A DNA stretch of 64,000 bases, from IMG/VR virus record IMGVR_UViG_3300043418_000120, positions 32,001 through 96,000 of that record; one strand, written 5' to 3'. The stretch is from a virus. Made by a program: the position numbers and the translations under genes. This document shows, one piece after another, positions 1-64,000 of the stretch. Under the pieces are notes generated by a model, which was not told the origin of the DNA, searched no databases, and saw nothing but the letters and a program-made list of their open reading frames with translations. How positions within the stretch are numbered: position 1 is the first letter of the stretch; the number at the start of each line of letters is the position of its first letter.

Positions 1-179
1 AGCTACAAGAACAGGACGAGGGTGGCGAATACTCAAACTCTATGATGGATTATCTACGCAACAACAACGATTCTGACTACAACCTACCAAAGAAGAAGCC
101 TGTGAAGAAGCGTGCTCTTTCATCACTAGAAGTGTTCTTTGAAGAAAATGGAGATGTGACTGATGAAGACAATGTATAA
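1..179 (+). CDS. gp55: C-terminal fragment of late-transcription sigma factor gp55 (5' truncated)
   Basis: Frame 3 reads LQEQDEGGEY...SSLEVFFEENGDVTDEDNV*. The acidic tail has an SLxxFF clamp-binding-like motif, and the position upstream of gp47-gp46 matches T4 synteny. Confidence 0.65.
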   Translation, partial: LQEQDEGGEYSNSMMDYLRNNNDSDYNLPKKKPVKKRALSSLEVFFEENGDVTDEDNV

Positions 180-342
180 AGTAACTTACCGTTCAAGTGG
201 CTCTCCCGATGTGGAGTTTCGCTGGTTCACTACCACTGAAGAAGCAGCTGACTTCGCAGGTAAATTGGGGGATCGTTTCATTGAGATGAAAGAGTACAGC
301 CAACCAGAGAATTATCCACCAGCAGAATTGGATTTTAGTTAA
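163..342 (+). CDS. small hypothetical protein (59 aa)
   Basis: MKTMYKVTYRSSGSPDVEFRWF...; GGAG upstream; the stop overlaps the gp47 start (TAATG). Confidence 0.6.
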   Translation: MKTMYKVTYRSSGSPDVEFRWFTTTEEAADFAGKLGDRFIEMKEYSQPENYPPAELDFS

Positions 343-1409
343 TGAGAGTAGCAATTATTACAGACCAGCACTTCGGTGCTCGCAATGACAGCGTTGCGTT
401 TTTGAATTTCTATGAAAAGTTCTATGACAATGTGTTCTTCCCAACACTTGAACAGACGGGCATTGACACTGTTCTTATTCTTGGTGACACATTTGATCGA
501 CGTAAGTATGTGAACTTCTATGCTCTTCAGCGAGCAAAGGAAATGTTCTTTGATAAACTAGCAGCTGCGAATATCCGCGTGTATATGTTGGCTGGTAATC
601 ATGACACCTACTACAAGAACACCAATGAGGTGAACTCGCCAGACTTATTGCTTCGTGAGTATTCTAACATCTCCGTGATCGATCGTCCGCAAACAATTCA
701 TCTAGACTACGGCAACACCAATGCTGATGTGTTGATGCTACCTTGGATTTGTGCTGATAACTATGCTGAGTCGATGGCTGAATTGACAAACACAACAGCT
801 ACTCTGTGTATGGGTCACTTAGAGTTGGCTGGCTTCGCAATGTACCGTGGGATGGATTCGCATGAAGGAATGGATAAAAACATTTTCGATAAGTTTGATC
901 GGGTGTTCTCTGGTCATTATCATCATAAGTCTGATGATGGACATATCTTCTATCTCGGAAACCCTTACGAGCTTACGTGGCAGGACTATAACGATCCCCG
1001 AGGATTCCACTTGTTCGATCCAAACACAAGAGAGCTCGAGTTCGTACGAAATCCTTATACAATGTTCACGCGAATCGAATACGACGATAAAGAACAAGAG
1101 CCAATCAACCTTGACTCACTGGATCTGAAAGAACAGTATGTGAAATTGGTTGTGGTCAATAAGACTGACTACTATAAATTTGACCAATTTACTCAGAAGC
1201 TGTATAATAAGGGCTGTCATGAAGTCAAGATCGTTGAGAACTTCTCTGAGTATGAAGAAGGCGCGATTGATGGTGACATCAACTTAGAAGATACCATGTC
1301 GGTGTTGGATAACTACATTGATTCGATTCAGACAGAGTCTGATAAAGAACGAATCAAACAGTATATGAAAACTTTGTATACTGAAGCTGTGAATGTGGAG
1401 GTCGTTTGA
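342..1409 (+). CDS. gp47: recombination endonuclease subunit (Mre11/SbcD-like)
   Basis: Metallophosphoesterase motifs DQHFG, GDTFD, GNHD, SGHYH; directly upstream of gp46. Confidence 0.95.
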   Translation: MRVAIITDQHFGARNDSVAFLNFYEKFYDNVFFPTLEQTGIDTVLILGDTFDRRKYVNFYALQRAKEMFFDKLAAANIRVYMLAGNHDTYYKNTNEVNSPDLLLREYSNISVIDRPQTIHLDYGNTNADVLMLPWICADNYAESMAELTNTTATLCMGHLELAGFAMYRGMDSHEGMDKNIFDKFDRVFSGHYHHKSDDGHIFYLGNPYELTWQDYNDPRGFHLFDPNTRELEFVRNPYTMFTRIEYDDKEQEPINLDSLDLKEQYVKLVVVNKTDYYKFDQFTQKLYNKGCHEVKIVENFSEYEEGAIDGDINLEDTMSVLDNYIDSIQTESDKERIKQYMKTLYTEAVNVEVV

Positions 1410-3118
1410 TTATTTTTGAATCAGTTGAGTGGGCAAACTTTTTGTCTACTGGCAACAAAGCAAACAAAGTAATTCTGAACCGCTCATCATCAACATTGAT
1501 TGTTGGTAAGAACGGCGAAGGTAAGAGCACGATCCTTGACGCCTTGTGCTTTGGTTTGTTTGGTAAACCTTTCCGCGATATTAACAAGCCACAGTTGATC
1601 AACAGTATCAATGGCAAGAACTGTTCCGTTACTGTTGAGTTCAGTGTGGCTGGTAAGTCATACAAAATCATCAGAGGTATGAAGCCAACAGTGTTTCAGA
1701 TTATCTGTAACGGCGAGGTTATCAACCAAGACGCAGCAGCTAAAGATTACCAAAAGGTTCTTGAGCAACAAATTTTAAAGCTGAACTACAAGACATTCAC
1801 GCAAGTGGTTATCTTGGGTTCAGCCTCTTTTGTTCCATTCATGCAGTTGCCTGGAGGTCAGCGTCGTGATGTTATTGAAGACATTCTTGACATCCGTGTG
1901 TTTAGTACCATGAACACATTATTGAAGCAACGCATGCAGGAGACTAAAGATGAGATTGCGTCAACTGAAGCAGCACTCGCGCTGGCGCGTGAGAGGGTTG
2001 TTGCTCAACAGAAAACCATTACTCTCTTGCAAGAAAGTCGAGCGAGTAATGTTTCAGCTGTATCGAAAAAGATTGAAGATAATGTGGTCGCTATCGAAAC
2101 CAGCTCTCAACACATTGATGTTCTCAATGAAGACATTGAGAAACTTAAACAGAGCATCGAAGACAGGAAGACTGTACTTGACGACATCGAGAAAGCCAAG
2201 AGAATTGCTCAGAGCAAGACGAGTAAGATATCTGACCTCTCCTCAACCGTGGAGTTTTTCAAAGGCAACGATGCGTGCCCACAGTGTGAGCAGGGTATCC
2301 CGCATGATCACAAGTCCAGAATTATTGACCAAATCACAGTAGAGATGGGTAAGAATGAGCAGATGGTTGAGGAGTTGTCCGCAGCAATGATCAAACTCAA
2401 TGCTCGTCTTGAACACATCAACGCTGTTCAGGAACAGATTACTGACAAGAACATTGAAGTGTCAACAGCCAACCAAACCGTTACTGTTCTGAACAAACTC
2501 AATAAGCAGCTGGCAGCTGAACTTGAAGAGATGAAGAAAGACACTGGTAATGTGGACGATGAGAAGGCTAAGTTGAAAGAGATGGCAGCTGCTGCTATCG
2601 CACACTTGGATCGTAAGACACAGTTGATTGACAAGCGTCAGTATGAAGAAGTTGCTGGATTGTTGCTGAAAGACTCAGGAATTAAAACAACAATTATCCG
2701 TGAGTATCTGCCTGTGATGAACAAGCTGATCAACAAATATCTGACAGCCATGGACTTCTATGTTCACTTTGAGCTTGACGAAACCTTTACCGAAAGTATC
2801 AAGGCTCGTCACCGCGATGAGTTTACTTACGCAAGTTTCTCTGAGGGTGAGAAGATGCGTATTGACTTGGCTATCCTGTTCACATGGCGTCAAGTAGCTA
2901 AGATGAAGAACAGCGTCAACACCAACCTGTTGATTCTTGATGAGATCTTTGACTCAAGCCTTGACGTAGCAGGAACAGATTATTTCTTGTCTCTGATGAA
3001 CGCTATGGGCGAACATACTAATGTGTTTGTTATCAGCCACAAGGGCGATCAGCTGTTTGACAAGTTCCACTCAGTAATTAAGTTCGAAAAGCATAACGAA
3101 TTTTCTGTGATTGCTTGA
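1406..3118 (+). CDS. gp46: recombination endonuclease ATPase subunit (Rad50/SbcC-like)
   Basis: Walker A GKNGEGKS, coiled coil with CPQC zinc hook, FSEGE signature, LILDE Walker B. Confidence 0.95.
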   Translation: MIIFESVEWANFLSTGNKANKVILNRSSSTLIVGKNGEGKSTILDALCFGLFGKPFRDINKPQLINSINGKNCSVTVEFSVAGKSYKIIRGMKPTVFQIICNGEVINQDAAAKDYQKVLEQQILKLNYKTFTQVVILGSASFVPFMQLPGGQRRDVIEDILDIRVFSTMNTLLKQRMQETKDEIASTEAALALARERVVAQQKTITLLQESRASNVSAVSKKIEDNVVAIETSSQHIDVLNEDIEKLKQSIEDRKTVLDDIEKAKRIAQSKTSKISDLSSTVEFFKGNDACPQCEQGIPHDHKSRIIDQITVEMGKNEQMVEELSAAMIKLNARLEHINAVQEQITDKNIEVSTANQTVTVLNKLNKQLAAELEEMKKDTGNVDDEKAKLKEMAAAAIAHLDRKTQLIDKRQYEEVAGLLLKDSGIKTTIIREYLPVMNKLINKYLTAMDFYVHFELDETFTESIKARHRDEFTYASFSEGEKMRIDLAILFTWRQVAKMKNSVNTNLLILDEIFDSSLDVAGTDYFLSLMNAMGEHTNVFVISHKGDQLFDKFHSVIKFEKHNEFSVIA

Positions 3119-3143
3119 CTTTAATTCGGTTCTAGGGTATAAT
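3115..3143 (+). promoter_or_regulatory. sigma70-like early promoter
   Basis: TTGACT-17 bp-TATAAT; the spacer resembles the cassette-repeat spacers. Confidence 0.85.
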
Positions 3144-3166
3144 CAATGCTTAAACAGGAGAAGAAG

Positions 3167-3313
3167 ATGCCCTTTAAAACCGACTCTGAATTAGCCGAAT
3201 TTTTAGATTTTTTGGCCGACCTTTCGTTAAGCGGCGAGACTTTTGAAATCTGTCTCGGTGCGCTTAAACTTCAAACGGCTCTTAAAGAAGCCTACGGCGA
3301 AAACCTAATTTAA
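3167..3313 (+). CDS. small hypothetical protein, paralogue of 15438..15584
   Basis: MPFKTDSELAEFLDFLADLSLSGETFEICLGALKLQTALKEAYGENLI; AGGAG upstream. Confidence 0.7.
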   Translation: MPFKTDSELAEFLDFLADLSLSGETFEICLGALKLQTALKEAYGENLI

Positions 3314-3319
3314 GTCAAT

Positions 3320-3391
3320 ACCCCTACGGACAGTAGGGGTTTTGGTTTACTTTAAATAGATGTTCAGGTATAATCAAGCTATGGAAAGGGG
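3320..3391 (+). repeat. palindrome-promoter cassette repeat
   Basis: CCCCTAC-GGACA-GTAGGGG, then TTTACT-17-TATAAT and an SD. Confidence 0.85.
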
Positions 3392-3398
3392 AAATGAT

Positions 3399-3845
3399 AT
3401 GAGAAAAGGCGAAATGTTAGACAAGGCTCTGTTACTTGCTACCAACTCTCACCATGGGCAGTTCGACAAGGGTGGCGCTCCCTACATTCTCCACCCAATC
3501 AAGGTTATGCACTACATCAAGTCTGACGATGAAGAACTGATGTGTATGGCTCTCCTACATGATGTTGTAGAGGACTGTGACGTTACCTTTGTGGACTTGG
3601 AAGCCATCGGCATGAGCAAGCGTGTTATTGATGCTGTTCGCTGCTTGACTAAGCAACGTGGCCAAACCCTTGCTGAGTACAAGGAGGTCATCTTCTCGAG
3701 CCGTGACGCGATGCGTGTCAAGATGGCTGACTTACGACACAACAGCGATATCCGTCGTCTGAAGGGCGTGACTGAGAAGGATCTGGTTCGTATGGAAAAG
3801 TACCATAGGTTCTATCTTGAGATCCAAGCAAAACTGGCTGAGTGA
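3399..3845 (+). CDS. HD-domain hydrolase, SpoT/Mesh1-like
   Basis: HHGQFDKGGAPYILHP, ALLHDVVED and KMADLRHN motifs typical of the RelA/SpoT hydrolase domain. Confidence 0.85.
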   Translation: MRKGEMLDKALLLATNSHHGQFDKGGAPYILHPIKVMHYIKSDDEELMCMALLHDVVEDCDVTFVDLEAIGMSKRVIDAVRCLTKQRGQTLAEYKEVIFSSRDAMRVKMADLRHNSDIRRLKGVTEKDLVRMEKYHRFYLEIQAKLAE

Positions 3846-3851
3846 AAGTGC

Positions 3852-3880
3852 TTGACATTTATTCAGCTTTGATGTATAAT
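3852..3880 (+). promoter_or_regulatory. sigma70-like promoter
   Basis: TTGACA-17-TATAAT. Confidence 0.85.
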
Positions 3881-3907
3881 TGATCCATCTTAACAAGGAG
3901 TTTATAG

Positions 3908-4621
3908 ATGAAACGTGCAATTGTGCCAGTTCTACTGGCGATGATGCTTGCTATGTCAGGCGTCGCAGATGCCAAAGGTGGTGGTAGTTCTGGTGGCGGT
4001 GGTCACGGAGGTGGTGGTGGTGGTCATGCCAGTTCAGCTGGTGGTCGCTCGTCTTCAAGTTTCTCTTCGGCTGGTTCTTCAGCAGGTAAGGGTGGTTATA
4101 ACTCAGGTTCGTATGCTGCTGCGCGACCTGCTGCTCCAGCTCCAGCAGCCCCTACTGCTCGTACCACAACTACAACTACATCGACAACAACTCACACCCG
4201 AACAGCTGGTGGTGGTATGGTTGGTGGTGGAATGTATTACGGTGGGATGGGTATGGGTTACGGATACTCGAACGGTTTACTGACTGGTTTGATTATCGGT
4301 AACATGATGCACCCACATAACACTGTTGTTTACACTGGCGGTGGTCAGTACAGTAACAACGCACTGTTGTATCCTGATGGTCGTGTTGTTAATCAACAAG
4401 GTTATCAAGTAGGTACATATCAGAATGGGCAGTTTACTGCTATGAATGGTGGAATGGTTGCTCAACAAGCACCAGCTGATGCTTTGAACAGCGCACCACA
4501 ACAAGTCGCACAGCCTGTGATCATTAAGTCTGGTCCATCCGCTGGCGATATTATCGGCATGATTTTGCTTGGCTTTATCTGTGTCATCTTGTTCATTATC
4601 TTGATTGGAATTATTGTATGA
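3908..4621 (+). CDS. Gly/Ser/Thr-rich exported membrane-anchored protein
   Basis: N-terminal signal-like hydrophobic stretch, low-complexity middle, C-terminal TM helix. Confidence 0.75.
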   Translation: MKRAIVPVLLAMMLAMSGVADAKGGGSSGGGGHGGGGGGHASSAGGRSSSSFSSAGSSAGKGGYNSGSYAAARPAAPAPAAPTARTTTTTTSTTTHTRTAGGGMVGGGMYYGGMGMGYGYSNGLLTGLIIGNMMHPHNTVVYTGGGQYSNNALLYPDGRVVNQQGYQVGTYQNGQFTAMNGGMVAQQAPADALNSAPQQVAQPVIIKSGPSAGDIIGMILLGFICVILFIILIGIIV

Positions 4622-4968
4622 GTTCACTTGCTATCGTTGCTGTTTTTCTTTTCCTACTAATTATTGTAGTTCTTATCATTCGGGAGACTTCTATGTGGAA
4701 TTATTACGACGTTGGTCCTGACGAAGAAGTCACGACAACCACAACTACAACCACGACAACAACTGTTGATGAAGGTTCTGGTTACGCGCAACCTGCCCGT
4801 CCGCTGGGTCTGAATGTCAATGGCATTCCTATCGTTGGCATGCTTCAACGTCAGTACGAAGGCACCACGCCTTATGTTATTGATCCAGTCGACAAGGATA
4901 AGGTTTTCCTGAACACCCGCGATGATATCTACGAAGATGGCGCTGGTAAAGTCTGGGGATTAGTCTAA
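4618..4968 (+). CDS. membrane-anchored hypothetical protein with poly-Thr
   Basis: N-terminal TM helix; ATGA overlap with the upstream gene. Confidence 0.7.
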   Translation: MSSLAIVAVFLFLLIIVVLIIRETSMWNYYDVGPDEEVTTTTTTTTTTTVDEGSGYAQPARPLGLNVNGIPIVGMLQRQYEGTTPYVIDPVDKDKVFLNTRDDIYEDGAGKVWGLV

Positions 4969-5288
4969 TGAAGTATCCTCCCATAGGTTGGGAGGATGTG
5001 AATATTACCACCAATGATTATGCCATTGGTGGTAAACTCATTACAGCAAGCATATCCGTCGACGAACTAAGATACGAAGAGATAATCAGTAAGCCAAATG
5101 GTAGAGAAGAAATACGTAAGGCTCTTGTTGAACAGCTTGCGCAAGAAATGTTAAATAGGTCATTGGTTGAGATTAACCAAAGAGATGATCCGCTGACACT
5201 TACGAAAGTAATCGTCGCCCGTGCTTATGTTGCCCCCGACTCAACCGTTAAAATCCTACGCACAATTGCGAACAATAAAATATTATGA
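4968..5288 (+). CDS. hypothetical protein
   Basis: Translationally coupled ORF in the operon. Confidence 0.7.
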   Translation: MKYPPIGWEDVNITTNDYAIGGKLITASISVDELRYEEIISKPNGREEIRKALVEQLAQEMLNRSLVEINQRDDPLTLTKVIVARAYVAPDSTVKILRTIANNKIL

Positions 5289-5452
5289 CAGATGAAGAAG
5301 TAGTTACCTACTACAACGACATGGTTGACTACTTCGGCAGTCTCCCAAACTTTGAGCATGAGCCAATTCGTTTCGCTTACTATGTGCGCCTATTTAAATA
5401 CATGAGAGAACGAAATGAACGTGTCCCTGATAACAACGACAACGAGACCTGA
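5285..5452 (+). CDS. small hypothetical protein
   Basis: MTDEEVVTYYNDMVDYFGSLPNFEHEPIRFAYYVRLF...; ATGA overlap. Confidence 0.6.
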   Translation: MTDEEVVTYYNDMVDYFGSLPNFEHEPIRFAYYVRLFKYMRERNERVPDNNDNET

Positions 5453-5714
5453 GGGTGTTAAGTGGTGGAACGAAGCAGACCCAACTGCTTCAGCTGCGTA
5501 TGGTGAGTTTATTAACAGTCACCCAGCAGTAATTGAACGCGAAGTTCAGAATGTTGATGAGAATACCATCATTGCGCGCATCGTATTGCCTGATGCTGCT
5601 TCGCTTGGTGAGTTCTTACTAGATCTTCACGCAACACCATTCTACATCTCACGACAGCTGTATAACAAAGAGAATGGCATTGTTCAGCTGCCTAGCTACT
5701 CATTTACATCGTAA
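5415..5714 (+). CDS. hypothetical protein
   Basis: 99-aa ORF with phage-like codon usage; converges on the minus-strand gene. Confidence 0.65.
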   Translation: MNVSLITTTTRPEGVKWWNEADPTASAAYGEFINSHPAVIEREVQNVDENTIIARIVLPDAASLGEFLLDLHATPFYISRQLYNKENGIVQLPSYSFTS

Positions 5715-6798
5715 AGGGATTGTTGGGGTTGTAGTAATCATTGGGGTTGAAATCCGCAATAATCTCATGGGCATCATTGAATGCCTCCCCGATGATTCTG
5801 TATTTGTACACATTGGTCAGGCTACCTGTCTTGACCTTGTTTAGAAAATAGTCTTCATCTTTATTGAATGCGAAGATATCCTGCTTCGCAATGTTCTTGT
5901 AATCTTTCCAGCTAGGAATGATTCTAACATCAGGATTACTGACACTCCACAACTGGAAATCGTCAGTCTCATAAAAATGTTTCATATGTTGTCTGTCCCA
6001 TTCCTTGTTGATACCAGTGGCTTGGGATGGGATGGTCAGCATATAGATTCGGTAGTGAACATTCTGCCACTTGAATCCGAAATTATACCACCAGAAGAAA
6101 TCGCTGTTCTTCTCTAGATCTAGTCCATAGGCTTTGGCCGATGCCAGAATGCCATCAATCATCAGATACGAAACTCTGGTGTCTTGGATCTTTCGATTCA
6201 CATACTCAAACATAACTTCTCTGTTGAACTTTGCGTTCAGCATATCAGCGCCATCAGTAATAAGATAGTTGCGCATCATGTCACTACCAAACAGTTGATC
6301 GTTCAACTCGCCAGTTACGATGATTGCTTTACCATCAAAGACCCATGGCGTATACTCACTGCTGATCAATTCAAAGTTTGGTAGCACATAGTCATGATAG
6401 AAGTTTGGGTTCTCCATCATTGACTTAGAATTCATGACAATCTTAATCTTGCCCTTCAGTTGAGCAATGCTGTAGTTGCGTAGGAAAGACACTAGGATGT
6501 TTGTGCTATCAATACCACCACTCCAGTATACTTTCAAAGGCTTGCCCGTTGCTTCTGATAAGTCAAACAATTCCTTTGCTCTGTTGTCACAACAATCAGT
6601 GTACGATAGATTGGTTGTTCTGAGTGTTGGTAGCTTACATGTGTCGGCAATTGATAGACGCAACGGTTGCTGGAATGTTTCAGTTCTATCACAGACACCA
6701 ACAGCCAGTGGTAGGTAACGATAGAGCTTACGCCACTCTTCAATGTTGTCAAGTTTCTCCGTGACAATCAGAGGGTTGTAGTAGTATAACGATTTCAT
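5704..6798 (-). CDS. PP-loop ATP pyrophosphatase, asparagine-synthase-like C-terminal domain
   Basis: WSGGIDS PP-loop and TGELNDQLFG motif (cf. SGEGADELFG). Confidence 0.75.
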   Translation of the reverse strand: MKSLYYYNPLIVTEKLDNIEEWRKLYRYLPLAVGVCDRTETFQQPLRLSIADTCKLPTLRTTNLSYTDCCDNRAKELFDLSEATGKPLKVYWSGGIDSTNILVSFLRNYSIAQLKGKIKIVMNSKSMMENPNFYHDYVLPNFELISSEYTPWVFDGKAIIVTGELNDQLFGSDMMRNYLITDGADMLNAKFNREVMFEYVNRKIQDTRVSYLMIDGILASAKAYGLDLEKNSDFFWWYNFGFKWQNVHYRIYMLTIPSQATGINKEWDRQHMKHFYETDDFQLWSVSNPDVRIIPSWKDYKNIAKQDIFAFNKDEDYFLNKVKTGSLTNVYKYRIIGEAFNDAHEIIADFNPNDYYNPNNPFTM

Positions 6799-7439
6799 GA
6801 TAGATACGAGTTGGTCCAGAACTCTCGAAGCATATATTCCTTTGCTTTGTTTATCTGTTCTTGTGTATCACACTGATTGATTTTGTCTTTCCATTTGTCA
6901 GCCAATGCTTGAATGCGAAACTTGACATTGGTATCTGAATCAATCTGTAGCTTGAGTTCTTTATACGCATGCTCAACTGGCTTCATCATAACCTTTGCGT
7001 ACTCTTCAATACACTTGGTATAGTAACCTTCTTCTGGCTTACACATATCCAGTTGTTGTGTAGCAATCAAAGTGAACGGCTCCCAGCTTCTTCGGTTCGT
7101 TCTTGCTAACGCATGTTCGGTATGTGTTTCCCAAATGGCAAAGGCATTTTGTCTTGCTCTTGCTATCTCGCGGTTCTTGATCCAATCAGGTGTAACATCA
7201 GCAACGTTGCGCTCTTTGAGTTTGATTCCTGTTGGCGCCAAGTCAAGCACCCAAACCTTTGAGTGAAAGAAGTTTCGGTTCTGAAAATTCTTGAAGTGGG
7301 GAGAATTCATTTCCGTCAATCCGAACACCATTGAGTCAGCAATGCCAGCTGAGATGGCATGGGCAGTTACAGGGCGTGGTGAGAATGTGTACACGCAGAG
7401 GTTCTCTGCGCTGACAATGAGATACTTCATGTCAATCAT
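6795..7439 (-). CDS. hypothetical protein coupled to the PP-loop gene
   Basis: 214-aa ORF with ATGA overlap into 5704..6798. Confidence 0.75.
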   Translation of the reverse strand: MIDMKYLIVSAENLCVYTFSPRPVTAHAISAGIADSMVFGLTEMNSPHFKNFQNRNFFHSKVWVLDLAPTGIKLKERNVADVTPDWIKNREIARARQNAFAIWETHTEHALARTNRRSWEPFTLIATQQLDMCKPEEGYYTKCIEEYAKVMMKPVEHAYKELKLQIDSDTNVKFRIQALADKWKDKINQCDTQEQINKAKEYMLREFWTNSYLS

Positions 7440-7523
7440 GGTAAGCCTTTGGGAATTTGAAACAGGTCGAAGAGTAATGGTTATCGAACAGCATCTTGTA
7501 AGTCATCAAAATCATATGTGGAA

Positions 7524-7530
7524 TATTTAG
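7524..7530 (-). promoter_or_regulatory. candidate T4-type late promoter (CTAAATA)
   Basis: The reverse complement of TATTTAG lies upstream of the minus-strand operon, back-to-back with a sigma70 promoter. Confidence 0.45.
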
Positions 7531-7559
7531 TTGACAAATATATACATGACAGGTATAAT
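7531..7559 (+). promoter_or_regulatory. sigma70-like promoter
   Basis: TTGACA-17-TATAAT. Confidence 0.85.
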
Positions 7560-7585
7560 TGTCGTAATGAATTGAAAGGACACCA

Positions 7586-8209
7586 ATGAGAGAACCAGTC
7601 GTACAACCGATCTTTCCAACACCAATCACAATCTCCCAAATCGAACGCGACTTCACACCCGAAGAACGACAGTTCTTTGCCAGCCAGAACAGCAACCAAG
7701 CAAAGAACGTTGGTAATAGAATGGGCAAGGATAACTACGTGTTGAATCAACCAGCTCTTGCTGGCATCAAGCAAGAAATTGATGGTGTCCTGAAGCAATA
7801 TGTTGACAACATCATGAATCCAATCAGCAAGGACATTGAACTTTATGTCACACAGTCATGGTTGAACTACACAAAGGCTGGTGAATGGCACCACAAACAT
7901 ACACATTCTAACAGTGTAATCAGCGGTGTGTTCTATGTTGCTGCCGATGAGAATCTTGATAAGATTTGTTTCATTAATGACACTTACCGTACCATCAAAA
8001 TTCCAGCTGTTGAGAACAATCATTTCAACGCAGACACATGGTACTTCACAGTTAAAACAGGGTTGCTTGTCCTGTTCCCATCACACCTACAACACATGGT
8101 TGAGATGAAAGAAAGCAAGCATAAGAACACCCGAATCAGCCTTGCGTTTAACACATTCATTCGCGGCACCTTGGGTCAGAACAACGCACTAACGGAATTG
8201 AAATTATGA
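7586..8209 (+). CDS. putative 2OG-Fe(II) oxygenase (TIGR02466-like)
   Basis: SWLN...HHKHTHSNSVISGVFYV...LFPSHLQHMV...RISLAFN. Confidence 0.85.
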   Translation: MREPVVQPIFPTPITISQIERDFTPEERQFFASQNSNQAKNVGNRMGKDNYVLNQPALAGIKQEIDGVLKQYVDNIMNPISKDIELYVTQSWLNYTKAGEWHHKHTHSNSVISGVFYVAADENLDKICFINDTYRTIKIPAVENNHFNADTWYFTVKTGLLVLFPSHLQHMVEMKESKHKNTRISLAFNTFIRGTLGQNNALTELKL

Positions 8210-8685
8210 TGTTGAAAGAGATGCAAAAGTTTGCTAAGCACATGCATGGCACCTACGTGGCGTTTCAAGTTGATGCTCTAAGCGCAGCCAAACTTGATCA
8301 CTTCTGCCAGACACGATTGGGTTTAGGTCATGACAGAGTTCACGCTAGCAAGTACCACACAACAGTCATCTACTCACGTAGCCCTGTTCCTGATGCTGAA
8401 GACTTGTCCGAAAAGACAAGCGCATGGGGGAAGGCTATCGGCTATGACATTTTCCAAACAAACGGCGAGCGCTGTCTTGTTATGCTTGTTGAATGCGAAG
8501 ATGCTACTAACCTAAATGCTGCTCTCGGTCGTCGTGGTGCAACTTCAGACTTTCCAACATACAATGCGCACATCACATTGAGCTATGCATTCAACGGCGA
8601 CGAGCGCGAGCTGCCTTTGCCTGACTTCAGAATCACATACGATCGTGTTGTCGTTGAACCACTTGACCCTTTACACATAGATTAA
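8206..8685 (+). CDS. acb1: anti-CBASS 2H phosphodiesterase (T4 gp57B/Acb1 homologue)
   Basis: GTYVA, HTTVIYSR, GATSDFPTYNAHITLSY and EPL align with T4 Acb1 (GLYVA, HSTICYSR, GATHDFDDYTPHITLSY). Confidence 0.85.
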   Translation: MMLKEMQKFAKHMHGTYVAFQVDALSAAKLDHFCQTRLGLGHDRVHASKYHTTVIYSRSPVPDAEDLSEKTSAWGKAIGYDIFQTNGERCLVMLVECEDATNLNAALGRRGATSDFPTYNAHITLSYAFNGDERELPLPDFRITYDRVVVEPLDPLHID

Positions 8686-8687
8686 AT

Positions 8688-8900
8688 ATGAATGAAATTA
8701 AAGAACAACTGCAAGAGTTACATGTAGCAGTAGTGGAACTTAAGACTGAGCGTGATCAACTACGCGAGCGTGTTGCTTATCTTGAGAAGCTCAACCTAAT
8801 CCTTGCTGAGAAACATTCAACATACCCATCACCATCCCCACTGGGACCAAACACTTGGCCAACACAACAGCCATGGGTTGTAGGTCCAACAATTGACTAA
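8688..8900 (+). CDS. hypothetical coiled-coil protein
   Basis: ORF track; operon context. Confidence 0.65.
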   Translation: MNEIKEQLQELHVAVVELKTERDQLRERVAYLEKLNLILAEKHSTYPSPSPLGPNTWPTQQPWVVGPTID

Positions 8901-9117
8901 GGAAACTATGACAGATCCAGTATACATTGATCCACTTGTTCGTCTCAAACAAGAGCGCGAATTGAAGAAGGCAAAGAAGAAAGTCCGCAAGGAAGTTGCC
9001 TTGAAAGTAGGAGACAAAATGGCACGCAAGCTCGTGAAGCATGCGGCTAACAAAGTAATGAGCGACGCTTCATTTGAACAACGCATCATGAAGAAATCAG
9101 CAGCGAGAGGTGGATAA
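8893..9117 (+). CDS. small basic hypothetical protein
   Basis: Lys-rich ORF; the true start may be 8908. Confidence 0.65.
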   Translation: MTKETMTDPVYIDPLVRLKQERELKKAKKKVRKEVALKVGDKMARKLVKHAANKVMSDASFEQRIMKKSAARGG

Positions 9118-9415
9118 GATGACGATTATGATTTTACATTTGATCACAGGTGAAGATGTCATCGGTGATGTAACACCAGCCAACGGTGTTCTTGAAGTTA
9201 AGAACGCATGTACCATTGGACCACGTCAAGATCCAAACACAGGGCAAGTGAAGATTGGCCTTGCACCCTTTAATCCTTACACTGAAGACAAGACGATTGT
9301 GATTTACCCACATGCTGTTGTGTCCGATGCTGTTCCTGCTCAGGAAATTGTCAACTCATACAATCAAGTGTATGGCGCTGGCATTCAAGTTGTGAGTTCA
9401 CTCGCAGGTCTATAA
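9110..9415 (+). CDS. Sm-like fold hypothetical protein (conserved in T4-like phages)
   Basis: ILHLITGEDVIG...LAPFNPY...YNQVYG pattern. Confidence 0.65.
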   Translation: MDKMTIMILHLITGEDVIGDVTPANGVLEVKNACTIGPRQDPNTGQVKIGLAPFNPYTEDKTIVIYPHAVVSDAVPAQEIVNSYNQVYGAGIQVVSSLAGL

Positions 9416-9418
9416 GCA

Positions 9419-9742
9419 ATGGCTAATGTCTATCGTCTAAAAGAATGTCCGCATTGTGGTGCTGAGCATCGCAAGCGTGGACCCTACTGTTCTCGTAGTT
9501 GTGGCAACCACCGCACATATACTGAATCGCAGAAGGAAGACAAACGTGTTGCAATGCGCAAGTTTATGAACAGTGAGAATGAAGTTGCTGAGAAGCAACG
9601 CTGGCTGATCACACAACAACGCAGAGCTGACGGACGGACAGAGGCTGAGCTCTACGCAGAGATGGAAGAGTATGGTGTGATACCACCAACGGATATAGGC
9701 TTCAGCTACGAGAAGGACGCTGACGGCGATATCTGGTTCTAA
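9419..9742 (+). CDS. Zn-finger hypothetical protein
   Basis: CPHC...YCSRSC. Confidence 0.65.
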   Translation: MANVYRLKECPHCGAEHRKRGPYCSRSCGNHRTYTESQKEDKRVAMRKFMNSENEVAEKQRWLITQQRRADGRTEAELYAEMEEYGVIPPTDIGFSYEKDADGDIWF

Positions 9743-9763
9743 AACCAAAGACTTACATTTCGA

Positions 9764-9851
9764 TAACCCTACCATGTGTAGGGTTTTTCACATTGGTGCT
9801 TGCCTTTAATTCCGAACAGAGGTATAATCAATCTATTGAAAGACGAAAAGG
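9764..9851 (+). repeat. palindrome-promoter cassette repeat
   Basis: CCCTAC-CATGT-GTAGGG; TTGCCT-17-TATAAT; CAATCTATTGAAA..AGGA. Confidence 0.85.
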
Positions 9852-9858
9852 ATACGAT

Positions 9859-10275
9859 ATGATGAAGGCTGGCGTTTACTACATTGGTGACCTGTGCTAC
9901 GTGATGCATGATTGCTGGGATGAGTTCTGTGACCTTACTATCAAAGGCAATGAGTGCCTGAGTGGTGAGTTTACTATGAAGGATGGTCGCCGTTTCGCTA
10001 CCTACTCTACCAAGTATGGTGATGGTTTGTACCCAACAAACGTAGGCGCTAACCTTTCCGTTGATGCTGGTCTGATTGGTTGTATCCTTGTCAGCGACAT
10101 CCGTGACCCTGAAGCTACCGAAGCAGCAATGAAGTCTCTCGGCACTATCGTCGAGTTCGGTACTGACTTTGTTACTGGTGGTTCGCGCGAGACAGGTACA
10201 ATACAGTTTGGTCGTGTTGTTGTTGAGACAGGCGATTTTTATGATGATGAGGAAGATGAGTATGACTGCGAATAA
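9859..10275 (+). CDS. conserved phage hypothetical protein
   Basis: YYIGDLCY...TKYGDG...VDAGLIG; SD supplied by the repeat. Confidence 0.75.
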   Translation: MMKAGVYYIGDLCYVMHDCWDEFCDLTIKGNECLSGEFTMKDGRRFATYSTKYGDGLYPTNVGANLSVDAGLIGCILVSDIRDPEATEAAMKSLGTIVEFGTDFVTGGSRETGTIQFGRVVVETGDFYDDEEDEYDCE

Positions 10276-10582
10276 TGCGTTGATGGTTGAACAACTTGGT
10301 CTGTTGGCTGAGAAGGGCGTGATGGTTCAAATGCGCAGCCGATTTGAGTATGAGGTGTTTGGTTTCTACAAGAGCAACAGCGTTGTTGTGAACCTGCCTA
10401 TGCAAACAGTAACAGCACGCTACGGTGAAGTTGATGAGTTTGCTGCTGAAGGTTTGTTTGATGCTTTGGTTGAACTCAACTACAGCTGGTGGTCGCGCAG
10501 CCATGCACGCTACGATGGTTGGTCCCGCCCATCCCCTGAGTGGGAAAAGTTGTTCGAAGCTGCTGGTCTCGAGGTCGATTGA
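10262..10582 (+). CDS. hypothetical protein
   Basis: ORF overlapping the upstream stop; start refined. Confidence 0.65.
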   Translation: MTANNALMVEQLGLLAEKGVMVQMRSRFEYEVFGFYKSNSVVVNLPMQTVTARYGEVDEFAAEGLFDALVELNYSWWSRSHARYDGWSRPSPEWEKLFEAAGLEVD

Positions 10583-10607
10583 CTTTAATTAGCAGCTCAG
10601 GTATAAT
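10579..10607 (+). promoter_or_regulatory. sigma70-like promoter
   Basis: TTGACT-17-TATAAT. Confidence 0.8.
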
Positions 10608-10630
10608 TGTTGATCATTGAAAGGATTGTT

Positions 10631-10942
10631 ATGTCTAATTTTATTACTTTTTCCACAAATACCACAGCTGTTCCTGTAGAGGCTGGTGGAATTTTGAATG
10701 GGTATAAGCTCAACTCTATTCTACACAGTGGTCGCAAAATTTCTCTAGCGCAGAACGCCTATTACTACATCCCATACACAAACACAATTGTGTCTTTCCG
10801 CGGATCAAAGGCCAAAGCGATGGTTCGTAGCGATGACGGCAAGTACAGTTTCATCGAGAAATTTACTGACCGCAAAGGGCACTGGACTTTTAAGGTTGAT
10901 TCAGCCATGGTTCACGAGGCTGCGCTGACCATGTTCCGATAA
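10631..10942 (+). CDS. hypothetical protein (cassette)
   Basis: AAGGA SD; the stop TAA is the first three bases of the next repeat. Confidence 0.7.
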   Translation: MSNFITFSTNTTAVPVEAGGILNGYKLNSILHSGRKISLAQNAYYYIPYTNTIVSFRGSKAKAMVRSDDGKYSFIEKFTDRKGHWTFKVDSAMVHEAALTMFR

Positions 10943-11013
10943 CCCTACAGCTCGTAGGGGCTTTACTTTAATTCGGATTCGAGGTATAATCAATCTATTG
11001 TGAGAAAAGAAAG
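10940..11013 (+). repeat. palindrome-promoter cassette repeat
   Basis: TAACCCTAC-AGCTC-GTAGGGGC TTTACT-17-TATAAT CAATCTATTG..AAAGG. Confidence 0.95.
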
Positions 11014-11022
11014 GTTTTGATT

Positions 11023-11229
11023 ATGGGTTTCGAGTCTGTTGTGTTGGCTAAGGTTCGTGAAGTGTTGGTTGCTGTTCCTAGCTACCAAGCAAATTTTGTG
11101 AACGGTACGCTGTTCGTTGAGTGCTCTGTCCGTGACGCTATCCGTCTCGAGACAGCTCTGCTTGAGAAATTGCGCTGCGGCATCATCCTGAGTCGCGTTG
11201 GTGATGAGTCTGCGTTTGACTTTGTTTAA
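11023..11229 (+). CDS. hypothetical protein (cassette)
   Basis: Follows the repeat SD. Confidence 0.7.
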   Translation: MGFESVVLAKVREVLVAVPSYQANFVNGTLFVECSVRDAIRLETALLEKLRCGIILSRVGDESAFDFV

Positions 11230-11238
11230 GGGGCTGGT

Positions 11239-11385
11239 ATGAGAGTTTCGTTTCGTAATGTCCGTATCAATGAACTGTTCAGCTGCAATGGTAACCTATA
11301 CTACAAAAAGTCAAGCCGTACAGCTGTGCTGATGTCAGCCAACCGTACATTCTATATGTCACAACATGACAACTGTCTGATCTGA
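11239..11385 (+). CDS. small hypothetical protein
   Basis: MRVSFRNVRINELFSCNGNLYYKKSSRTA...; AGGGG SD. Confidence 0.6.
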   Translation: MRVSFRNVRINELFSCNGNLYYKKSSRTAVLMSANRTFYMSQHDNCLI

Positions 11386-11392
11386 GGTGCTT

Positions 11393-11656
11393 ATGACAAT
11401 CAAAATGTATAAGAGTGAGTATGTGAGTAAAGAAGAAACCGCTCGCCAATGTGTTGTCGCTGAACAAGTGGCCATCGAGTTTCAGGAAGAGTTTGCTGCT
11501 ATGTGTGAGAAGTATAAGGTAGAATTCTCTGTTCGTGAAAAGACTAGCGGATATAGCACCTACGTGGAAGGCATTGATGTCGACTTTGATGGCATTTATG
11601 AAGATGGCACAACCGTTCGTCCATACTTTACCATTCAGTTTGGTAGCACAATCTAA
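11393..11656 (+). CDS. hypothetical protein
   Basis: GAGGT SD; ORF track. Confidence 0.65.
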   Translation: MTIKMYKSEYVSKEETARQCVVAEQVAIEFQEEFAAMCEKYKVEFSVREKTSGYSTYVEGIDVDFDGIYEDGTTVRPYFTIQFGSTI

Positions 11657-11665
11657 GGAATCAAA

Positions 11666-11848
11666 ATGAACATCCAAACTGTAGCAGAAAATCTGCGTAA
11701 CACAATCGCGGGCAAGAAGGCGATGTTGGCTGGCATCAAAGACAACGGCAAAGAAGGATATTATATACTGTCGCATATGCTGAGTATGAACATTGAAGAG
11801 TTGGAGAAAATTCTGGCTGATGTTGACCAATGTTTGGTGGAGCAGTGA
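11666..11848 (+). CDS. hypothetical protein
   Basis: AAGGA SD; ORF track. Confidence 0.65.
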   Translation: MNIQTVAENLRNTIAGKKAMLAGIKDNGKEGYYILSHMLSMNIEELEKILADVDQCLVEQ

Positions 11849-12186
11849 TGACCCTGACTGACTTGGTCTCTCGTCAAGGCAACAAGTGCTACTACTGCAG
11901 TTGCGAAATGAATCAGACTAAGAAGTCACCGAATCAAGCTACGGTTGAGCACTTGGTTGACAAGTGGTCTAGCCCAAAGCATCGTAAGATTGAATGCACT
12001 TCTAACCTAGTCGCTGCTTGCTTTCAGTGTAACAATAGTCGTGGTGCGGCTCGTAATAGAATTGCTCGCGACTACTACAAAACGCAAGCTGCCAAGAAGA
12101 GTATGAAACTGGCGGTGGCGTCTATCTCGAGTCGTCAATTGTATTCGTTGTTTGGTCCAGTACCACAAACCCTATTCGTCATGTAA
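11848..12186 (+). CDS. HNH endonuclease family protein
   Basis: CYYC...ATVEHL...NLVAACFQCNNSRG. Confidence 0.8.
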   Translation: MTLTDLVSRQGNKCYYCSCEMNQTKKSPNQATVEHLVDKWSSPKHRKIECTSNLVAACFQCNNSRGAARNRIARDYYKTQAAKKSMKLAVASISSRQLYSLFGPVPQTLFVM

Positions 12187-12195
12187 GGAATTGAA

Positions 12196-13221
12196 ATGCG
12201 TAAACTTGCTAAGATTGTTAAGATCGACAACCTGACACCCATCGATGGTGCTGATAAAATTGAAGTTGCCACTGTTGGTGGTTGGAAAGTTGTAGCCCAG
12301 AAGGGTCTATACAACGTTGGCGACTTGGCTGTGTATTTTGAGATTGACTCATGGATTCCAACCGAGTTGGCACCATTCTTGTCTAAGGGCAAAGAGCCTC
12401 GTGAGTTTGAAGGTGTCAAGGGCGAACGCCTAAAGACTATCAAGCTGCGTGGGCAGTTGTCACAAGGTTTGTTGATGCCACTGTCTGAAGTAATTTCTAT
12501 TGCTGGTTGCTGGTCACCAATCCAAGAGGGCGATGATGTTACAGAGTACTTGAACATCAAGAAGTGGGAAAAGCCAATGAATGCTCAGTTGGCAGGTGTG
12601 TGTCGTGGTAATTTTCCATCACTGATTCCAAAGACTGATCAAGAGCGTGTTCAAAACTTGAAGAAGGAAATTGGTGCTGCTCAGAACGATGTGTTTGAAG
12701 TCACTGAAAAGTGCGAAGGTTCTTCAATGACTGTGTACCAAATGGTTGTTGAAGGTGAGATGACATTCGGTGTGTGTTCACGTAACATGGACTTGAAGGA
12801 AACTGAAGGTAACTCTTTCTGGGCTACTGCGCGCAAGGATGACATTGAAGCAAAGATGCGTGCTGTTGATGAGTTCTGGTCATTCGCAATTCAAGGTGAG
12901 TTGATTGGTCCAGGCATTCAAGGTAACATCTATGGATTGAAAGAACCAAAGTTTGTTGTGTTTGATGTGTACGACATTCAAGCAGGTGAATACTTGCCAC
13001 CAGATGCTCGTCGTGAGTTGATTGCTGGTATGGGGTTGAACCATGTGCCAGTGTTGAACGAACGCTATGTGTTGACTCAAACCGTTGATGAGATCATCGC
13101 TTCTGCTGAAGGTCAATCGACCATTGCCAAGGTAGAGCGCGAAGGTATTGTGTTCAAGCAAGCCATGGGTGGATTCTCATTCAAAGCGATCAGCAACGCC
13201 TATCTTTTGGGCGAAAAGTAA
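12196..13221 (+). CDS. RNA ligase, DRB0094/Rnl5 family
   Basis: N-terminal OB domain (PIDGADKIE, KLRGQLSQGL), TEKCEGSS (KxxG), QGEL, REGIVFK, FKAIS. Confidence 0.9.
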   Translation: MRKLAKIVKIDNLTPIDGADKIEVATVGGWKVVAQKGLYNVGDLAVYFEIDSWIPTELAPFLSKGKEPREFEGVKGERLKTIKLRGQLSQGLLMPLSEVISIAGCWSPIQEGDDVTEYLNIKKWEKPMNAQLAGVCRGNFPSLIPKTDQERVQNLKKEIGAAQNDVFEVTEKCEGSSMTVYQMVVEGEMTFGVCSRNMDLKETEGNSFWATARKDDIEAKMRAVDEFWSFAIQGELIGPGIQGNIYGLKEPKFVVFDVYDIQAGEYLPPDARRELIAGMGLNHVPVLNERYVLTQTVDEIIASAEGQSTIAKVEREGIVFKQAMGGFSFKAISNAYLLGEK

Positions 13222-13294
13222 CCCTACCATCAGTAGGGTTACTGGTTTACTTTAATTCAGAACTCAGGTATAATCAATCTATTGAAACAAAGGA
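13219..13294 (+). repeat. palindrome-promoter cassette repeat
   Basis: TAACCCTAC-CATCA-GTAGGGTTA; TTTACT-17-TATAAT; SD. Confidence 0.95.
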
Positions 13295-13300
13295 ATGATC

Positions 13301-13666
13301 ATGAACGACAACTACAGTATCCCCTCCTATACATTTGCTCGCTCTGGCGCTATCACCCGCGAGTTTCTGGCCAACTTACCTTTCCGTCTCTTCAAGGACA
13401 GCGACTATCTGGCATTCGCAGGCGTCGAGAGCCCAGTACCTTTGATCGCTGAGGTCGAAGGCGACTTTGAAAGTTTCATCGTGATTGTTGACGGTGATAC
13501 TGCTGAGATGTACGTTGCCAATGAAGATGGTGCATTTGATATTGTGGATGCTGTTGGGTTCATCTCAGAGTTACAGTATGGCCCAACCAAGGATGAGTTG
13601 ATTCGTGAAGCGCGCATCAAAATCAATGAGTTGCAAGCAACCCTGCGTAAACTGGAAGCCCAATGA
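13301..13666 (+). CDS. hypothetical protein (cassette)
   Basis: Follows the repeat SD. Confidence 0.7.
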   Translation: MNDNYSIPSYTFARSGAITREFLANLPFRLFKDSDYLAFAGVESPVPLIAEVEGDFESFIVIVDGDTAEMYVANEDGAFDIVDAVGFISELQYGPTKDELIREARIKINELQATLRKLEAQ

Positions 13667-14004
13667 TCTACGCATCCTTCAAGAAGCGCAAGCCACGTAA
13701 ACCCAACGCGGAACAGCGTGCTCTAGCAAAGTCATGGTCTGACATGGTAGCGCAGTACGAGCCCAAGAAACCTATTGCCCCATCCAAGGACACAGGATTC
13801 GTGTACAAGCTCAATGCGCCTGTTGGTCGCGAGACGCCTAAGATCCCATCACGCGCAACGGCTGGTGGTAATGGTTCATGGCGTCCCAACCCTGTCTACA
13901 CAGGCGACAAGATCAAGGGCATCGGCACAATGCACAAGAGCAACGCAGTGCCAGTGTTCAGCGACGAGGAAGCCCAAGACATTGCTAAGATGCGCCGAGG
14001 ATAA
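13663..14004 (+). CDS. conserved basic T4-like hypothetical protein
   Basis: YTGDKIKGIGTMHKSNAVPVFS motif; ends at a repeat. Confidence 0.75.
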   Translation: MIYASFKKRKPRKPNAEQRALAKSWSDMVAQYEPKKPIAPSKDTGFVYKLNAPVGRETPKIPSRATAGGNGSWRPNPVYTGDKIKGIGTMHKSNAVPVFSDEEAQDIAKMRRG

Positions 14005-14075
14005 CCCTACTGTTCGTAGGGGCTTTACTTTAATTCGGATTCGCGGTATAATCAATCCATTGAAACAGAAAAGGA
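14002..14075 (+). repeat. palindrome-promoter cassette repeat
   Basis: TAACCCTAC-TGTTC-GTAGGGGC TTTACT-17-TATAAT. Confidence 0.95.
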
Positions 14076-14082
14076 AAACAAA

Positions 14083-14277
14083 ATGACTAAGCTCCCTCGC
14101 AACGTGGTGTCTGTAACTGTGGTTGATGGCGTAACCTTTACCGTGTACAAGTCTCGCAAGACTCCAAAGTCTACATGGCGCTCTGGCAAAGTCAGCCGTA
14201 CTGGTTCAACAGGTACATCTGGTTTTGCTATTGGTTTCCCAAGCCGCTCTACCATCGGTGGTGGTGTTCAGGAATGA
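14083..14277 (+). CDS. hypothetical protein (cassette)
   Basis: Follows the repeat SD. Confidence 0.65.
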   Translation: MTKLPRNVVSVTVVDGVTFTVYKSRKTPKSTWRSGKVSRTGSTGTSGFAIGFPSRSTIGGGVQE

Positions 14278-14453
14278 CTGTGGGTACAGACAACCAAACC
14301 TATGAGCAAGGCGTTGCCGATGCTCAGCTTGACCTGATGGGTGGTTGGGTTGATGAACACACAACAGCACAGGAAGTCATAGACCAACTGACAATTGCTG
14401 TTGGTGCCAGCCAAGAGTACATTCAGGGCTACTTGACTGTGGTTGGCGTATAA
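14274..14453 (+). CDS. small acidic hypothetical protein
   Basis: MTVGTDNQTYEQG...; ATGA overlap; the stop lies in the repeat. Confidence 0.65.
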   Translation: MTVGTDNQTYEQGVADAQLDLMGGWVDEHTTAQEVIDQLTIAVGASQEYIQGYLTVVGV

Positions 14454-14521
14454 CCCTACTACTCGTAGGGGCTTTACTTTAATTCGGTTCTAGAGTATAA
14501 TCAATCTATTGAAACAAAGGA
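14451..14521 (+). repeat. palindrome-promoter cassette repeat
   Basis: TAACCCTAC-TACTC-GTAGGGGC...; identical to the copy at 17308. Confidence 0.95.
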
Positions 14522-14527
14522 ATGATT

Positions 14528-14722
14528 ATGACAGTCATCAAGGCAACTTCTTACGGTGAGATTGGTATTGACCCTGAAGCAAGTCCAGGCAACGGACAGT
14601 TCTACGCCATGACTTATGATGGCGAACTCAATGCCTGTGGTTACGAAACCGCAGAGGAAGCGTGGGCTGAACTTGAGTATGTCGCCTGTGGTATTGAAGA
14701 CGCTGTGTTGGAGGAAGTATGA
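14528..14722 (+). CDS. small acidic hypothetical protein (cassette)
   Basis: Follows the repeat SD. Confidence 0.65.
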   Translation: MTVIKATSYGEIGIDPEASPGNGQFYAMTYDGELNACGYETAEEAWAELEYVACGIEDAVLEEV

Positions 14723-15003
14723 GTTTGCCAAAGTTAAAAGTCAAGCTGATGTTGCGCGATCCCAGCTGGACGCCTATCTTTGAGGATGGCAACCCATGGG
14801 CTGTGAACAAAGACAGCTACCTGATTGAGCAAGAACGCGAAGTTGAGGTTGTTCAGCTTAACCTTAACACTGGTGGCATGCGCATCCGCTGGAATGAGCC
14901 TGACGCCACCAAGAAGAAAGGCTACGTGGTTGAGAGCTGTGACATATCCATCGACCACTTCTACAAGCACTACCACATCATCCAGATGCCAGAACGCACA
15001 TAA
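14719..15003 (+). CDS. hypothetical protein
   Basis: GGAGG SD; the stop lies in the repeat. Confidence 0.7.
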   Translation: MSLPKLKVKLMLRDPSWTPIFEDGNPWAVNKDSYLIEQEREVEVVQLNLNTGGMRIRWNEPDATKKKGYVVESCDISIDHFYKHYHIIQMPERT

Positions 15004-15073
15004 CCCTACTGTTCGTAGGGGCTTTACTTTAATTCGGTTCTAGAGTATAATCAATCTATTGAAAGACGAAAGG
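15001..15073 (+). repeat. palindrome-promoter cassette repeat
   Basis: TAACCCTAC-TGTTC-GTAGGGGC TTTACT-17-TATAAT. Confidence 0.95.
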
Positions 15074-15078
15074 TTGAT

Positions 15079-15363
15079 ATGTCCCGCTCTTATAACCCAC
15101 TTGATTACATCCCCCACTTGATCGTCGGCTGCATCATCGCTATGCCTCTGTTCCTGTTTGTGTGTGCTATTGATCAAGGCTTTGGCTCCGATAAGGTTTT
15201 GGACACGTACTCAGGTCAGAAGTCAGTTTGTACTCGCTACCAGTTCAATAGCAGCTTGAAGGTTACCCAGTGTGTTGAGCGTGTGATGGTTGCTGCTACC
15301 TGTAAGAAGATTGAGCACACAGGTCCCGTGTTTGGTGTGTTCACCAATGAGCGTTGCGAATAA
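15079..15363 (+). CDS. membrane-anchored Cys-containing hypothetical protein (cassette)
   Basis: N-terminal TM helix; flanked by repeats. Confidence 0.7.
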   Translation: MSRSYNPLDYIPHLIVGCIIAMPLFLFVCAIDQGFGSDKVLDTYSGQKSVCTRYQFNSSLKVTQCVERVMVAATCKKIEHTGPVFGVFTNERCE

Positions 15364-15431
15364 CCCTACAACCTGTAGGGGCTTTACTTTAATTCGGAAC
15401 TCAGGTATAATCAATCTATTGAAACAAAGGG
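15361..15431 (+). repeat. palindrome-promoter cassette repeat
   Basis: TAACCCTAC-AACCT-GTAGGGGC TTTACT-17-TATAAT. Confidence 0.95.
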
Positions 15432-15437
15432 CTGATT

Positions 15438-15584
15438 ATGAAAAACTACGTGTTTGTGACTGATTCTGAACTCGCTGAATTCTTGAAAAAATTGGGTGAC
15501 CTGTCGCTTGAGGCTGATACCTTTGAAGTGGCGTTGGCTGCTTTGCGTCTTCAAACTTTGTTGAAAACCGCTTACGGTGTGTGA
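15438..15584 (+). CDS. small hypothetical protein, paralogue of 3167..3313
   Basis: MKNYVFVTDSELAEFLKKLGDLSLEADTFEVALAALRLQTLLKTAYGV. Confidence 0.75.
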   Translation: MKNYVFVTDSELAEFLKKLGDLSLEADTFEVALAALRLQTLLKTAYGV

Positions 15585-15590
15585 GTGAAT

Positions 15591-15667
15591 AAACCCTACT
15601 ACCCGTAGGGTTATCGCTTTACAATAATTCGGATTGGTAGTATAATCAATCTATTGAAACAAAAGGC
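15591..15667 (+). repeat. palindrome-promoter cassette repeat
   Basis: AACCCTAC-TACCC-GTAGGGTT; TTTACA-17-TATAAT. Confidence 0.9.
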
Positions 15668-15672
15668 TGACT

Positions 15673-16062
15673 ATGTACTCGTTCTCTCCACTCGCTTCTA
15701 TCCCTGCTTGCCATGATGGTTTCGGCATCATCGTTGCTCTGTGTATCTTCATCACAGTTATCGTTCTGATGAACGAAGCCGAGCTGTTCTTTCAGTGGTT
15801 CTTTGTGGCTACTGTGACATGTGTACTTGCTTACTTTGTGTCCTACAGCTGGACTGACCAGACGCCCAAAACCTTTGTGAATGAGAAGGTGACAGCTACC
15901 TTTGTCAGCTTTGAGGCTGAGGGCTACAAAGAGAAGTCAGGCAAGAGCTACGTAGACAAGCACTTCACCTATGTTGTGTACAATGTCAACGGCTCCAACG
16001 TCCTGTTGTCTGCTACTCCTGGCCAAACCTATCCACAATCTGTCATCCTGTACAAGAACTAA
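15673..16062 (+). CDS. membrane protein, two TM helices (cassette)
   Basis: Two hydrophobic segments; flanked by repeats. Confidence 0.75.
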   Translation: MYSFSPLASIPACHDGFGIIVALCIFITVIVLMNEAELFFQWFFVATVTCVLAYFVSYSWTDQTPKTFVNEKVTATFVSFEAEGYKEKSGKSYVDKHFTYVVYNVNGSNVLLSATPGQTYPQSVILYKN

Positions 16063-16137
16063 TAACCCTACAGGCTGTAGGGGCTTTACTTTAATTCGGA
16101 ACTCAGGTATAATCAATCCATTGAAACAGAAAAGGAA
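16063..16137 (+). repeat. palindrome-promoter cassette repeat
   Basis: TAACCCTAC-AGGCT-GTAGGGGC TTTACT-17-TATAAT. Confidence 0.95.
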
Positions 16138-16143
16138 ATCGAA

Positions 16144-16332
16144 ATGAAACCTACAACATGGGAAGTTTGTTTTGACTATGGCCCACATATGAGTGATACA
16201 GTAAAGGTCAAGGCCAGTTCAGAAGACGAAGCCATTGCCAAAGTAGAGAAGGCGGCAGAGAAAAAAGGTCGCAGTATTGATATCAACTGGGCGAAATCAG
16301 CAGAGCAAGGTGTGGCGGAGGAATACGCATGA
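16144..16332 (+). CDS. hypothetical protein (cassette)
   Basis: Follows the repeat SD; ends AEQGVAEEYA. Confidence 0.7.
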   Translation: MKPTTWEVCFDYGPHMSDTVKVKASSEDEAIAKVEKAAEKKGRSIDINWAKSAEQGVAEEYA

Positions 16333-16565
16333 TTGAGTACAAAACCGCTGAGGAAGCAATCGCAGCCAACATCAAGGCGATGGGTGATGACGGTTTCATT
16401 GAGTTTAATGGAATGAACTGCAACGACTACCTTGATGACGATGAGATGTTCTGCGATGGCTGGGATGGTGTTGATCGCCGCTGTGACTGTGGCAACCGCA
16501 GAGTCAGCTGGACAACTGAGCAGGACAGCAAGGGCAATTGGTCAGCTTACGCGGAGGCATACTGA
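16329..16565 (+). CDS. small Cys-rich hypothetical protein
   Basis: CDGWDGVDRRCDCGNRRV. Confidence 0.7.
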   Translation: MIEYKTAEEAIAANIKAMGDDGFIEFNGMNCNDYLDDDEMFCDGWDGVDRRCDCGNRRVSWTTEQDSKGNWSAYAEAY

Positions 16566-16804
16566 TGGTGGGTCTAAAAGAATGGTTTGAAGCCAAAGCC
16601 TATAAGCCCAAGTATGAGTTTGGTGCTCGTGTGATTGGCAAGTACCGTAAGATGCCCTTTGTTGGTTGTGTGGGCACAGATGGCATCCGTTCAGAGGAGG
16701 AAGGACCAATCCTAACTGTTACGCTGGACCTGCCTCTGATGGTAGATGGCATACCTCGAACTGTGTTAATTGTCAAGCACAAAGATGTAAAACCCTACAA
16801 GTAG
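16565..16804 (+). CDS. hypothetical protein (SH3-like)
   Basis: TGATG coupling; the C-terminal KPYK is encoded by the palindrome. Confidence 0.65.
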   Translation: MVGLKEWFEAKAYKPKYEFGARVIGKYRKMPFVGCVGTDGIRSEEEGPILTVTLDLPLMVDGIPRTVLIVKHKDVKPYK

Positions 16805-16864
16805 TAGGGGAATGGTTTACAATAATTCGGATTGGAGGTATAATCAATCTATTGAAACGAAGGA
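16791..16864 (+). repeat. palindrome-promoter cassette repeat
   Basis: CCCTAC-AAGTA-GTAGGG; TTTACA-17-TATAAT. Confidence 0.9.
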
Positions 16865-16870
16865 ATGACA

Positions 16871-17032
16871 ATGGAATACATTATACTTACTGACAGCCGT
16901 TCTGACGCCCTTGCTGGTGATGTGACTTGGCACCTGTCCCAAGGCTGGGAATTGGTTGGTGGTGTAAGCCTTTCCGTTGCTCCAGGTGGCTGGACTTCAT
17001 ACGCTCAGGCTATGAAGAAGGACTCAAAATGA
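16871..17032 (+). CDS. DUF1737-like small protein
   Basis: YIIL...V..HLSQGWELVGGVS...YAQAM pattern. Confidence 0.65.
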   Translation: MEYIILTDSRSDALAGDVTWHLSQGWELVGGVSLSVAPGGWTSYAQAMKKDSK

Positions 17033-17310
17033 CTGTTACAATCGCTCTGAACACGCTCCCTCCAGGCATGGAATTTGACTGGGAAGGCAACCCTCGCTAC
17101 AAGAAAAGTTGGTATCAGGTGTTTGAGTGTACCGATGCTACTGACCACTGGAGCTATGACGCCTCCAAGCTGTTGTTTGAGTCAGACTGCCTAGCCAAGT
17201 CGCACAGCTTTGCCTATGACACATGGCTCAAGGACGAGGCTAAAATCTTCACAATCATCCAAGCCTGTGATGAGTCATGCCGTGGTGGCTATGGCTTTGA
17301 TGAGTATTAA
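17029..17310 (+). CDS. hypothetical protein
   Basis: AAGGA SD; the stop lies in the repeat. Confidence 0.65.
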   Translation: MTVTIALNTLPPGMEFDWEGNPRYKKSWYQVFECTDATDHWSYDASKLLFESDCLAKSHSFAYDTWLKDEAKIFTIIQACDESCRGGYGFDEY

Positions 17311-17378
17311 CCCTACTACTCGTAGGGGCTTTACTTTAATTCGGTTCTAGAGTATAATCAATCTATTGAAACAAAGGA
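17308..17378 (+). repeat. palindrome-promoter cassette repeat
   Basis: Identical to 14451..14521. Confidence 0.95.
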
Positions 17379-17384
17379 ACCGAA

Positions 17385-17477
17385 ATGACTGATTATGAAA
17401 AGCCCCTTCTTGAAGACATGACTGATACCGTTGTGCTCTATGTGTTGTGTGCTATCTTGATCATGGTGGTGATGTAA
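17385..17477 (+). CDS. 30-aa membrane peptide
   Basis: MTDYEKPLLEDMTDTVVLYVLCAILIMVVM; SD from the repeat; TAATG coupling. Confidence 0.5.
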   Translation: MTDYEKPLLEDMTDTVVLYVLCAILIMVVM

Positions 17478-17779
17478 TGTTCAGTTTCTTCAAATCCAAA
17501 CCTACCAAGCCAGCGATCCCAGAGATTATGCGTCGCTACCGCTACACATGCTCATGCGGCGAGCACACTGACCTTGAGTGGTGCCCTGCCTGTGGTATCC
17601 GTAACACATACAAGTGGAACGGCAGCAAGGGCTATCCAACCCGCGCAAAGGCGTCGCCAGCGATCACTACCTCGTCCTCGGACAGCTACGTGGACATGAG
17701 CTCGTCCTTCAGCAGCTACAGCAGCTCGGACAGCTCATGCTCTAGTGACGGTGGCAGCTGCTCGGGTGGTGGCGAATAA
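17477..17779 (+). CDS. Zn-ribbon protein with Ser-rich tail
   Basis: CSCG...CPACG; the stop lies in the repeat. Confidence 0.65.
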   Translation: MFSFFKSKPTKPAIPEIMRRYRYTCSCGEHTDLEWCPACGIRNTYKWNGSKGYPTRAKASPAITTSSSDSYVDMSSSFSSYSSSDSSCSSDGGSCSGGGE

Positions 17780-17851
17780 CCCTACAGCTCGTAGGGGCTT
17801 TACTTTAATTCGGATTGGTAGTATAATCAATCTATTGTGAGAAAAGAAAGG
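17777..17851 (+). repeat. palindrome-promoter cassette repeat
   Basis: TAACCCTAC-AGCTC-GTAGGGGC TTTACT-17-TATAAT. Confidence 0.95.
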
Positions 17852-17858
17852 TTTTGAT

Positions 17859-18008
17859 ATGATTCGCGTTGTTACTGGTTTCCTGATTGTGTTTGGTGCT
17901 GTGGGTGGTCTTGATAATGCTACTGACTCTAACCTGTTGCCCTTGGTAGCTATCGCGGTTGCTGGCTTGGCCATCATGGCAGCTGGTCTGAGCAAGGTGA
18001 CCAAATGA
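17859..18008 (+). CDS. small two-TM membrane protein
   Basis: MIRVVTGFLIVFGAVGGLD...LVAIAVAGLAIMAAG. Confidence 0.65.
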   Translation: MIRVVTGFLIVFGAVGGLDNATDSNLLPLVAIAVAGLAIMAAGLSKVTK

Positions 18009-18148
18009 GCTACATCCTGATCACTCCAACGGGCAAGACCTATACCTTCTACCTGAAGGCTGTCGCACAAACGTATCTGCAAGCCTATGGTGGTACACTG
18101 ATTACCCCTACCACTGGTAAGGTCATTTCCGAAACTGCTTGCGCATAA
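18005..18148 (+). CDS. small hypothetical protein
   Basis: MSYILITPTGKTYTFYLKAVAQTYLQAYGG...; reads through a degenerate repeat. Confidence 0.55.
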   Translation: MSYILITPTGKTYTFYLKAVAQTYLQAYGGTLITPTTGKVISETACA

Positions 18149-18168
18149 TTCGGATCTAGAGTATAATC
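18102..18168 (+). repeat. degenerate palindrome-promoter repeat
   Basis: CCCCTAC-CACTG-GTAAGG; TTGCGC-17-TATAAT. Confidence 0.75.
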
Positions 18169-18174
18169 AATCCT

Positions 18175-18378
18175 ATGATGAACGAAATTAGAATTGAACG
18201 TGCCTTCGGGATGGATAAGCTGGGTCGCGATGTACCTGTGGGCTTTGACATCTATGTGGATGGCAACTGGGGCAACCGTTTCCGCACCCTGCGTGAGTGC
18301 AAGGTAGCGCTCGCTGCTGATGGCATCCAGTATAACCCTACCATGCGTAAGGTTATTTCCGAAAGTGCTTTACGTTAA
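18175..18378 (+). CDS. hypothetical protein (possibly leaderless)
   Basis: The ATG lies about 7 nt after TATAAT; the C-terminus reads through the next repeat. Confidence 0.6.
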   Translation: MMNEIRIERAFGMDKLGRDVPVGFDIYVDGNWGNRFRTLRECKVALAADGIQYNPTMRKVISESALR

Positions 18379-18397
18379 TTCGGTTTCGACGTATAAT
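18333..18397 (+). repeat. palindrome-promoter repeat
   Basis: TAACCCTAC-CATGC-GTAAGGTTA; TTTACG-17-TATAAT. Confidence 0.8.
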
Positions 18398-18427
18398 TAC
18401 TCTATTGATTTGAAAGAAAGACTGAAA

Positions 18428-19351
18428 ATGACTAATACCGTGAAGACCTCTGTTTCGTTTGATAAAGTTTCTGGCAAGTACACTGTTCAGATTGGTGATC
18501 AAAAGCCTTTCAAGACTGCCAAGAAGAGCCATATTGAATGGAAATTCAAGCAGGTCACAGGTATGGACATGGACTATGACTCTATCGTGGCTGGTGAGGT
18601 TGAGGCTAAGCAAGCCAAGGACAATAAGTTCGGTATCAACGCTCGCTTCGCCTTTGTTGAGCAGCTGGTCTCAATGGTTGCTGACGGTGTTCAGCCTAGT
18701 GCCGTGATCACTGGTGAGGGTGGTCTGGGTAAGACTCACACTGTTACTAAGACGCTGGCTGCTAAGGGCTACACCGATATCTCCGATTTGAGTGAGTTCG
18801 CAGTTGGCTCAACTCTGGCTCGTAAGTCATTCAAGACAATCAAGGGCTTCTCAACCGCAAAGGGCTTGTACCGCACTCTGTTTGAGAACAATAAGTCAGT
18901 TATCGTGTTTGACGACTGCGACGCTGTGCTCAAGGATCCAGTTGCTCTCAATGTGTTGAAGTCAGCCCTGGACAGCTACGGCAAGCGCATTATCAGCTGG
19001 AACGCTGAGTCGGGTGATGACCTGCCTCGTAGCTTCAACTTTGAGGGTCGTGTGATTTTCATCTCCAACATGGACCAATCTAAAATCGACCAAGCAATTC
19101 GTAGCCGCTCGATGATGATTGACCTGAGCATGACTACCGAGCAGAAGATTGACCGTATGGAAACAATTGCTGCTAGCCCTGACTTCATGCCTGAGTATTC
19201 AGCTGAGATCAAGCAAGATGCATTGAACCTGATCCGTGAACTCAAGGACGACGCCAAGGAAATCAGCCTGCGTACGCTTATCGCAATCAGCAAGGTGCGC
19301 GCAGCTAACAAAGAATGGAAAGCTCTGGCAGAATACATGCTGGTAGCCTAA
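18428..19351 (+). CDS. AAA+ ATPase (phage family)
   Basis: Walker A GEGGLGKT, Walker B VIVFDDCD, FISN sensor, AIRSR arginine finger. Confidence 0.85.
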   Translation: MTNTVKTSVSFDKVSGKYTVQIGDQKPFKTAKKSHIEWKFKQVTGMDMDYDSIVAGEVEAKQAKDNKFGINARFAFVEQLVSMVADGVQPSAVITGEGGLGKTHTVTKTLAAKGYTDISDLSEFAVGSTLARKSFKTIKGFSTAKGLYRTLFENNKSVIVFDDCDAVLKDPVALNVLKSALDSYGKRIISWNAESGDDLPRSFNFEGRVIFISNMDQSKIDQAIRSRSMMIDLSMTTEQKIDRMETIAASPDFMPEYSAEIKQDALNLIRELKDDAKEISLRTLIAISKVRAANKEWKALAEYMLVA

Positions 19352-19389
19352 TCAGTACTACGTTTAACCGAAGACAGAAAGAGAATATT

Positions 19390-19590
19390 ATGAAGAATTT
19401 TGACATGACTACAGTAAGCACTAAGCTCGCTCTTGACATTATGACTGGAGTAAAGGTTGATATGGAGAAGGTACAAGAGCAGTACGCATTAGGCAACTAC
19501 ACTACAATCAAGTTGATCGATCGAGTGATTAGCAAGGTAGAGAGTCTAACAGAGGCAGAGGTTGCTCCTGAGGGCACTACCATTCAGTGA
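19390..19590 (+). CDS. hypothetical protein
   Basis: MKNFDMTT...; start refined from the ORF track. Confidence 0.55.
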   Translation: MKNFDMTTVSTKLALDIMTGVKVDMEKVQEQYALGNYTTIKLIDRVISKVESLTEAEVAPEGTTIQ

Positions 19591-19754
19591 CACGCCGACC
19601 TGAGGCAGCTGCGCTGCTTTGTAGCGGAGTCTAATAAATAGCGTTCGCTCTCGCTACAGGCGTGGTTGGGTGTGTTCGTCTTAACCTGTTCGGTATCTTG
19701 CACGCACAAATACCCCTTCGTAAATGACCCATCCTGCAGCATAAATGTCAAGTA

Positions 19755-19809
19755 AAACCTACGTTCGGAAGGGTTTTTCATTGACTTTTTCGTCAAAAAA
19801 GACTATAAT
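19755..19809 (+). promoter_or_regulatory. degenerate palindrome plus sigma70-like promoter
   Basis: AAAACCTAC-GTTCG-GAAGGGTTTT, then TTGACT-17-TATAAT; a divergent TTGACATTTAT lies on the minus strand. Confidence 0.7.
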
Positions 19810-19911
19810 CACAGAGTGATTATGTGGTAGCCCCTTACCCCTTTGGACAGCATAAGAGTGGTTACATATGGAGGTATTGGTGGAAGCCTTGGTGGATGTT
19901 CGGAGATAGTC

Positions 19912-19940
19912 TTGACATATATTCCCATATGCTGTATAAT
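19912..19940 (+). promoter_or_regulatory. sigma70-like promoter
   Basis: TTGACA-17-TATAAT. Confidence 0.8.
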
Positions 19941-20041
19941 AACAGTGTTGGGTTTCTGAATGATGTAATGGTAACAGTAGTCAGTAGATGACTTACTCCA
20001 TGAGAATCAGATGAACAGTTGACTGACTCCATGGAGAAACG

Positions 20042-20215
20042 ATGAAAGGTTTGGCAATGGAACTGAGCATGCTAGAGGTTATGATGTATGTAGGCAACTA
20101 CATGGATATGAATGACATGACAAGCATAAGACACATTACTGCTAGGGATCTAGAACGAATGGCAGAAGACTTGGAAATTTCCGTGGGAGCACTAGTGGAT
20201 ATACTTGACGCTTGA
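20042..20215 (+). CDS. small hypothetical protein
   Basis: GGAG SD; MKGLAMELSMLEVMM...LERMAEDLEISVGALVDILDA. Confidence 0.45.
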   Translation: MKGLAMELSMLEVMMYVGNYMDMNDMTSIRHITARDLERMAEDLEISVGALVDILDA

Positions 20216-20240
20216 CATTTATGGGAGAATCAGGTATAAT
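20212..20240 (+). promoter_or_regulatory. sigma70-like promoter
   Basis: TTGACA-17-TATAAT. Confidence 0.8.
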
Positions 20241-20451
20241 TGCTTGACATATAAGGGGGTAGGGTCACTGGAGACGAAGTTAATTTCGGGTCCCCTTGGA
20301 GTTGGTCGGGTCCCCTTCGGCTTGACCCGCCCCAATTATTTCTTTAATCCCTAAAAAGATTCCCCTGATCCAAAGCTGAAGATTTCCGATGAAAGTCGCT
20401 GAAAAAATCGCTGCAAAAATTTTTGAGCTGCAAAGCTGTTTGGAAGATATT

Positions 20452-20649
20452 ATGGAAAAGTACTTGGTAAAGGCTCAACACTATGACATGGCGGTTGGCT
20501 TGGAGGTTTGGTTGGTTCGAGAGGCAACACCCCAGACAGAGTTTTATGGCAAGAAGTATTGGTTGGTTACAACTAATCCGGACAAGGTGGTGGCAGACGA
20601 TGGCTACCTTCGAATTATCCCCGACAGCAAACTGGAGCCAGCTCCATGA
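20452..20649 (+). CDS. hypothetical protein
   Basis: 3' part of ORF 20389..20649; the start is uncertain. Confidence 0.55.
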   Translation: MEKYLVKAQHYDMAVGLEVWLVREATPQTEFYGKKYWLVTTNPDKVVADDGYLRIIPDSKLEPAP

Positions 20650-20825
20650 GTGACCACAATTTCAACCGAAAGCTGAACACCGTGGGCATGTTCATTTACT
20701 GTGGCAAATGTGGTTTGGTTCGCCTAGGAAATAAGGCAACACAAAAAGCGATTACCAAGCCTTGTGGTGGTTTACGAGATTTGGATGACGAAGCCTACTT
20801 GAAGGTAAAGGGAACGAAGCGATGA
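20646..20825 (+). CDS. small Zn-binding hypothetical protein
   Basis: MSDHNF...YCGKCGLVRLGNKATQKAITKPC. Confidence 0.55.
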   Translation: MSDHNFNRKLNTVGMFIYCGKCGLVRLGNKATQKAITKPCGGLRDLDDEAYLKVKGTKR

Positions 20826-21276
20826 TAGATGTAATTGTTTGGCTGCTCATTGGGGCAATTGGTATGTTGATTGGCTCAATCGTGGGAGTCTATTTTGATA
20901 ACGGTTCGGTTAGCCCCGATTGCTGGATTGGACTGGCCATTGTTTGGGGCTTGCCCCTTTGTGGTTGTGCTTGCGAACTTGGGGATTAACATGGCAGATA
21001 TTACGGTAGGTACGATAATTTTGGCGATTGCTATTGGCTCTATGTATGGAGCAGCCGTTGGTTGGATGTTCTTTGGCGGTATGCTGATACTCTTTGGCTT
21101 GGTTCAGGTTATTGTGGGTAAGAAATGATTGGAACAATCTAATGATTTGGTTGTTATTGGTTATCTTCATACTCCCTCTCTGCTGTATAGCTGCTTGGTT
21201 TGTGGCTGTGAGTAAGGCGAGTGATGATCGATATGAGCGTGAGCTGGATAGAATTTATGGTAGGAGACGGAAATGA
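20822..21276 (+). CDS. cluster of three small hydrophobic ORFs (20822-20989, 20991-21128, 21142-21276)
   Basis: Consecutive short TM-like ORFs. Confidence 0.5.
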
Positions 21277-21647
21277 TGGATAATTTTGAAAAATGGTTCT
21301 TTGAGGGTGAGGAATTCTCCCTTCGTGCTGAGCGTTTCTATGAATCCTTGGAGGCTATGGAGTCTCCAGCGGCAAAGGAAGCTAACTTGGTTCTTTGGCT
21401 GAAGGCTGCGTTTGAAGCTGGCTATGCTGCTGGGTATGTGTCTGGAGTTGATGCTACGGAAAAATCCGTTGCCCTTCGGGAAAATGCCTTGGCTGGAGAG
21501 GAGAACCACGCAGGGGATGGAGGATACTCTATTGGTAACCGAGAAGACCATGATGCGTTTGTTATGCTGCGACTTGGTCTGGCATCAAAGCAGGAGTTGG
21601 CTGAGTACTATCGTAAACTTGATGCTGGCGAGTGGCCACTGTCATGA
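21273..21647 (+). CDS. hypothetical protein
   Basis: ORF track; coupled operon. Confidence 0.65.
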   Translation: MMDNFEKWFFEGEEFSLRAERFYESLEAMESPAAKEANLVLWLKAAFEAGYAAGYVSGVDATEKSVALRENALAGEENHAGDGGYSIGNREDHDAFVMLRLGLASKQELAEYYRKLDAGEWPLS

Positions 21648-21943
21648 GAACAATTTACAAATATCCATTGACCGTTGACCACCTACAGGTTATCGAGGCT
21701 CCACTGCCAGCTCGAGTGTTATCTGTTAAGAACCAGAACGGTACACTGTGCGCTTGGGTTCAGGTGGACACTACTTGTACTGGACCAGGATGGTGGCCAC
21801 GTGAGCGCGAGTTTATGATTCTGGCAACTGGTCAAGAGATGCCTAACGAATGGGTCATGGAAGACTACCACTTTATTGACACCGTGTTGGTGGGCGACTT
21901 GGTTTGGCATGTGTACTGTAAGAATTATAAGGAAGAGTTGTGA
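21644..21943 (+). CDS. conserved phage hypothetical protein
   Basis: MRTIYKYPL...LCAWVQVD...ATG...YIDTV-like...LVWHVY pattern. Confidence 0.7.
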   Translation: MRTIYKYPLTVDHLQVIEAPLPARVLSVKNQNGTLCAWVQVDTTCTGPGWWPREREFMILATGQEMPNEWVMEDYHFIDTVLVGDLVWHVYCKNYKEEL

Positions 21944-22227
21944 ATACTGAACTGATCAATGGAATCTCCAAGAAGGCAATTGAGCAAGTGAATGCTGAGT
22001 GTCCTGGACTTGGACCGACTGACTGGATCGAAGTGTACAATCGAATGTTCGCAGAGCTGGTTGTTCAGGAATGTGCTGCTCAGTGTGAAGTTGTAGCCGA
22101 TGGAGCTGATGCTGTTGCTAAGGGATCCTTCGTGACTGATGCTGGTCGTATGCTTCATGAGGGTATGTGGGGTGGTGCTAAGAATTGTGCTGCCAGAATT
22201 AAGAATCGTTTTGGGGATACTGAATGA
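21940..22227 (+). CDS. hypothetical protein (FAELIV.EC family)
   Basis: MFAELVVQEC...IKNRFGDTE. Confidence 0.65.
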   Translation: MNTELINGISKKAIEQVNAECPGLGPTDWIEVYNRMFAELVVQECAAQCEVVADGADAVAKGSFVTDAGRMLHEGMWGGAKNCAARIKNRFGDTE

Positions 22228-22430
22228 TACTTGCTACAATCGGATATGTGTTTGTGTTGCTCGTTGCGCTTTATTTTACAGCTGTGACACTTGCCTTTGG
22301 CTTTGGTACTCTGTTGATGAGTAATGAGATCGATCCAGTTGCTTGGGTATTCGCATCTATCACAGCTGCTCTTTGGTTTACCGTTTGGCAGCTTGCTCCG
22401 TTCACTGTATCGTTTACGGTTACTACATGA
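22224..22430 (+). CDS. small membrane protein
   Basis: Two TM segments. Confidence 0.6.
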   Translation: MILATIGYVFVLLVALYFTAVTLAFGFGTLLMSNEIDPVAWVFASITAALWFTVWQLAPFTVSFTVTT

Positions 22431-22732
22431 TGGATGATCCATTCAAGATTGATCGAGACGCCCAGCTTGCTCCAGGCGTTACGTATGGCGATGCTCTAGA
22501 TGCAGCTGCTCTTGAGCTGGCCAAGGAAATTGATAAAGAAGTGATTCATATGATGACGAAAGTAAAAGAGCCCTGCCTAGAATGTGGTGAAGAGTCCGAC
22601 TGGATTCGACATACTCAGTTCGCTGGCGACCATCCGTACTGCGATAAGCATGCTCGACTAGAGAAAGACTTCGGCGAGGATGACTCCTACGCATTTTGGT
22701 CAAAGATTGTACACCCACCAAAGGAAATGTGA
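22427..22732 (+). CDS. Zn-finger hypothetical protein
   Basis: CLECG...HTQFAGDHPYCDKHA. Confidence 0.6.
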   Translation: MMDDPFKIDRDAQLAPGVTYGDALDAAALELAKEIDKEVIHMMTKVKEPCLECGEESDWIRHTQFAGDHPYCDKHARLEKDFGEDDSYAFWSKIVHPPKEM

Positions 22733-22947
22733 TGAATTGGAAAATTGTTATTGGATTGTTTGTAGGCTTGCTTACTATGTCTTTCGTAAGCCTGTGGGCG
22801 TACTTGGTTGGCGCCTTCTGTGCTGCTAATTTTGATATGTCTCAGTGGGATCCGTTTGGTCGTTTCATGCTGGGTGTTCTAGGTGGTGGCGCAGCTGCTG
22901 TCAGTGGATGTGTTATGTTCGTAGCTGTTGTTGAGAGCCGACCATGA
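22732..22947 (+). CDS. small membrane protein
   Basis: Two TM segments. Confidence 0.6.
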   Translation: MNWKIVIGLFVGLLTMSFVSLWAYLVGAFCAANFDMSQWDPFGRFMLGVLGGGAAAVSGCVMFVAVVESRP

Positions 22948-23339
22948 CTGCCTTCAGAAAATTTATTACCGATGCTATCGAAAAACATTCAGTTGCTCCG
23001 ACACGTGAGGAAACGGCAACGCTTGTTCTTCGCGAAGTGCTACAATATGTTTACGATGTCTTTGGTGCAAGTAAAGATTCGGAGAACAACACAGCTTACG
23101 GACATGGGTATCATGATGGTATCGATGCTGCGCAGACTCTCATTGGAAACATCCTTGAAGTTATCCCGCGCAGGTTTCTTCGTGGCGACCGTGTTCGCGC
23201 AACGATGAATGCTGGTTTCCACAAAGGTGCTTGTGGTGTTGTTGAGTTCGTTGAGCCATCATATAATCGTGTATGGGTTCTTCGCGATAATGCATCAACT
23301 CCAGTGTACTACCATCCTGACGAGTTGGAGTTCGAATAA
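22944..23339 (+). CDS. hypothetical protein with C-terminal SH3/KOW-like domain
   Basis: RGDRVR...G.CGVV...ELE. Confidence 0.65.
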   Translation: MTAFRKFITDAIEKHSVAPTREETATLVLREVLQYVYDVFGASKDSENNTAYGHGYHDGIDAAQTLIGNILEVIPRRFLRGDRVRATMNAGFHKGACGVVEFVEPSYNRVWVLRDNASTPVYYHPDELEFE

Positions 23340-23518
23340 TGGCTAGACCTTACATTCCAGAACCTTCTCTTGAGACTCAGGCTCGCTCGATTCTGAAGCG
23401 GATCGCCGAGTTCTTGGGATGTAAGGTTACAATCGAATTTCGGTATCGCGATGGAACCCACCACTGCGCGACCTTTGACTACAGGGAAGACCTTACTGGT
23501 GGTAAGGTTATTCCTTGA
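23339..23518 (+). CDS. small hypothetical protein
   Basis: MARPYIPEPSLETQARS...; TAATG coupling; ends within a repeat. Confidence 0.5.
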   Translation: MARPYIPEPSLETQARSILKRIAEFLGCKVTIEFRYRDGTHHCATFDYREDLTGGKVIP

Positions 23519-23543
23519 CATTTATTGTTATTAGAGGTATAAT
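23490..23543 (+). repeat. palindrome-promoter repeat (variant)
   Basis: ACCTTAC-TGGTG-GTAAGGT; TTGACA-17-TATAAT. Confidence 0.8.
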
Positions 23544-23566
23544 TAAGTTTTTAAGATGGAGTTGAT

Positions 23567-23995
23567 ATGAAAGAGTTTACATTTGGGACGAAGTCCTGGC
23601 ACCTGTATCTGGCAAATTTTGGTCAGGATAGTTTCTCCCGAATCACGAAGGGCGACGAGACTGACCTGTGTTCCTATACGCGCCGAGTGCTTGCTGGTTT
23701 GTTCTGGTTCAGCGTCGCTGCGATTTTGATCACAACAGCAGCTACCGTTACCCTGTTGGGTTTCTATGACATCGCGATGTGGTTGTTTACTGATATTCCA
23801 CGCATGGATGTGTTTGGTGTTATCGTCTCAATAATTTTAGTCTCAGTCACAATTCTCTTGACAATCTATGGTATCAAATATTTTATCGATACCCGAGATA
23901 TCAAAATCATTCCAAGCATTCCTGAGGATTCATTCGTTGGTCTGACATATAAGCGTGTTAAGAACAAGACTTGTTTCAAAATTAAATTCCAGTAA
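23567..23995 (+). CDS. membrane protein
   Basis: Two TM segments; SWH...DLCSY...KNKTCFKIKF. Confidence 0.75.
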   Translation: MKEFTFGTKSWHLYLANFGQDSFSRITKGDETDLCSYTRRVLAGLFWFSVAAILITTAATVTLLGFYDIAMWLFTDIPRMDVFGVIVSIILVSVTILLTIYGIKYFIDTRDIKIIPSIPEDSFVGLTYKRVKNKTCFKIKFQ

Positions 23996-24004
23996 GAGGT
24001 TGGT

Positions 24005-24433
24005 ATGGATACAGATAAAGATTTCGATGACGGTAACTGGATGCTCAACTATCCAAAGATCGCCGAGTCCAATAATTTTGCTCCCGTAGTTCGGATGCTT
24101 GCCATCGATCTTCAGAAGTGTCCATACCTTTCCGTGGGCGACTTTCTCAAGAACATGAGCGACATCGGTCTTAATGAGTTGATGGAGCTGTCTGGCGATA
24201 AGGCTGAGATGGATGAGGCTACGCTAGAGCAGATGATGATTCTGACATTGATGTTGTCTCGAGCCGAAGGTTCAGAAGACTTTAATATGGACGAGACTGG
24301 TCGACAGGTTGGCGTACTTCGTATGCTGATTACCTGCGAGTCGTTGGCTCGTAAAGGTTTGATTCGTGTGTTCCATGAGAACATGACATTGGGTACAGAT
24401 ATGGGCGACAAGCCTGTGGCGGAGAAATTATGA
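24005..24433 (+). CDS. hypothetical protein
   Basis: GAGG SD; ESLARKGLI motif. Confidence 0.7.
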   Translation: MDTDKDFDDGNWMLNYPKIAESNNFAPVVRMLAIDLQKCPYLSVGDFLKNMSDIGLNELMELSGDKAEMDEATLEQMMILTLMLSRAEGSEDFNMDETGRQVGVLRMLITCESLARKGLIRVFHENMTLGTDMGDKPVAEKL

Positions 24434-24610
24434 CAGCACCAGCATGGAAGAAGCGTAAGATTGAGACTGAGCGAGTTCGTCGAATGACCAAGGAAGAGTT
24501 CATGATTGAGTGGGTATTCCTTCGCGCAAGTTTCCGTGAAGACTTCTCAGGTACAGCTGCTGCTCGTGCTGCTGAGGAAGTCTGGAACGAAATCCAAAAG
24601 AGAAAATAAT

Positions 24611-24955
24611 ATGTTCGAGTTTCGATGGTATAATAATGGTGCTCTTCGTCAACTACAGTACCGAGTGTATCAGAATGTAACTGTTTATGCTGGCATTCCT
24701 AGTCATCAGTTCAAAACAGACACTGCTAAGATGGAGTGGTCAGGCTGGAAGGTTGTTCCTGAACATTATGAGCCATCTGTAACTATCGACGCTGCTCTTG
24801 TCGCTAAACTTCGTGATGAGACTGACTGTCCGATGATGCATTGTAAGAAGGCTCTAGTAATTTGTAACGGCGACTTTGCTGCTGCTAAAGAGTATCTTCG
24901 TAGTGGACGCCTTACAAGTTTCCAACTGACAACAATGAGAGAAAGAATTTCGTGA
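24611..24955 (+). CDS. protein with C-terminal EF-Ts N-terminal (UBA-like) domain
   Basis: [39 protein letters not shown] matches the EF-Ts N-terminal pattern. Confidence 0.75.
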
Positions 24956-25072
24956 AGTGGTATGACTATTTAAAATCGAACAAGCAACACACAGCTGGTG
25001 AAGATTTGGCAGATTCAGTTGCCCTCTTCATCATTTTGGGTCTTGTGATGTTCATGGTCTTTGGAACATAAT

Positions 25073-25285
25073 ATGAAACAAGTAAAATACTGTACAGATT
25101 GTAAGTGGTCGAAACCCGAAATCAATTCAGAGTGGAACCTTCGTTGCGCTCACCCTGAGGTTAATGCTCGAGACCCTTGGGCTTTGTCTGCTAAAGTGAT
25201 TGGCGGGACATCTTGTCGCGAGGAACGCGAAGTTCGCTGGTTTGCCACTTGTGGTATGAAAGGTAAGTTATGGATGGCCAAGTAA
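25073..25285 (+). CDS. Cys-rich hypothetical protein
   Basis: CTDCKW...C...C...CG. Confidence 0.65.
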   Translation: MKQVKYCTDCKWSKPEINSEWNLRCAHPEVNARDPWALSAKVIGGTSCREEREVRWFATCGMKGKLWMAK

Positions 25286-25641
25286 CACTGTTGCTGATAT
25301 TCCTGTTGTTTACAAAACACTTCATTGTAGACTTTCCTCTTCAGACAGAATATCAATGGCGTAACAAGGGAACCTACCTGCATCCAGGTGGTTTGCTACA
25401 TGCTAGTTGTCATGCTGGTGCGACACTGATGTGTTTCGCTTGGTATGCTCCGCTTGCTGCTTACTTCTTAGCTGCGATTGACTTCTTTGTTCACTATCAC
25501 ATTGACTGGGCGAAGATGAACATTAATGCTAAGTATGGTTGGAAGGCTGACTCTCACCCTGAGTTCTGGTATTTACTTGGACTCGATCAGTTCTTACATG
25601 CGGTAACATACATTGGGTTGGTCTATCTAGTAACACCATAA
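25270..25641 (+). CDS. DUF3307-like membrane protein
   Basis: HFIVDFPLQ, HYHIDWAK, DQFLH. Confidence 0.8.
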   Translation: MDGQVTLLLIFLLFTKHFIVDFPLQTEYQWRNKGTYLHPGGLLHASCHAGATLMCFAWYAPLAAYFLAAIDFFVHYHIDWAKMNINAKYGWKADSHPEFWYLLGLDQFLHAVTYIGLVYLVTP

Positions 25642-25794
25642 GGAGTGTGACATGAAGTACAGTAAAGATATGATTATGCAGGTTCGTGAATTGATGGAAC
25701 GTCACTGCGATGTCGTTGCTATTGCTCACCGCCTTAACTTTGATGTTTCTGATGTTCAGACAATCATCGAAATCATAAAACAAGTTGTTACTTG

Positions 25795-26091
25795 ATGGGA
25801 CTACGATATAGAAACCGAGTTGGCACTAAGGATGCTTGGATAAACATTTCCAAGTCTGGTGTGTCGACTTCGTTTAAGTTTGGTGATGACATTACTGTCA
25901 ACAGCAAGCAAGGAACTACTGTCAATCTTGGTGGTGGTTTCTACTGGAAGTCAAGCAAACCAAAAAGTAAACGATTAGACTTACCTTCTGGTGAGATGTC
26001 TGACATGACATTTACCATCATCAGCGGCATCTTCGCATGCCTTGGATGGGCGTTGTTCTTTTTGTTCGTATATTTTTGTTTTTTCGCTTGA
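25795..26091 (+). CDS. DUF4236-like membrane-anchored protein
   Basis: MGLRYRNR...INISKSGVSTS...GGFYW plus a C-terminal TM helix. Confidence 0.7.
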   Translation: MGLRYRNRVGTKDAWINISKSGVSTSFKFGDDITVNSKQGTTVNLGGGFYWKSSKPKSKRLDLPSGEMSDMTFTIISGIFACLGWALFFLFVYFCFFA

Positions 26092-26154
26092 CATTAAACT
26101 CAAGTTCAGGTATAATTGAACTAAATAAAAGAAAGAGACTGGCAGTCAGTCTCT
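26088..26154 (+). promoter_or_regulatory. sigma70-like promoter, CTAAATA and leader hairpin
   Basis: TTGACA-17-TATAAT (26088-26116); AGAGACTG-GCAGT-CAGTCTCT hairpin. Confidence 0.75.
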
Positions 26155-26171
26155 AAATTCTAGGAGCTAGA

Positions 26172-27143
26172 ATGAAAACAGGTATCTTCATCGGGCGCTT
26201 TCAACCCGCTCACCAAGGTCATGTCCACGCTCTGGGCATCGCATCTACCCAAGTAGATAAACTCTACATCCTCGTCGGTTCAGCCAATGCTTGCCGATCA
26301 ATCAAAAACCCTTGGACATTTTCAGAACGTGCTGCTCGCTTGCGTCAAAAGTTGCGCAACGAAGGTATCAGCAACTTTGAGATTGTTCCACTGAACGACC
26401 ACCCCTACAACGATTCGCAATGGATCGCCGATGTTCGAGCAACAGCTGAACATTATGACATGGGCGCACCAACACTGTTCGGCCACATGAAAGACGGTAA
26501 CGATTACTTGCGTTGGTTTCCTGACTGGAAATTCCGCGACATCGAAGCACAGTACAACATGAACGCAACTCAGATTCGTCAACGCATGTTTGAGTTGAAA
26601 GATCCTGACATGCCCGAAACCGTTCGCGCCGACTACGCTTACTACGAGAAAGAGAAGGCTACATTTGGAAACTACCCATTCCCCGAAACACTCAACTTCA
26701 ACTGCTCTGACGCTGTCCTCGAGTGTCAAGGTCACGTTCTGCTCATCCAACGCAAGTTTGCTCCAGGCGCAGGTAGTTGGGCGCTCCCAGGAGGCTTTCG
26801 TAATCAACGTGAGACTTTTCTCGACTGTGCCATCCGAGAGTTGCAAGAAGAAACCAACGTAAGAGTGCCAGAGAAAGTTCTTCGCGGTTCAATCGTTAAG
26901 ACTGAATTGTTCGATGACCCTCGTCGCTCGTTCGGCATCCCTCGCAACAGCTTGGCTGTGTACATGCGAATCAGCCCTAATCCTGATGGTAGCATGCCAC
27001 GAGCCAACGGTGCCGATGACGCTGCCGAATGCCGCTGGGTGTCCTTGACAGACGCTCTCAACAAGTATGAGTTGTATGACGACCATGCTGCTATCATCTC
27101 GAAAATCACTGGTGTCATGCCTTTACCAGCTTTCGTGAAATAA
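26172..27143 (+). CDS. bifunctional NMN adenylyltransferase / Nudix ADP-ribose hydrolase (NadM-Nudix, NatV-like)
   Basis: GRFQPAHQGH (HxGH), KNPWTFSER, Nudix box ALPGG...CAIRELQEET, ADDA. Confidence 0.92.
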   Translation: MKTGIFIGRFQPAHQGHVHALGIASTQVDKLYILVGSANACRSIKNPWTFSERAARLRQKLRNEGISNFEIVPLNDHPYNDSQWIADVRATAEHYDMGAPTLFGHMKDGNDYLRWFPDWKFRDIEAQYNMNATQIRQRMFELKDPDMPETVRADYAYYEKEKATFGNYPFPETLNFNCSDAVLECQGHVLLIQRKFAPGAGSWALPGGFRNQRETFLDCAIRELQEETNVRVPEKVLRGSIVKTELFDDPRRSFGIPRNSLAVYMRISPNPDGSMPRANGADDAAECRWVSLTDALNKYELYDDHAAIISKITGVMPLPAFVK

Positions 27144-27147
27144 GTGC

Positions 27148-27176
27148 TTGACATTTATTTCAAATTAAGGTATAAT
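27148..27176 (+). promoter_or_regulatory. sigma70-like promoter
   Basis: TTGACA-17-TATAAT. Confidence 0.85.
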
Positions 27177-27206
27177 AAACTGTAACAACAAAGTAAGGAG
27201 CTTACT

Positions 27207-28607
27207 ATGAAACTCGCTAAAAACATTCTTCTGAACACTGACAGCTACAAAGTCTCGATGTTCAAACAGTATCCCGCTGGCACAACTGGTGTCTACTCTT
27301 ACATTGAGAGTCGTGGCGGTCGTTATGATGAAACCCTGATGTTTGGTCTCCAAGCATTCATTAAGGAATACCTCTGTGTCCCAATCACCCAAGCCGATAT
27401 TGATGTTGCAGATGAAATTCTTACAGCCCACGGCGAGCCGTTTAATCGTGAGGGCTGGCAATACATCCTTGATAAGCACCAAGGCTTCTTGCCTTTGGTC
27501 ATTCGTGCTGTACCTGAAGGTACTGTGGTCCCTGTCTCGAATGTACTGGCGACTGTCGAAAACACAGACCCAGAGTGTTTCTGGTTAACAACTTATCTTG
27601 AGACTGCCTTGCTCCGTGCCGTTTGGTATGGTACTACTGTGGCTACTCAATCTTACACAATCAAGAAAGTGATTCTTGACTACTTGGAGAAAACTGGTGA
27701 TCCATCAGCTATTGATTTTAAATTGCACGATTTTGGTGCTCGTGGTGTTTCTAGCATGGAGTCTGCAGGCTTGGGTGGTGCAGCCCACTTGGTTAATTTT
27801 ATGGGTACTGATACTATCACTGGCATTCTGTACGCTCGTGAATATTATGGGGCTGGTATTGCTGGATTCTCCATTCCAGCCGCAGAGCACAGTACAATCA
27901 CTTCTTGGGGTCGTGACAACGAAGTAAAAGCCTATGAAAACATGCTTACTCAGTTTGCTCGTCCTGGCTCAATCGTTGCTGTTGTATCAGATTCTTATGA
28001 TGTTTACAACGCTGCGTCAAAACTCTGGGGAGAGCAACTTCGTGAACAAGTTGTTGCTAGTGGCGCAACTGTTGTTATTCGTCCTGACTCAGGCGATCCT
28101 GTTGAAGTTAATCGTAAGCTGATTGAAATTTTGGGAGCAAAGTTTGGATACACAACAAACGCAAAAGGATTCAAAGTCCTTAACAATGTTCGACTTATCC
28201 AAGGGGATGGGGTCAATGAAATGTCCATCCGAACTATTCTTGGTACATTCATGGCGTTGGGATGGTCAGCTGACAACATTGCCTTCGGTATGGGCGGTGC
28301 ATTGTTACAACAAGTCGATCGAGACACCCAACGATTTGCGATGAAGTGTTCTTCTATCAAGGTTGATGGAATCTGGATCAATGTTCAGAAAGATCCTGTT
28401 ACTGACAGCGGTAAGAAGTCAAAGGCTGGTCGCGTTACCTTGTGGACCAACTCTGGTGGTGAGTTTGCTTCGGCAGTAACTCCACCTACTGGTTGGAGCG
28501 ACAAAGGTATCGGTGGCTGGACAGATGCTCTGGTGCCTGTGTACTGGAACGGTAACTTGAGCAAAGATTATACTTTCGCTGAAGTTCGAGCAAATGCTCG
28601 CAAATAA
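27207..28607 (+). CDS. nadV: nicotinamide phosphoribosyltransferase
   Basis: TDSYK, LHDFGARG, SIPAAEHS, VSDSYD, IRPDSGDP, QGDG, FGMGG, KKSKAG. Confidence 0.95.
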   Translation: MKLAKNILLNTDSYKVSMFKQYPAGTTGVYSYIESRGGRYDETLMFGLQAFIKEYLCVPITQADIDVADEILTAHGEPFNREGWQYILDKHQGFLPLVIRAVPEGTVVPVSNVLATVENTDPECFWLTTYLETALLRAVWYGTTVATQSYTIKKVILDYLEKTGDPSAIDFKLHDFGARGVSSMESAGLGGAAHLVNFMGTDTITGILYAREYYGAGIAGFSIPAAEHSTITSWGRDNEVKAYENMLTQFARPGSIVAVVSDSYDVYNAASKLWGEQLREQVVASGATVVIRPDSGDPVEVNRKLIEILGAKFGYTTNAKGFKVLNNVRLIQGDGVNEMSIRTILGTFMALGWSADNIAFGMGGALLQQVDRDTQRFAMKCSSIKVDGIWINVQKDPVTDSGKKSKAGRVTLWTNSGGEFASAVTPPTGWSDKGIGGWTDALVPVYWNGNLSKDYTFAEVRANARK

Positions 28608-28620
28608 ATGAAAATACCCC

Positions 28621-28649
28621 TTGACTTTAATAGAGTCTTGGGGTATAAT
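28621..28649 (+). promoter_or_regulatory. sigma70-like promoter
   Basis: TTGACT-17-TATAAT. Confidence 0.8.
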
Positions 28650-28681
28650 TGTGGTTGATTTTGATTTGAAAGATTTTTGTA

Positions 28682-29779
28682 ATGTCACATTTTTTCCGTA
28701 ACGGTAACACTTTCCGCATCGCCGACGACAACGCTCTCGATATTCATAAGCACTTACCTGTTGGTAATTACACTGTGAAGCAGGATCCATTTGGCAACTT
28801 CTTCTTGGAGATGATTGACTCATTCCCCAAGCCAAAGAAGCTGTATGGTAACACGGTTCGTCATGCCGATCGTATCATCCAGACATTCTTGTCTCGCGAT
28901 GTGTCGACAGGTGTTCTGTTGAACGGTGAGAAGGGTTCTGGTAAGACTTTGCTTGCTAAGCAGTTGGGCATTGTCTGTGCTGCTATGGACATCCCTACCA
29001 TCGTTATCAACAACGACTGGCACGGTGATGGTTTTAACAAACTGATCCAAGACATCGATCAGCCTTGCGTTATCTTGTTCGACGAGTTCGAGAAGGTTTA
29101 CGGTGAGGAAGAACAACAAGCCATCTTGACATTAATGGACGGTGTGTTCCCAACCAAGAAGTTGTTTGTTCTGACTTGTAATGACAAGTGGCGCATCAAC
29201 TCTCATATGCGTAACCGTCCAGGTCGTTTGTTCTACATGTTAGAATTCCGTGGTTTGGATGTTGACTTCATCACTGAGTACTGCGAAGATAACTTGGACG
29301 ACAAGTCTCACATCAACCGCATCTGTCAGTTGTCAGCCTTGTTTGCTGAATTCAACTTCGACATGTTGAAGGCTCTTGTTGAGGAAATGAACCGCTACCA
29401 AGAAGACCCTCGTGCTGCTATGGAGATGTTGAATGCCAAGCCAGAGTACGATGGTGGTTCTAAGTACAATGTGGCGGTGTTGCATAACGGCAAGCCTGTC
29501 GAAAAGGTAAACCCATCTACTTGGGAAGGCAACCCACTGTCAACCAGCAAGGTTCGTGTCTACTTCTCAGCTCCACCTGCTGTGGCTAAGAAGCGTAAGG
29601 ACAACGATGGCATCGAGTTGGAAGCCGACGAAGACGACTGGAACGATATCTCAGTTGGTCAAACCGAACTGGTCCAAGTCCTCCCACAGGAAGGCAAGTT
29701 CATCTACAAGACTGGTGAGACAGTCGTTACCCTGACTAAGCATCAGGACGTAAAGTTCGTCCATTGGGACGCTCTTTAA
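28682..29779 (+). CDS. AAA+ ATPase
   Basis: GEKGSGKT, ILFDEFEK, LMDG, NRPGR. Confidence 0.9.
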   Translation: MSHFFRNGNTFRIADDNALDIHKHLPVGNYTVKQDPFGNFFLEMIDSFPKPKKLYGNTVRHADRIIQTFLSRDVSTGVLLNGEKGSGKTLLAKQLGIVCAAMDIPTIVINNDWHGDGFNKLIQDIDQPCVILFDEFEKVYGEEEQQAILTLMDGVFPTKKLFVLTCNDKWRINSHMRNRPGRLFYMLEFRGLDVDFITEYCEDNLDDKSHINRICQLSALFAEFNFDMLKALVEEMNRYQEDPRAAMEMLNAKPEYDGGSKYNVAVLHNGKPVEKVNPSTWEGNPLSTSKVRVYFSAPPAVAKKRKDNDGIELEADEDDWNDISVGQTELVQVLPQEGKFIYKTGETVVTLTKHQDVKFVHWDAL

Positions 29780-29781
29780 GA

Positions 29782-29867
29782 TAACCCTACAGATTGTAAG
29801 GGTTTGCAAGCCCCTACAGGCGGTAATCCTGTAGGGGCTTTACATTTAATCAAGATTCAGGTATAAT
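29782..29867 (+). repeat. double palindrome plus promoter
   Basis: CCCTAC-AGATT-GTAAGG, then CCCCTACAGG-..-CCTGTAGGGG; TTTACA-17-TATAAT. Confidence 0.85.
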
Positions 29868-29897
29868 TACTCTATTGATTTGATAAGAAGACTGATA

Positions 29898-32213
29898 ATG
29901 ACGAAAATTACCAATGACCTCGCTACTCGCCTGTTGGCTCAAGAAAACTTGATGATCAACCGCGCACCCGTCAAGACTGCATCTTTCAACGTACTGCACC
30001 GAATCTTGACTCTGCCAATGTGGCAAAACATGACTCCCGAGATCGAGGAGATGTTGAAGGCTCACGAAGTTGGCCACGCCCTTTACACTGACGAATCGAT
30101 CTTCGCAGGACATCAAACTAAAAACCCAAAACTGCCTTTCGGCTACCTGAACATCCTTGAAGATGCGCGCATCGAGAAATTGATGAAGCGTAAGTATCCT
30201 GGCTTGCGTAAAGTATTCACGCAAGGTTATGTTGAATTGAACAACCGCGACTTCTTCGGTCTCATGGGTAAGCCTCGTAAGCTGCAGTTGATCGATCGTA
30301 TCAACCTGTGGTTCAAAGTTGGATACGCGTCTGGTGTCAAATTTTCTGTCGCTGAGAAGTACTTGGTCGAGAAGGCTGAGAAGATGGAAACCATCAGCGA
30401 TGTCGTTGACTTGGCTAAGACTATCTACGCATTCTCATTGCGCGAAAAGCAAAAAGCCCTTGATGCTTTGAAGAGTTCTGCTGACTACAAGAAATTGAAA
30501 GAAGAAGAGAAGAAAGACATCGAGGAAGACCTCGAACTAGAAGCTCTGATGGACGAAGATGAGAAATTCTTTGACGATGACGATTGGTCCAGCTCACCTC
30601 CCGAATATACAGAACCAGACGAAGATACGCCTGAGGAAGACCTCGAGCAAGTAAAGGTTCGTAGCAATGAGACAGCTGCTGGTGACAGTTATGAGGCTGA
30701 TGTAGATGGCGAAACCCTTGACACCGACATGTCTCAAGAAGACTTGAAAGAGTTAGAATCTGTTACCAACAAAGCCTTTGACGAAAAGCTCGCCACTGCT
30801 GCTGACACAAGCACTGAGTATGTCTACTTGGGTTTGCCCGACACATCTAAGATGAATGCGAAGGTAGACTACAAGACTGTCGTTCGTGAAACCAATGCTC
30901 TCTTGGATGGTAAGAAACATCAATTCCACATCACTTCTTACTACAAAGAGTACGAAGATTTTAAGGTTGAGAACAGCCGTGTCGTCAACTATCTCTACAA
31001 AGAATTTGAGATGAAGAAGGCTGCTTCTGCTTACAAGCGCACCTCTACTGCAAAGACTGGTGTTCTTGATGTGGCGAAGATTGCTTCTTACCGAATCCGC
31101 GAAGACTTGTTCAAGCAAATTACTATCACCAAAGATGGTCAGAAGCATGGCATGTTGTTTACGATCGACTGGTCAGGTTCTATGAACGAATACTTGCACG
31201 AAACTGTCAAGCAAGTTATCTCATTGGCAACCTTCTGCTATCGTGCCAAGATTCCGTTCGAAGTATATGCATTCAGCGACAACGTCGATGGTGGCAGTCG
31301 TTATGACGACTACCGTGGTAGCATCGATCTTGATTCTACTTACGATAAAGGTAAGTTTGTTATCGATCAACGATTCCAAATGTTGGAGTTCTTCAGTCAC
31401 CGCATGACCGTGAGCGAGTTCAATACTATGTGCCGTAACTTGTTTGTTATGTCGCGTTCGGATGATGCTCGTCAATGGGTGCCTTCTCGCGATAAAGATA
31501 TGCAGAATGTTGCACTATATTCTCACCCTGCGAAGTACCAATTGAACGGCACACCTTTGAATGAAGCGATGGTTTGGTTCTACAACTACTGTGGCGAATT
31601 CAAGCGTAACAACCAAGTTGAGAAGTTGACATTGATCAAATTGACCGATGGCGATGCTCACGGTTTCCAACGCTACATTACTGATCGTAATGACCGTGGC
31701 GCTTGGGATTCTCGTTACATTGAGAGAACTCGTTATGCTTACAACGAAGTCGAACGTCAACATGTTCGCTACAAGATTGAGACTTTGTTGCAAGACGATG
31801 TTACCAAGAAGACTTACAACTACACACCAGAAGATGCTACTAACATTATCTGCAAAATGATCCAAGATCGTTATGAAGCTGCTGTTGTTGGTTATCACGT
31901 AGTTGGTTCTGGTCGCCGTGAGTTGACTTACACTTTACAACGCTACCGCATTGCTGACGAAAAGACTGCTCGCGAGGCTTTGGCCATCGACATCCGTAAG
32001 GGTTTCAACGAAGATATGTTCTTTCCAGTTCAAATGGCTGGTCATACCGAAATGTTCTTCTTGCCAAACACTATCCGTGTGAAGGATGAGACTCTTGAGG
32101 AAGCGATGGGTAACTTGACAGCAAACCAAATTGCTAAGAAGTTCTCTAAGCATGTGGGTGGTAAGAAGACCTCTCGCATTTTGTTAAACCGTTTTGTTCA
32201 GGCTGTTGCATAA
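29898..32213 (+). CDS. CobT-like protein: N-terminal HEXXH domain, acidic linker, vWA domain
   Basis: HEVGHALYT, NILEDARIE, MIDAS DWSGS, GTPL, LTDG. Confidence 0.85.
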   Translation: MTKITNDLATRLLAQENLMINRAPVKTASFNVLHRILTLPMWQNMTPEIEEMLKAHEVGHALYTDESIFAGHQTKNPKLPFGYLNILEDARIEKLMKRKYPGLRKVFTQGYVELNNRDFFGLMGKPRKLQLIDRINLWFKVGYASGVKFSVAEKYLVEKAEKMETISDVVDLAKTIYAFSLREKQKALDALKSSADYKKLKEEEKKDIEEDLELEALMDEDEKFFDDDDWSSSPPEYTEPDEDTPEEDLEQVKVRSNETAAGDSYEADVDGETLDTDMSQEDLKELESVTNKAFDEKLATAADTSTEYVYLGLPDTSKMNAKVDYKTVVRETNALLDGKKHQFHITSYYKEYEDFKVENSRVVNYLYKEFEMKKAASAYKRTSTAKTGVLDVAKIASYRIREDLFKQITITKDGQKHGMLFTIDWSGSMNEYLHETVKQVISLATFCYRAKIPFEVYAFSDNVDGGSRYDDYRGSIDLDSTYDKGKFVIDQRFQMLEFFSHRMTVSEFNTMCRNLFVMSRSDDARQWVPSRDKDMQNVALYSHPAKYQLNGTPLNEAMVWFYNYCGEFKRNNQVEKLTLIKLTDGDAHGFQRYITDRNDRGAWDSRYIERTRYAYNEVERQHVRYKIETLLQDDVTKKTYNYTPEDATNIICKMIQDRYEAAVVGYHVVGSGRRELTYTLQRYRIADEKTAREALAIDIRKGFNEDMFFPVQMAGHTEMFFLPNTIRVKDETLEEAMGNLTANQIAKKFSKHVGGKKTSRILLNRFVQAVA

Positions 32214-32575
32214 TGAAACCACATTTACACGGGAGGATCCATGCCAAAAAGTATGGCGGAAAATCGGAAGACTACGCCGACATCGACGACTTTATCGATT
32301 CATCCAAGTGCGCTGTCCCAGACGTTCGTCATCGGGCCATCCTGCACTCAGCTTTCGGATGCTTTATTGTTGAACGGATGTTCGGTCGTACGCGATTTAA
32401 CTCCGACGGACGTGAGTATAGTCCACGCGATATCGCCGAAGACCACATCCTTCAAGACCTCGGTTTCATACCAACAATGGAACAGTACTTGAACAACATG
32501 ACCATTCAGCCTTGGATGAGTGGTACTGAAAAGAAGAACCAAGTGACACGTAAACATATAAGTTTAGAGGATTAA
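32213..32575 (+). CDS. DUF6915-like protein
   Basis: H...AKKYGG...Y..I..FIDSSK...DVRHRAILH...AEDHILQDLG. Confidence 0.75.
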   Translation: MKPHLHGRIHAKKYGGKSEDYADIDDFIDSSKCAVPDVRHRAILHSAFGCFIVERMFGRTRFNSDGREYSPRDIAEDHILQDLGFIPTMEQYLNNMTIQPWMSGTEKKNQVTRKHISLED

Positions 32576-32578
32576 ATT

Positions 32579-32971
32579 ATGGGAAAACTGGCTACAGTTA
32601 TTGAAGCTCCAATCAAGGGAGCATTGGGTACGGAAGTTAATGTGGGTGACACCGTTATGGTTGTTACTACTGGCTATTCGCATAACGTGAGTGTCAAGAA
32701 GGGTATTTACAAAGGCTACATCAAGGGCAGCTACTACCCTCAGCGAGCTCGCGTTGAAGTTGAGTGCATGCGCAAGGTTCAGGTGAAGCCTGATGGTACT
32801 GTGTTTAGTTGGTCAAAGGATTATAACTCTGCTACATGGGAAGACGTTCGCAAGACTCTTACTTGGCGAGAAGAACTCTTTATCCACAAGACTACTTTGA
32901 ATTTGAACCGCATCGCATCTATCACTGCTGCTGAAGCTGAAACAGTTACTAAAATTGGGAAGCTCGTATAA
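32579..32971 (+). CDS. hypothetical protein
   Basis: GAGG SD; ORF track. Confidence 0.7.
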   Translation: MGKLATVIEAPIKGALGTEVNVGDTVMVVTTGYSHNVSVKKGIYKGYIKGSYYPQRARVEVECMRKVQVKPDGTVFSWSKDYNSATWEDVRKTLTWREELFIHKTTLNLNRIASITAAEAETVTKIGKLV

Positions 32972-33279
32972 TGGGATACTATACTGATTTTGAATTGACA
33001 GTTGTTGAAGGCGACCCTGATCTTGAGAAGGTTGCTGAACGATTGGCTACGATTAGCACTTATGATTGGGACACTGACTTTTTCTTGAACGCGAAGTGGT
33101 ATGACTTCAATCTAGACATGAAGAAGTTGAGTGAGGAGTTTCCTGATGTTCTATTCTGCCTAGAAGGTAAGGGTGAAGAGAATGGAGATCTCTGGATGGC
33201 ATATTACAAGAACGGTAAGAGTCAAATGTGCCCAGCTGTAGTTACATATGAACCGTATGATGAAAGTAAATTGAAATGA
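32971..33279 (+). CDS. conserved phage hypothetical protein
   Basis: MGYYTDF...AKWY...LSEEFPDVLFCLEGKGEENGDLW. Confidence 0.75.
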   Translation: MGYYTDFELTVVEGDPDLEKVAERLATISTYDWDTDFFLNAKWYDFNLDMKKLSEEFPDVLFCLEGKGEENGDLWMAYYKNGKSQMCPAVVTYEPYDESKLK

Positions 33280-33686
33280 GTATTATCAAAAAAGGTTACC
33301 GAATCACAGTAACATCTTGGGAAAACGATGCTGACAACTACAACACTCTCTCGCGCGATGGGCTCGACGAGAAGGTAGTTGAGGGCTACGTAGAAATGTT
33401 GAAGTTGCTGAAAGGCAGCTACTGTAACAACAAAAATGTTTTTGGTAACCTATACGAACCTCGCGATCACGAAGTTGCTGAGTTTGAAGCTGCCATCCGC
33501 CCAATTATGGATAAGCATGGCATTGAGTATGATGACGAGTATCCAACAGACGCCTTCTGCGATATCGTTAGTGAGTTCACAGGTTACGGAGAAGGTTATA
33601 TGACACGAGTTGTTGAAAAACTCGTTGTTGAGTATGTGCCAGAAGACATTATCATTGAAGACGTTTCTAAAAAATTTGGAGTATAA
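33276..33686 (+). CDS. hypothetical protein
   Basis: SWENDADNY motif; coupled. Confidence 0.7.
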   Translation: MSIIKKGYRITVTSWENDADNYNTLSRDGLDEKVVEGYVEMLKLLKGSYCNNKNVFGNLYEPRDHEVAEFEAAIRPIMDKHGIEYDDEYPTDAFCDIVSEFTGYGEGYMTRVVEKLVVEYVPEDIIIEDVSKKFGV

Positions 33687-33688
33687 AC

Positions 33689-34204
33689 ATGAACGATAAA
33701 ATTCAAACCCGTTTTGATCAACTAATCAGCGATCAAGCTGCGTTGCAACGCAAATTCCAAGAACAAGCTCAGACTATGTTCAAAGAAATCACTAAAGAGT
33801 TCTTCGACAAGAATCCAGGCATCACTGGTGTTGTTTGGACACAGTATACACCATACTTTAACGATGGCGATACTTGCGAGTTTGGTGTGAACGAACCTAC
33901 TTTCACCAACGCACCAGTTGATGAGATGAGCGAAGTTCGCTGGGGTGAGTATGAAGGTGAAACTGATGGTGTGTGGGCATGCGAGAACATCCATTCTGTT
34001 CTTGAGAGTGACCGTGACTACTACAAGGAAACTGCAGATGCCATTCGTGCGGCTGGTGGTGTTGATCCAGAGTCATGTCGTCTTATGGCAACTGCCATCG
34101 GTTCGAGCGACATGGAAAATGTCATGAAAGCCATGTTCGGCGACCACGTAAAGGTTATCGCTACACGCGAAGGCTTCGATGTGGACGACTACGACCATGA
34201 CTAA
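33689..34204 (+). CDS. conserved phage hypothetical protein
   Basis: WTQYTPYFNDGDTCEF...FGDHV...YDHD. Confidence 0.75.
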   Translation: MNDKIQTRFDQLISDQAALQRKFQEQAQTMFKEITKEFFDKNPGITGVVWTQYTPYFNDGDTCEFGVNEPTFTNAPVDEMSEVRWGEYEGETDGVWACENIHSVLESDRDYYKETADAIRAAGGVDPESCRLMATAIGSSDMENVMKAMFGDHVKVIATREGFDVDDYDHD

Positions 34205-34222
34205 AAAGTAAACCAAAAGGTT

Positions 34223-34286
34223 TAACCCTACTGCCAGTAGGGTTATTCCGAAAAGTATTGACATTTATTGGGTTTTAACGTATAAT
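34223..34286 (+). repeat. palindrome-promoter repeat
   Basis: TAACCCTAC-TGCCA-GTAGGGTTA; TTGACA-17-TATAAT. Confidence 0.9.
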
Positions 34287-34319
34287 TACTCTATTGTGAT
34301 TGAAAACCAAGGATATATT

Positions 34320-35456
34320 ATGAATCAAGAGTCTTTTGAGGCGAAACTGCTCGCCATGTTCCCTGAAGTCGTCGATGCTGGCGTTGTTTCTCGTGCTCAG
34401 ATCGCTTCAACCATGGAAGAGCTCGGTACTACGAAATGGCCAACATGGTTGATGGCTGAGAAGGTTGGTCGTGGCTTATATGCCATCAGCGGAAATACAG
34501 CCCGAAAGCCTGTTGAGGAAGAAGTTGAAGTGAGTGCTCCAAAATCTGTTTATGTGACCGAAGCTACGGTTGCGCCACCTGTCGTTGACCCCAACTATGT
34601 TGCTTGGGGCAACCACGCCGACGTTGATGCTATCGTCAAGTCAAAATTATTCCACCCCATCTACATTACAGGTCCAACTGGTAACGGTAAATCTACCATG
34701 GTTGAGCAAATTTGCGCAAAGGCCAAGGTTGCTCTCATCCGTGTGAACTTGAACAGCACTGATGACGAAGATAAACTGATCGCATCTAAGACTTTGGTTG
34801 ACGGTAACGTGGTGATTGAAGACGGTCCAGTTGTTGTTGCGATGCGTAAGGGCATCCCAATCCTGATTGATGAGATTGACGCTGGTGGCGCAAACCTTTT
34901 GATGTGTTTGCAAGGCGTCTTGGAGGGCAAACCTCTCTACATCAAGTCTAAAAACGAAATTGTTTACCCAACCAAGGGTTTTAATGTGATTGCGACCGCA
35001 AACACGAAGGGTAAGGGCTCTGACGATGGTCGTTACATCGGCACAAACGTCCTGAACGAAGCCTTTCTTGAGCGTTTCGCCATTGTGTTTGAGCAAGAGT
35101 ATCCAGGCTCTAAAATTGAGTCTAAAATCGTCACAAACCTGATGAAAAGCCTGAATTGTATGGATGGCGAGTTTACCGCTGTCCTGATCAAGTGGGCTGA
35201 TGCGATCCGTCGCACTTTCGAGGACGGTGGTGTCGATGAAACGATTACGACTCGTCGTTTGGTTCACATTGTGAAGAACTTTGCGATCTACAAAGACAAG
35301 CGTAAGTCCGTCCAATTGGCTGTAAACCGATTTGACGCCCATACGAAGGAAGCATTCCTAGATTTGTTCGACAAGGTCTCTGCAGAGCCTACAGCGGCTC
35401 CTGCAGTCCCTGTAAGCTACGAAATTGCCGAAGATCGAGGCGAAGTTCCCTTCTAA
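34320..35456 (+). CDS. cobS: CobS-like MoxR-type AAA+ ATPase
   Basis: GPTGNGKS, LIDEID, ATANTKGKG, NEAFLERF, ITTRRL. Confidence 0.9.
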   Translation: MNQESFEAKLLAMFPEVVDAGVVSRAQIASTMEELGTTKWPTWLMAEKVGRGLYAISGNTARKPVEEEVEVSAPKSVYVTEATVAPPVVDPNYVAWGNHADVDAIVKSKLFHPIYITGPTGNGKSTMVEQICAKAKVALIRVNLNSTDDEDKLIASKTLVDGNVVIEDGPVVVAMRKGIPILIDEIDAGGANLLMCLQGVLEGKPLYIKSKNEIVYPTKGFNVIATANTKGKGSDDGRYIGTNVLNEAFLERFAIVFEQEYPGSKIESKIVTNLMKSLNCMDGEFTAVLIKWADAIRRTFEDGGVDETITTRRLVHIVKNFAIYKDKRKSVQLAVNRFDAHTKEAFLDLFDKVSAEPTAAPAVPVSYEIAEDRGEVPF

Positions 35457-35461
35457 AATGC

Positions 35462-35490
35462 TTGACATTATACCTGAATTCAGGTATAAT
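35462..35490 (+). promoter_or_regulatory. sigma70-like promoter
   Basis: TTGACA-17-TATAAT. Confidence 0.85.
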
Positions 35491-35528
35491 TACTTGTAAA
35501 CTTGAAAACCTCTCAAAGGAAATATACT

Positions 35529-35924
35529 ATGTTGAAATATGCTGACCTGACCAAAGCCCAAAAGCGTTTCGTTGATGCCGTCCTCGCCGAATTCCCAGCC
35601 GTTGCTGAGACTGGCCAAGTGTCGCGTAAGGAACTTGAGTCCATTTACTGGACTTTGAATGACCTGCGCGCACAAGGTGGTGAGAAAGTTGGTTTTCCGA
35701 ACTGGTTGACTGGCCCAAATAAGGTTGCTCGCGGTGTGTTCGCAATGCCAATGCCTGAAACACAAGCAAAGAAGGCTAAGAAAGCTGTTGCGAAAGAAAA
35801 GGCTGCGTTCGAAGCAATCATCGACGAGACTCCGATTCTCGACAGCACAGATTATTCAGACTACGATGCTGAACAAGAAGAAGTTTTGAATGCTGCTCGC
35901 GAATGCGCTGGCTTTGAAGACTAA
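35529..35924 (+). CDS. hypothetical protein (similar to the CobS N-terminal extension)
   Basis: FP.V...G.VSR...P.WL...KV.RG pattern shared with 34320.. Confidence 0.75.
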   Translation: MLKYADLTKAQKRFVDAVLAEFPAVAETGQVSRKELESIYWTLNDLRAQGGEKVGFPNWLTGPNKVARGVFAMPMPETQAKKAKKAVAKEKAAFEAIIDETPILDSTDYSDYDAEQEEVLNAARECAGFED

Positions 35925-36009
35925 GAAATAAATTTTGAGGGAAGGATGCGTGTGGTCACCAGCGCATCCATATTCCCATTTGTAGGTGACGTTATTTTAT
36001 GGAGTTACG

Positions 36010-36273
36010 ATGAGTAAAACTGCTAAATTGGTTCAATCTTTTCAAAATGGCAACGAGTTCACTGCTAAGCAAATCTCGGGATCTTTTGGTTTTAAGAATC
36101 CAGGACGTGCTGTTCATTACCTGCGTTCGCAAGGGTATTGCATCTACAGCAACCCAGTGACCTTGAGCACTGGTGAGACAGTTGTGAAGTATCGTTTGGG
36201 TAAGCCAAGCAAGCGTATGGTTGCCATTGCCAACGCCGTGTTGGGCGCATCTGCGTTCTCGCGCACAGCCTAA
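36010..36273 (+). CDS. small winged-HTH DNA-binding protein
   Basis: FTAKQISGSFGFKNPGRAVHYLRSQGYCIY...KYRLG. Confidence 0.7.
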   Translation: MSKTAKLVQSFQNGNEFTAKQISGSFGFKNPGRAVHYLRSQGYCIYSNPVTLSTGETVVKYRLGKPSKRMVAIANAVLGASAFSRTA

Positions 36274-36280
36274 TGGGACA

Positions 36281-36308
36281 GGGCTGGTGCAATGCCAGCC
36301 CATTTTCT
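36281..36308 (+). terminator. possible intrinsic terminator
   Basis: GGGCTGG-TGCAATG-CCAGCCC followed by ATTTTCTT. Confidence 0.45.
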
Positions 36309-36318
36309 TGGAGAATAT

Positions 36319-36672
36319 ATGGCAACTCGCAGAATCAATCTAGACAAAGTCAAAGCATCGCAAGAAGCTACGACTGGTGGTCGCAAATTTGATGGTGGTA
36401 AACTTATGTACGGTTTGCTGCCTCCACTCGCGCTCGAGGAAACTGTAAAGGTTTTGACCTTCGGCGCTGAGAAGTACGAGCCTGACAACTGGAAATATGT
36501 TCCAGATTCGAAGCGTCGTTACTATGATGCCCTACAGAGACACCTCTGGGCTTACAAACGTGGTGAGCAACTTGATCCAGAGTCAGGTATCCATCACTTG
36601 GCACACGCAATGTGTTGCTTGATGTTCTTGTATGAACACGATGTTAAATACTCTTTGGAGGAATCCAAATAA
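36319..36672 (+). CDS. DUF5664 / dATP-dGTP diphosphohydrolase domain protein
   Basis: KFDGGK...LLPP.AL....VLTFGAEKY...NW...YYDALQRH...DPESGIHHLAHA. Confidence 0.85.
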   Translation: MATRRINLDKVKASQEATTGGRKFDGGKLMYGLLPPLALEETVKVLTFGAEKYEPDNWKYVPDSKRRYYDALQRHLWAYKRGEQLDPESGIHHLAHAMCCLMFLYEHDVKYSLEESK

Positions 36673-36693
36673 TCACTTAACCGAGGAGAGCAT

Positions 36694-36951
36694 ATGTCGC
36701 ACGAATTTGACAAAGAACAACACTCTAAACGTATCCATCAAAAGGAAACGGTACTCGAGAAGAAGATGAGACTCGCGAAAGAGTTTCGTCATGAACATGC
36801 CCTAAAGAATCCACATCGATATCATAAGGCTTCGCTGTTTAACTGCGGTGATGCAAACTGTGTGATGTGTATGAATCCTCGTAAAGCATTTGGAGAAAAG
36901 ACAATGCAAGAACGTAAGTTCGAGCAGACAACAAAGTGGACAGATGAGTAA
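36694..36951 (+). CDS. hypothetical protein
   Basis: CGDANCVMCMNPRK...TMQE. Confidence 0.7.
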   Translation: MSHEFDKEQHSKRIHQKETVLEKKMRLAKEFRHEHALKNPHRYHKASLFNCGDANCVMCMNPRKAFGEKTMQERKFEQTTKWTDE

Positions 36952-37501
36952 CTTTATTTTTATTGAGCGCAATATTGATGTAGCACCAATCCTGAAACAG
37001 GTTTTAGATAACCCGCAGGATTGGTCTGCTGTTTCGGAGTATGAGAGTATTGGTGGTGATCATAAACCACCTGGATTCTTGCCTCTAATTATGGCGGTCG
37101 TTGAACCCAACGCCGATCCTAAAAATGCCGAAGCACTTCAACAAACACCTCTGTTCAACAAGTATGATCAGGTGTTGCGTTTTATTGCGTCAAGAGGAAT
37201 TAAGAAACTCGCACGAGCAGCCTTCTTCAAGTTGGCTGTTGGTGCTTCTGTCACTCGTCACATCGACGAAGGAACTTACTACTTGACTAAAGATAGATAC
37301 CACTTGTCCTTACAAGGTAGGTATCTATACGAAGTTGATGGTGAGGAACATATTATTGAGCCAGGAACATTTTTCTGGTTTGATAATAAGAAGTATCATC
37401 GGGCAGTTAATATTTCTCCCGATACTGATAGGATTACGTTTGTGTTTGACTCGCATCACTCGCCGACTAATCCGCATCATTTAGTGAAAGATTTATTATG
37501 A
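36944..37501 (+). CDS. Asp/Asn beta-hydroxylase-like 2OG-Fe(II) oxygenase
   Basis: HID...RYHLSL...FWFDNKKYHRAVN...RITFVFD. Confidence 0.8.
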   Translation: MSNFIFIERNIDVAPILKQVLDNPQDWSAVSEYESIGGDHKPPGFLPLIMAVVEPNADPKNAEALQQTPLFNKYDQVLRFIASRGIKKLARAAFFKLAVGASVTRHIDEGTYYLTKDRYHLSLQGRYLYEVDGEEHIIEPGTFFWFDNKKYHRAVNISPDTDRITFVFDSHHSPTNPHHLVKDLL

Positions 37502-37689
37502 GTGGGCTTGGTTTTATTGCACCAGAAGAAGATGGCGAATGTGAATTGTGCGGTAAGGTTGATGAACTTCGCCCTTATGGTCCAAATTATGAGCGTATCT
37601 GTTTTGATTGTGGAATGAAGAATGAAGAACTCAGCCGTCAACGTGCTGCTGAGTATATTTTTGGTATACCGAAAGTGAGATTACAATGA
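37498..37689 (+). CDS. small Zn-finger protein
   Basis: CELCG..ELRPYG...ICFDC. Confidence 0.7.
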   Translation: MSGLGFIAPEEDGECELCGKVDELRPYGPNYERICFDCGMKNEELSRQRAAEYIFGIPKVRLQ

Positions 37690-38183
37690 TTATTGAAGCG
37701 TTGCTGTTGATTGCAGCATTATTTCTTATCGCAGGCATTATTGGTGTCATGCATAAGCGCAAGAAGGCTAAGAAAGCCGCTGAACACGCAGAACTTATGG
37801 AACGATTGGAAGCAGCTAATCGTAAAGAACGCGAGCGTCGCAAAACTTTACGTATGACAATGCCAGCGCCTTATGGCTCAGCGCCACGTGTAACTGAGAC
37901 ACGTGCTCACCAGAACCGTTACTCGGATCGCCGTGTTGCCGATGACGATACAGATATGATGGCTGCAATGATGATTCAGAATGCTATCAGCCAAGCTAAT
38001 ACGCCAGTCTACGTATCTTCGACACCAGAATATGACAACTCGAGTATTTCGAGTAGCACTTCTTACGGTTACAGCTCGCCTTCAAGCGAAACCTGTTCGC
38101 GTTCGAGTAGCTCGTCGAGCTACGATAGTTCTTCGAGCTACAGCTCCAGCGATTCTGGTAGCAGCAGTTCGTTTAGTGACTAA
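37686..38183 (+). CDS. membrane-anchored protein with Ser-rich tail
   Basis: N-terminal TM helix; SSSSYDSSSS tail. Confidence 0.7.
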   Translation: MIIEALLLIAALFLIAGIIGVMHKRKKAKKAAEHAELMERLEAANRKERERRKTLRMTMPAPYGSAPRVTETRAHQNRYSDRRVADDDTDMMAAMMIQNAISQANTPVYVSSTPEYDNSSISSSTSYGYSSPSSETCSRSSSSSSYDSSSSYSSSDSGSSSSFSD

Positions 38184-38190
38184 AATAAAT

Positions 38191-38219
38191 TTGACAAATA
38201 CACACAGACACGGTATAAT
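38191..38219 (+). promoter_or_regulatory. sigma70-like promoter of the replication operon
   Basis: TTGACA-17-TATAAT. Confidence 0.85.
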
Positions 38220-38260
38220 ACCTATACATATTGATATATCATTAACAGGAGAATTGAATA

Positions 38261-38920
38261 ATGAAATTGAGTAAAGAAACCCAAGAGATTTTTAAGAACT
38301 TCGCTCACATCAATGCGAATTTGATGTTGCGTACAGGTAATAAAATTTCTACTTGGACTGAGAACAAGACGATTATCGCAGATGTGACTCTGCCTGAAAC
38401 ATTCCCACAAGACTTTGGCATCTATGATGTTAACGAATTCTTGGGTGTATTGAGCTTGTTCAACGACCCAGAGTTGACCTTCAACAACGACGTAGTTGTT
38501 ATCAAGGAAGGTAAGAACCAAATCAAGTACAAGGCAGCTGAGGAATCTACTTTGAAGACTCCAACAAAATCAATCGTGTTCCCAGAAGCAGAAATCAATT
38601 TCTCTTTGACAGCTGGCGATCTTCAACACATCATCAAGTCTGCTGGTATCCTGAAAGTCAATGACGTTTCGTTCATCGGCGATGGCAATACTTTGACAGC
38701 TTTGGTTGTTGACAAGAAGAACCCATTGACAAACAAATTTGAAATTGATGTTGGTACTACCGATCGCACTTTCACTGCCAACATGAAGATTGAGAACTTC
38801 AAGATGTTGCCAGGAGCATACGATGTTTCTATCGCTCGTATGAAAATCTGTCGCTTTAAAGCAACAACAAGCTCGTTGGTTTACTACGTTGCGGTTGAGT
38901 CTGATTCTACATCAGAATAA
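38261..38920 (+). CDS. gp45: sliding clamp
   Basis: MKLSKET..IFKNFAHIN..., FGIYDVNEFL, ENFKMLPGAY, YYVAVE. Confidence 0.95.
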   Translation: MKLSKETQEIFKNFAHINANLMLRTGNKISTWTENKTIIADVTLPETFPQDFGIYDVNEFLGVLSLFNDPELTFNNDVVVIKEGKNQIKYKAAEESTLKTPTKSIVFPEAEINFSLTAGDLQHIIKSAGILKVNDVSFIGDGNTLTALVVDKKNPLTNKFEIDVGTTDRTFTANMKIENFKMLPGAYDVSIARMKICRFKATTSSLVYYVAVESDSTSE

Positions 38921-38936
38921 ATAGACTGCTCATATT

Positions 38937-39215
38937 ATGAAGACCGTGAAAGAACTCGACGGTCGGCTCTGGCGTGAGCCGATCCTCGATGTATGGAATA
39001 CAACTCTTTTTGGTAAACAGTTGAAGACTTTCGTTTGCAGAACTTGTAAAGAGAAAGCCTACGTGTCCGAAGCGTATAAGTGCTCAACACGCAAGAGTGG
39101 TTACCGTCCTTACCATGCTTCATGCTGGAATAAGTACAACGGCAAATCGTTCTCGCGTTTGTTTGAAACACCAAAAGAGCCAGAACCAGTGGCTACCCTT
39201 GATTATTTTATTTGA
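38937..39215 (+). CDS. small Zn-finger protein with clamp-binding-like tail
   Basis: CRTC...HASC; C-terminus ATLDYFI; ATAAATA at 38917. Confidence 0.6.
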   Translation: MKTVKELDGRLWREPILDVWNTTLFGKQLKTFVCRTCKEKAYVSEAYKCSTRKSGYRPYHASCWNKYNGKSFSRLFETPKEPEPVATLDYFI

Positions 39216-39226
39216 AAGATTATACT

Positions 39227-40168
39227 ATGAGTCGCGAAGAATTTCTGTGGTGCGAAAAGTATCGCCCACAAACCATTGATGATTGTATCTTGCCTCAACA
39301 GGTCAAGGACACATTTAAGCAGTATATCCAAGGTGGACAACTGCCAAACTTTATCTTTTCAGGAAGTGCTGGCGTAGGTAAAACTACGGTGGCTCGTGCG
39401 TTGTGTAACGAACTCAGCGCGGATTACTTGTTTATCAACGGTTCAGAAGAAAGAGGTATCGATGTCCTGCGTACAAAAATCAAGAGCTTTGCCTCGTCTG
39501 TTAGTCTCACCGAATCAGGTGTCAAAGTCGTCATCCTCGACGAAGCCGACTACCTTACCCCAGACACCCAAGCAGCTTTGCGCGCTTTTATCGAAGAATT
39601 TTCTAACAACTGTCGATTCATCCTTACTTGTAACTTCAAGAACCGAATCATCGCACCTTTACACAGCCGATGCGCTGTAATCGACTTCAAAATCGAGAGT
39701 AAAGACAAACCTAAGATCGCAGCATCATTCTATCGCCGTGTCGTTGACATTTTGGCCAAGGAATCCGTTGAAGCTGATCAAAAGGTCGTTGCGAAGGTTG
39801 TAGAGACGTTTTTCCCCGATTTTCGTCGCGTTTTGAACGAACTTCAGCGTTACAGCGTATCAGGTCAAATTGATGCTGGTATTCTGGCTAATATGTCTGA
39901 TGAGTCTATGAAGGAACTTGTGGGCTACTTGAAAGAGGCTGACTTCAGCGCGGCACGCAAGTGGGTTGCTCGTAACTCCGACATTGACACTTCTGTATTG
40001 TTCCGTCGTCTATATGACACAGCTTCTGACTTCTTAGAAACACAATCTGTCCCAGTGATGATTGTTATTTTAGCTGACTACCAGTATAAGGCTGCTTTTG
40101 TTGCCGATGCTGAAGTCAATAACGTAGCTGCGTTGACTGAGATTATGATGCAATGTAAATTCAAGTGA
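39227..40168 (+). CDS. gp44: clamp loader large subunit
   Basis: WCEKYRP, GSAGVGKT, ILDEAD, SRC motif. Confidence 0.95.
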   Translation: MSREEFLWCEKYRPQTIDDCILPQQVKDTFKQYIQGGQLPNFIFSGSAGVGKTTVARALCNELSADYLFINGSEERGIDVLRTKIKSFASSVSLTESGVKVVILDEADYLTPDTQAALRAFIEEFSNNCRFILTCNFKNRIIAPLHSRCAVIDFKIESKDKPKIAASFYRRVVDILAKESVEADQKVVAKVVETFFPDFRRVLNELQRYSVSGQIDAGILANMSDESMKELVGYLKEADFSAARKWVARNSDIDTSVLFRRLYDTASDFLETQSVPVMIVILADYQYKAAFVADAEVNNVAALTEIMMQCKFK

Positions 40169-40175
40169 GGTTGTC

Positions 40176-40559
40176 ATGACCCCATTTGACTTTATCAACG
40201 CAATTTGCGAGAACAAGAATAAGGACTTGATCAAAGAGCCACAGGCAGAGAAAGACTACAAGGCATTCATTATCAACCGTGGGCTTGCGTATTATTACGA
40301 TACGGTTCTACAAGCCAACACGATGAATTATCATCACCACATTCCGAAAGATTGGCAATTTTCGTATTTGCTAAATAGCATTACCAAGAAGAAGCGTCGC
40401 ACTGCGTGGGAAAAGAAAGACACAAAGAGCGATCACTTGGAACTCGTTATGCTACACTATGATTATAGTAAGCGTAAAGCAATGGCTGTTCTAGACATTC
40501 TAACAGAAGAGCAATTGGCTATGATAAAACAAAAATACGAAAAAGGTGGAAGAAAATGA
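40176..40559 (+). CDS. gp62: clamp loader small subunit
   Basis: PFDFINAI, Y.AFIINRGL, ANTMN; synteny. Confidence 0.9.
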   Translation: MTPFDFINAICENKNKDLIKEPQAEKDYKAFIINRGLAYYYDTVLQANTMNYHHHIPKDWQFSYLLNSITKKKRRTAWEKKDTKSDHLELVMLHYDYSKRKAMAVLDILTEEQLAMIKQKYEKGGRK

Positions 40560-40975
40560 CTGTTGAGACCGTCTACTATGACTGGACGCCAGAAAGCATG
40601 CTCGAAGTGACTCTCCCTGAACCTGACAATTTCTTAAAGGTTAAGGAAACACTTACGCGCATCGGAATTGCGTCTCGCAAAGAACATAAATTGTACCAGA
40701 GCTGTCACATCCTGCATAAGCAAGGTAGATATTTCCTAGTCCATTTCAAAGAGCTGTTTGCTTTGGATGGTAAGGAATCTAACTTGACTGGCAATGATGT
40801 GGAGCGTAGAAATACCGTTGCGGTGTTGCTTCAGGATTGGGGTCTTTTGAAGATCGTCAATATGGCTGAAGCAGAACCTCAAGCATCTCTGTCGCAAATC
40901 AAAGTGCTATCCTTCAAAGAGAAGCACGAATGGGAACTTGTTCCTAAATATAACATTGGCAAGAAGAAGGCATAA
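40556..40975 (+). CDS. regA: translational repressor
   Basis: FLKVKETLTRIGIAS, LYQSCHILHKQGRYFLVHFKELF, KYNIG. Confidence 0.97.
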   Translation: MTVETVYYDWTPESMLEVTLPEPDNFLKVKETLTRIGIASRKEHKLYQSCHILHKQGRYFLVHFKELFALDGKESNLTGNDVERRNTVAVLLQDWGLLKIVNMAEAEPQASLSQIKVLSFKEKHEWELVPKYNIGKKKA

Positions 40976-40976
40976 T

Positions 40977-41141
40977 ATGAAGACTACTATTGACTTAGAA
41001 TTGAGCCCAGATGAGATTGATACCATTTTGGGTTCTCTTGGTGAACAACCTTACATCAAAGTAAGCGGCGTCATCGAAAAGATCCGAGCTCAAGCTATTC
41101 CACAATGGCAAGAGATCTCAGGCGAAAAACCACAGGAGTAA
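40977..41141 (+). CDS. small hypothetical protein
   Basis: MKTTIDLELSPDEIDTILGSLGEQPY...IRAQAIPQ. Confidence 0.65.
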   Translation: MKTTIDLELSPDEIDTILGSLGEQPYIKVSGVIEKIRAQAIPQWQEISGEKPQE

Positions 41142-41143
41142 GT

Positions 41144-41347
41144 ATGAAAATCGTTTCGATCCTATTGGCAACTGCTTTGCTGGCTTCTCCAGCTTTTGCT
41201 TATGTTGCTCCATCAGCAGCTAAGAAGGCTGCTCCTGCTGACACTACCAAGCACGCTAGTCAGTCCATCAAGGACAAGATTAAGAACAAGAAGTTAGAGA
41301 AGAAACCAGCTAAGAAGGCTGCTCCAGCGAAGAAAGCTGCTAAATAA
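41144..41347 (+). CDS. secreted Lys/Ala-rich small protein
   Basis: Signal peptide (SPAFA) and PAKKAA repeats. Confidence 0.65.
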   Translation: MKIVSILLATALLASPAFAYVAPSAAKKAAPADTTKHASQSIKDKIKNKKLEKKPAKKAAPAKKAAK

Positions 41348-41376
41348 TGATTGACTTGAATCCATACGCTATCTGA

Positions 41377-41582
41377 TCCCCATTCGGGATGGGAACAAGG
41401 TCTGAGGTAACCTTGTTAAACACCTCACTAAATTGTCCCACCTTGGGACCGTTGTCGTCTACGGTATAGGCGTCCGTGCAATTGAACTGACATACGTAAT
41501 TGTCGCTGGATAAAGTAACCAGCAAAACCGCTGTGCCTTACGGGCAGCATTTTACATTACTCGCTTAATAGGAGAAATCAAA
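41377..41582 (+). ncRNA. structured 5' leader of the sHSP gene with a ROSE-like SD hairpin
   Basis: Several hairpins, an H-type pseudoknot, and CTCGCT-TAAT-AGGAG sequestering the SD. Confidence 0.6.
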
Positions 41583-42089
41583 ATGGTAAAACCATTCACA
41601 CCCTCATTCTTTAGTCAAGACGTGTTCAAAGACTTCGATAAAGTATTCGTTGGCTTCGATGAACAATTCGAACGTTTCCAAACGCTTCATGACGATCTGA
41701 CAAAGAACATCCCCAACTATCCTCCATTCAACGTTCGCAAGAACGGCAACACATACACGATTGAAATTGCTGTTGCTGGTTTCGCTCAAAACGAAATCGA
41801 CATCACAATCGATGGTGGTAAGTTGATCGTAAAAGGCAACGTAGAGTCTAAGGAAGCTGAAGAGAGTTTCTTGTTCAAAGGAATCTCTAATCGCGCCTTC
41901 ACTCGCGCATGGGCTATTGGTGACCAATACGAAGTTAAAGACGCTGAACTTTTCAACGGTATGTTGAAGATCGCTCTTGACAAGTTGGTACCAGAAGTGC
42001 CAAAGGCAAAGAAAGTCCCAGTTAAAACTGGCTCAGGCAAACAGTTTCTAACAGAGGACGAAAAACATGAAATCGCATCTAGAATGTAA
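41583..42089 (+). CDS. hsp20: small heat-shock protein (Hsp20/IbpA-like)
   Basis: NYPPFN, IEIAVAGF, KGISNRAFTR, AELFNGMLKIAL. Confidence 0.95.
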   Translation: MVKPFTPSFFSQDVFKDFDKVFVGFDEQFERFQTLHDDLTKNIPNYPPFNVRKNGNTYTIEIAVAGFAQNEIDITIDGGKLIVKGNVESKEAEESFLFKGISNRAFTRAWAIGDQYEVKDAELFNGMLKIALDKLVPEVPKAKKVPVKTGSGKQFLTEDEKHEIASRM

Positions 42090-42160
42090 TTGGATTCCAA
42101 TGACTGACGATGATGTGGATTGGGTGAACGGCAAAACGCCACCACCTCAAAAGTGATACA

Positions 42161-42181
42161 AGGCTCCTTCGGGAGCCTTTT
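42161..42181 (+). terminator. intrinsic terminator with UUCG loop
   Basis: AGGCTCC-TTCG-GGAGCCT-TTT. Confidence 0.85.
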
Positions 42182-42203
42182 GACATTGGACTAAATAATT
42201 TGC

Positions 42204-42446
42204 ATGAGCATCAAACGAGTCCAAATTAACAAAGATATCTTGTCCTACGTCACAGCCAAGCGTGATGATTGGGTATTCAAGGCGTCGGTATACAAGGACA
42301 AATACATCCTCTTGATAGGCTACAATGACACTACAGGAGACTTTTTCACAAGGTCTTTCGCTGACTACGACAATGCTGTAATCTTCGTCGAAGCCCTCGC
42401 TACAAGGGGCTATGGTGGGTTCAGATATAACGATTCGAACCTATAA
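42204..42446 (+). CDS. hypothetical protein (CTAAATA upstream)
   Basis: ORF track; late-like promoter at 42191. Confidence 0.65.
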   Translation: MSIKRVQINKDILSYVTAKRDDWVFKASVYKDKYILLIGYNDTTGDFFTRSFADYDNAVIFVEALATRGYGGFRYNDSNL

Positions 42447-42452
42447 AAGTCC

Positions 42453-42481
42453 TTGACATTTATTCCGAAAAGAGGTATAAT
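42453..42481 (+). promoter_or_regulatory. sigma70-like promoter
   Basis: TTGACA-17-TATAAT; the ATG follows within about 7 nt (leaderless). Confidence 0.8.
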
Positions 42482-42487
42482 TATGTC

Positions 42488-42718
42488 ATGGCTGCTAATA
42501 ATCACTACCTCCGCAAACTCGCTTCTGACGAACTGTCAGACACCCTGTTCTTCGCAACAGGCTCTCGAGTAACAAAATCCCGAACACCAGACACAGTAAC
42601 CCTAACTGCAGGGCAATTTACTGTAGTCATCAAACACACGCGATTGATCACCGTCAATGGCGACAAGTGTAAGTCCATCCCCGAAGCAAAATATGTTGTA
42701 CAGGATTTGATTCGATGA
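42488..42718 (+). CDS. hypothetical protein
   Basis: ORF track. Confidence 0.65.
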   Translation: MAANNHYLRKLASDELSDTLFFATGSRVTKSRTPDTVTLTAGQFTVVIKHTRLITVNGDKCKSIPEAKYVVQDLIR

Positions 42719-42936
42719 ATAAAATTATCCAAGACATCGCAGAACATTGCGACTTCTATGTCGGTAATGAACATAGTGACAAATTATATGAGCAAAAGCA
42801 ACGTCTCTTTATGGAAAAGTTCGCCCAGTTGATTGTGCTGGAATGTGGTCAATATCTTAACTCTCCTGAGTTTATTGGACGCAGTGACTTGGACTGGGCA
42901 ATGGTGCTGAATGAACATTTCGGAGTTGAAGAATGA
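42715..42936 (+). CDS. hypothetical protein (FAELIV.EC family)
   Basis: EKFAQLIVLEC...EHFGVEE. Confidence 0.7.
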   Translation: MNKIIQDIAEHCDFYVGNEHSDKLYEQKQRLFMEKFAQLIVLECGQYLNSPEFIGRSDLDWAMVLNEHFGVEE

Positions 42937-43075
42937 TTGAATGGACTACACATTTTAAGTTTCTTGGATTTACAGTACAAACCTGTGATTATGGTGGACG
43001 CTATATTTGGTGGAAACTTGGCAACTTTAATATCGGGTACAGCAAGGATCCTGACTTTAGTAAGATGGAACAAGA

Positions 43076-43384
43076 ATGATTGACTATCACGAAGCCGTTA
43101 GAGAAATGCACAAAGGCAATGTGGTCAAGTATGTGGGCACGGTCAATGGCAATGTGATGACAGATCGTGGCTGGAGTTGGTGTATGTGCCGTGGTTGTAT
43201 TTTTCCATATCAAGATGGACCCGTATGGAAGTTAGCAGGTCGCATGGTTTACGATCCAGACTTTCGTTATGTGCTTACTGGTGAAACAGTTGATACAAGA
43301 GCGTGGAAGCCAGCACGGAATCAAGACCGTAAAGAGATTAAATCAAAATTGGGCTACAGCCGTATCGGAAGGAACAATGTATGA
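43076..43384 (+). CDS. hypothetical protein
   Basis: ORF track. Confidence 0.65.
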   Translation: MIDYHEAVREMHKGNVVKYVGTVNGNVMTDRGWSWCMCRGCIFPYQDGPVWKLAGRMVYDPDFRYVLTGETVDTRAWKPARNQDRKEIKSKLGYSRIGRNNV

Positions 43385-43647
43385 TCGAACGAATTGAGCA
43401 ACTTGCCGAACAATGCGTGACCCGTAAGTTTTATGTTGACCACGCCAGCGAAGAATTTGATTACAAAAAGTTCGCCGAGCTGATTGTGAAAGAATGTGTG
43501 ACAATGTGTGACGATACACGAGCCGACTACTTCAAACATCGTAAGTCTGCTGATGATTTTCAAGATAAGAATATCTATGCTGAAGGCGAAGCCGCTAGTG
43601 ATATAATCAAATACAAAATAAAGAAACATTTCGGAGTTGAAGAGTGA
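43381..43647 (+). CDS. hypothetical protein (FAELIV.EC family)
   Basis: KKFAELIVKEC...KHFGVEE. Confidence 0.7.
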   Translation: MIERIEQLAEQCVTRKFYVDHASEEFDYKKFAELIVKECVTMCDDTRADYFKHRKSADDFQDKNIYAEGEAASDIIKYKIKKHFGVEE

Positions 43648-43886
43648 AAACAAAATACATCATTGTGAAACAAGGCAGCTTCGAGTTGCCTTTTGTGTTC
43701 AGCGAGCTCTGTACGCATTCTGATATCGCTTACCAAGTTGGTGGTACAGTTGTTGGTGCAGGATTTTGTCTTGTTGCTGATGACCGCTACTGCTGTTACG
43801 GTGAGAGTATCAGCTGTAAGGTTAAGAGCCGTTACCACGAAGACGATGCTGTTTTAAATAAAATGCTTTTGGGATTTGACGAATGA
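43644..43886 (+). CDS. conserved phage hypothetical protein
   Basis: KYIIV...PFVF....H...VGAGF...CYGESIS. Confidence 0.7.
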   Translation: MKTKYIIVKQGSFELPFVFSELCTHSDIAYQVGGTVVGAGFCLVADDRYCCYGESISCKVKSRYHEDDAVLNKMLLGFDE

Positions 43887-44074
43887 ACGAAGAACGACAA
43901 GCAGTTGTGAAGGCTGTTCTTGATGGTGTCATGTCCGCAGATGCGCTAACCATGGACGAACTTGTCTACATTGAGAACTTGGTCAACGAGTTAATTGGAG
44001 AAAAGATTTTACAAAAATCCCTCGATGAAGGTAAAATAGTATTCATCGGAGTAGAGAACGGAGTACTGAATTGA
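43883..44074 (+). CDS. hypothetical protein
   Basis: ORF track; coupled. Confidence 0.65.
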   Translation: MNEERQAVVKAVLDGVMSADALTMDELVYIENLVNELIGEKILQKSLDEGKIVFIGVENGVLN

Positions 44075-44230
44075 AACCAACCCACCAAATTCGTGCGTAT
44101 CGGCAAGGCATGATTATGATGACCGAATATGCGTACGACTGGTTGGAAGCTGACACTAAGGTCGAAGAGCTTCTGAAGACCAGCATGTATGATGAATTAC
44201 GAATTATTAAATTAGATAAGGACACAAAAG

Positions 44231-44800
44231 ATGATGTATATGTTTGACGTAGAGACACTGGACGTAGAGAGCACCAGTGTCATTCTATCAGCATCAATTA
44301 TTGAGTTTGATCCGTCGGATACGACGAAGACATATCAAGATTACCTAGATACTGCGTTGTTCGTTAAGTTCAACGTAGCAGAACAGATTAAGAATTACAA
44401 ACGTACCATTAGCAAGGACACCGTTGAGTGGTGGTCTAAACAGCATGACTATGTGCGTAAAACCAGCCTGACTCCATCGGCTGATGACGTCACGACTATT
44501 GAGGGCATCGACCTTCTCAAAGACTACATCGGCGATAATGCAGGCAATTCAACATTTTGGGCACGAGGCTCGCTAGATCAAATGGTTATCGACAGCTTGT
44601 GTAAAGCAGCTGGACAAGAATTGATCGCACCTTATCATGTGTGGCGAGATATCCGCACTGCTTTGGACTGCCTGACTGAAACTTCAAAGAACGGTTACTG
44701 TAAACTGAAGATTGATTTTGACGTTGGTGCCCATGTCGTAAAACACCACCCAACTCATGACTGCGCATATGACATCATGATGTTGGTTCACGGTAAGTAA
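44231..44800 (+). CDS. dexA: 3'-5' exonuclease, DexA-like (DEDD)
   Basis: FDVETL, WARGSLD, RDIRT, HHPTHDCAYD. Confidence 0.8.
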   Translation: MMYMFDVETLDVESTSVILSASIIEFDPSDTTKTYQDYLDTALFVKFNVAEQIKNYKRTISKDTVEWWSKQHDYVRKTSLTPSADDVTTIEGIDLLKDYIGDNAGNSTFWARGSLDQMVIDSLCKAAGQELIAPYHVWRDIRTALDCLTETSKNGYCKLKIDFDVGAHVVKHHPTHDCAYDIMMLVHGK

Positions 44801-44808
44801 GGAGTTCA

Positions 44809-47313
44809 ATGGAATTTTACACAAACGTATTTCCACTTGGTAATAAGCTATGTGTGCGCGGTGTCAAGAATGGCATCCCATACATGGACAAGATCGACTT
44901 CAACCCAACATTATATGTTTCTTCGAAGACTAAGAATGCTGGCGAAGTTCATCACACATTGGATGGACAGGCTGTTTACGCAATTCAGCCAGGATCTATT
45001 CGAGAAACGAAAGATTTCCTTGAGCGTTATAAAGATGTTCAAGGTTTCAACGTATTTGGCAATACCAACTTTGCCTACCAATACATCTCTGACAACTATC
45101 AGTCTGAGATTAAGTATGACAAATCGCTAATCAAAATCACATCGATCGACATCGAAACTTCTACTGAAGAAGGCTTTCCCAATATTGAGACTGCCAATGA
45201 AGAAGTGCTTCTGATCAGTATGATGGATAATACTACTAAAGAGATTCATGTCTTTGGTAAGAGTCCATACACAGGTAACAAGGAAGTTATCTTTCACCAC
45301 TGCGAAAATGAAGCAGCCCTACTGTTGAATTTTATCGACTTCTGGAAAGAGAACTATCCTGATGTTGTTACTGGTTGGAACATTAACTTCTTCGATATTC
45401 CGTACTTGATTCGTCGAATCATGGTTGTTCTTGGTGATCAAGCTGCGAAACAGTTGTCGCCTTGGAATGTTCTCTATGAGCGTAAGATCAACTCGCGTGG
45501 TCGTGAAGAACTTTGTTATGATATCGCAGGTATCTCTGCGCTTGACTATCTTGACTTGTACAAGAAGTTCACATACACGATGCAAGAATCATATAAACTT
45601 GATCACATCGCCTTTGTTGAGCTTGGTGAGAACAAGCTAGACCACTCTGAGTACGAAACCTTCAAGGACTTCTATACTTACGGTTGGAAGAAGTTCGTTG
45701 ACTACAACATTCACGACACTAAGTTGGTTGACATGTTGGAAGATAAGATGAAGTTGGTTGAGTTGGCTATCGTTATGGCGTATACTGCTCGCGTAAACTA
45801 TGAGGACGTGTTCTCTCAAGTTCGTATGTGGGATACCATCATCTATAATCATTTGAGAGCCAAGGGAATTGTTATTCCTAACAAGACTCACAACGAGAAA
45901 GATGCTGTTATCGAAGGCGCATATGTTAAGGATCCGCTGGTTGGCATGCATGACTGGGTTGTGTCTTTCGACTTGAACAGTCTGTATCCTCACTTGATTA
46001 TGCAGTATAACATCTCACCAGAAACGATGGACGCTAACTACAAGCACATCGGTGGTGTAAACTATTTCCTTGAGCATGCTGAGACTGGTGGATATCACAA
46101 CCTGAACCTTTCTTGTACTGCCAACGGCTGGTGTTATACGAAAGAGCATAAGGGTTTCTTGCCTGAGTTGATGGAAAAGATGTACATCGATCGAAGCAAA
46201 GCCAAGAAGCAAATGTTGAAGATCCAGCAGGATTATGAGAACACCAAGGATAAGTCTCTGGTAAATGAGATCTCTCGCTTGAACAACCTTCAGATGGCTT
46301 TGAAGATTGCTTTGAACTCAGCTTATGGTGCGTTGGCCAACCAGTATTTCCGTTACTACGACAAGCGTATGTCTGAGGGCATCACGTTGTCTGGTCAGTT
46401 GTCTATTCGTTGGATTGCTAACAAGTTGAACGGATACTTCAACAAGATGCTCGGAACTGACAAGGATGACTTTGTTATTGCGGTTGATACTGACTCTGTG
46501 TACTTGCGCTTTGGTCCATTGATTGATAAGTTGTTCACGAAGGAAGACCAACTCGACAAAGATAAGATCGTCAAGTTCATCGATAAGATTTGCGAAGATA
46601 AGCTACAGCCATTCATTGATAAACAGTATCAAGAGTTGGCCGATCGTCAGAATGCCTTTGCTCAGAAGATGATCATGAAGCGCGAAGTTATTGCCGACCG
46701 TGGTATCTGGACTGCTAAGAAGCGTTACGTTTTGAACGTACACAACTCTGAGGGTGTTCAGTACGCTCAACCCAAGATGAAGATTATGGGTCTTGAGATG
46801 GTTAAGTCATCGACGCCTCTGGTTGTTCGTGACAAGTTGAAAGAGGCGATGAAGATTGTTATCAAGGGTGATCAACTTGCTCTGCGTAAGTTTATTACTG
46901 ACTACAAGACCGAGTTCTTCAAGCTGTCGATTCCTGAGATCGCATTCCCTCGTGGTGTCAACAACATGAAAGAATATGCTGACGCTGGTAAGGTATATCG
47001 TAAGTCAACGCCTATCCATGTTCGTGGTGCTTTGATGTACAACCATATGCTCAAGCAGAAACAACTCGAGAATAAGTATCAGCCTATCAACGAAGGCGAT
47101 CGTATCAAGTTTATCTACTTGCGCGAACCCAACACACTACACGAAGATGTGATTAGTTTCACAACTGAAATTCCAAAGGAATTTGATTTGGATAAATACG
47201 TTGATTACGAGAAACAATTCAACAAGGTTTTCTTGGATCCTCTGGCTGCTATCATGGGCGCAATCTCATGGACGATCGAGGACGAAGCGACTCTTGATGA
47301 CTTCTTCGCGTAA
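44809..47313 (+). CDS. gp43: family B DNA polymerase
   Basis: DIET exonuclease motif, SFDLNSLYP, KIALNSAYG, DTDS, C-terminal LDDFFA clamp motif. Confidence 0.98.
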   Translation: MEFYTNVFPLGNKLCVRGVKNGIPYMDKIDFNPTLYVSSKTKNAGEVHHTLDGQAVYAIQPGSIRETKDFLERYKDVQGFNVFGNTNFAYQYISDNYQSEIKYDKSLIKITSIDIETSTEEGFPNIETANEEVLLISMMDNTTKEIHVFGKSPYTGNKEVIFHHCENEAALLLNFIDFWKENYPDVVTGWNINFFDIPYLIRRIMVVLGDQAAKQLSPWNVLYERKINSRGREELCYDIAGISALDYLDLYKKFTYTMQESYKLDHIAFVELGENKLDHSEYETFKDFYTYGWKKFVDYNIHDTKLVDMLEDKMKLVELAIVMAYTARVNYEDVFSQVRMWDTIIYNHLRAKGIVIPNKTHNEKDAVIEGAYVKDPLVGMHDWVVSFDLNSLYPHLIMQYNISPETMDANYKHIGGVNYFLEHAETGGYHNLNLSCTANGWCYTKEHKGFLPELMEKMYIDRSKAKKQMLKIQQDYENTKDKSLVNEISRLNNLQMALKIALNSAYGALANQYFRYYDKRMSEGITLSGQLSIRWIANKLNGYFNKMLGTDKDDFVIAVDTDSVYLRFGPLIDKLFTKEDQLDKDKIVKFIDKICEDKLQPFIDKQYQELADRQNAFAQKMIMKREVIADRGIWTAKKRYVLNVHNSEGVQYAQPKMKIMGLEMVKSSTPLVVRDKLKEAMKIVIKGDQLALRKFITDYKTEFFKLSIPEIAFPRGVNNMKEYADAGKVYRKSTPIHVRGALMYNHMLKQKQLENKYQPINEGDRIKFIYLREPNTLHEDVISFTTEIPKEFDLDKYVDYEKQFNKVFLDPLAAIMGAISWTIEDEATLDDFFA

Positions 47314-47338
47314 TTATAACATACGACAAAGGAAATAT

Positions 47339-47548
47339 ATGGAAAATACTACTGTGGCAAAGAAGCCACCTTTCAAACTGATTTGCGAAAAGCACGGAGA
47401 AATCCCAGATGACTACGTGTTCCGTGTGAATATGCCCGACTTCGGCTATGAACAAAAGACTTACTGTCTTGTATGCGCCATTGAGTATCTCTCGATGATT
47501 GCTAACGAAGTTACCTATGTACCAAATGATGAGGAGAAATCAGAATGA
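47339..47548 (+). CDS. small Zn-binding hypothetical protein
   Basis: CEKHG...YCLVC; AAGGA SD. Confidence 0.65.
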   Translation: MENTTVAKKPPFKLICEKHGEIPDDYVFRVNMPDFGYEQKTYCLVCAIEYLSMIANEVTYVPNDEEKSE

Positions 47549-48606
47549 GCTTTTTAAAAGATATTGTAAAAGAACTGGATAATGAATATGCGGGACTCGC
47601 TGATGATGGTGTGGTTGGTGATACTGATACTTTTATCGACACTGGTTCTTATACTCTCAATGCCCTGCTATCTGGCAGCATCTATGGTGGTTTACCTGGC
47701 AACAAAGTCACAGCTCTGGCTGGTGAGTCGTCGACTGGTAAAACCTTCTATGCTCTGGGTATTGCGAACAATTTTCTCCGCACTGATCCAAAGGCTGGAA
47801 TCATTTACTTCGAAACCGAAGGTGCCCTGAACCGCGAAATGCTCGAAGAGCGTGGTATCGATACCAAGCGTTTCATGATTGTGCCAGTTTCGACAGTACA
47901 GGAATTCCGTACTCAAGCTACTAAGGTTCTTGATTCGTACGAGAAGACTCCTAAGAAAGATCGACCACCATTGATGTTCTTCTTGGACTCATTGGGTATG
48001 TTGTCAACTTCAAAAGAAATGGAAGACATCGCTGAAGGTAAAGACACTCGCGATATGACACGTTCTCAATTGATTCGTGGCGCATTCCGTGTGTTGTCAT
48101 TGAAGTTGTCTAAACTTGATGTCGCGATGGTTGTTACAAACCATACCTACGCTGTCATCGGTTCTTACATGCCATCCCGTACTATGGGTGGTGGTGATGG
48201 TTTGAAGTACGCAGCTTCTTCGATTGTGTTCTTGTCTAAGTCTCAAGACAAAGACGGTACTGAAGTTGTTGGTAACATCATCAAGTGTAAGGTTGAGAAG
48301 TCTCGTTTCACTCGCGAGAAGTCAATGGTTGAAACGAAGCTGTCGTTCACCAAAGGTTTGGATCGTTACCATGGCTTGACCGATCTGGCTGTTGAAGCTG
48401 GTATCTGGAAGGCGCAAGGTGGACGTATCGAAGTTCATGATGGACGTAAGGTGTTCGGTAAGGCTATCGCTCAACGCCCAACAGAATTTTTTACCAAGGA
48501 AATCCTAGATAAACTTGACACATACTGTAAATCCAAGTATAATTATGGTAGCGACGAATCTGTTGTTACTGATAATGATATTGAGGATGAAGTAGATGCG
48601 AATTGA
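47545..48606 (+). CDS. uvsX: RecA-like recombinase
   Basis: DTGSYTLN, AGESSTGKT, LDSLG, MGGGDGLKYAAS. Confidence 0.96.
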   Translation: MSFLKDIVKELDNEYAGLADDGVVGDTDTFIDTGSYTLNALLSGSIYGGLPGNKVTALAGESSTGKTFYALGIANNFLRTDPKAGIIYFETEGALNREMLEERGIDTKRFMIVPVSTVQEFRTQATKVLDSYEKTPKKDRPPLMFFLDSLGMLSTSKEMEDIAEGKDTRDMTRSQLIRGAFRVLSLKLSKLDVAMVVTNHTYAVIGSYMPSRTMGGGDGLKYAASSIVFLSKSQDKDGTEVVGNIIKCKVEKSRFTREKSMVETKLSFTKGLDRYHGLTDLAVEAGIWKAQGGRIEVHDGRKVFGKAIAQRPTEFFTKEILDKLDTYCKSKYNYGSDESVVTDNDIEDEVDAN

Positions 48607-49990
48607 AGACCAAATCTTTGGCAACTTAATTAGTCACGAGGAGTACGCAAGAAAGGTTATGCCTTTCTTGTCCCCTGACTATTTTACAGATAGAACCGAC
48701 CGAGTTATCTTTGAAGAACTTGCTCGGTTCTTCACCAAATACAATGCTGCTCCTGCGAAGGACGTTTTGAAGATCGAGGTAGCAAACCGCACCGATGTGA
48801 CTGAAGACCAAGTCAAGGCTGCGAACAATATCCTCGACTCTGTTCAAGCAGAGAAGACTAACATTGACTGGATTACAGATTCGACTGAGAAATTCTGTAA
48901 AGACAAGGCTGTTTACAATGCTATCATTAACTCCATCCGAATCATCGATGGTAAAGACAAGAATCATAATGCTGACGCTATTCCTGACCTTCTGTCTAAA
49001 GCTCTCGCTGTCACTTTTGATTCTCATGTTGGCCATGATTACTTGGAAGATTCTGACTCTCGCTATGACTTCTATCATCGCGTTGAAGAAAAGATTCCTT
49101 TCGACTTGGATATGCTCAACAAAATCACCAACGGTGGTCTGAGTAAGAAAACCCTCAACGTAATTCTAGCTGGTACTGGTGTTGGTAAGTCGCTGGCGAT
49201 GTGTCACTTCGCAGCTGCTAACTTGATGCGCAGTAAGAACGTTCTCTACATTACCATGGAAATGGCTGAAGAGCGTATCGCTGAACGTATTGATGCGAAC
49301 TTGCTAGAATTGTCTATGGATTCTTTGAAGATGGTTGAGAAACGTGTCTTTGATTCACGCCTTGACAAACTTCGCAAGAAAGATCCAGGCAAGTTGATTG
49401 TTAAAGAATATCCAACTGCCTCTGCGCATTCTGGTCACTTCAGAGCGTTGATTGAAGAACTGAAGATGAAACGTAACTTTATCCCTGATATCATCTACAT
49501 TGACTACTTGAACATCTGTTCTAGCCAACGTATGAAGATGGGTGGCTCTGTAAACTCTTATACATATATTAAAGCAATCGCAGAAGAACTGCGTGGCTTG
49601 GCAGGTGAGTACAAGGTGCCAATTGTTACGGCTACTCAAACGACTCGAGGTGGTTTCGCAAACAGCGACCCAGGATTGGAAGATACTTCTGAATCGTTTG
49701 GTTTGCCAGCGACAGCTGACTTGATGCTTGCGTTGATTAGCACAGAAGAACTTGAACAAATGAACCAGATTATGGTGAAGCAGTTGAAGAACCGTTACTC
49801 TGACCCGAACTTCTATAAGAGATTCGTAGTTGGTGTTGACCGTAAACAAATGAGACTTTATGATGTTGAAATGAGCGCGCAAGCCAATATCTCTGATCAA
49901 GGTGAGATTGACGACGATGTTCCCGTTTTCGACAGAGGCAACTTCGGCAAAAGAATCAAGACTGAGGGATTCAAAGGATTTAAGGCATAA
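48596..49990 (+). CDS. gp41: replicative DNA helicase
   Basis: AGTGVGKS, ITMEMAEE, IDYLNIC, TATQTTR, SESFGLPATAD, KQLKNRY. Confidence 0.97.
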   Translation: MRIEDQIFGNLISHEEYARKVMPFLSPDYFTDRTDRVIFEELARFFTKYNAAPAKDVLKIEVANRTDVTEDQVKAANNILDSVQAEKTNIDWITDSTEKFCKDKAVYNAIINSIRIIDGKDKNHNADAIPDLLSKALAVTFDSHVGHDYLEDSDSRYDFYHRVEEKIPFDLDMLNKITNGGLSKKTLNVILAGTGVGKSLAMCHFAAANLMRSKNVLYITMEMAEERIAERIDANLLELSMDSLKMVEKRVFDSRLDKLRKKDPGKLIVKEYPTASAHSGHFRALIEELKMKRNFIPDIIYIDYLNICSSQRMKMGGSVNSYTYIKAIAEELRGLAGEYKVPIVTATQTTRGGFANSDPGLEDTSESFGLPATADLMLALISTEELEQMNQIMVKQLKNRYSDPNFYKRFVVGVDRKQMRLYDVEMSAQANISDQGEIDDDVPVFDRGNFGKRIKTEGFKGFKA

Positions 49991-50001
49991 GGAGAAAGAA
50001 A

Positions 50002-51381
50002 ATGGTTAAAGTAATTGTAGCAGATAAAATTCATGATTCAGAACACTTGCTCGGCATGTTTGTCGACGAGTCGCACTACGATGTGTTAATTGAAGAAGAC
50101 ACAGATTGTTATCTACCAGCAGATTGTGACGCTGCTTCGCAGGCAAACTGTGAAACCGATCGCGACTGTTCTAATTGTTCGAAGGGTATGAACGAGGCGC
50201 GTATCGCCTTCAAATTCCGTAAGAACTTCTTCACCAAAGAAGAACAAGATAATGCATATGCTGGTCTGCGCGAAGCTGCTGTTCGTACCGAAAACCGTGG
50301 ACTTGCTTCTGGTATCAAAGAAGGTACATCCGTAACAGGCGAAGGTCGTGAGTGGGTTACCAACTATCAAGAAGAAATGATTCATGCGATCCTGAGTGCT
50401 CGTACTGAGTCCTTGATTGAAGGTGATGTGATTGAAGAAGTTCGTTCACGTTTCCCAACCCAAGCCGATCGTCTAAAGGCTTTGGGCTCTGGTAAGAACA
50501 ACGTATGGGTTATCTCGCGTTTCCGTAACAAGTTCAACTTCGACGAGTTCATCGACAGCATCATTCCTCTCGATCGCGAGAAGCGTGCTACTGAGATGGA
50601 AGAAGTCATGAAGATGATCAGTGAGACATCTTATGGCAACCCTGTTGACTCAGGTATCGCTGGTTGGTACGATCGTTATCCACGTATCCCTTATGGTCGT
50701 GCGACAACTTACACTCGTGACAACTTCGAGAAATTCCAGTTGGCTTACCCATTCCTTCAAACTCTTGCGAAGGGGTTTAAAGACTTGTTGCCATGGCGTT
50801 ACAACAACCAGATGGAAGCTGCTAAGAAACTTGACCCACGTTACCTTGTGCCTGGAACACCATTCACCACAATTACCGTGAACAAGACTTTCCGTACAGC
50901 TGCTCACCGTGATGCTGGTGACTTGGATTCTGGTTTGTCGAACTTGTTGACTCTATCTAACGATGGTCGTTACACAGGTGGCTACTTGATTTTCCCAGAG
51001 GTTCGCATTGCTGTTAATGTGCGTCCAGGCGACTTGCTGTTGGTTAACAACCACGAAGTTATCCACGGTAACACGCCAATCGTATGTGAGGAAGGTTCTG
51101 AGCGCATTTCTTTGGTATGTTATTTCCGTGAGAAAATGCTTGAGCTTGGCACTCACGAATATGAAGATGCTCGCTATCGTTACGTCGAATCTCGTCGTCT
51201 GAATAAAGAACACCCAATGTGGAAGAAACTCTGGAATGGTGTTTCTCCAGGCATGTGGGATGACGCTGAATGGTACGATTTCCTTCGTAAACAACCGAAC
51301 GGCGACGCAATGGTAGCAAAGTACCACCCTGACGCGAACAACGCCGACTTGGGCGACTTGGGAGATGAATGGTTCGCTTGA
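50002..51381 (+). CDS. TET/JBP-family 2OG-Fe(II) nucleic-acid dioxygenase
   Basis: SGIAGWYD...PFTTITVNKTFRTAAHRDAGD...GDLLL...HGNT...RISLVCYFR parallels the kinetoplastid JBP1/2 oxygenase motifs. Confidence 0.85.
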   Translation: MVKVIVADKIHDSEHLLGMFVDESHYDVLIEEDTDCYLPADCDAASQANCETDRDCSNCSKGMNEARIAFKFRKNFFTKEEQDNAYAGLREAAVRTENRGLASGIKEGTSVTGEGREWVTNYQEEMIHAILSARTESLIEGDVIEEVRSRFPTQADRLKALGSGKNNVWVISRFRNKFNFDEFIDSIIPLDREKRATEMEEVMKMISETSYGNPVDSGIAGWYDRYPRIPYGRATTYTRDNFEKFQLAYPFLQTLAKGFKDLLPWRYNNQMEAAKKLDPRYLVPGTPFTTITVNKTFRTAAHRDAGDLDSGLSNLLTLSNDGRYTGGYLIFPEVRIAVNVRPGDLLLVNNHEVIHGNTPIVCEEGSERISLVCYFREKMLELGTHEYEDARYRYVESRRLNKEHPMWKKLWNGVSPGMWDDAEWYDFLRKQPNGDAMVAKYHPDANNADLGDLGDEWFA

Positions 51382-51406
51382 CTTTTATCCTATAATCAGG
51401 TATAAT
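51378..51406 (+). promoter_or_regulatory. sigma70-like promoter
   Basis: TTGACT-17-TATAAT. Confidence 0.8.
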
Positions 51407-51429
51407 TGACTATATTTTAAGGAATCACA

Positions 51430-52290
51430 ATGCGATCGAATTATTGGTCATGTTCTAAATTTGCTGACTGGCTTCGTGGTACTGACAAGCCACCAGCAGC
51501 AACTTCGGAAGGCTGGCGCTCATGGCGCCTTGCCTCTAAGAAGACACACCCAATCCGTCATTGGATCGTTGAAGAAGGTCTTGACAATCTTCAACGATTC
51601 GTCTATTGGCCAGCTGACAAGTTGAACGACATTCGTTACTACATCAACAACCGTTGGGTGGCACGTTCGCATTCACTGACAGCACATCCTCGCGATATCA
51701 AGCCAGGATCTTGGTGCGATGTTGGTAACCGTTTCTTGCCTTGTATGTTCAATGAGTTGGTTGACTTTGTTGAAGTTGAATCAGCATGGATGCATGTTGT
51801 TTGGAACGACGAGAATCGCGACAAGTACAATGTTCCATTCTGGCGCAAGCAATGGTGGACACGTTGGGGAATGGTATGGCGTTGTAAGGAAGCTGGTCTT
51901 GATCATTTGAACTGGGCTGCTCAGTTGCGTTTCGATGATGAGTTCATTGAACAAGACAGCCCATCATACGGCAAGTTCACACCACAAGCCATAAATGCTC
52001 AGGAAATTCTAAGCCTTTACACTTGGTGGACTGAGAAGCGTCCAGCTCGTCCCGATCCATATGAAGTGTCAGGTTGGTCAGCATTGTGCGCTGAGCGTAG
52101 AGCTGCTCGTCGCGCCGAAACTGGCGACAGCAAGGATGACTTCTTTATCTCCGACGAGAAGACACCAGAAGCTAGACAGAAAACAACTGCTGCTCTAGAT
52201 GCGCTACATATGTTAGAGGCAGAATATGAAAAAGAAGACGAAGAAATGATGATTCGTCTAATCAAAGTACGACACGGTCTCTGGACTTAA
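51430..52290 (+). CDS. Trp-rich conserved phage hypothetical protein
   Basis: FNELVDFVEVE...LYTWW...EDEEMMIRLIKVRHGLWT. Confidence 0.8.
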   Translation: MRSNYWSCSKFADWLRGTDKPPAATSEGWRSWRLASKKTHPIRHWIVEEGLDNLQRFVYWPADKLNDIRYYINNRWVARSHSLTAHPRDIKPGSWCDVGNRFLPCMFNELVDFVEVESAWMHVVWNDENRDKYNVPFWRKQWWTRWGMVWRCKEAGLDHLNWAAQLRFDDEFIEQDSPSYGKFTPQAINAQEILSLYTWWTEKRPARPDPYEVSGWSALCAERRAARRAETGDSKDDFFISDEKTPEARQKTTAALDALHMLEAEYEKEDEEMMIRLIKVRHGLWT

Positions 52291-52302
52291 TAAAGGAAAA
52301 AC

Positions 52303-53652
52303 ATGAAGATTATGATGGTAATGCACACCTTCAACAATTTTGGAGGTATTATCAACCACTGTGAACATCTAGTCGCAGGGTTGAAAGAGCTTGGTCATGA
52401 GGTTACGTTCGCGTATCTGAAAGGCAACAAGACAGTTCGACCAGTTGAGATTCCAACTGAGTTGAAGGAAGGTTATGAGATTGGTGTTGGCACAGGTTAT
52501 CCTGTACACCAAGGCGATGGTTGGATCGCACCTTATTACTCATACAAAGTTCAAGAATCGATTGACAAATTTGTTGTAGATGCTAACCAACACGATTTGG
52601 TTATTTGGCAGTCTATCTTTGGCTTCAAGAATAAAGACACCGAGAAGTCTCTAATGTGGTTGCCGATGGTTGAGAAAATCACTGCCAAGCAAGTCCCAAT
52701 TATTCATGATGCTAACTTGAAGAAGCTGTACCCTTGGATCCAGTTGTTTGAGAAACACTTTGCTGGTCTGGCATGCGTTCACCCAGCAGCTTATGACTCA
52801 GCTGACTTTATGGATGTTCCACGTGCTCTGATTTTGAACCCACAGGACATTGCTAATATTCCCCAGCCACCCTTGTTTTCGAACCAAGAAAACAAGGTTT
52901 TGTCTATCCAGACATTCAAGCGTTGGAAACGTGTTGATGATTTGATTCGTGCTGTACCACACATGAAAGAGGTTAAGACTCTGGTTGGCGGTTATGGTAT
53001 TGAAGCAGCTTACATGATGTCCAAGGACAAATGTAAGGACGAGTACTACTGCACTTCGCAGTATGACCCAGATCGTACCCCAGAGATGGATGGTAAGCGT
53101 ATTTGGCAAAACGCCGAGGAATCAGGTAACTTTGAGTACCTTGGATTTATCTCAGGAGCAAAGCGTGATGAAATTCTATCAACATCTAAGTTTTTGGTTG
53201 ACCCCTCTTGGTCAAATACTTTCGGCGAGCATTTCAACCGTGTGGTTGTGGACGCTATGCGCATTGGTGTCGTACCAATTGCCATAAACTTTGGTGTCTC
53301 TGACAACGAAGAAGGTCAAGGCGTCGTTCTGAAGGCAGGTATCAACTACTGTATGATCAAGAAAGGCTCTACTCCAAAGCAGTATGCCGACAAGATTAAA
53401 GAGTTTTGTAACATGTCTCAGGCTGATTACCAACAAATGCAGCTAAATAACTATGAACTGATTAAACAGTTCGATCGAAAGGTAATTGCTCAGCATTACA
53501 TCGACTTGGCTATGGGTAAGGAGACAGGCTATCTGAACGAACTTAGAACCAAGACGAACCATGACCCAAATATCCCTAGAGTTGCGCGAAACATGTTTGA
53601 AGAACACTTCGAACAACCCAGCGCACAGTCTTTGGACGATTTCTTCGGGTGA
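52303..53652 (+). CDS. GT-B glycosyltransferase (candidate DNA glycosyltransferase)
   Basis: N-terminal FGGIINH..LVAGLKELGHEV, KRWKRVDDLIRA, EHFNRVVVDAM (E-x7-D); C-terminal SLDDFFG. Confidence 0.8.
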   Translation: MKIMMVMHTFNNFGGIINHCEHLVAGLKELGHEVTFAYLKGNKTVRPVEIPTELKEGYEIGVGTGYPVHQGDGWIAPYYSYKVQESIDKFVVDANQHDLVIWQSIFGFKNKDTEKSLMWLPMVEKITAKQVPIIHDANLKKLYPWIQLFEKHFAGLACVHPAAYDSADFMDVPRALILNPQDIANIPQPPLFSNQENKVLSIQTFKRWKRVDDLIRAVPHMKEVKTLVGGYGIEAAYMMSKDKCKDEYYCTSQYDPDRTPEMDGKRIWQNAEESGNFEYLGFISGAKRDEILSTSKFLVDPSWSNTFGEHFNRVVVDAMRIGVVPIAINFGVSDNEEGQGVVLKAGINYCMIKKGSTPKQYADKIKEFCNMSQADYQQMQLNNYELIKQFDRKVIAQHYIDLAMGKETGYLNELRTKTNHDPNIPRVARNMFEEHFEQPSAQSLDDFFG

Positions 53653-53653
53653 T

Positions 53654-53682
53654 TTGACTTCGAACAGCTTTCGTAGTATAAT
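53654..53682 (+). promoter_or_regulatory. sigma70-like promoter
   Basis: TTGACT-17-TATAAT; ATG about 7 nt downstream. Confidence 0.75.
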
Positions 53683-53688
53683 AATGGT

Positions 53689-54342
53689 ATGAAAGCTGAT
53701 CTGATCCAAAACTACAAACACAACTTCGTGGATCTGCTGAATGTGGATCTACCGTCACTCGTCCCAGCTAAACTCTGGGACGACTTTGACAAGTATCGCG
53801 ACGACCCCAAGGGTATGAAGCGTTATCTTGCTCGTCAACATAAAACAAAACTAGAATTTGAATACGACCCAAGAGAATGCCGTGTCTCTGGGGAATTCGA
53901 CATTGAGACAGAACGTATCTCAATTTTCGCTACCATTTCTCGCCGTTGGGAAGACAGAGACTGGGACTACTTCAAGTTTGAGGTAATTGTCACCATGATG
54001 CATGAGTATATTCATTACATGCAGTGGTTGAAGAGTGGAGATGAGATGGATCTGGTGCTGTTCCACAAGGAAAGCAAGAACCCAGACAAACAAGAAGACC
54101 GCGAGTACTACGCTTGCTGGTCAGAGATCCAAGCCTATGGGCACTGTATCTACATGGAGATGAAGGCTAAGAATGCCAAGAAATCCTGTGCTGAGATGCT
54201 ACAATCCAAGAGACGAAGCTGGTACTCGCCATCATTACGTCAATTCAGAACTGCATTTGATGGTTTTGACTATCCTTTACGCTACCTGTACCGAGAGGTG
54301 CTCCGCTGGGAGAAACGCTACGAATCACTAAATATAGGATAA
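53689..54342 (+). CDS. HEXXH (zincin-like) hypothetical protein
   Basis: HEYIHYMQ...YY...EIQAY. Confidence 0.7.
   Translation: MKADLIQNYKHNFVDLLNVDLPSLVPAKLWDDFDKYRDDPKGMKRYLARQHKTKLEFEYDPRECRVSGEFDIETERISIFATISRRWEDRDWDYFKFEVIVTMMHEYIHYMQWLKSGDEMDLVLFHKESKNPDKQEDREYYACWSEIQAYGHCIYMEMKAKNAKKSCAEMLQSKRRSWYSPSLRQFRTAFDGFDYPLRYLYREVLRWEKRYESLNIG
54328..54334 (+). promoter_or_regulatory. candidate late promoter CTAAATA
   Basis: Resembles T4 TATAAATA; located where the late gene cluster begins. Confidence 0.55.
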
Positions 54343-54358
54343 TTTTAGGGATTTATCG

Positions 54359-55663
54359 ATGGCGTCAATTGTAGGTAGCTCAAAATACGGTGAAGGACAT
54401 AAGGTTGTTCTGAAAGAAGCCAGTAAGATGGCAGCTACCACTGTATCCGCATTCTCAGAACATAAGTACAAAGCTGGCGAAGCGGTCTTTGAGATTGCTA
54501 AGAAGGTATCCATCAAAGAAATCAACACAATCATCCAGATTGGTGCTGGTAAAGACAGCATTATGTTAAAGGACACCAAGGGTAAGTATGTCTTACTCAA
54601 AGGTTCCGAATCCTCAATCAACAATTCCTTCAATCACTTCAGCGATAACTCTAAGAGCAACACTGGCGATCTTACTGAACTGAAAGAAATTGTCAGCATG
54701 TATTTGTTCGAGTCGATCGTTGAGAACAACAAACTTCTAACTGAAGACCAGCTAATCAAGAAGCTGGGCGACAAGGCTAAACTCTACAAGACACTGTATT
54801 ACACAAGTGCCAAGGCTCAAGCTGATGAGTTGAAGAAGTTTATGAAGGGCGCAAAGGGTTATACCTACGAACGCCAACAACAAGACAAAACAGTTGCGAT
54901 CTATGCTCTTGGTCGTAAGTTATCTGGCAAAGCCAACGACAACTGGAATCCTGCTGACGTATGGATGTTCAAGAAGGCTATGAAGCTAGACACTATCCTT
55001 GCTTCTAAGTCAATTGACGAGCTCAACAGCCACATTGCCAATGCCTTTAAGAAGAAGGAAATTATCCCAATCTCCTTGAAGCAAGTTGAAGGCGATAAGG
55101 CTAAGATGGATATTGTCGACCCATCGTCGCAAATGACACAGAAGCTCGACTACGACATGACATTCCTGAAGGTTGACTTGTCTGACACATTTGCCAACTT
55201 CATTGTTCAAACCAAATCTGGTTTCGCTGTTCGATGCGGATTTAAAGCATCGGCAACTACACTGAACGTATCACTAGAAGGTCGCTTCATCGGCGCAGGT
55301 TTCCAACTTGGTGCTGTTGATGCTAAGCAGTATGGACCACACGTTAAACAAAACTACAACTACCAAGTGCGTAGTGGTGTTGGTGTTACATCTGTTGACC
55401 ACACAAAAGCGAAAGCCGAACTGAAAGCAATGTTCGCTGCGTATCCTCGCCTATCTAATACATTGAAAGATTATAAGCAAGCTGAAGCTATCTTCAACAA
55501 GGCTGATAAACTTACCAAGGATAGATTCGCAAACCTAATCTCTTACTTGTATAGTTTCTTGATGGCACCGAAGGGCGCTAAGTTTAAAGACAATATGACA
55601 TTCTGCTACTTCAGCTCAAAGAAGCTGACTGCTGGTAGCTGTATCTATACAATCATCCACTAA
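54359..55663 (+). CDS. putative PD-(D/E)xK restriction-fold nuclease
   Basis: TELKE...DNWNPADVW...IPISLK resembles an E...PD...(S)xK catalytic arrangement. Confidence 0.55.
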   Translation: MASIVGSSKYGEGHKVVLKEASKMAATTVSAFSEHKYKAGEAVFEIAKKVSIKEINTIIQIGAGKDSIMLKDTKGKYVLLKGSESSINNSFNHFSDNSKSNTGDLTELKEIVSMYLFESIVENNKLLTEDQLIKKLGDKAKLYKTLYYTSAKAQADELKKFMKGAKGYTYERQQQDKTVAIYALGRKLSGKANDNWNPADVWMFKKAMKLDTILASKSIDELNSHIANAFKKKEIIPISLKQVEGDKAKMDIVDPSSQMTQKLDYDMTFLKVDLSDTFANFIVQTKSGFAVRCGFKASATTLNVSLEGRFIGAGFQLGAVDAKQYGPHVKQNYNYQVRSGVGVTSVDHTKAKAELKAMFAAYPRLSNTLKDYKQAEAIFNKADKLTKDRFANLISYLYSFLMAPKGAKFKDNMTFCYFSSKKLTAGSCIYTIIH

Positions 55664-55671
55664 GGAACAAC

Positions 55672-56847
55672 ATGAAATCGTTTCTACAATATATTACCGA
55701 GGAAGCTGAAGGCGCGAAGCTAAAGCATATTCACCATGCTGAAGATCGTCCTCTGTATCACGGAGCTAAAGGCTTCGAGCATGCGCATGGCGCATTGACA
55801 CAGGCTCACCAGCATATGGTAAGTGGACACTCTAATAGCAACCTGACAATGAAGTATGACGGTTCTCCAGCTGTTGTTTATGGACATCACCCTGAGAATG
55901 GTAAATTCTTCGTCGCTTCTAAGTCTGCGTTCAACAAGAACCCAAAGCTGAACTACACTCACGCCGATATCCAAAAGCATCATGGCCATGCTCCTGGACT
56001 TGTGGATAAGTTGGGCGCGGCTCTTTCTCACCTACCAAAAGTTGCGCCAAAGAAAGGTGTCTATCAAGGCGACCTGATGCATAGTCATACTGACGTTGAG
56101 CATCACAAAAGTGGCTCAGCTTCATTTACGCCAAACACCATCAAGTACACTGCTCATGGCGCGGAGGCAGCTGCTGTTAAGAAGTCAAAGGTTGGTGTTG
56201 TTACTCATACACAATATCACGGTAAAGATATTACCTCGATGGCCGCATCGCCACACGTCGATCACCACAACTTTAAACAACATCCAGACGTATACCAAAA
56301 GTCTGCTGAGCACGACACAAGTAAGGTAAAGTACCCGAAGGCTGCTCAACAGAAATTCCTACACCACATCGGCGCAGCGCATGATATCCACAAGGAACAT
56401 GGCGCTAAGATGTACTCAGCTATACACCCACAACATGCTGGCGAAGCTGGTCATCTTGGTACATATATTAACCAAACAGTTCGTACTGGTGCAAAGCCAT
56501 CTGCTAAAGGTTTCCAGCAACACTTGACTGCTAAACATCAAGCAGCTGCTGATAAGTTGAAGAGCGAAGCGGGTAAGAGCAAGAAAACTACTGAGGGAGC
56601 TGCTCACGTTGCTCACGTTGAGAAGAACAAACCTCATTACGAAAATCTATTGAAGATGCATCAGCATATTCATGATGCCAAGAACGTTCTAGTGAAGCAT
56701 CTAGAAACACACGAAGGCGGTCTAGACCATCACATTGGAACAAAGAAGTCGAAGCCAGAAGGCTTTGTTGTTAACCACGCTAATGAGCCAACGAAGCTAG
56801 TCAATCGCGCTGAGTTTGCCAGAGCCAACCTACTGAAGACACGATAA
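55672..56847 (+). CDS. His-rich RNA-ligase-like nucleotidyltransferase (DUF6267-like), probable internal head protein
   Basis: MKYDGSPA (KxDG), YQGDLM, PEGFV, KLVNR; N-terminus MKSFLQYITEE. Confidence 0.7.
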   Translation: MKSFLQYITEEAEGAKLKHIHHAEDRPLYHGAKGFEHAHGALTQAHQHMVSGHSNSNLTMKYDGSPAVVYGHHPENGKFFVASKSAFNKNPKLNYTHADIQKHHGHAPGLVDKLGAALSHLPKVAPKKGVYQGDLMHSHTDVEHHKSGSASFTPNTIKYTAHGAEAAAVKKSKVGVVTHTQYHGKDITSMAASPHVDHHNFKQHPDVYQKSAEHDTSKVKYPKAAQQKFLHHIGAAHDIHKEHGAKMYSAIHPQHAGEAGHLGTYINQTVRTGAKPSAKGFQQHLTAKHQAAADKLKSEAGKSKKTTEGAAHVAHVEKNKPHYENLLKMHQHIHDAKNVLVKHLETHEGGLDHHIGTKKSKPEGFVVNHANEPTKLVNRAEFARANLLKTR

Positions 56848-57311
56848 TGATCTCATTCAAACAATACCTAGAAGAAGCCAAGCGTGGCTTGTGGGATAAC
56901 ATCCACGCAAAGCGCGAACGTATTAAGAACGGTTCAGGCGAGCGTATGCGAAAGCCAGGAAGTAAAGGCGCACCAACCGCTGCGAACTTGAAACAAGCTG
57001 CAGAATCGGTCGAGCACGAATGCGAGTGCGAAGAGAAGTGCGGATGCGATACTGTTCTTGAAGACGCTAAGGGGTACAAGAACCCAACAGGAGGTCTTAC
57101 CCAGAAAGGCAGAGACCATTATAATCGCGAAACTGGCGGAAACTTGAAAGCGCCAGTCACAACTCCTCCTTCTAAGCTAAAGAAGGGTAGCAAAGCTGCT
57201 AATCGCCGTAAGTCATTCTGCGCTAGAATGTCTGGCGTAGAAGGTCCAATGAAAGATGACAAAGGTCGTCCAACCCGCAAGGCTCTTGCTCTAAGAAAGT
57301 GGAACTGCTAA
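56847..57311 (+). CDS. basic probable internal head protein (DUF6321-like)
   Basis: MISFKQYLEE; GGLTQKGR...RRKSFCARM...ALRKWNC. Confidence 0.7.
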   Translation: MISFKQYLEEAKRGLWDNIHAKRERIKNGSGERMRKPGSKGAPTAANLKQAAESVEHECECEEKCGCDTVLEDAKGYKNPTGGLTQKGRDHYNRETGGNLKAPVTTPPSKLKKGSKAANRRKSFCARMSGVEGPMKDDKGRPTRKALALRKWNC

Positions 57312-57925
57312 TGAAAAGATTTATCGACTATTTGTTCGAAGCTGCCGAGAAGCATCATGTGCTTGCGTTCGGTCGTATGAACCCAATCACTTCTGGTCAC
57401 GAGGCTGTTGTTAACAAGGTACACGATGTTGCCAAGAAACATAAAGCTGATCACACTGTTGTTGTTTCACATAGCCAAGACGCTAAGAAGAATCCTTTGA
57501 CTGGTGAACAAAAGGTTAAACATGCCAGCCGAGCATTCCCTGGAACAAAGGTGAAGTCTGCTAGCAAGGAACACCCTACAATCCTACACCATGCTGCTGA
57601 ACTACACAAGGCTGGCGTGCAACACTTACACGTTGTAGCTGGTTCTGACCGCCACCATGAGATGCATACACTGCTTCATAAATACAACAACGGCGAAAGC
57701 CATAAGCATGGTTCTTACCACTTCAAGTCTATCACAGTACACTCTTCAGGCGCACGCGACCCTGACGCTGAAGGAACAACTGGTATGTCTGCTAGCAAGA
57801 TGCGCGAACATGCTAGTAAAGGCGAGAAGGATAAATTCCATGCAGGCGCTCCATCAAAGATGAGCACTAAACACAAAGACGAAATGTATCATGAAGTAAG
57901 AAAGGGCATGGGGCACCATGACTGA
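57311..57925 (+). CDS. His-rich HxGH-class (cytidylyltransferase-like) nucleotidyltransferase
   Basis: FGRMNPITSGH, KKNPL, VAGSDR, GMSASKMR; N-terminus MKRFIDYLFE. Confidence 0.85.
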   Translation: MKRFIDYLFEAAEKHHVLAFGRMNPITSGHEAVVNKVHDVAKKHKADHTVVVSHSQDAKKNPLTGEQKVKHASRAFPGTKVKSASKEHPTILHHAAELHKAGVQHLHVVAGSDRHHEMHTLLHKYNNGESHKHGSYHFKSITVHSSGARDPDAEGTTGMSASKMREHASKGEKDKFHAGAPSKMSTKHKDEMYHEVRKGMGHHD

Positions 57926-58877
57926 TTTAAACGATCTGTTCAAAGCAGCAGCTGACGAGAAGAGAAAACTCCGAGAGCAGCAAGAAAACTCTCCAGCTGG
58001 CAAGGCGTTGAAGGCAGTCCAAGAACGCCTAAAAGAACAGAACGAAATCGCTGCGCTATTTAGAGCCAAGCAAGCAGAAGTTGTTCAAGAAGCCATTCCT
58101 GAATTTGTGCCAGAACCGACTCCGACTGCAGCGCCAGATAACCTTGTCAATGCGGCAGTTACTGTTGCTCAGCAAACCAATCACGACTCGTTCCAGCAGC
58201 CAGCGCCTCAGCAAATTGACCAGAATATTGCTGCAATGATCAAGAAGATGCAATTCCTTGAGCAAGCTATTGGCAAGATTGCCGCTACTGGGCCAGGATC
58301 TGGTGAAGTAAACCTTCGATGGTTGGACGACGTTGATAGAAGCACGATACAAGATAATCGTTATCTGCGCTACAGCGCTGCAAGTAAAAAGTTCATCTTC
58401 GATGACGTTGATGCTGTTGGAGAGTATCTTACATTTTGGGACACAACCAGTAGAAACGTCACACAATCTGCGCAATATTTGCTAGAGCTGAACTCAACAA
58501 ATGGGTCTCGAAACATAACACTAGAGAATTCTTCTAAGATAACATTTACTAAAGCTGGCACATACATCATCAGTTACAGTTTACAGCTGGTTAATACTGG
58601 AAACGAACAGGAAGATGTGAATGTGTGGATCAAGAAAAATGGCCAAAACGTTGAAGACACAAACAGCATCTTTACTGTACCAGCAAGAAAGAATACGTCA
58701 ATTACTGGTAAGATGGTAGCTACTTCACCGATACCTGTTGATGTAAATGCTGGCGACTACATTCAAGTTTACCTGCATACAGACTCAAGTACTGTGAATA
58801 TTGATACTGTTAACGACGATTCTGTACATGGAATTCCTAGATCCCCCAGCGCAATTTTAGTTGTAACTAAAATGTAA
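57918..58877 (+). CDS. probable structural protein with C-terminal C1q/jelly-roll-like domain
   Basis: GSGEVNLRWLDDVD; ITFTKAGTYIISYSLQ...VWIKKNG...AGDYIQV. Confidence 0.65.
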   Translation: MTDLNDLFKAAADEKRKLREQQENSPAGKALKAVQERLKEQNEIAALFRAKQAEVVQEAIPEFVPEPTPTAAPDNLVNAAVTVAQQTNHDSFQQPAPQQIDQNIAAMIKKMQFLEQAIGKIAATGPGSGEVNLRWLDDVDRSTIQDNRYLRYSAASKKFIFDDVDAVGEYLTFWDTTSRNVTQSAQYLLELNSTNGSRNITLENSSKITFTKAGTYIISYSLQLVNTGNEQEDVNVWIKKNGQNVEDTNSIFTVPARKNTSITGKMVATSPIPVDVNAGDYIQVYLHTDSSTVNIDTVNDDSVHGIPRSPSAILVVTKM

Positions 58878-58882
58878 ATCTA

Positions 58883-58889
58883 ATAAATA
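58883..58889 (+). promoter_or_regulatory. candidate late promoter ATAAATA
   Basis: TAATAAATA in an intergenic gap. Confidence 0.6.
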
Positions 58890-58918
58890 AGTCATATATT
58901 TTAACATAGATGGATTAA

Positions 58919-60811
58919 ATGAAAGCATATAGTCAGTTCCTAAAAGAGCTGCCTTCAAAGAAGGTAGTATTTGCGTATGGCGATTTTCAAGCGCCAACGA
59001 ATGGTCACGAACTTCTCATCAAAACGGTTGAGAAAGTTGCCAATGAGCAGGCTGTGCCTCATGTAATCTACACATCTCAGAAGACCCTTGCTGCTGATCG
59101 CAAGGCTCACTATCTGAAAAGAATGTTCCCAGAAGCCAATATCAAAGCTGCTGGGAACACACTCATTGAGGCAGCTAAAGACCTCAACAAGAAATACAAA
59201 AGCATCATTCTAGTTACTGGCGTTGACCAAGTAACTGAGTGTAAGAAGCTCCTAGAATCCAAAAACGGAAAAGAATATAACTTCGACACAATCACAGTAG
59301 TTTCTACTGGCGAGCGCGACGCTGATCTAGATACAACAGCCATCAAAGCTGCCAAGAAGGGCGATATTGAGTCATTCAAAGAAAGCCTTTGTCAGTCTAT
59401 CACATCAACCGATGCTATGCGCCTAATGAATGAGTTGAGAAGCGTTCACGATCTAGACCCAATTAAGCAAGATTTGAAGATCGCTACCGACTGGCTACGT
59501 GAGTCATATTTCCGTGGTGAGATCTATCAAATCGGCGACTTGGTTGAGTCGCAAGAAAAGACATTTGAAGTTGTTGATCGAGGTAGTAATTACCTTGTAG
59601 TTCTAGATGAGTCGGGAAAGACATTCCGCAAATGGCTCAAAGATATCCAGCCATCCACTTCTAACGACAGTATCGTTGAAAAACAAAACGATATCCTCGA
59701 AGCAACGAAGTGGTCTCCATCAGATAAAATCAAAGTAGCTAAGATTGTTGCTGGCGCACTAGGTGTTCAGAATCTAAACAGCACATCTAATCCAGAGCAA
59801 CTTGTTAACAACGCCCTGCGCTTTGTTCGTAACAAGCCAATGCGTCCAGAGTATGTTGCTATTCTAAAGAGAATGCTGCAGACTGCTAAGGAAGTTGGTA
59901 TTGATTTTGACGAGAAACTAATCCCACACAAAGTCGACGAAGCGCGCATGAGCGCAGCTGTTAAACTTCAGCGCGCATTCGAGCGCGAGCAAGAGAAGTC
60001 CGCAGCAAGCCGCAAGCGTGGCGAAGAATTGCTAAACCCAAAGAAACCAGAAGAGAAGAAGCCAGTCGCTGAGCATATCGTTAAGACTGGCTCAGGGTAT
60101 AAGCTGCTATCTAAGAAGACTGGTAAGAATCTTGGCACTGCTACAAGCAAGGCTGGTATTCTAAAGCGCGAGCGTGAAGTTGAATACTTCAAACACGTCA
60201 AAGAAGAAGCTGCCTTTGAAAAGGATGACGATATCCTAAAGGCAACTAACAACATCGACGATAACGCAAGAGTCTTCGACAGCGACATCTCTAAGATTAA
60301 AGAAATTGATCACGTCATCCACGCATATGACGACAAAGAACTTGCGTTTGTTGACCACGATACTGGTGAACACGTAGGTGATGTCCACGATGACGATAAG
60401 AAAACTGGCCAGCGTATTGAGCAGCCAGCAACTGAGACTGACGAATACCAAGGTTCTCGTTATGTCAAGGAAGAATACCTTGAAGAAGGCTTGAGTCGTA
60501 TGGAACGTATTATGCGTAAGCAACGTTTCATGAGAACTAAGTCAAAGCGCGAGCAGAGAGTTAAGATTGCTCTTCGCAAATCATCAAATATCATCACAAT
60601 GAGTAAACGCGCTCGACGCCTTGCTACTCATATGATCAAGACACGCATCCTGAGAAAAGATCCAGAGACTGCGTCGATCCCAGAAAAAGAACGAGTTGAG
60701 GCTCTTCTAAAGAAACGTCCGTTGTTGGTGAACCGTTTGGCTTCTCGCCTACTACCTAAGCTGCGTGAAGTTGAGAAGAACAGACTACGTCACCACAAAT
60801 ACACAAAATAA
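58919..60811 (+). CDS. multi-domain protein with degenerate cytidylyltransferase-like N-terminus; probable internal head protein
   Basis: YGDFQAPTNGH; LRESYFRGEIYQIGD..RGSNY..RKWL; N-terminus MKAYSQFLKE. Confidence 0.75.
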   Translation: MKAYSQFLKELPSKKVVFAYGDFQAPTNGHELLIKTVEKVANEQAVPHVIYTSQKTLAADRKAHYLKRMFPEANIKAAGNTLIEAAKDLNKKYKSIILVTGVDQVTECKKLLESKNGKEYNFDTITVVSTGERDADLDTTAIKAAKKGDIESFKESLCQSITSTDAMRLMNELRSVHDLDPIKQDLKIATDWLRESYFRGEIYQIGDLVESQEKTFEVVDRGSNYLVVLDESGKTFRKWLKDIQPSTSNDSIVEKQNDILEATKWSPSDKIKVAKIVAGALGVQNLNSTSNPEQLVNNALRFVRNKPMRPEYVAILKRMLQTAKEVGIDFDEKLIPHKVDEARMSAAVKLQRAFEREQEKSAASRKRGEELLNPKKPEEKKPVAEHIVKTGSGYKLLSKKTGKNLGTATSKAGILKREREVEYFKHVKEEAAFEKDDDILKATNNIDDNARVFDSDISKIKEIDHVIHAYDDKELAFVDHDTGEHVGDVHDDDKKTGQRIEQPATETDEYQGSRYVKEEYLEEGLSRMERIMRKQRFMRTKSKREQRVKIALRKSSNIITMSKRARRLATHMIKTRILRKDPETASIPEKERVEALLKKRPLLVNRLASRLLPKLREVEKNRLRHHKYTK

Positions 60812-60822
60812 TAGGAGCCGAT

Positions 60823-61254
60823 ATGGAATTAGAAATGTCCCTGAGAGTTGCCCTTGGCAATACTTTCATTATGTACTTCAAGGCGCATAGCCACCACTGG
60901 AATGTGGTTGGTATTGAGTTCTCTCAACTACACTCTTTCTTCGGCGATATCTACGAAGACGCATTCGACGCAGTTGACGGCTTGGCCGAAGAGCTCCGCG
61001 CTCTGAATGTAATGGCTCCAAAGACTTTGTCTGAAATGTACCATTATAAGACAATTAGCGAAGGAAATGTCGCTGTAACTGCTACAGAGATGCTGGAAGA
61101 CCTCAAAAATGCGAATGACGGAGTAATTGAATCCCTAAATAAGTCATTAGAGATCGCGACTCGTGAAAATAAGCAAGGGCTTGTTAACATGTTAGCCGAT
61201 CGTATCGACAAACATAGCAAGCACGGCTGGATGATTGGGAGTCACCTAAAATGA
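60823..61254 (+). CDS. dps: Dps-like ferritin
   Basis: KAHSHHWNVVG..F..LH..F...Y......D.LAE.LRAL; KHGWM. Confidence 0.9.
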   Translation: MELEMSLRVALGNTFIMYFKAHSHHWNVVGIEFSQLHSFFGDIYEDAFDAVDGLAEELRALNVMAPKTLSEMYHYKTISEGNVAVTATEMLEDLKNANDGVIESLNKSLEIATRENKQGLVNMLADRIDKHSKHGWMIGSHLK

Positions 61255-63308
61255 GTTACGACGATAACCGCACTGGATTTACTAAGCGCCCTCGTGAGGA
61301 CGACGAAGGTCACAGCAAGCCAAAATTCAAAGCCAAGTCTACAATGGATCGCCCACATACTGTTCACGTGGACGGTAAGGCATGGAAGAAGTTCGACAAT
61401 GGACACCAAGCTCATGCTGCAGCCAAGACCCTAGAAGCTAAAGGTAAGAAAGCAACTGCTATCGCTCACTTCAAGGAAGAAGCTGTCGATGAATCTATGA
61501 CTGATTCATGGAAGAGCGTTCAATCAATGGACAAAGGTTCTGTTCTTTCTGGTAAAGATGGCGCTAAGAAACGCCTTGCTTACTTGAACGCTGTTCATGC
61601 CCACCACAAGAAATTTGGCAATGATACTAAGAAAGTCAAGAGTGAGATTGAAAGTATCAATCGCTCACGTGTTGCTGAGGAAGTTGAACAAGTTAAAGAA
61701 GACACTCTTGTTGAAGGCTCATACGAAAAAGCTGAAGAAAATAAGCGTTCGGCTGAAGCAGCTAAGTCTCAAGCTAGACCATTCGACTACCATATGCATA
61801 TGGCTGACCACCACGACAATATGTCGCAGTGGCATGCATCAAAGGGTCGTCATGGCGAAGCAGATCGTCATGGAGAAAAATCTGACGAACATCACGAAAA
61901 AGCTATGTCTCTTAAAGAAGCTACTGCATACTACAACAAACCATCTTTCCTGAAGAAGATGGGTCGCGTCGCTAAGCAAGAACGTTTGGCTCGCGAGAAA
62001 AAAGAAAAGGAAGCCAAACCAGTGAAAGAAGATACTGATCTAGACGAAGGTCTTAAGCCAGGATGGATGCTAAAAGCTGACACGAATTTGGCCACTAAAC
62101 TCAAAGCGCAACTAGACCGCAAGAAGCACGTTCTTGGTAAACCAAGTCCAGGATATAAGCCCGATGAACCAAAGAAGAAAGTTTCTGAGGAAGTTAAGGT
62201 TTCTACAAACTCTTACGGCAAGAAGTCGACTCGTGAAGTATTGAACGCACTAAGCGGCAAGCAAGATATGTCTCCAGTCCAACAAGACATTAGCCCTGAT
62301 GCTTCTAAGAAGCCAGTTGGTAAAGTGTTGTCTGCTCTGAAGGGCAAACAAACAATGTCGCCAGTGAAGGAAGAAGTTCTCGACGAAGCTCGCGTTAATG
62401 GTCGCGAGTACGCGAGCCATGGTTTGATGCACCCTGATCACGCTAAGATGGACATCCATAAAGTATCTGGCCAACACGTCGACTTCTACGCTAGCAAGAC
62501 TGGTGATAAGATGCAAGGTAAGGTTGTTAAGAACGACGGCAAACACGTTCACATCCAAGCGCATTCCGATAAAGAAATCGGCGATGGTAAGCTACATAAA
62601 TTCAAAGTTCAAAGCTCACTGCCAACACAACACAACGAAGAAAAACAACCAGAAGGTTTGTATTCTTCAAAGCGTCAAGAAACTGACGGACAGCGTATTG
62701 CTCGTCTAGCTAAAGAAAAGCGCCAATCTGAGAAGAAAGAAAAGGTTGAAGAAGCTAAGAAAGAAGCCGCAGTAATGTGCGCTAACTGTGGTAAGCCATA
62801 TCACAAAGGTGAGTGTGATGGTGAACCAGAAAAAGAACTCAAAGAGGAAGAAGGTTATACACTTCACTCTAAGGAAACAAATGCGGACGGTACAATTACA
62901 ATCATCTTAAAGTCGCCAAGCGGCAAGTTGATCCGTCACAAAGGCAAAGGCGCAGCCAATGCTGTTAAGCAACGCTATGGCATTCAATCTGGCGTTCAGG
63001 AAGAAACTGAAACTCTAACAAAGGAAGACACGATGATCAATTCATTCAAATCATACATGCAAGAAGATCTGGACGAGGCAGCATGGCCAGGTACGCCAGA
63101 GTACAAAGCTAAATTCCCTGAAGTTAAGCGACTAGCTAAAGGCGAAAAGCAAAAGGGTGCTAAGGGCACTATCACTGGTACTGGTACTGGTGTTAAACAC
63201 GAACGTGATTACGAAAAGGCTGAGAAGGAGACTGGCGCTTCAGAAACTCAAGAGAAGCGTGGTCGTGGTCGTCCAAAAGGTTCAGCTTCTGGCGCTCGTC
63301 AAAAGTAA
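61251..63308 (+). CDS. Lys/His-rich modular protein, probable internal head polyprotein
   Basis: Short modules separated by (V/L)xE(E/A/D/G) linkers; C-terminal AT-hook KRGRGRPKG. Confidence 0.7.
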   Translation: MSYDDNRTGFTKRPREDDEGHSKPKFKAKSTMDRPHTVHVDGKAWKKFDNGHQAHAAAKTLEAKGKKATAIAHFKEEAVDESMTDSWKSVQSMDKGSVLSGKDGAKKRLAYLNAVHAHHKKFGNDTKKVKSEIESINRSRVAEEVEQVKEDTLVEGSYEKAEENKRSAEAAKSQARPFDYHMHMADHHDNMSQWHASKGRHGEADRHGEKSDEHHEKAMSLKEATAYYNKPSFLKKMGRVAKQERLAREKKEKEAKPVKEDTDLDEGLKPGWMLKADTNLATKLKAQLDRKKHVLGKPSPGYKPDEPKKKVSEEVKVSTNSYGKKSTREVLNALSGKQDMSPVQQDISPDASKKPVGKVLSALKGKQTMSPVKEEVLDEARVNGREYASHGLMHPDHAKMDIHKVSGQHVDFYASKTGDKMQGKVVKNDGKHVHIQAHSDKEIGDGKLHKFKVQSSLPTQHNEEKQPEGLYSSKRQETDGQRIARLAKEKRQSEKKEKVEEAKKEAAVMCANCGKPYHKGECDGEPEKELKEEEGYTLHSKETNADGTITIILKSPSGKLIRHKGKGAANAVKQRYGIQSGVQEETETLTKEDTMINSFKSYMQEDLDEAAWPGTPEYKAKFPEVKRLAKGEKQKGAKGTITGTGTGVKHERDYEKAEKETGASETQEKRGRGRPKGSASGARQK

Positions 63309-63337
63309 ACCAATAACAATAACAAAGGAGAACAACC

Positions 63338-63850
63338 ATGGCACTATGGGGAAAACAAGACGCTGCTGCTCTTTCGCAAGGCACAACAATTGGCGTTACT
63401 AACGGCTCGACAGCCGTAACAGGTTCTGGTACAGCTTTCTTGAGCGATATCAAGAACGGCGACACACTAGTAATCGCATCACCAACAACACAGATTAAGT
63501 ATCGCGTGTTGTCAGTTACATCTAACACTGCTCTAGTGTTGGCCGATAACTTCCAAGGAACAACAAACGCTACATTGGCTGTTGCTAAAGTTCAAGTTCA
63601 ACAATCGCCAAAGTTTGTTTACCAAGCTGCTGTTCCAGTAACTGGTTCTGGCGCATTGGCAGAAGTGTTTGGTGTTGACGCAGTTGAAGCTAAAGTTGCT
63701 TCTAACCCAAAGGTGGCAAGTCCAGGTTGGGTTCGTGTTAAGACTGGTACAGGCGGTCGCTCAGGTCGCGTCACTACTGAAGTTTTGGTAGCAGGTCGTA
63801 CTCTGATTGCTGGCGATAATGGCGACGATTCTACGTTTGCTGACGCTTAA
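63338..63850 (+). CDS. probable virion structural protein
   Basis: MALWG..; VTNGSTAVTGSGTAF; PGWV...GRV.TEVLVA. Confidence 0.7.
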   Translation: MALWGKQDAAALSQGTTIGVTNGSTAVTGSGTAFLSDIKNGDTLVIASPTTQIKYRVLSVTSNTALVLADNFQGTTNATLAVAKVQVQQSPKFVYQAAVPVTGSGALAEVFGVDAVEAKVASNPKVASPGWVRVKTGTGGRSGRVTTEVLVAGRTLIAGDNGDDSTFADA

Positions 63851-63881
63851 TAAATAAACTGAATAACAGAGGAACATAAAC

Positions 63882-64000
63882 ATGGCATCTAAAAAGATTT
63901 CAGAACTAAACTCAGCGGCAACGTTGACTGGTGCTGAACGATTTTTGATTGTCCAGTCAGGCGATAACCGTCAACTAACACTTGACAGCTTGCTAGCTGG
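63882..64000 (+). CDS. probable tail/fibre-associated protein (3' truncated)
   Basis: MASKKISELNSAATLTGAE..IVQSG; ATAAATA at 63850 and GAGG SD. Confidence 0.65.
   Translation, partial: MASKKISELNSAATLTGAERFLIVQSGDNRQLTLDSLLA

Follow-up and report, generated by a model that had tools for sequence, protein, structure and literature searches.

In the restriction-modification systems of Chlorella viruses, and in T4 with its EndoII and EndoIV alongside hmC, the virus spares its own genome, the target of the nuclease being either lacking or masked. Phages are also reported by Burke et al. (2021) to hypermodify cytosine by means of a TET dioxygenase and a glycosyltransferase, and avoidance of restriction sites (palindromes) in phages is said to have been described by Sharp (1986) and Rocha et al. 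(2001). For virulent double-stranded DNA phages, such avoidance is documented by Rusinov et al. (2018; PMC6286503). The phage genome analyzed here follows the same pattern, with short Type II palindromes far below composition- and codon-based expectation, and with several sites affected together in a lineage-dependent set. Read as restriction avoidance, the phenomenon is a textbook one, here in an unusually clean form; unlike the usual case, its depth is extreme (observed/expected ratio of 0.014, or 1.4% of expectation, for the 4-mer CCGG in 174 kb), and the cognate host enzyme is not named.

CCGG is missing to an equal degree from S-PM2, Syn9, P-SSM2, P-TIM68, and S-T4, which share a virus family with this phage if the family is taken broadly. 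In contrast to these marine T4-like cyanophages, the present phage forms a separate clade with uncultured relatives, carries a TET/JBP-glycosyltransferase cluster, has a two-piece (permuted) tmRNA of betaproteobacterial type, and lacks AAGCTT, and psbA was not found in its genome. A megablast search of the phage collection with 10 kb of the window gave no match, and no paper on a CCGG hole or on palindrome avoidance in cyanophages was found in the literature searched. The phage resembles the T-even and TET-glycosyltransferase hypermodifiers in being T4-like and in having genes for a DNA dioxygenase and a glycosyltransferase beside its replication genes; it differs from the cytosine hypermodifiers in that no C5 methylase accompanies its TET. 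It also differs from the Chlorella viruses and T4, since no nuclease of their kind was found here and the candidate, the open reading frame (ORF) at 54359, fails a co-occurrence test described below. The window is a stretch of 64,000 nucleotides, bases 32001 to 96000 of a complete phage genome record of 173,880 bp, and its relevant features are as follows.

1..64000, no strand: absence of CCGG, window- and genome-wide, with AAGCTT and GGCC lacking a flanking T also absent
20578..20581, no strand: the sole CCGG of the window, context AATCCGGAC, a TCCGGA hexamer, within a small ORF at genome positions 52389-52649
50002..51381, + strand: TET/JBP-type 2OG-Fe(II) dioxygenase (Pfam Tet_JBP, E 5.6e-26)
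51430..52290, + strand: conserved all-helical, Trp-rich protein between the dioxygenase and the glycosyltransferase (5289 homologues)
52303..53652, + strand: GT-B (group 1) glycosyltransferase (Pfam Glycos_transf_1, E 6.9e-11), 78% conserved in the closest relatives
54359..55663, + strand: PHROG 1462, no assigned function; the putative nuclease of the original prediction

The original prediction placed a single CCGG in the window, at 20578 to 20581, and computation reproduced both the count and the position. Against this one site, dinucleotide shuffles gave an expectation of 90 ± 9.5, a Markov-2 model 42.6, and base composition 157. The whole genome contains two sites, at 52578 and 128964, compared with 119 from the Markov model and 424 from base composition. 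Synonymous-codon shuffles (n = 200) gave an expected 139 when carried out within genes or 166 genome-wide, with a z score of about −15 and a lowest shuffle of 111, and codon usage is therefore no explanation for the hole. The predicted depletion thus holds against composition, Markov, and codon-preserving null models.

The loss is independent of reading frame. With a slash marking the codon boundary, CCG/Gnn occurs once versus 47 expected, nCC/GGn once versus 96, and nnC/CGG not at all versus 15; C-ending codons for Pro, Ser, Thr, and Ala are used 0, 0, 0, and 1 times, respectively, ahead of Gly. CCG and CGG are still used as codons (144 and 58 times), and the genome keeps about 950 of each as trinucleotides. 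Noncoding DNA contains no CCGG, where 15 to 34 would be expected. Since CCGG is lost from all three frames and from noncoding DNA, on both strands, the loss acts on the DNA itself. Together with the other avoided Type II palindromes, these results bear out the earlier proposal of strong and specific selection on a DNA word, and they are what restriction avoidance would lead one to expect.

The description of the hole as confined to a single motif did not survive the count. CCGG is the recognition site of HpaII and MspI, and it is accompanied by other known Type II sites: AAGCTT (HindIII) is absent from the genome versus 61 expected, and GGCC (HaeIII) is found 41 times in the window and 95 times in the genome, versus Markov expectations of 115 and 265. 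GCGC, CGCG, and GATC are indeed close to expectation, as had been stated for them, but the same statement does not hold for GGCC or for CCWGG (109 versus 211), both of which are depleted. ACCWGGT is also below expectation, as are AGGCCT (0 versus 17), CGGCCG (0 versus 13), CCGCGG (1 versus 15), ACGCGT (4 versus 24), and GGTACC (5 versus 22). With A-runs and Shine-Dalgarno-like words set aside, almost every one of the most depleted words is a Type II palindrome or an extension of one. Every surviving GGCC is preceded by a T on one strand or both, and tolerance is graded by the number of flanking T residues, from 0 observed versus 106 expected with none, through 41 versus 119 with one, to 54 versus 41 with two. 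We considered whether the survivors are forced by Trp-Pro in the encoded protein, and rejected this because only 13 of the 95 are so constrained.

Comparison with other phages revealed a distribution that is lineage-specific and changeable. The cultured T4-like cyanophages S-PM2, Syn9, P-SSM2, P-TIM68, and S-T4, whose DNA polymerases are 52 to 55% identical to that of the phage, contain 0, 1, 0, 0, and 13 CCGG sites, respectively; the Markov expectation is 83 to 152, except for P-TIM68, where it is only 2 (96 from base composition). GGCC depletion goes with CCGG loss in most of them, but not in S-T4 (235 versus 220). The set of holes differs from one T4-like phage to another: S-T4 lacks CCGG and TTCGAA, Melnitz is low in GATC (23 versus 498) and CGCG (1 versus 61), and DLP_6 has no GGCC (0 versus 538), which is the pattern expected of host-specific enzyme sets. 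Mapped on a DNA polymerase tree, the CCGG state has undergone seven or more changes, with regain in shallow clades among them, which implies a pressure that is switched on and off. The host strain that yielded the CCGG-free S-PM2 and S-T4 also yielded S-SKS1, a T4-like phage with 174 sites versus 185 expected. Podoviruses and one siphovirus of the same hosts are likewise close to the Markov expectation (P-SSP7, 27 versus 32; Syn5, 186 versus 197; P-SS2, 232 versus 235), and the picocyanobacterial host genomes do not avoid CCGG. Self-methylation as an alternative strategy of the CCGG-rich relatives was discarded, as a C5 methylase was present in S-CRM01 only, and not in S-SKS1, HTVC008M, or the relatives G003 and G004.

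These observations are probably best explained by ordinary multi-site restriction avoidance in a virulent T4-like myovirus, directed against nucleases met during infection, with the CCGG hole as one part of it. Two results given below also favor this reading: the phage encodes no C5 or N4/N6 methylase that could protect its sites, and none of its accessory genes is distributed as that of a phage-borne cutter would be. Injected phage DNA would be unmethylated at CCGG, and each site would be the target of a CCGG-specific double-strand endonuclease that the phage encounters on infection; strains within the host range most probably carry it as a Type II enzyme with HpaII/MspI specificity. Genomes that had shed sites, through silent changes at third codon positions or changes between genes, would have survived better, and removal could be nearly complete because protein sequence never forces CCGG. 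Other enzymes of the same host pool may have driven the loss of AAGCTT, GGCC lacking a flanking T, ACCWGGT, CCGCGG, ACGCGT, and GGTACC. We infer that a host restriction enzyme is the selecting agent, and a host system of the MspI/HpaII type is the most likely cause of the hole.

None of 401 picocyanobacterial species genomes, which serve as a proxy group for the phage's own host, gave a match to RE_HpaII; Endonuc-MspI was also found in none of the 401, a weak negative because the control was positive in no control genome. These searches count against host restriction, as does the retention of CCGG by the hosts, their podoviruses and siphovirus, and S-SKS1. The trait is widespread in, and apparently confined to, T4-like phages, and it could stem from something intrinsic to the lineage.

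One such reading is that the phage avoids a phage-encoded nuclease of its own lineage, which would cut CCGG in the DNA of hosts or competitors; the gene may be a core one whose specificity has changed, or may encode an unrecognizable restriction-fold protein such as ORF 54359. The concentration of the CCGG-free state in T4-like phages, while hosts and their other phages keep the site, argues for this reading, as do the host-family searches just described and the finding that no methylase protects CCGG in the phage: a six-frame search of the genome at E ≤ 1 gave no match to PF00145 or PF01555 (C5 and N4/N6 methylases; Dam-type families lay outside the search). The same genome contains no match to RE_HpaII (PF09561) or Endonuc-MspI (PF09208) at E ≤ 1, however, and the two results together speak against both a CCGG modifier from these methylase families and a cutter of known family encoded by the phage, as had been suggested. 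A further point for the phage-encoded cutter is the invariant P198-A-D200 ... S239-L-K241 of ORF 54359, a PD...SxK-like motif. The ORF matches no Pfam family and no nuclease family or fold, its model (pLDDT 87) gave no Foldseek match in the PDB, and with VIA-align only the terminal residues 1-98 and 341-405 matched (Z about 5), the protein having been folded as a whole. Homologues 53% identical to it are found in T4-like contigs with normal CCGG (8 to 11 versus 11 to 14 in L312-L315; 44 versus 31 in L316), and the gene is missing from the CCGG-free S-PM2, Syn9, P-SSM2, and S-T4, so that depletion does not co-occur with the ORF and its proposed role as the CCGG cutter is not borne out. Besides ORF 54359, the candidate nucleases of the phage are GIY-YIG, PD-(D/E)XK, and TnsA-like proteins; the GIY-YIG nuclease is absent from S-PM2 but present in the CCGG-rich S-SKS1. 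Phyletic profiling, in which all ∼240 ORFs were compared by tblastn with five CCGG-free and three CCGG-rich complete T4-like genomes, identified no phage gene present in all of the former and missing from the latter, a result that is blind to a core gene with changed specificity and to nonhomologous cutters. A phage cutter would also leave the other co-avoided palindromes unexplained, and we regard this reading as unlikely. A more novel reading, which is unlikely, treats CCGG absence as a long-lived trait of a large T4-like (Kyanoviridae-type) radiation that now includes a psbA-less lineage probably not infecting cyanobacteria. Known host systems of the HpaII/MspI type would be insufficient, given that hosts and their unrelated phages retain the site and that neither nuclease family was seen in the 401 genomes. 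The agent would be a CCGG-directed nuclease not yet described: a defense or mobile-element enzyme that is widespread and acts when T4-like phages infect, or else a core enzyme of those phages that prefers CCGG. In addition, GGCC would be shielded by a flanking, possibly hypermodified, T.

Shielding by modification has also to be considered on its own, because the presence of the TET/JBP and glycosyltransferase genes without a C5 methylase makes thymine a plausible substrate. The protein encoded between them, at 51430, has no Pfam or PHROG match and is no recognizable methylase, and its AlphaFold2 model (pLDDT 79) gave no PDB fold match with Foldseek. If thymine is hypermodified, words made of C and G only would be unshielded and hence deleted; the graded survival of GGCC could then reflect protection by a neighboring modified T, and in the closest TET-bearing relative all six GGCC sites are TGGCCA. 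That bias is also seen in P-TIM68 and P-SSM2, however, the latter giving no tblastn match to the phage's TET/JBP, and DLP_6, which has TET/JBP, has lost GGCC with TGGCCA included. The T-containing words AAGCTT, TGCA, and CTATAG are avoided nonetheless, and TCCGG is found 3 times versus 69 expected, so CCGG gains no protection from an adjacent T. The earlier link between the hole and base modification fails in both directions. CCGG is absent where the cluster is lacking, in S-PM2, Syn9, P-SSM2, S-T4, and a further relative, G002 (0 sites), and it is normal in phages that carry TET/JBP, namely, DLP_6 (701 versus 625), Cr30 (40 versus 42), and the metagenomic contig L316. Modification and site avoidance vary independently across the relatives tested, and a gap in modification is a quite improbable cause of the hole. 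Least plausible, to the point of being very improbable, is passive loss of CCGG through deamination of C5-methylcytosine or another context-specific mutation bias, with no selection. CCAG/CTGG, the deamination products of CCGG, are slightly over-represented (1583 versus 1462), an excess of about 120 that roughly equals the number of missing CCGG sites; third-position transitions are the easiest silent route for selection too, though, so this excess does not discriminate. No C5 methylase is encoded, and a bias could not bring CCGG to so small a fraction of expectation while CCG and CGG are kept. It would also have to accommodate regain in shallow clades and the avoidance of words such as AAGCTT that contain no CpG.

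The graded GGCC rule, in which zero, one, or two flanking T residues correspond to no, partial, or full tolerance, is a precise and testable clue, either to which sequences the enzyme recognizes or to the sites shielded by the TET/JBP-glycosyltransferase modification. Most marine T4-like cyanophages share the CCGG hole, with no cutter identified, and the present genome thus carries a family-wide pattern into a lineage whose accessory genes differ. Holes of this kind predict the specificities of the nucleases met by an uncultured phage, and they could aid in finding its host.

Counting bore out the original prediction that the tetranucleotide CCGG is nearly absent: the window holds a single copy, exactly where it had been seen by eye (20578-20581), and the complete genome, a 173,880-bp virus record rated complete by CheckV in which the window is bases 32001-96000, holds two. 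Expectations for the window are 90 (dinucleotide shuffles) and 43 (Markov-2), and those for the genome are 119 (Markov-2), 139 (codon shuffle within each gene), and 166 (codon shuffle genome-wide). In the codon shuffles, synonymous codons were swapped, with every protein and the codon usage preserved; the minimum among shuffles was 111 sites, with z about -15, so the deficit is neither unremarkable nor explained by codon usage. The finding is real and statistically very strong.

The codons CCG and CGG are used 144 and 58 times in the genome. Just one CCG codon has a G-initial codon after it (47 expected), a CC-ending codon precedes a GG-initial codon once (96 expected), and a C-ending codon never precedes CGG (15 expected). 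Ahead of glycine, C-ending codons number zero for Pro, Ser, and Thr and one for Ala, though they are common elsewhere. Non-coding DNA (17.7 kb) has no CCGG, against 15-34 expected. Because the loss spans all codon phases and non-coding DNA, it marks CCGG as selected against on double-stranded DNA, not at translation.

Word counts of the genome, set against the codon-shuffle null, showed further deficits.

Other avoided words in the complete genome (word: observed, expected)
AAGCTT: 0, 61
GGCC: 95, 265
TGCA: 320, 587
CCWGG: 109, 211
ACCWGGT half-sites: 5, 64
CCGCGG: 1, 15
ACGCGT: 4, 24
GGTACC: 5, 22
CTTAAG: 9, 35

It had been claimed that GGCC and CCWGG occur freely, which is wrong, and that one specific selective agent is at work, which, given several words depleted beside CCGG, is too narrow. 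AAGCTT, the HindIII word, is wholly missing (Markov expectation, 35), also from 80 kb of the closest relative; its core, AGCT, is not depleted (762 versus 831 expected). GGCC without a T immediately 5' on either strand does not occur (106 expected), GGCC with one flanking T occurs 41 times (119 expected), and TGGCCA occurs 54 times (41 expected), accounting for 6/6 GGCC sites in the closest relative and 3/3 in P-TIM68. That surviving sites are forced by Trp-Pro is true of only 13 of the 95 and was rejected. Either the enzyme's own preference for flanking bases or protection by a modified T could lie behind this flank rule. A-runs also lie far under the codon-shuffle expectation (AAAA/TTTT, 1274 versus 2133; AAAAAA, 37 versus 153), which may be avoidance of slippery homopolymers, and AGGAG is low in the genome too (140 versus 264).

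CCGG was counted across 80 related IMG/VR loci and the full genomes of cultured phages. The closest relatives have none in 80 kb, and many cyanomyovirus-like contigs are CCGG-free or nearly so. Observed and Markov-expected counts are 0 and 92 in S-PM2, 1 and 138 in Syn9, 0 and 83 in P-SSM2, and 13 and 152 in S-T4; P-TIM68 also has none, where base composition predicts 96 and the Markov model only 2, since both CCG and CGG are scarce in that genome. Methylophilales phage Melnitz is partly depleted (15 versus 57). Depletion is missing from the T4-like phages S-SKS1 (NC_020851; 174 versus 185), S-CRM01 (290 versus 272), and HTVC008M (51 versus 38), from a sister clade to the query's group with 13 uncultured members, and from two podoviruses (P-SSP7, Syn5) and a siphovirus (P-SS2) of the same hosts. 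S-SKS1, S-PM2, and S-T4, which disagree, all come from Synechococcus WH7803; a search of S-SKS1 for a C5 methylase found none. Explaining the CCGG states on a tree of 85 polymerase sequences takes at least seven changes, regain in shallow clades included; the query and its four relatives that lack CCGG form one cluster (support 99), and the joining of this clade to HTVC008M via long branches is uncertain.

Other holes are private: TTCGAA in S-T4, P-SSM2, and G003 (a compared cyanophage genome); GATC (23 versus 498) and CGCG (1 versus 61) in Melnitz; and GGCC in Stenotrophomonas phage DLP_6 (0 versus 538 by Markov and 1017 by composition), as expected if each lineage meets its own nuclease set. 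TCCGGA, with T flanks on both strands, is strongly avoided in CCGG-keeping cyanophages (G003, 0 versus 9; S-CRM01, 2 versus 37; P-SS2, 1 versus 12; Syn5, 3 versus 10), which suggests a distinct TCCGGA-specific pressure there.

The phage is a T4-like myovirus. Its nucleic-acid genes include gp46/47-like nucleases, family B DNA polymerase, UvsX, gp41 helicase, RNase H, gp32, and gp59; others encode baseplate and tail-tube proteins, ribonucleotide reductase, ThyX, dCMP deaminase, PhoH, MazG, and CobS. Among cultured phages, myoviruses of Synechococcus and Prochlorococcus have the nearest polymerases (52-55% identity); those of the nearest uncultured relatives reach 67-68%. Neither psbA nor psbD was found in the genome. 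Three further features were located:

Window 7586-8209: 2OG-Fe(II) oxygenase, adjoining the Acb1 homologue
Window 8206-8685, + strand: anti-CBASS Acb1 homologue (Pfam PF23474, E 3.4e-21)
Genome 123038-123426 (7038-7426 of L113, a stretch of the phage's own genome), outside the window: permuted two-piece tmRNA (ARAGORN tag ANESSFLMAA; best Rfam scores beta_tmRNA, 140 bits, and tmRNA_permuted, 146 bits)

The tmRNA is followed by 29 tRNA genes and partly resembles its counterparts in T4-like phages of Stenotrophomonas and Methylophilales. Judged by its sequence, it hints at a host with a two-piece tmRNA, possibly betaproteobacterial; with a beta-type two-piece tmRNA and no psbA or psbD, the host need not be a cyanobacterium.

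A check suggested with the original prediction was whether CCGG loss goes with a JBP/GT pair or with a putative nuclease encoded by ORF 54359; the loss tracks neither. The pair lies in a five-gene block (TET/JBP dioxygenase, ORF 51430, glycosyltransferase, ORF 53689, and ORF 54359) common only to the closest relatives; locus L015, a compared locus, shares TET alone. Its second gene is as follows:

Window 51430-52290, + strand: ORF 51430, an all-helical protein rich in Trp, encoded between TET/JBP and the glycosyltransferase

With 5289 homologues (E <= 0.001, identity about 60%), this protein is part of a very large family that is uncharacterized, and it gave no match in Pfam, PHROG, or PDB fold searches. 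Many genomes lack CCGG without having the block, and TET/JBP phages can have normal CCGG (DLP_6, 701 versus 625; Cr30, 40 versus 42; JGI contig Ga0207193_1000128, 44 versus 31). A role for thymine modification, to which shielding of GGCC by a modified T could point, is therefore improbable, as CCGG loss does not go with the pair. On the JGI contig the modification module is arranged differently (259-5606): the gp41 helicase gene is followed by Tet_JBP, the gene for a PF18724 (ADDT) protein, and one resembling inositol-1-phosphate synthase, and a homologue of ORF 54359 lies 5 kb downstream; the contig's GGCC count is 1 versus 29. Homologues of ORF 54359 (53% identity) also lie in T4-like contigs, amid baseplate genes; these contigs have 8-11 CCGG versus 11-14 expected. 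An invariant PAD...SLK motif was the source of the nuclease suggestion; ORF 54359 has no Pfam family, and its confident AlphaFold2 model (pLDDT 87) matched PDB entries only through an SH3-like domain at the N terminus and a bundle of helices at the C terminus (Z about 5), so ORF 54359 stays a candidate nuclease.

A phage-encoded CCGG modifier or cutter found no support in six-frame searches of the phage genome, which yielded no C5 or N4/N6 methylase, RE_HpaII, or Endonuc-MspI. The recognizable nucleases (SegE-like GIY-YIG, Cas4-like PD-(D/E)XK, TnsA-like, RNase H, and gp46/47) are present in CCGG-rich relatives too or missing from CCGG-free ones. A cutter intrinsic to the lineage is unlikely: among the complete T4-like genomes compared, no phage ORF is present in all CCGG-free and no CCGG-rich members. 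Mutation bias is very improbable; among one-substitution neighbors of CCGG, only CCAG/CTGG is slightly raised (+8%), which fits removal by silent transitions and requires no mutational cause.

We consider host or environmental restriction enzymes the probable cause. The host survey covered the picocyanobacterial family, hosts of the cultured CCGG-free relatives. RE_HpaII was not found in 401 picocyanobacterial species genomes, nor was Endonuc-MspI in a search of the same genomes run without a positive control; C5 methylases occur in 37/301 genomes of the family. In the marine Synechococcus genomes sampled, CCGG reaches 0.86-0.95 of the Markov-expected count, and 40-60 kb samples of three low-GC members of the family contain 8, 16, and 10 copies versus 8, 21, and 17 expected. 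That these hosts and their other phages keep CCGG weakens the host-restriction reading but does not remove it, because restriction enzymes are notoriously difficult to recognize from sequence, natural host range differs from laboratory hosts, and podoviruses may have other anti-restriction means.

Restriction avoidance is documented as a general phenomenon (PMC6286503), and in the literature searched we found no published description of the cyanophage CCGG hole. In kind, the finding is a familiar one: restriction avoidance at several sites by a virulent phage.

Follow-up and report, generated by a model that had tools for sequence, protein, structure and literature searches.

Promoter-early stem-loop (PeSL) elements have been described in T4-type phages, for RB49/phi1 (Arbiol et al. 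2010, PMC2839356) and for PST/T4 and nt-1/KVP40 (Comeau et al. 2014, PMC4122927). In RB49/phi1, promoter and terminator activity has been measured and the elements form mini-circles (PMC2839356), while the PST/T4 elements carry the promoter consensus TTTACW-N17-TAYWAT (PMC4122927). The cyanomyovirus S-PM2 is reported to be without dense PeSLs (PMC4503421). T4 early promoters have a common consensus that extends past the -35 and -10 hexamers (PMC2988021).

A dense array of similar elements occurs in the complete, 173,880-bp (~174 kb) genome of an uncultured T4-like phage, recorded as a metagenome assembly. The window is a stretch of this genome 64,000 nucleotides in length. T4-like core genes include a gp43-type polymerase, an SbcC/gp46-like (gp46/47-like) protein, a DnaB-type helicase and a UvsX-like RecA; the polymerase is closest to those of cyanomyoviruses, with 55% identity to that of Synechococcus phage S-T4. 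No relative above 79% protein identity, and no strain-level relative, was found for this genome.

A sequence-only reading of the window had listed 14 repeated headers between small genes and likened them to PeSLs. All 14 were recovered at the listed starts, and the sequences support identifying the array as the PeSL architecture already described, feature by feature: hairpin, sigma70-like promoter, Shine-Dalgarno (SD) and start, copy number, ORFan cargo and T4-like genome. At a probability of roughly 80%, the headers are PeSL-type elements in a hyperplastic region, and homologous exchange between them shuffles the cassettes.

Header anatomy

Headers R1-R14 are near-identical and separate ~28 small genes, mostly without a family match. 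Each occupies the entire intergenic gap, with a stop codon, a 6-bp hairpin, a sigma70-type promoter, a conserved leader and an SD, and homology between copies stretches from the upstream gene's stop codon as far as the downstream ATG. The array sits inside a 26.7-kb variable block (window 3118 to 29880) that has a PeSL at either boundary. The headers and related elements are as follows.

3115..3380, + strand: variable block, left edge; PeSL (stem 3322-3338, -10 at 3369) preceded by a stemless promoter (3115-3143) and the paralog of cargo gene 7 (3146-3313)
9764..9858, + strand: PeSL R1; 8-bp hairpin, 16-nt linker, -35 TTGCCT, -10 TATAAT, leader plus SD
10579..10607, + strand: stemless promoter of the header family, TTGACT-17-TATAAT; predicted to drive gene 10631-10942
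10940..11022, + strand: PeSL R2; short linker, 96% identity to R12 across 83 nt
13219..13300, + strand: PeSL R3; 11-bp hairpin (-16.8 kcal/mol), 7-nt linker
14002..14082, + strand: PeSL R4; loop in common with R6, tail in common with R9
14451..14527, + strand: PeSL R5; 72-nt exact tract in common with R11
15001..15078, + strand: PeSL R6; block chimera with R4 loop, R5/R11 spacer and R1 tail
15361..15437, + strand: PeSL R7
15591..15672, + strand: PeSL R8; 8-bp hairpin, 7-nt linker, -35 TTTACA, spacer identical to R12
16063..16143, + strand: PeSL R9; R7/R3 spacer, R4 tail
16790..16870, + strand: PeSL R10; 6-nt linker, -35 TTTACA
17308..17384, + strand: PeSL R11
17777..17858, + strand: PeSL R12; R2 stem-loop and tail, R8 spacer
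18103..18174, + strand: PeSL R13; degenerate, with broken stem and long linker within coding sequence, -35 TTGCGC
18333..18427, + strand: PeSL R14; long-linker type, orthologous to the PeSL preceding the AAA gene in relatives
29782..29897, + strand: right edge of the variable block; two-hairpin PeSL preceding a peptidase gene
34223..34319, + strand: outlying long-linker PeSL

The window contains 17 instances of the palindrome CCCTAC-N5-GTAGGG (one mismatch or fewer), where 0.02 would be expected, and 17 of the -10 plus leader motif, where 0.54 would be. The genome holds 20 palindrome copies; the 17 of the window lie between 3.3 and 34.3 kb, 14 of them in 8.6 kb. The genome also has elements beyond those listed by the sequence-only reading. 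At 3115-3143 and 10579-10607 lie promoters of the header family that have no stem, both with the TGA of the upstream gene inside the -35 hexamer; full copies number three more in the window (at 3322, at 29785 with a double stem, and at 34226) and three elsewhere in the genome.

Perfect stems of 6-11 bp are present in R1-R12 (12/14 copies), at 2, 6, 7 or 16 nt from the -35, while those of R13 and R14 are broken (GTAAGG). The promoter consists of a -35 TTTACT/A (TTGCCT in R1), a 17-nt spacer and a -10 TATAAT, and scores 10-11 of 12 sigma70 consensus matches in 13 of the 14 copies; R13 has a weak -35. It matches the published PST/T4 consensus. Further likenesses to T4 early promoters (PMC2988021) are the near-consensus hexamers, the 17-nt spacer and conservation at additional sites beyond the hexamers; unlike them, the headers have neither a TGn motif nor an UP element. 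As proposed earlier, the tail supplies the SD of the next gene (13/14 copies). In R13, the -10 and tail are of the array type, there is no SD, and the ATG lies 7 nt past the -10, making the mRNA of cargo unit 13 a candidate leaderless transcript. R14 is the ancestral long-linker header type.

The leading TAA had been read as the stop codon of the previous gene in most copies. This is exact in eight of 14 (R2-R7, R11 and R12), and the other six differ. R9 has a tandem second stop, the upstream stop lies 24 nt (R1) or 9 nt (R8) before the stem, and the gene upstream of R10 ends at a TAG within the hairpin loop. At R13 and R14 the stem has decayed, and the upstream reading frames continue across it as far as the TAA in the promoter spacer.

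As in intrinsic terminators, a U-rich stretch comes after the hairpin, but it coincides with the -35 region of the promoter itself, and the hairpin is shorter and weaker than is typical. Eleven copies pass a simple terminator scan, though the stems are 6 bp and the U-tract is interrupted. The common hairpin is 6 bp long with a folding energy of about -9.5 kcal/mol, only 1-2 sd below shuffles (z -1 to -2), so strong termination is doubtful.

The order of stem-loop, sigma70-like promoter, and SD with start is that of PeSLs, as are the extent from upstream stop to downstream ATG, the many conserved copies with a genome-specific stem consensus, the clustering among small ORFans of hyperplastic regions in a T4-like genome, and the want of a known dedicated recombinase. 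Several features differ. The stem is CCCTAC/GTAGGG rather than the published G-run/C-run, A3-4G3/C3T3-4 or AGNA/TCNT; in the main subfamily the hairpin lies right against the -35, which leaves no AT-rich UP region; eight copies have a stop codon fused to the stem; and the phage belongs to an uncultured lineage with a polymerase nearest to cyanomyoviruses.

Cargo genes

Each header precedes one to six translationally coupled genes, and a promoter-like site is present at every cargo unit. The units, and the conserved gene that follows them, are as follows.

9859..10582, + strand: unit 1; genes of 138 and 106 aa that overlap, the former phrog_20074 (unknown function)
11023..13221, + strand: unit 2; six genes, an HNH endonuclease and an RNA ligase among them
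13301..14004, + strand: unit 3; gene pair, 4-nt overlap; second gene phrog_27048 (unknown function)
14083..14453, + strand: unit 4; gene pair, 4-nt overlap
14528..15003, + strand: unit 5; gene pair, 4-nt overlap
15079..15363, + strand: unit 6; single 94-aa protein with a hydrophobic segment
15438..15584, + strand: unit 7; 48-aa protein with a 65%-identity paralog at window 3146-3313
15673..16062, + strand: unit 8; 129-aa protein with a hydrophobic segment
16144..16804, + strand: unit 9; three coupled genes, the last ending at the TAG in the R10 hairpin loop
16871..17310, + strand: unit 10; gene pair, the first DUF1737
17385..17779, + strand: unit 11; 30-aa hydrophobic peptide and 100-aa Cys/Ser-rich protein
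17859..18148, + strand: unit 12; two genes common to the relative G001, the second reading through the decayed R13 stem
18175..18378, + strand: unit 13; one 67-aa gene, not between the same neighbours in G001
18428..19351, + strand: AAA-type ATPase gene (phrog_1250); conserved, a synteny anchor and not cargo

The cargo described by the sequence-only reading was borne out. The RNA ligase (gene 12196-13221) matches PF09414 and PF21189; the HNH endonuclease (gene 11848-12186) has a PHROGs match at E 5e-9, though it falls under the Pfam cut-off; four proteins contain a hydrophobic segment; and neither Pfam nor PHROGs gave a family match for 22 of the 28 genes lying between R1 and R14. The paralog of gene 15438 (at 3146) lies 12 kb away behind a like promoter. 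Apart from this pair the cargo genes are mutually unrelated, which rules out an array formed by gene duplication.

Mosaicism among headers

Exact tracts shared between headers have a median length of 24 nt and a maximum of 72 nt. The longest, of 52-72 nt, occur among R5, R6 and R11, and the order of the cassettes they flank could have been influenced by short-read assembly. That the array or its cassette order is altogether a short-read assembler chimera, collapsed or mis-joined at repeats in a metagenome record, is barely credible: most exact tracts span 12-34 nt, below usual read and final k-mer lengths, ORFs are intact at every junction with proper stops and SDs, and the same architecture is seen on independent contigs of relatives.

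Four headers (R6, R9, R12 and R13) are chimeras built of blocks found in other copies, and multi-base blocks (5-nt loops, 7-nt spacers and 10-20-nt tails) are identical across copies in discordant combinations, with junctions at several positions along the header. Between 62 and 135 pairs of informative sites are incompatible. The PHI test for recombination gives p <= 0.003 with the indel-prone tail columns and p 0.07-0.38 without them.

The CAATC-type leader was found in no IMG/VR contig besides this genome. Together with the copy number (20 palindromes versus 4-9 in five relatives), it points to probable amplification or homogenisation in this lineage. R14 is more like its orthologs in other genomes than like neighbouring copies; this likeness and the genome-specific leader amount to concerted evolution.

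The headers might instead be regulatory repeats only, alike through common selection on strong early promoters, terminators and leaders, with gene turnover by illegitimate recombination or homing endonucleases and with headers near breakpoints merely since every intergenic gap holds one. The extended likeness among T4 early promoters (PMC2988021) and the lack of robustness of the PHI test are in keeping with this, and with one header per 617 bp on average (14 copies in 8.6 kb) any breakpoint would fall near one. The discordant combinations of identical blocks argue against it, and concerted evolution is not predicted by selection alone; the comparison with relatives also bears on the question.

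Comparison with relatives

The evidence for exchange is drawn from two sources, neither of them strains of this genome: relatives with 64-79% protein identity and a pair of related contigs that are 99.6% identical. The sequence-only reading had proposed recombinational shuffling of cassettes, and in a test set beforehand relatives showed different gene order with breakpoints at the repeats. A dozen relatives have homologs of the cargo, rearranged in order and lying both before and after the AAA gene; more distant relatives have few cargo genes in common with this phage. In the 168-kb relative G001, the homolog of gene 9419 precedes a single PeSL, beyond which lie homologs of genes 17859 and 18005. 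G001 thus lacks both R1-R12 (8 kb) and the R13 cassette. The two genes flanking the variable block (window 3118 to 29880) are separated by 303 bp in G001, which lacks the whole block at this site.

The related contigs L056 and L057 have flanks that are 99.6% identical. L056 carries a 504-bp two-ORF cassette flanked by two PeSLs, and L057, without the cassette, has a single PeSL that is an exact hybrid of the 5' half of PeSL-A and the 3' half of PeSL-B. Indels bounded by elements that leave hybrid copies are likewise known for PeSLs between close relatives. Between the same contigs one ORF is also replaced by another with no PeSL involved, the breakpoints being the start codon and the next SD, as turnover independent of the headers would produce. 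The hybrid header, however, is a signature of crossover within the repeat, and an account by regulatory repeats only is unlikely.

A hairpin plus promoter is found at the orthologous site in relatives down to 50% protein identity, and the stem sequences of distant clades differ, which supports a putative structural role for the hairpin. The arms are invariant in this genome, apart from R13 and R14, and nearly so in near relatives, where variants mostly break pairs and seldom compensate; RNA structure therefore has no covariation support at short range.

Such invariance would also suit a dedicated sequence-specific system, in which a phage protein (the array HNH or a recombination helper) binds or cuts the 6-N5-6 palindrome and targets exchange to headers; the array would then be a genuine cassette platform and not a product of passive homology. 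The arms CCCTAC/GTAGGG are unchanged in 12/14 copies and dominant in relatives (24/53 elements), where compensatory changes are not systematic; 11 bp separate the centres of the half-sites; an HNH gene sits within the array; and Arbiol et al. suggested, as speculation, that a protein might target the conserved PeSL stem (PMC2839356). However, the only mapped crossover (L056/L057) is in the promoter spacer and -10 tract, outside the palindrome, and block junctions in the window copies are scattered along the unit. The palindrome-to--35 distance is variable, orthologous-site hairpins of distant relatives have quite different arms, and the R13 and R14 promoters are kept though their palindromes decay inside coding sequence. 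No homolog of the array HNH gene was found in relatives having the palindrome. A search for tyrosine and serine recombinases (PF00589 and PF00239) over the whole genome gave no match, with matches in 14/14 (PF00589) and 12/14 (PF00239) control genomes, extending the earlier observation of no integrase in the window to integrases and resolvases in the entire genome. Targeting by a dedicated protein is thus very improbable.

The array had also been called integron-like, which holds as an analogy of outcome only. Small, unrelated, mostly unknown genes lie between imperfect-palindrome repeats, and cassettes are gained, lost and reordered. Unlike in integrons, there is no IntI-type tyrosine recombinase, each unit has its own promoter-like site instead of one common Pc promoter, the repeats are conserved in sequence and contain the promoter and SD, and the mapped crossover falls in the promoter portion, which fits homologous exchange.

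Proposed mechanism

On the favoured reading of PeSL-type elements exchanging by homology, the hairpin and U-rich stretch would form a probable weak intrinsic terminator or a 3'-end protector for the upstream transcript. The promoter would be a host sigma70-type promoter of the T4-early kind and presumably fires early, and the leader and SD may serve the next one to six coupled genes. Each cargo unit would thereby be transcriptionally insulated.

Crossover between headers is possible because they have exact tracts in common, and it would be carried out by the phage homologous recombination machinery (UvsX-like and gp46/47-like), perhaps through circular intermediates. The presence of these genes and the absence of an integrase fit homologous rather than site-specific exchange. 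Such crossovers would delete, insert, duplicate or reorder whole expression-ready cassettes with the genes left intact, and the cargo may have a role in host takeover or anti-defence.

Genome context

The source is a T4-like phage known from metagenome alone. Its window encodes a gp43-type DNA polymerase 55% identical to that of Synechococcus phage S-T4, together with an SbcC/gp46-like nuclease subunit, a DnaB-type helicase and a UvsX-like RecA. Megablast against 50,697 phage records returned no DNA nearly identical to the array. The sequence-only reading saw no integrase in the window, and this extends to the whole genome, in which no tyrosine or serine recombinase was found while the positive controls matched.

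Header anatomy and copy number

The array consists of 14 copies (R1-R14) of a 72-95-nt header unit. Reading of window 9600-18600 and a repeat finder both reproduce the number and the starts first proposed (9764, 10940, 13219, 14002, 14451, 15001, 15361, 15591, 16063, 16791, 17308, 17777, 18102 and 18333). The window has 17 occurrences each of the palindrome CCCTAC-N5-GTAGGG, with at most one mismatch, and of the -10 plus leader motif, the chance expectations being 0.02 and 0.54, respectively. The whole 173,880-bp record, of which the window covers bases 32001-96000, contains 20 palindromes, every one a few bases upstream of a plus-strand promoter-like site. Members of the family in the window that the first reading overlooked are as follows.

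Additional members of the header family in the window
3115-3143: family promoter, stemless
10579-10607: family promoter, stemless
3322 (start): full header copy
29785 (start): full header copy
34226 (start): full header copy

An anchored listing gives the order within a header as stop codon, 6-bp stem with a free 5-nt loop, linker, -35, spacer, TATAAT, leader, Shine-Dalgarno and ATG, and copy-to-copy homology runs from the stop codon through to the ATG. The linker is 2 nt long in eight copies, 6-7 nt in three and 16 nt in three. The -35 hexamer is TTTACT or TTTACA, and the promoter spacer measures 17 nt, its first nine bases (TTAATTCGG) conserved and the next seven varying blockwise. Array leaders start with CAATC(T/C)ATTG, followed by a purine-rich Shine-Dalgarno and the ATG.

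The proposal that the leading TAA is in most copies the stop codon of the previous gene holds, with the stop adjoining the stem in 8 of 14 copies. The stop lies within the hairpin loop in R10; in R13 and R14 the stem and linker have decayed, and the upstream genes continue through them to stop at the TAA of the promoter spacer, so that two unrelated proteins have similar repeat-encoded ends. These are 15-residue tails (…TPTTGKVISETACA and …NPTMRKVISESALR) on small proteins, encoded at 18103-18148 and 18333-18378. The homolog of the first tail-bearing protein in G001, a complete 168-kb relative, likewise reads through a decayed header and stops at the spacer TAA.

Several family members depart from this plan. 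At both stemless promoters, the TGA of the upstream gene (3116-3118, 10580-10582) is the TGA within the -35 sequence TTGACT, so that the gene end overlaps the next promoter. The header before a peptidase gene (29785-29838) has two tandem hairpins, one decayed and one perfect (CCCCTACAGG/CCTGTAGGGG); this tandem, at the right edge of a 26.7-kb variable block, may have been left by the joining of two headers. Three headers (window 18162-18177 and 3369-3383, and base ~131,870 of the genome, outside the window) place the ATG just 6-7 nt past TATAAT, with no Shine-Dalgarno; the genes behind the two in the window are 18175-18378 and 3381-3845. These short-leader headers are candidate sources of leaderless mRNAs, whereas the rest of the family has leaders of 20-33 nt.

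Cargo genes

The R1-R14 interval carries 28 genes on the plus strand, grouped into 14 units that each hold one to six. Neighbouring genes of a unit either overlap, by 1, 4 or 14 nt, or are separated by gaps of 7-9 nt, a spacing that suggests translational coupling. The cargo had been described as an RNA ligase, an HNH protein, membrane peptides and many unknowns, and database searches agree. The RNA ligase matches PF09414 and PF21189, the HNH endonuclease is found with PHROGs (E 5e-9) and falls under Pfam's cut-off, and four products have a hydrophobic segment. Family matches among the 28 genes are otherwise few: DUF1737, two PHROGs of unknown function and a weak, sub-threshold match to DUF5854. 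No Rfam match (E up to 1) and no tRNA was found in the array region. The GC content of the array is just 1-2 sd above the genome mean and therefore says little about foreign origin.

An origin of the array by tandem gene duplication was rejected because the cargo proteins are mutually unrelated. An exception is the 48-amino-acid product of 15438-15584, which has a 65%-identical paralog at 3146-3313 with a family promoter in front and a hairpin after it.

The HNH endonuclease gene (11848-12186) is free-standing and lies directly 5' of the RNA ligase gene. In relatives, no counterpart of the HNH gene was found next to the RNA ligase genes, which is the pattern expected of a homing endonuclease insertion.

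Gene gain, loss and reordering in relatives

The promoter core is present in 33 IMG/VR stretches. The AAA gene, a conserved AAA-type ATPase gene directly 3' of the array (18428-19351), has 564 relatives in IMG/VR, the closest at 79% identity, and protein-anchored scans found nothing closer than 79% in IMG/VR or 75% in metagenome contigs. The short-linker header core was not found in JGI metagenome contigs. Comparisons for the array thus comprise relatives at no more than 79% protein identity, with no strain-level relatives found, plus one closely matched pair of contigs, L056 and L057.

Contigs L056 and L057 have flanks of 99.6% identity. In L056, headers A and B enclose a 504-bp segment containing two ORFs; L057 lacks this segment and has a single header, whose 5' part (hairpin, linker and -35) is that of header A and whose 3' part (spacer, -10 and leader) is that of header B. 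Such a hybrid header is the signature expected of a crossover within the repeat. The same pattern was described for RB49/phi1 by Arbiol et al. (PMC2839356). The two contigs also differ by an ORF-for-ORF replacement with no headers at its breakpoints, so headers do not account for every difference. Here unrelated genes of 159 and 129 amino acids occupy the same place (L056:7456-7935 and L057:8112-8501), the breakpoints coinciding exactly with the start codon and with the Shine-Dalgarno of the following gene.

With genes named by their start coordinate in the window, G001 shares with the array region only the RNA ligase, 9419, 17859, 18005 and the AAA gene. In G001 a single header separates the 9419 homolog from those of 17859 and 18005, and a further header separates these from the AAA gene; the R1-R12 stretch (8 kb) and the single-gene R13-R14 cassette are thus absent at that place. 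A genome-wide comparison shows the two genomes to be collinear on either side of window 3118-29880. The distance from the gp46-like gene to the peptidase gene is 303 bp in G001, with a hairpin-promoter and a tiny ORF between, versus 26.7 kb in the window, where headers at 3322 and 29785 form the limits of the block. The few G001 homologs of its genes are dispersed among four other places. The block also holds a nicotinamide phosphoribosyltransferase gene, in addition to the array and the AAA-type gene.

A dozen other relatives have cargo homologs in varied orders and on either side of the AAA gene. In L011, for example, homologs of 11023 and 17859 are adjacent, with a header before each. In L024, a homolog of 3360-3845 is joined directly to a homolog of 26.1-28.6 kb; there is no clean header at the join, and this junction was set aside as evidence of header exchange. 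Gene order in relatives is therefore not identical, and breakpoints do fall at repeats. The hybrid header of L057, the absences in G001 and the permuted cargo of the dozen relatives support the earlier proposal of recombinational gene capture and shuffling at the repeats.

Mosaicism and probable amplification or homogenisation of copies

Identical multi-base blocks are common to the copies in discordant combinations. R6 combines the R4 loop, the R5/R11 spacer and the R1 tail; R9 combines the R7/R3 spacer with the R4 tail; R12 equals R2 except for its spacer, which is identical to that of R8; and in R13 the stem and linker are of ancestral type but the -10 and tail are those of the array. Roughly half the informative-site pairs conflict with a single tree. 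For the 11 best copies, p in a PHI-type permutation test was <= 0.003 when the indel-prone tail columns were kept and 0.07-0.38 when they were left out; the test is therefore not robust, and block sharing is relied on instead. Exact tracts shared between copies have a median of 24 nt and a maximum of 72 nt, and the order of cassettes flanked by the longest of them depends on the metagenome assembly.

Three copies, R14 and those starting at 29785 and 34226, look like headers from other genomes in having a long linker and a leader that starts TACTCTATTG. R1-R13 have the CAATC-type leader, whose exact motif was not found in any other IMG/VR contig. The genome has 20 palindromes versus 4-9 in five relatives. 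This confined leader, the raised palindrome count and the ancestral headers of R14 type together indicate that one header type has been amplified or homogenised in this lineage.

RNA structure or protein site

The common 6-bp hairpin has a predicted energy of about -9.5 kcal/mol, and longer forms reach -15 to -17. Eleven copies pass a simple terminator scan, the U-rich -35 region serving as the tail. We take the hairpin to be a putative weak terminator, or a protector of 3' ends, that has been homogenised within genomes.

That PeSL stems might be protein targets was raised by Arbiol et al. (PMC2839356). Applied here, this would mean that a protein of the phage recognises CCCTAC-N5-GTAGGG and nicks or pairs the DNA there. 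The array would then be a targeted, recombinase-independent gene-capture platform, expanded in this lineage, whose standard stop-hairpin-promoter-leader plug would be conserved throughout a wide clade of uncultured T4-like phages. The arms are invariant in this genome, and among 53 distinct elements of relatives the variants at inner stem pairs mostly break pairing, only one being doubly compensated; a protein site or plain common descent would account for both. However, a fixed operator fits poorly with a palindrome-to-promoter distance of 2 to 16 nt, and the mapped L056/L057 crossover lies outside the palindrome. At the orthologous site before the AAA gene, moreover, relatives down to 50% protein identity keep a promoter, many with a hairpin of entirely different arms. 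We consider such a targeted platform very improbable; the stem itself may still be a protein target.

In distant relatives (L097-L135), a conserved TATTGATTGATTAGGAG leader follows the -10, about 20-45 nt upstream of the AAA-gene start. In it, each of the three frames meets a stop codon immediately ahead of a GGAG Shine-Dalgarno, which gives it the appearance of a translational insulator; a weaker form is retained in R14.

Comparison with known systems and significance

The suggested resemblance to PeSL cassettes of T4-type phages extends to every sequence-level feature compared: composite order, span, multiplicity, ORFan cargo, hyperplastic-region location, a T4-like genome and hybrid copies at indels. 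The promoter consensus of the PST/T4 PeSL pair equals that of the array (PMC4122927), and the headers share with T4 early promoters the known trait of extra conserved positions outside the hexamers (PMC2988021). The array differs from an integron in its lack of an integrase and in cassettes that carry promoter-like sites of their own. It reveals no new kind of system, the PeSL architecture being already known.

Earlier demonstrations of the PeSL mechanism concern T4-type coliphages and T4-type phages of Yersinia and Vibrio, with elements of RB49 assayed in a transcriptional fusion vector (PMC2839356). Dense PeSLs are reportedly missing from the cyanomyovirus S-PM2 (PMC4503421). A clade whose core genes are nearest to those of cyanomyoviruses adds lineage, not mechanism, to PeSLs, and the present analysis extends their modular shuffling to this large clade of uncultured T4-like phages. 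A clean natural example of header exchange is the hybrid header of the 99.6%-identical contig pair. Screens for host takeover or counter-defence could also draw candidates from the array's roughly 28 genes, which are putatively expression-ready and early and almost all of unknown function.

Follow-up and report, generated by a model that had tools for sequence, protein, structure and literature searches.

Thymine dioxygenases of phages, often paired with glycosyltransferases (GTs), are experimentally established (PMC13229309, PMC8256090), and whether an enzyme of the TET family chooses T or 5mC cannot be read from its sequence (PMC8256090). One phage with an enzyme of this family, DLP6, has DNA which is reported to be resistant to restriction enzymes (PMC8228603). 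In T4, the C-termini of gp43, gp55 and gp33 bind the sliding clamp gp45 and can be swapped for one another, and the polymerase tail makes a second, alternative contact where the clamp interface is open (PMC2988020). An interaction of the T4 alpha-GT with gp45, once claimed, was not reproduced (bioRxiv 10.64898/2025.12.06.692756). Here we describe a locus in which a TET/JBP-family dioxygenase and a GT both end in peptides resembling these clamp-binding C-termini. In the literature searched, clamp tails on these enzymes are unpublished, and pathways combining a T-dioxygenase with a GT have already been published.

Locus and gene order

The phage is known from a metagenomic contig alone, an uncultured T4-like genome of 173,880 bp (~174 kb) which is 100% complete according to CheckV. 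The window, i.e. the whole stretch of 64,000 nucleotides that was analysed (positions 32,001 to 96,000 of IMG/VR record IMGVR_UViG_3300043418_000120), opens on the 3' end of the gene for the late sigma factor gp55 (positions 1–179, + strand; found by tblastn with DLP6 gp55), the start of which lies upstream. The sliding clamp gp45, which is the proposed docking platform, is encoded at 38261–38920 (+ strand); it shares 34% identity with the DLP6 sliding clamp and belongs to a protein cluster with PF02916 and PF09116. Further on, the + strand carries gp43, UvsX, gp41, the dioxygenase, an ORF of 286 aa and the GT, in this order. The family-B DNA polymerase gp43 (44809–47313) matches Pfam DNA_pol_B and DNA_pol_B_exo1 and is 55% identical to cyanomyophage gp43. 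The recombinase UvsX (47545–48606; Pfam RecA, E 1.3e-13) and the replicative helicase gp41 (48596–49990; Pfam DnaB_C, E 1.1e-18) keep their positions in relatives and serve as synteny anchors. The initial annotation had placed the dioxygenase (459 aa, 50002–51381) directly after gp41 and the GT (449 aa, 52303–53652) two genes on, and the ORFs agree with these features and coordinates.

Comparison with 49 related viral contigs shows the order gp43-uvsX-gp41-TET-(variable gene)-GT to be conserved in every locus that is long enough, and the TET gene lies upstream of the GT gene in all loci with at least 76% GT identity and enough upstream sequence. Two GT homologs at 29% identity, found in another context, come without TET and without tail. 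The variable gene of the window codes for a Trp-rich protein of 286 aa (51430–52290, + strand), for which searches of Pfam, PHROG and NCBIfam gave no family; it has no similarity to TAGT proteins, and its Atlas matches are viral hypothetical proteins only. It is present in only a subset of related loci, which form one sub-clade (9 distinct sequences), and is probably outside the core of the module. On the 3' side of the GT, synteny reveals a conserved protein of 217 aa in nearly all relatives (53689–54342 in the window, + strand). No Pfam, PHROG or NCBIfam family was found for it either, its Atlas matches are again viral hypothetical proteins only, and it is possibly part of the module.

The dioxygenase

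The dioxygenase is a true member of the TET/JBP family, with an intact Fe/2OG site and a predicted activity on 5-methylpyrimidines. It matches Pfam Tet_JBP (PF12851) with 91.2 bits (cut-off 34.9; E 5.6e-26) over residues 235–377, the catalytic domain (nt 50704–51132), and is assigned to phrog_24024; a six-frame search of the genome with PF12851 gives 93.8 bits. The iron triad HxD...H (H302, D304 and H355) and the 2OG-binding R368 show no variation among 21 aligned sequences, and the motifs by which the enzyme had initially been noticed (SGIAGWYD, FTTITVNKTFRTAAHRDAGD, HGNT and RISLVCYFR) are all present. The AF2 model has a mean pLDDT of 76, with residues 449–459 below 50, and its top Foldseek matches are CcTet, NgTET1, TET2 and CMD1 (E 5.5e-11 to 1e-8, probability 1.00). 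DNA-bound structures of the TET family are among those matched.

The N-terminal region of about 230 aa is conserved and has no Pfam family (residues 1–232), and for the whole protein Pfam returns only Tet_JBP and a sub-threshold match to TauD. The enzyme had been called JBP-like, which is appropriate for its catalytic domain but not for its architecture, since J-binding and SNF2 domains are both missing. The nearest catalytic domain in an isolate is that of the HTVC112P enzyme (46% identity), the gene of which adjoins a ParB, and the catalytic domain of the window's enzyme shares 36% identity with a metagenomic protein built like JBP2 (Tet_JBP + SNF2). Regarding the 5mYOX classification, membership in clade C1 and in clade C2 (5mYOX89/97) are equally possible.

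The glycosyltransferase

The GT is a GT4-type enzyme with a GT-B fold. It matches PF00534 (Glycos_transf_1) with 42.4 bits (cut-off 26.4; E 6.9e-11), and its AF2 model (pLDDT 89.5) is best matched in Foldseek by HepE, PimA, BshA, MshA and PglA (E 4e-13 to 1e-10). E309, D317, L444 and F448 do not vary across 35 sequences that reach down to 55% identity. The pair E309-x7-D317 is located at the place of the EX7E motif of GT4 enzymes, to which we take it to be a candidate equivalent, with Asp for the second Glu. The GT has no profile match to T4 AGT (PF11440) or BGT (PF09198), the T4 AGT and BGT structures are absent from its top 50 Foldseek matches, and a search of the genome with PF20691 (TAGT/JGT) gave no match at E<=1. 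The base-J-like pair suggested initially is thus right as to a GT-B glycosyltransferase being there, but this enzyme is not of the JGT/TAGT type.

Sugar identity and linkage are put forward here as predictions; the structures closest to the GT belong to retaining GT4 enzymes, which makes an alpha linkage more probable than the beta linkage of base J. As the GT resembles bacterial GT4 enzymes acting on lipids and small molecules, it is its genomic context and its tail which suggest DNA as the acceptor.

Clamp-type C-terminal tails

The tails are located at the very end of their proteins: TLDDFFA in gp43 (nt 47290–47310), SLDDFFG in the GT (nt 53629–53649) and DLGDEWFA in the dioxygenase, the C-terminal part of which reads ADLGDLGDEWFA (nt 51343–51378). 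These three are the only real genes ending in D[DE][FW]F[AG] in the 173,880-bp genome. The C-terminus of gp55 reads SSLEVFFEENGDVTDEDNV and contains SLEVFFEEN, i.e. SLEVFF followed by an acidic extension, which mirrors the ...SLDFLYEAND of T4 gp55 and helps set a phage consensus of S-L-[DE]-x-F-F. Judging from the peptides, the tails of both enzymes match the cognate gp43 tail as well as the clamp-binding peptides of T4, where gp43 ends in ...SLDFLFG, and both would be predicted to bind gp45 physically. The dioxygenase tail is atypical: in this genome it has four inserted residues (DLG-DLG) and a Trp, where close relatives have a plain ...DLDEFFA, and the tail of the window's own TET may bind less well. 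The tail regions of both enzymes have low pLDDT. That of the GT is joined to a well-packed helix by only ~7 residues, and the linker of T4 gp55 is longer (~17 residues).

The 49 related loci yield 1793 six-frame ORFs, of which 111 have such a tail; all but two of these (109) code for gp43, TET or GT. In relatives all three proteins end in [ST]L[DE]x[FL]F[GA]. The three tails pointed out in the initial annotation are hence present in the sequence and beyond chance, both within the genome and in its relatives. Over 100 homologs of the GT retain its tail, and in the 35 aligned sequences linker residues 438–443 are variable next to the invariant L444 and F448. For TET, L450 is invariant and F457/F458 are nearly so, with residues 444–449 being variable. 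The tail Leu is encoded by 4–6 codons and the tail Phe by both of its codons. Because Leu and Phe are kept despite synonymous codon changes, selection acts at the level of the peptide rather than of the DNA, and the alignments indicate that the tails are under protein-level selection.

Similar TET tails are found in other phages encoding gp45, namely C48C1 (ISLEEFFV), DLP6 (ATLGDFFV), Melnitz (NLNDFLGE) and, weakly, Cr30, so that the tail is present in 5/5 gp45-encoding T4-like lineages (counting the weak one of Cr30). gp45 is absent from S-CBWM1, HTVC112P and P12024L, and the TET enzymes of these three phages lack the tail (0/3). The unrelated TAGT glycosyltransferases are also tailed in DLP6 (LSDLSSFFN) and Cr30 (ISDLSKLF, with a gp43 ending in ADLSSLFD). 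The T4 alpha-GT is without a clamp-type tail.

Substrate and proposed mechanism

Two routes had been offered initially, starting either from T or from 5mC. Across the complete genome, the C5-MTase profile PF00145 gave no match even at E<=1, and neither a thymidylate-synthase-type hydroxymethylase (PF00303) nor a ParB (PF02195) was found, so the absence of C5-methyltransferase and dCMP hydroxymethylase noted for the window holds genome-wide, and the search for a methyltransferase in the rest of the genome, which had been proposed as a check, returned none. ThyX is encoded in the genome. Since ThyX is present and the C5-MTase, the hydroxymethylase and ParB are absent, the route T -> 5hmU -> glycosyl-5hmU is favoured over the cytosine one. 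The C5-MTase is likewise absent from four isolate phages with the same TET family (DLP6, Cr30, C48C1 and S-CBWM1), and the Cr30 ortholog is found near an amino-acid:DNA transferase, which is a thymidine-hypermodification enzyme. The tail is uninformative with regard to the substrate, because the T4-like phage Melnitz combines a tailed TET with a C5-MTase.

With a probability of roughly 0.55, we consider the locus to encode a two-enzyme module for post-replicative DNA hypermodification, which would lie inside a T4-like replication operon, be docked on the clamp and be directed at thymine. dTMP would be made normally, by ThyX, and replication would proceed with gp43, gp45 and gp41. The TET/JBP enzyme, an Fe(II)/2-oxoglutarate dioxygenase, would hydroxylate thymine at its methyl group within duplex DNA to give 5-hydroxymethyluracil (5hmU), and the GT would add a sugar from a nucleotide sugar to the hydroxyl of 5hmU, leading to a base-J-like glycosyl-5hmU that is probably alpha-linked. 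Through their C-terminal S/T-L-D/E-x-F-F-G/A motif, both enzymes could dock at unoccupied pockets of the gp45 trimer or at clamps remaining behind the fork, and from there carry out a one-dimensional search of nascent phage DNA. A short clamp-binding peptide (PIP box) brings the DNA-modifying enzyme DNMT1 to newly replicated DNA via PCNA; docking here may comparably confine modification to phage rather than host DNA, and speed it. The likely pay-off would be protection from host nucleases.

The dioxygenase could instead oxidise 5mC made by the host or by an unrecognised phage methyltransferase, with the GT then producing glycosyl-5hmC. The first phage TETs to be characterised are 5mC dioxygenases working with GTs, in C5-MT/TET/GT clusters (PMC8256090), T-dioxygenases are able to oxidise 5mC too (PMC13229309), and Melnitz possesses gp43, an HhaI-like C5-MT and a TET ending in a clamp-type tail. 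The Melnitz TET is however just 26% identical, and C5-MT occurs in only ~6% of the mined phage 5mYOX pathways (PMC13229309). Moreover, host methylation would leave the substrate sparse and site-specific, and with PF00145 missing from the genome and C5-MTase from the four isolates, we hold the cytosine route to be quite unlikely. It is also unlikely that the dioxygenase alone acts on DNA and that the GT modifies a protein, a lipid-linked glycan or a small molecule, its polymerase-like tail then having another purpose or recruiting it to the clamp toward a non-DNA target. The nearest structures of the GT, being those of GT4 enzymes that act on lipids, thiols and polysaccharides, would agree with such a role, as would its lack of match to the T4 AGT, T4 BGT and TAGT families, but the DNA glycosyltransferases with a GT-B fold that have been published for phage 5mYOX clusters are PglA-like as well (bioRxiv 10.1101/2023.12.21.572611). 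TET is furthermore upstream of the GT in every close-relative locus that reaches far enough, within the replication operon, and the GT tail is of the same type as that of gp43, is conserved down to 55% identity and is missing from the distant homologs elsewhere.

As to the tails, a different partner (clamp loader, gp32 or a chaperone) or a role as degradation or localisation signal of replication-phase proteins seems very unlikely to us. The second contact of the T4 polymerase tail does indicate that its binding mode is not simple (PMC2988020), but in position, chemistry and sequence alike the motif equals the peptides by which T4 gp43 and gp55 were shown experimentally to bind gp45 (PMC2988020), it is carried by the cognate gp43 and gp55, and among TET enzymes its distribution follows gp45 (5/5 with, 0/3 without).

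Comparison with known systems

The proposed clamp-docked thymine hypermodification module shares its TET/JBP fold and a nearby GT with the phage thymine dioxygenases of 5mYOX clade C (O'Toole et al. PNAS 2026, PMC13229309; Burke et al. PNAS 2021, PMC8256090). Having no neighbouring C5-MTase and no ParB, it is most reminiscent of the ParB-independent 5mYOX89/97 subclass (PMC13229309), with which it shares the predicted post-replicative route T -> 5hmU -> glycosylation. Unlike the published 5mYOX enzymes, the dioxygenase described here has the extra conserved N-terminal region of ~230 aa, is encoded in a T4-type replication operon and carries at its end the polymerase clamp-type motif, which is unmentioned in PMC13229309 and PMC8256090.

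The predicted chemistry, i.e. conversion of thymine to 5hmU by a TET/JBP oxygenase followed by O-glycosylation, is that of kinetoplastid base J (JBP1/JBP2 + JGT). In contrast to JBP1/JBP2, the dioxygenase has neither J-binding nor SNF2 domain according to Pfam, its partner GT is of the GT4 GT-B type instead of TAGT/JGT, and targeting would use the sliding clamp rather than chromatin factors. The alpha- and beta-glucosyltransferases of T4 resemble the GT in having a GT-B fold, in belonging to a T4-type phage and in glycosylating a 5-hydroxymethylpyrimidine after replication (as proposed here), but there is no sequence-family relationship, and in T4 the hydroxymethyl group is set before replication by dCMP hydroxymethylase, which is absent here.

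In the manner of the gp43/gp55/gp33-type clients of T4 gp45, both enzymes carry a short acidic-hydrophobic peptide in a C-terminal or nearly C-terminal position, preceded by a linker that varies. The T4 clients are however a polymerase and transcription factors, and the carriers here are putative DNA base-modifying enzymes for which binding is predicted. DNMT1-PCNA differs in clamp, motif, chemistry and purpose, and serves as an analogy only. Finally, the pairs of TET and TAGT (PF20691) in DLP6, S-CBWM1 and P12024L likewise join a TET/JBP enzyme to a dedicated DNA glycosyltransferase, as is proposed here, but in this clade an unrelated GT-B enzyme is found in the place of TAGT.

Genome and gene order

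The window covers bases 32001–96000 of the source record, which is 173,880 bp long (100% complete according to CheckV) and belongs to a T4-like phage whose DNA polymerase, gp43, is about 55% identical to that of cyanomyophages, and which also encodes the sliding clamp gp45, gp44/62, RegA and the late sigma factor gp55. On the plus strand, an exonuclease (44231–44800), gp43 (44809–47313), UvsX (47545–48606) and gp41 (48596–49990) are followed by a TET/JBP-family dioxygenase (TET, 459 aa, 50002–51381), a 286-aa ORF (the middle ORF, 51430–52290) and a glycosyltransferase (GT, 449 aa, 52303–53652). Across 49 related loci from IMG/VR, TET precedes GT wherever the locus of a close GT relative reaches that far, and wherever the locus extends to gp43 the genes follow the order gp43-uvsX-gp41-TET-(variable gene)-GT. 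More than 300 metagenomic homologs of the GT were found, many on contigs of 150–173 kb. As a nucleotide query the locus had no match in the phage collection, and neither the GT nor the middle ORF had a tblastn match among its cultured phages. Two GT homologs with 29% identity, from a context which is not T4-like, lack both a TET neighbour and a C-terminal tail of the kind described below.

The gp41 helicases of this clade (loci L002–L050) share a C-terminal peptide of their own, F-x-G-F-K-[FVA] (EGFKGFKA in the window, 49946–49987), which differs in kind from the clamp-type tail and may serve to dock the helicase onto a different partner in the replisome.

The dioxygenase and the glycosyltransferase

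The TET matches Pfam Tet_JBP over residues 235–377 (E 5.6e-26), and its iron triad (H302, D304 and H355) and 2OG arginine (R368) are invariant across 21 relatives. The best solved matches of its AF2 model (mean pLDDT 76) are CcTet, NgTET1, human TET2 and CMD1, with E values from 5.5e-11 to 1e-8. All of the dioxygenase motifs quoted in the initial annotation are present in the sequence; the likeness to JBP proposed there holds for the catalytic domain and does not extend to a J-binding or SNF2 domain, neither of which is found. The N-terminal 230 or so residues are conserved within the clade and have no family match. Among them, residues 40–62 (50119–50187) form a Cys-rich insert (C..C..C..C), which about half of the relatives have and the rest cleanly lack, and which may be an optional zinc-binding knuckle. 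A family of metagenomic proteins of about 1040 aa (P0244–P0257) carries the TET domain in fused form, at the N-terminus and followed by about 680 unannotated residues, with 35–36% identity to the window TET over residues 66–440 and 45–48% over the catalytic region 205–400; their C-termini are basic and without a clamp-type tail.

That the GT is a GT-B enzyme, as initially annotated, is borne out by a Glycos_transf_1 match (E 6.9e-11) and by a confident model (pLDDT 89.5) with a GT-B fold, the nearest structures being the retaining GT4 enzymes HepE, PimA, BshA, MshA and PglA. The fold is not close to that of the T4 alpha- or beta-GT. A sequence search of the PDB with the GT family profile returned nothing at E ≤ 0.01, and only the fold search was informative.

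The middle ORF is Trp-rich and occurs between TET and GT in one sub-clade only. Its extreme C-terminus, LIK[VI]R[HQ][GS]LWT, is strongly conserved, and an acidic, gap-rich segment bears a hydrophobic pair, which reads DDFF in this protein and GFF, GLF or DLL in its relatives. It was considered as a TAGT or as a ParB-like activator and rejected as either, since it has no family match and no similarity to the TAGTs of phages DLP6 or S-CBWM1, the genome is without ParB, and the gene is confined to that sub-clade. Downstream of the GT, a 217-aa gene is conserved. Further on, a DUF6267 protein (55672–56847) and a 208-aa protein (57299–57925) both match phrog_455, and the latter has further matches to PHROG “cytidyltransferase” families (E 5.6e-58) and a weak one to TIGR00125. 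By analogy with a published heptose-DNA pathway, the 208-aa protein could make the activated sugar that the GT would transfer; the linkage of the two genes is variable among relatives.

C-terminal tails of gp43, TET and GT

The initial annotation had drawn attention to the resemblance between the C-termini of the GT and gp43, and to the tail of the oxygenase. These are read as TLDDFFA in gp43, SLDDFFG in the GT and DLGDEWFA in the TET, and in the whole genome the three are the only real genes with an end of the form D[DE][FW]F[AG], so the feature is specific to them. The same kind of peptide closes all three proteins at every related locus with the conserved order. Six-frame translation of the 49 related loci yielded 1793 ORFs of 60 aa or longer, of which 111 carried a tail; 109 of these 111 were gp43 (29), TET (43) or GT (37). 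For the GT, the form L-[DE]-x-[FL]-F-[GA] is kept in nearly all of the 120 homologs listed, down to 55% identity, with L444 and F448 invariant and residues 438–443 variable. The conserved Leu is encoded by 4–6 different codons and the Phe by both of its codons, and the four preceding residues are free to vary, which argues for selection on the peptide rather than on a DNA signal. As expected for flexible tails, model confidence is low at the TET and GT ends. No covariation of tail variants among gp43, TET and GT within genomes is evident (a GT ending in LESLFG, for example, is found alongside a gp43 ending in LEDFFG), so covariation adds no support. The tail of the window TET (51343–51378) has a 4-residue insertion resembling a DLG-DLG duplication and a Phe to Trp change, where close relatives end in NNADLDEFFA; the change may make clamp binding weaker, or tune it differently, in this particular genome.

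The tails can be compared with those of established clients of gp45. In T4 the C-termini of gp43, gp55 and gp33 bind gp45 and can substitute for one another, and in a crystal structure of RB69 gp45 the bound peptide lies in a hydrophobic pocket (PMC2988020). T4 gp43 ends in ASLDFLFG and T4 gp55 in SLDFLYEAND, while the gp55 of this phage ends in SSLEVFFEENGDVTDEDNV, with the same layout as T4 gp55. The pattern S/T-L-D/E-x-F-F is thus common to two classical clamp clients and two modification enzymes, and on this likeness of sequence the TET and GT tails are read as putative gp45-binding motifs. An interaction between T4 alpha-GT and gp45, once proposed, was recently not reproduced (bioRxiv 10.64898/2025.12.06.692756), and the T4 alpha-GT itself lacks a tail of this kind.

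The GIESFF end of a baseplate hub protein (genome positions 145794–146501, phrog_150) was taken as a coincidence, and several antisense or short tailed ORFs retrieved with loose patterns were set aside. Directly between gp45 (38261–38920, + strand) and gp44, a 92-aa Cys-rich, zinc-finger-like ORF (38937–39215, + strand) has a Pro/Glu-rich linker and then the end ATLDYFI, another clamp-type tail. It belongs to no PHROG family, and its sole Pfam match is a sub-threshold PHD-finger; it may act as a gp33-like coactivator or be one more client of gp45.

Tails in other phages

Other T4-like phages have orthologous TETs with 41–46% identity that are mis-annotated as “SNF2 DNA repair protein”. The gp43 and TET tails are, respectively, ATLEDFFG and ISLEEFFV in C48C1, and ATLDSFFA and ATLGDFFV in DLP6; in Cr30 gp43 ends in ADLSSLFD and the TET tail is weak (GATLF), and in Melnitz, whose TET is more distant (26% identity), the tails are TLEDFFG and NLNDFLGE. 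All four phages have gp45. In S-CBWM1, HTVC112P and P12024L gp45 is absent, the TET has no tail, and a gp43 tail is not applicable. Two genes upstream of the DLP6 TET, a TAGT (PF20691, E 1e-9; phrog_842, E 1.8e-58) ends in LSDLSSFFN, and a TAGT-like protein of Cr30 ends in ISDLSKLF, near the DLSSLFD of its own gp43. With tails on a TET oxygenase, a GT-B enzyme and a TAGT, the motif appears to have been acquired by at least three folds.

The gene neighbourhoods of these TETs differ. In the Caulobacter phage Cr30, an amino-acid:DNA transferase (AADT; PF18724, E 1e-52) adjoins the tailed TAGT-like protein (L051, 10027–12164), about 1.7 kb downstream of the TET ortholog. The PF18724 family belongs to thymidine hypermodification, and the cassette makes this cultured phage a candidate for a complex form of it. 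In C48C1 (L052, 8353–10385), downstream of the TET ortholog come a 344-aa protein without family and, after it, a UDP-galactopyranose mutase (PF03275, E 5.6e-52), a hint that the DNA sugar of that phage may be of the galactofuranose type. In the T4-like Methylophilales phage Melnitz-3 (L064, 1–4924), the order is gp43, an HhaI-like C5-MTase, TET, a 427-aa protein without known function and a protein resembling P-loop kinases. The cluster is of the cytosine-route type, and besides gp43 its TET alone carries a tail.

The probable substrate base

The initial annotation had left two routes, one from thymine and one from 5mC, and had reported neither a C5-methyltransferase nor a dCMP hydroxymethylase in the window. 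That absence extends to the complete genome, where the proposed search for a methyltransferase found no C5-DNA methyltransferase. It also has no thymidylate-synthase-family enzyme, and hence no dCMP or dUMP hydroxymethylase, and no ParB, TAGT or AADT. ThyX is encoded, which indicates that the phage DNA is made with thymine. C5-MTases are likewise missing from DLP6, Cr30, C48C1 and S-CBWM1. Phage T-dioxygenases have been established by experiment, with a ParB-independent subclass often accompanied by glycosyltransferases, and a C5-MT is rare among mined 5mYOX pathways, at about 6% (PMC13229309); with TET89, 5hmU in the DNA of E. coli reached about 10% (PMC8256090), and DLP6 DNA is listed as resistant to restriction enzymes in a review table (PMC8228603). 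The lack of a C5-MTase, hydroxymethylase and ParB, the presence of ThyX, the C5-MTase-less relatives, the Cr30 AADT, the published T-dioxygenases and the DLP6 resistance together lead us to favour T to 5hmU to glycosyl-5hmU. Sequence does not tell which substrate a TET uses, and the example of Melnitz shows that a C5-MT can likewise be the partner of a tailed TET.

Proposed mechanism and comparison with known systems

In the mechanism we propose, the phage would replicate canonical DNA, gp45 trimers located at the fork or behind it would have pockets free, and TET and GT would dock there via their tails and slide with the clamp, oxidising thymines to 5hmU before a sugar is added to the base. 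Tethered in this way, the enzymes would be locally concentrated, could scan in one dimension and would preferentially modify DNA carrying the phage's own clamp. Everything after docking is what we infer. Because the nearest GT structures are retaining GT4 enzymes, the glycosyl linkage is predicted to be alpha, unlike the beta-glucose of base J.

More generally, a clamp-binding peptide on base-modifying enzymes is probably (at roughly 0.6) a general strategy of T4-like phages, acquired repeatedly on at least three unrelated folds (TET/JBP oxygenase, GT4 GT-B and GT-A-like TAGT). If so, post-replicative hypermodification would be processive and limited to DNA on which the clamp of the phage itself is loaded, which would explain how such pathways can rival the pre-replicative dNTP-pool route of T4. 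The dense and selective modification of phage DNA by post-replicative enzymes has openly been called unexplained (PMC13229309), and the tail offers a concrete and easily testable answer, namely enzymes tethered to gp45 on new DNA. DNA base-modifying enzymes would then be added to the few clients of gp45 (polymerase, ligase, gp55 and gp33), as a viral parallel to the coupling of DNMT1 to PCNA, and the disputed idea of DNA glycosyltransferases riding gp45 would be revived in a clear-cut form, with a bearing on the contested T4 alpha-GT story. The clade is abundant in metagenomes, cultured carriers exist (DLP6, Cr30, C48C1 and Melnitz), and the enzymes are potential tools for 5hmU or base-J-like labelling.

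No description of clamp tails on TET or GT enzymes was found in the literature searched, and one preprint notes gp45 or clamp genes merely as neighbours of GTs. The tails are thus the new element here, while the two-enzyme chemistry is of an already published kind, that of phage 5mYOX with a GT. Base J is a eukaryotic analogue of which the phage system is not a member: compared with the base J system, the phage TET is without the J-binding and SNF2 domains, and the phage GT is not of the TAGT/JGT type.
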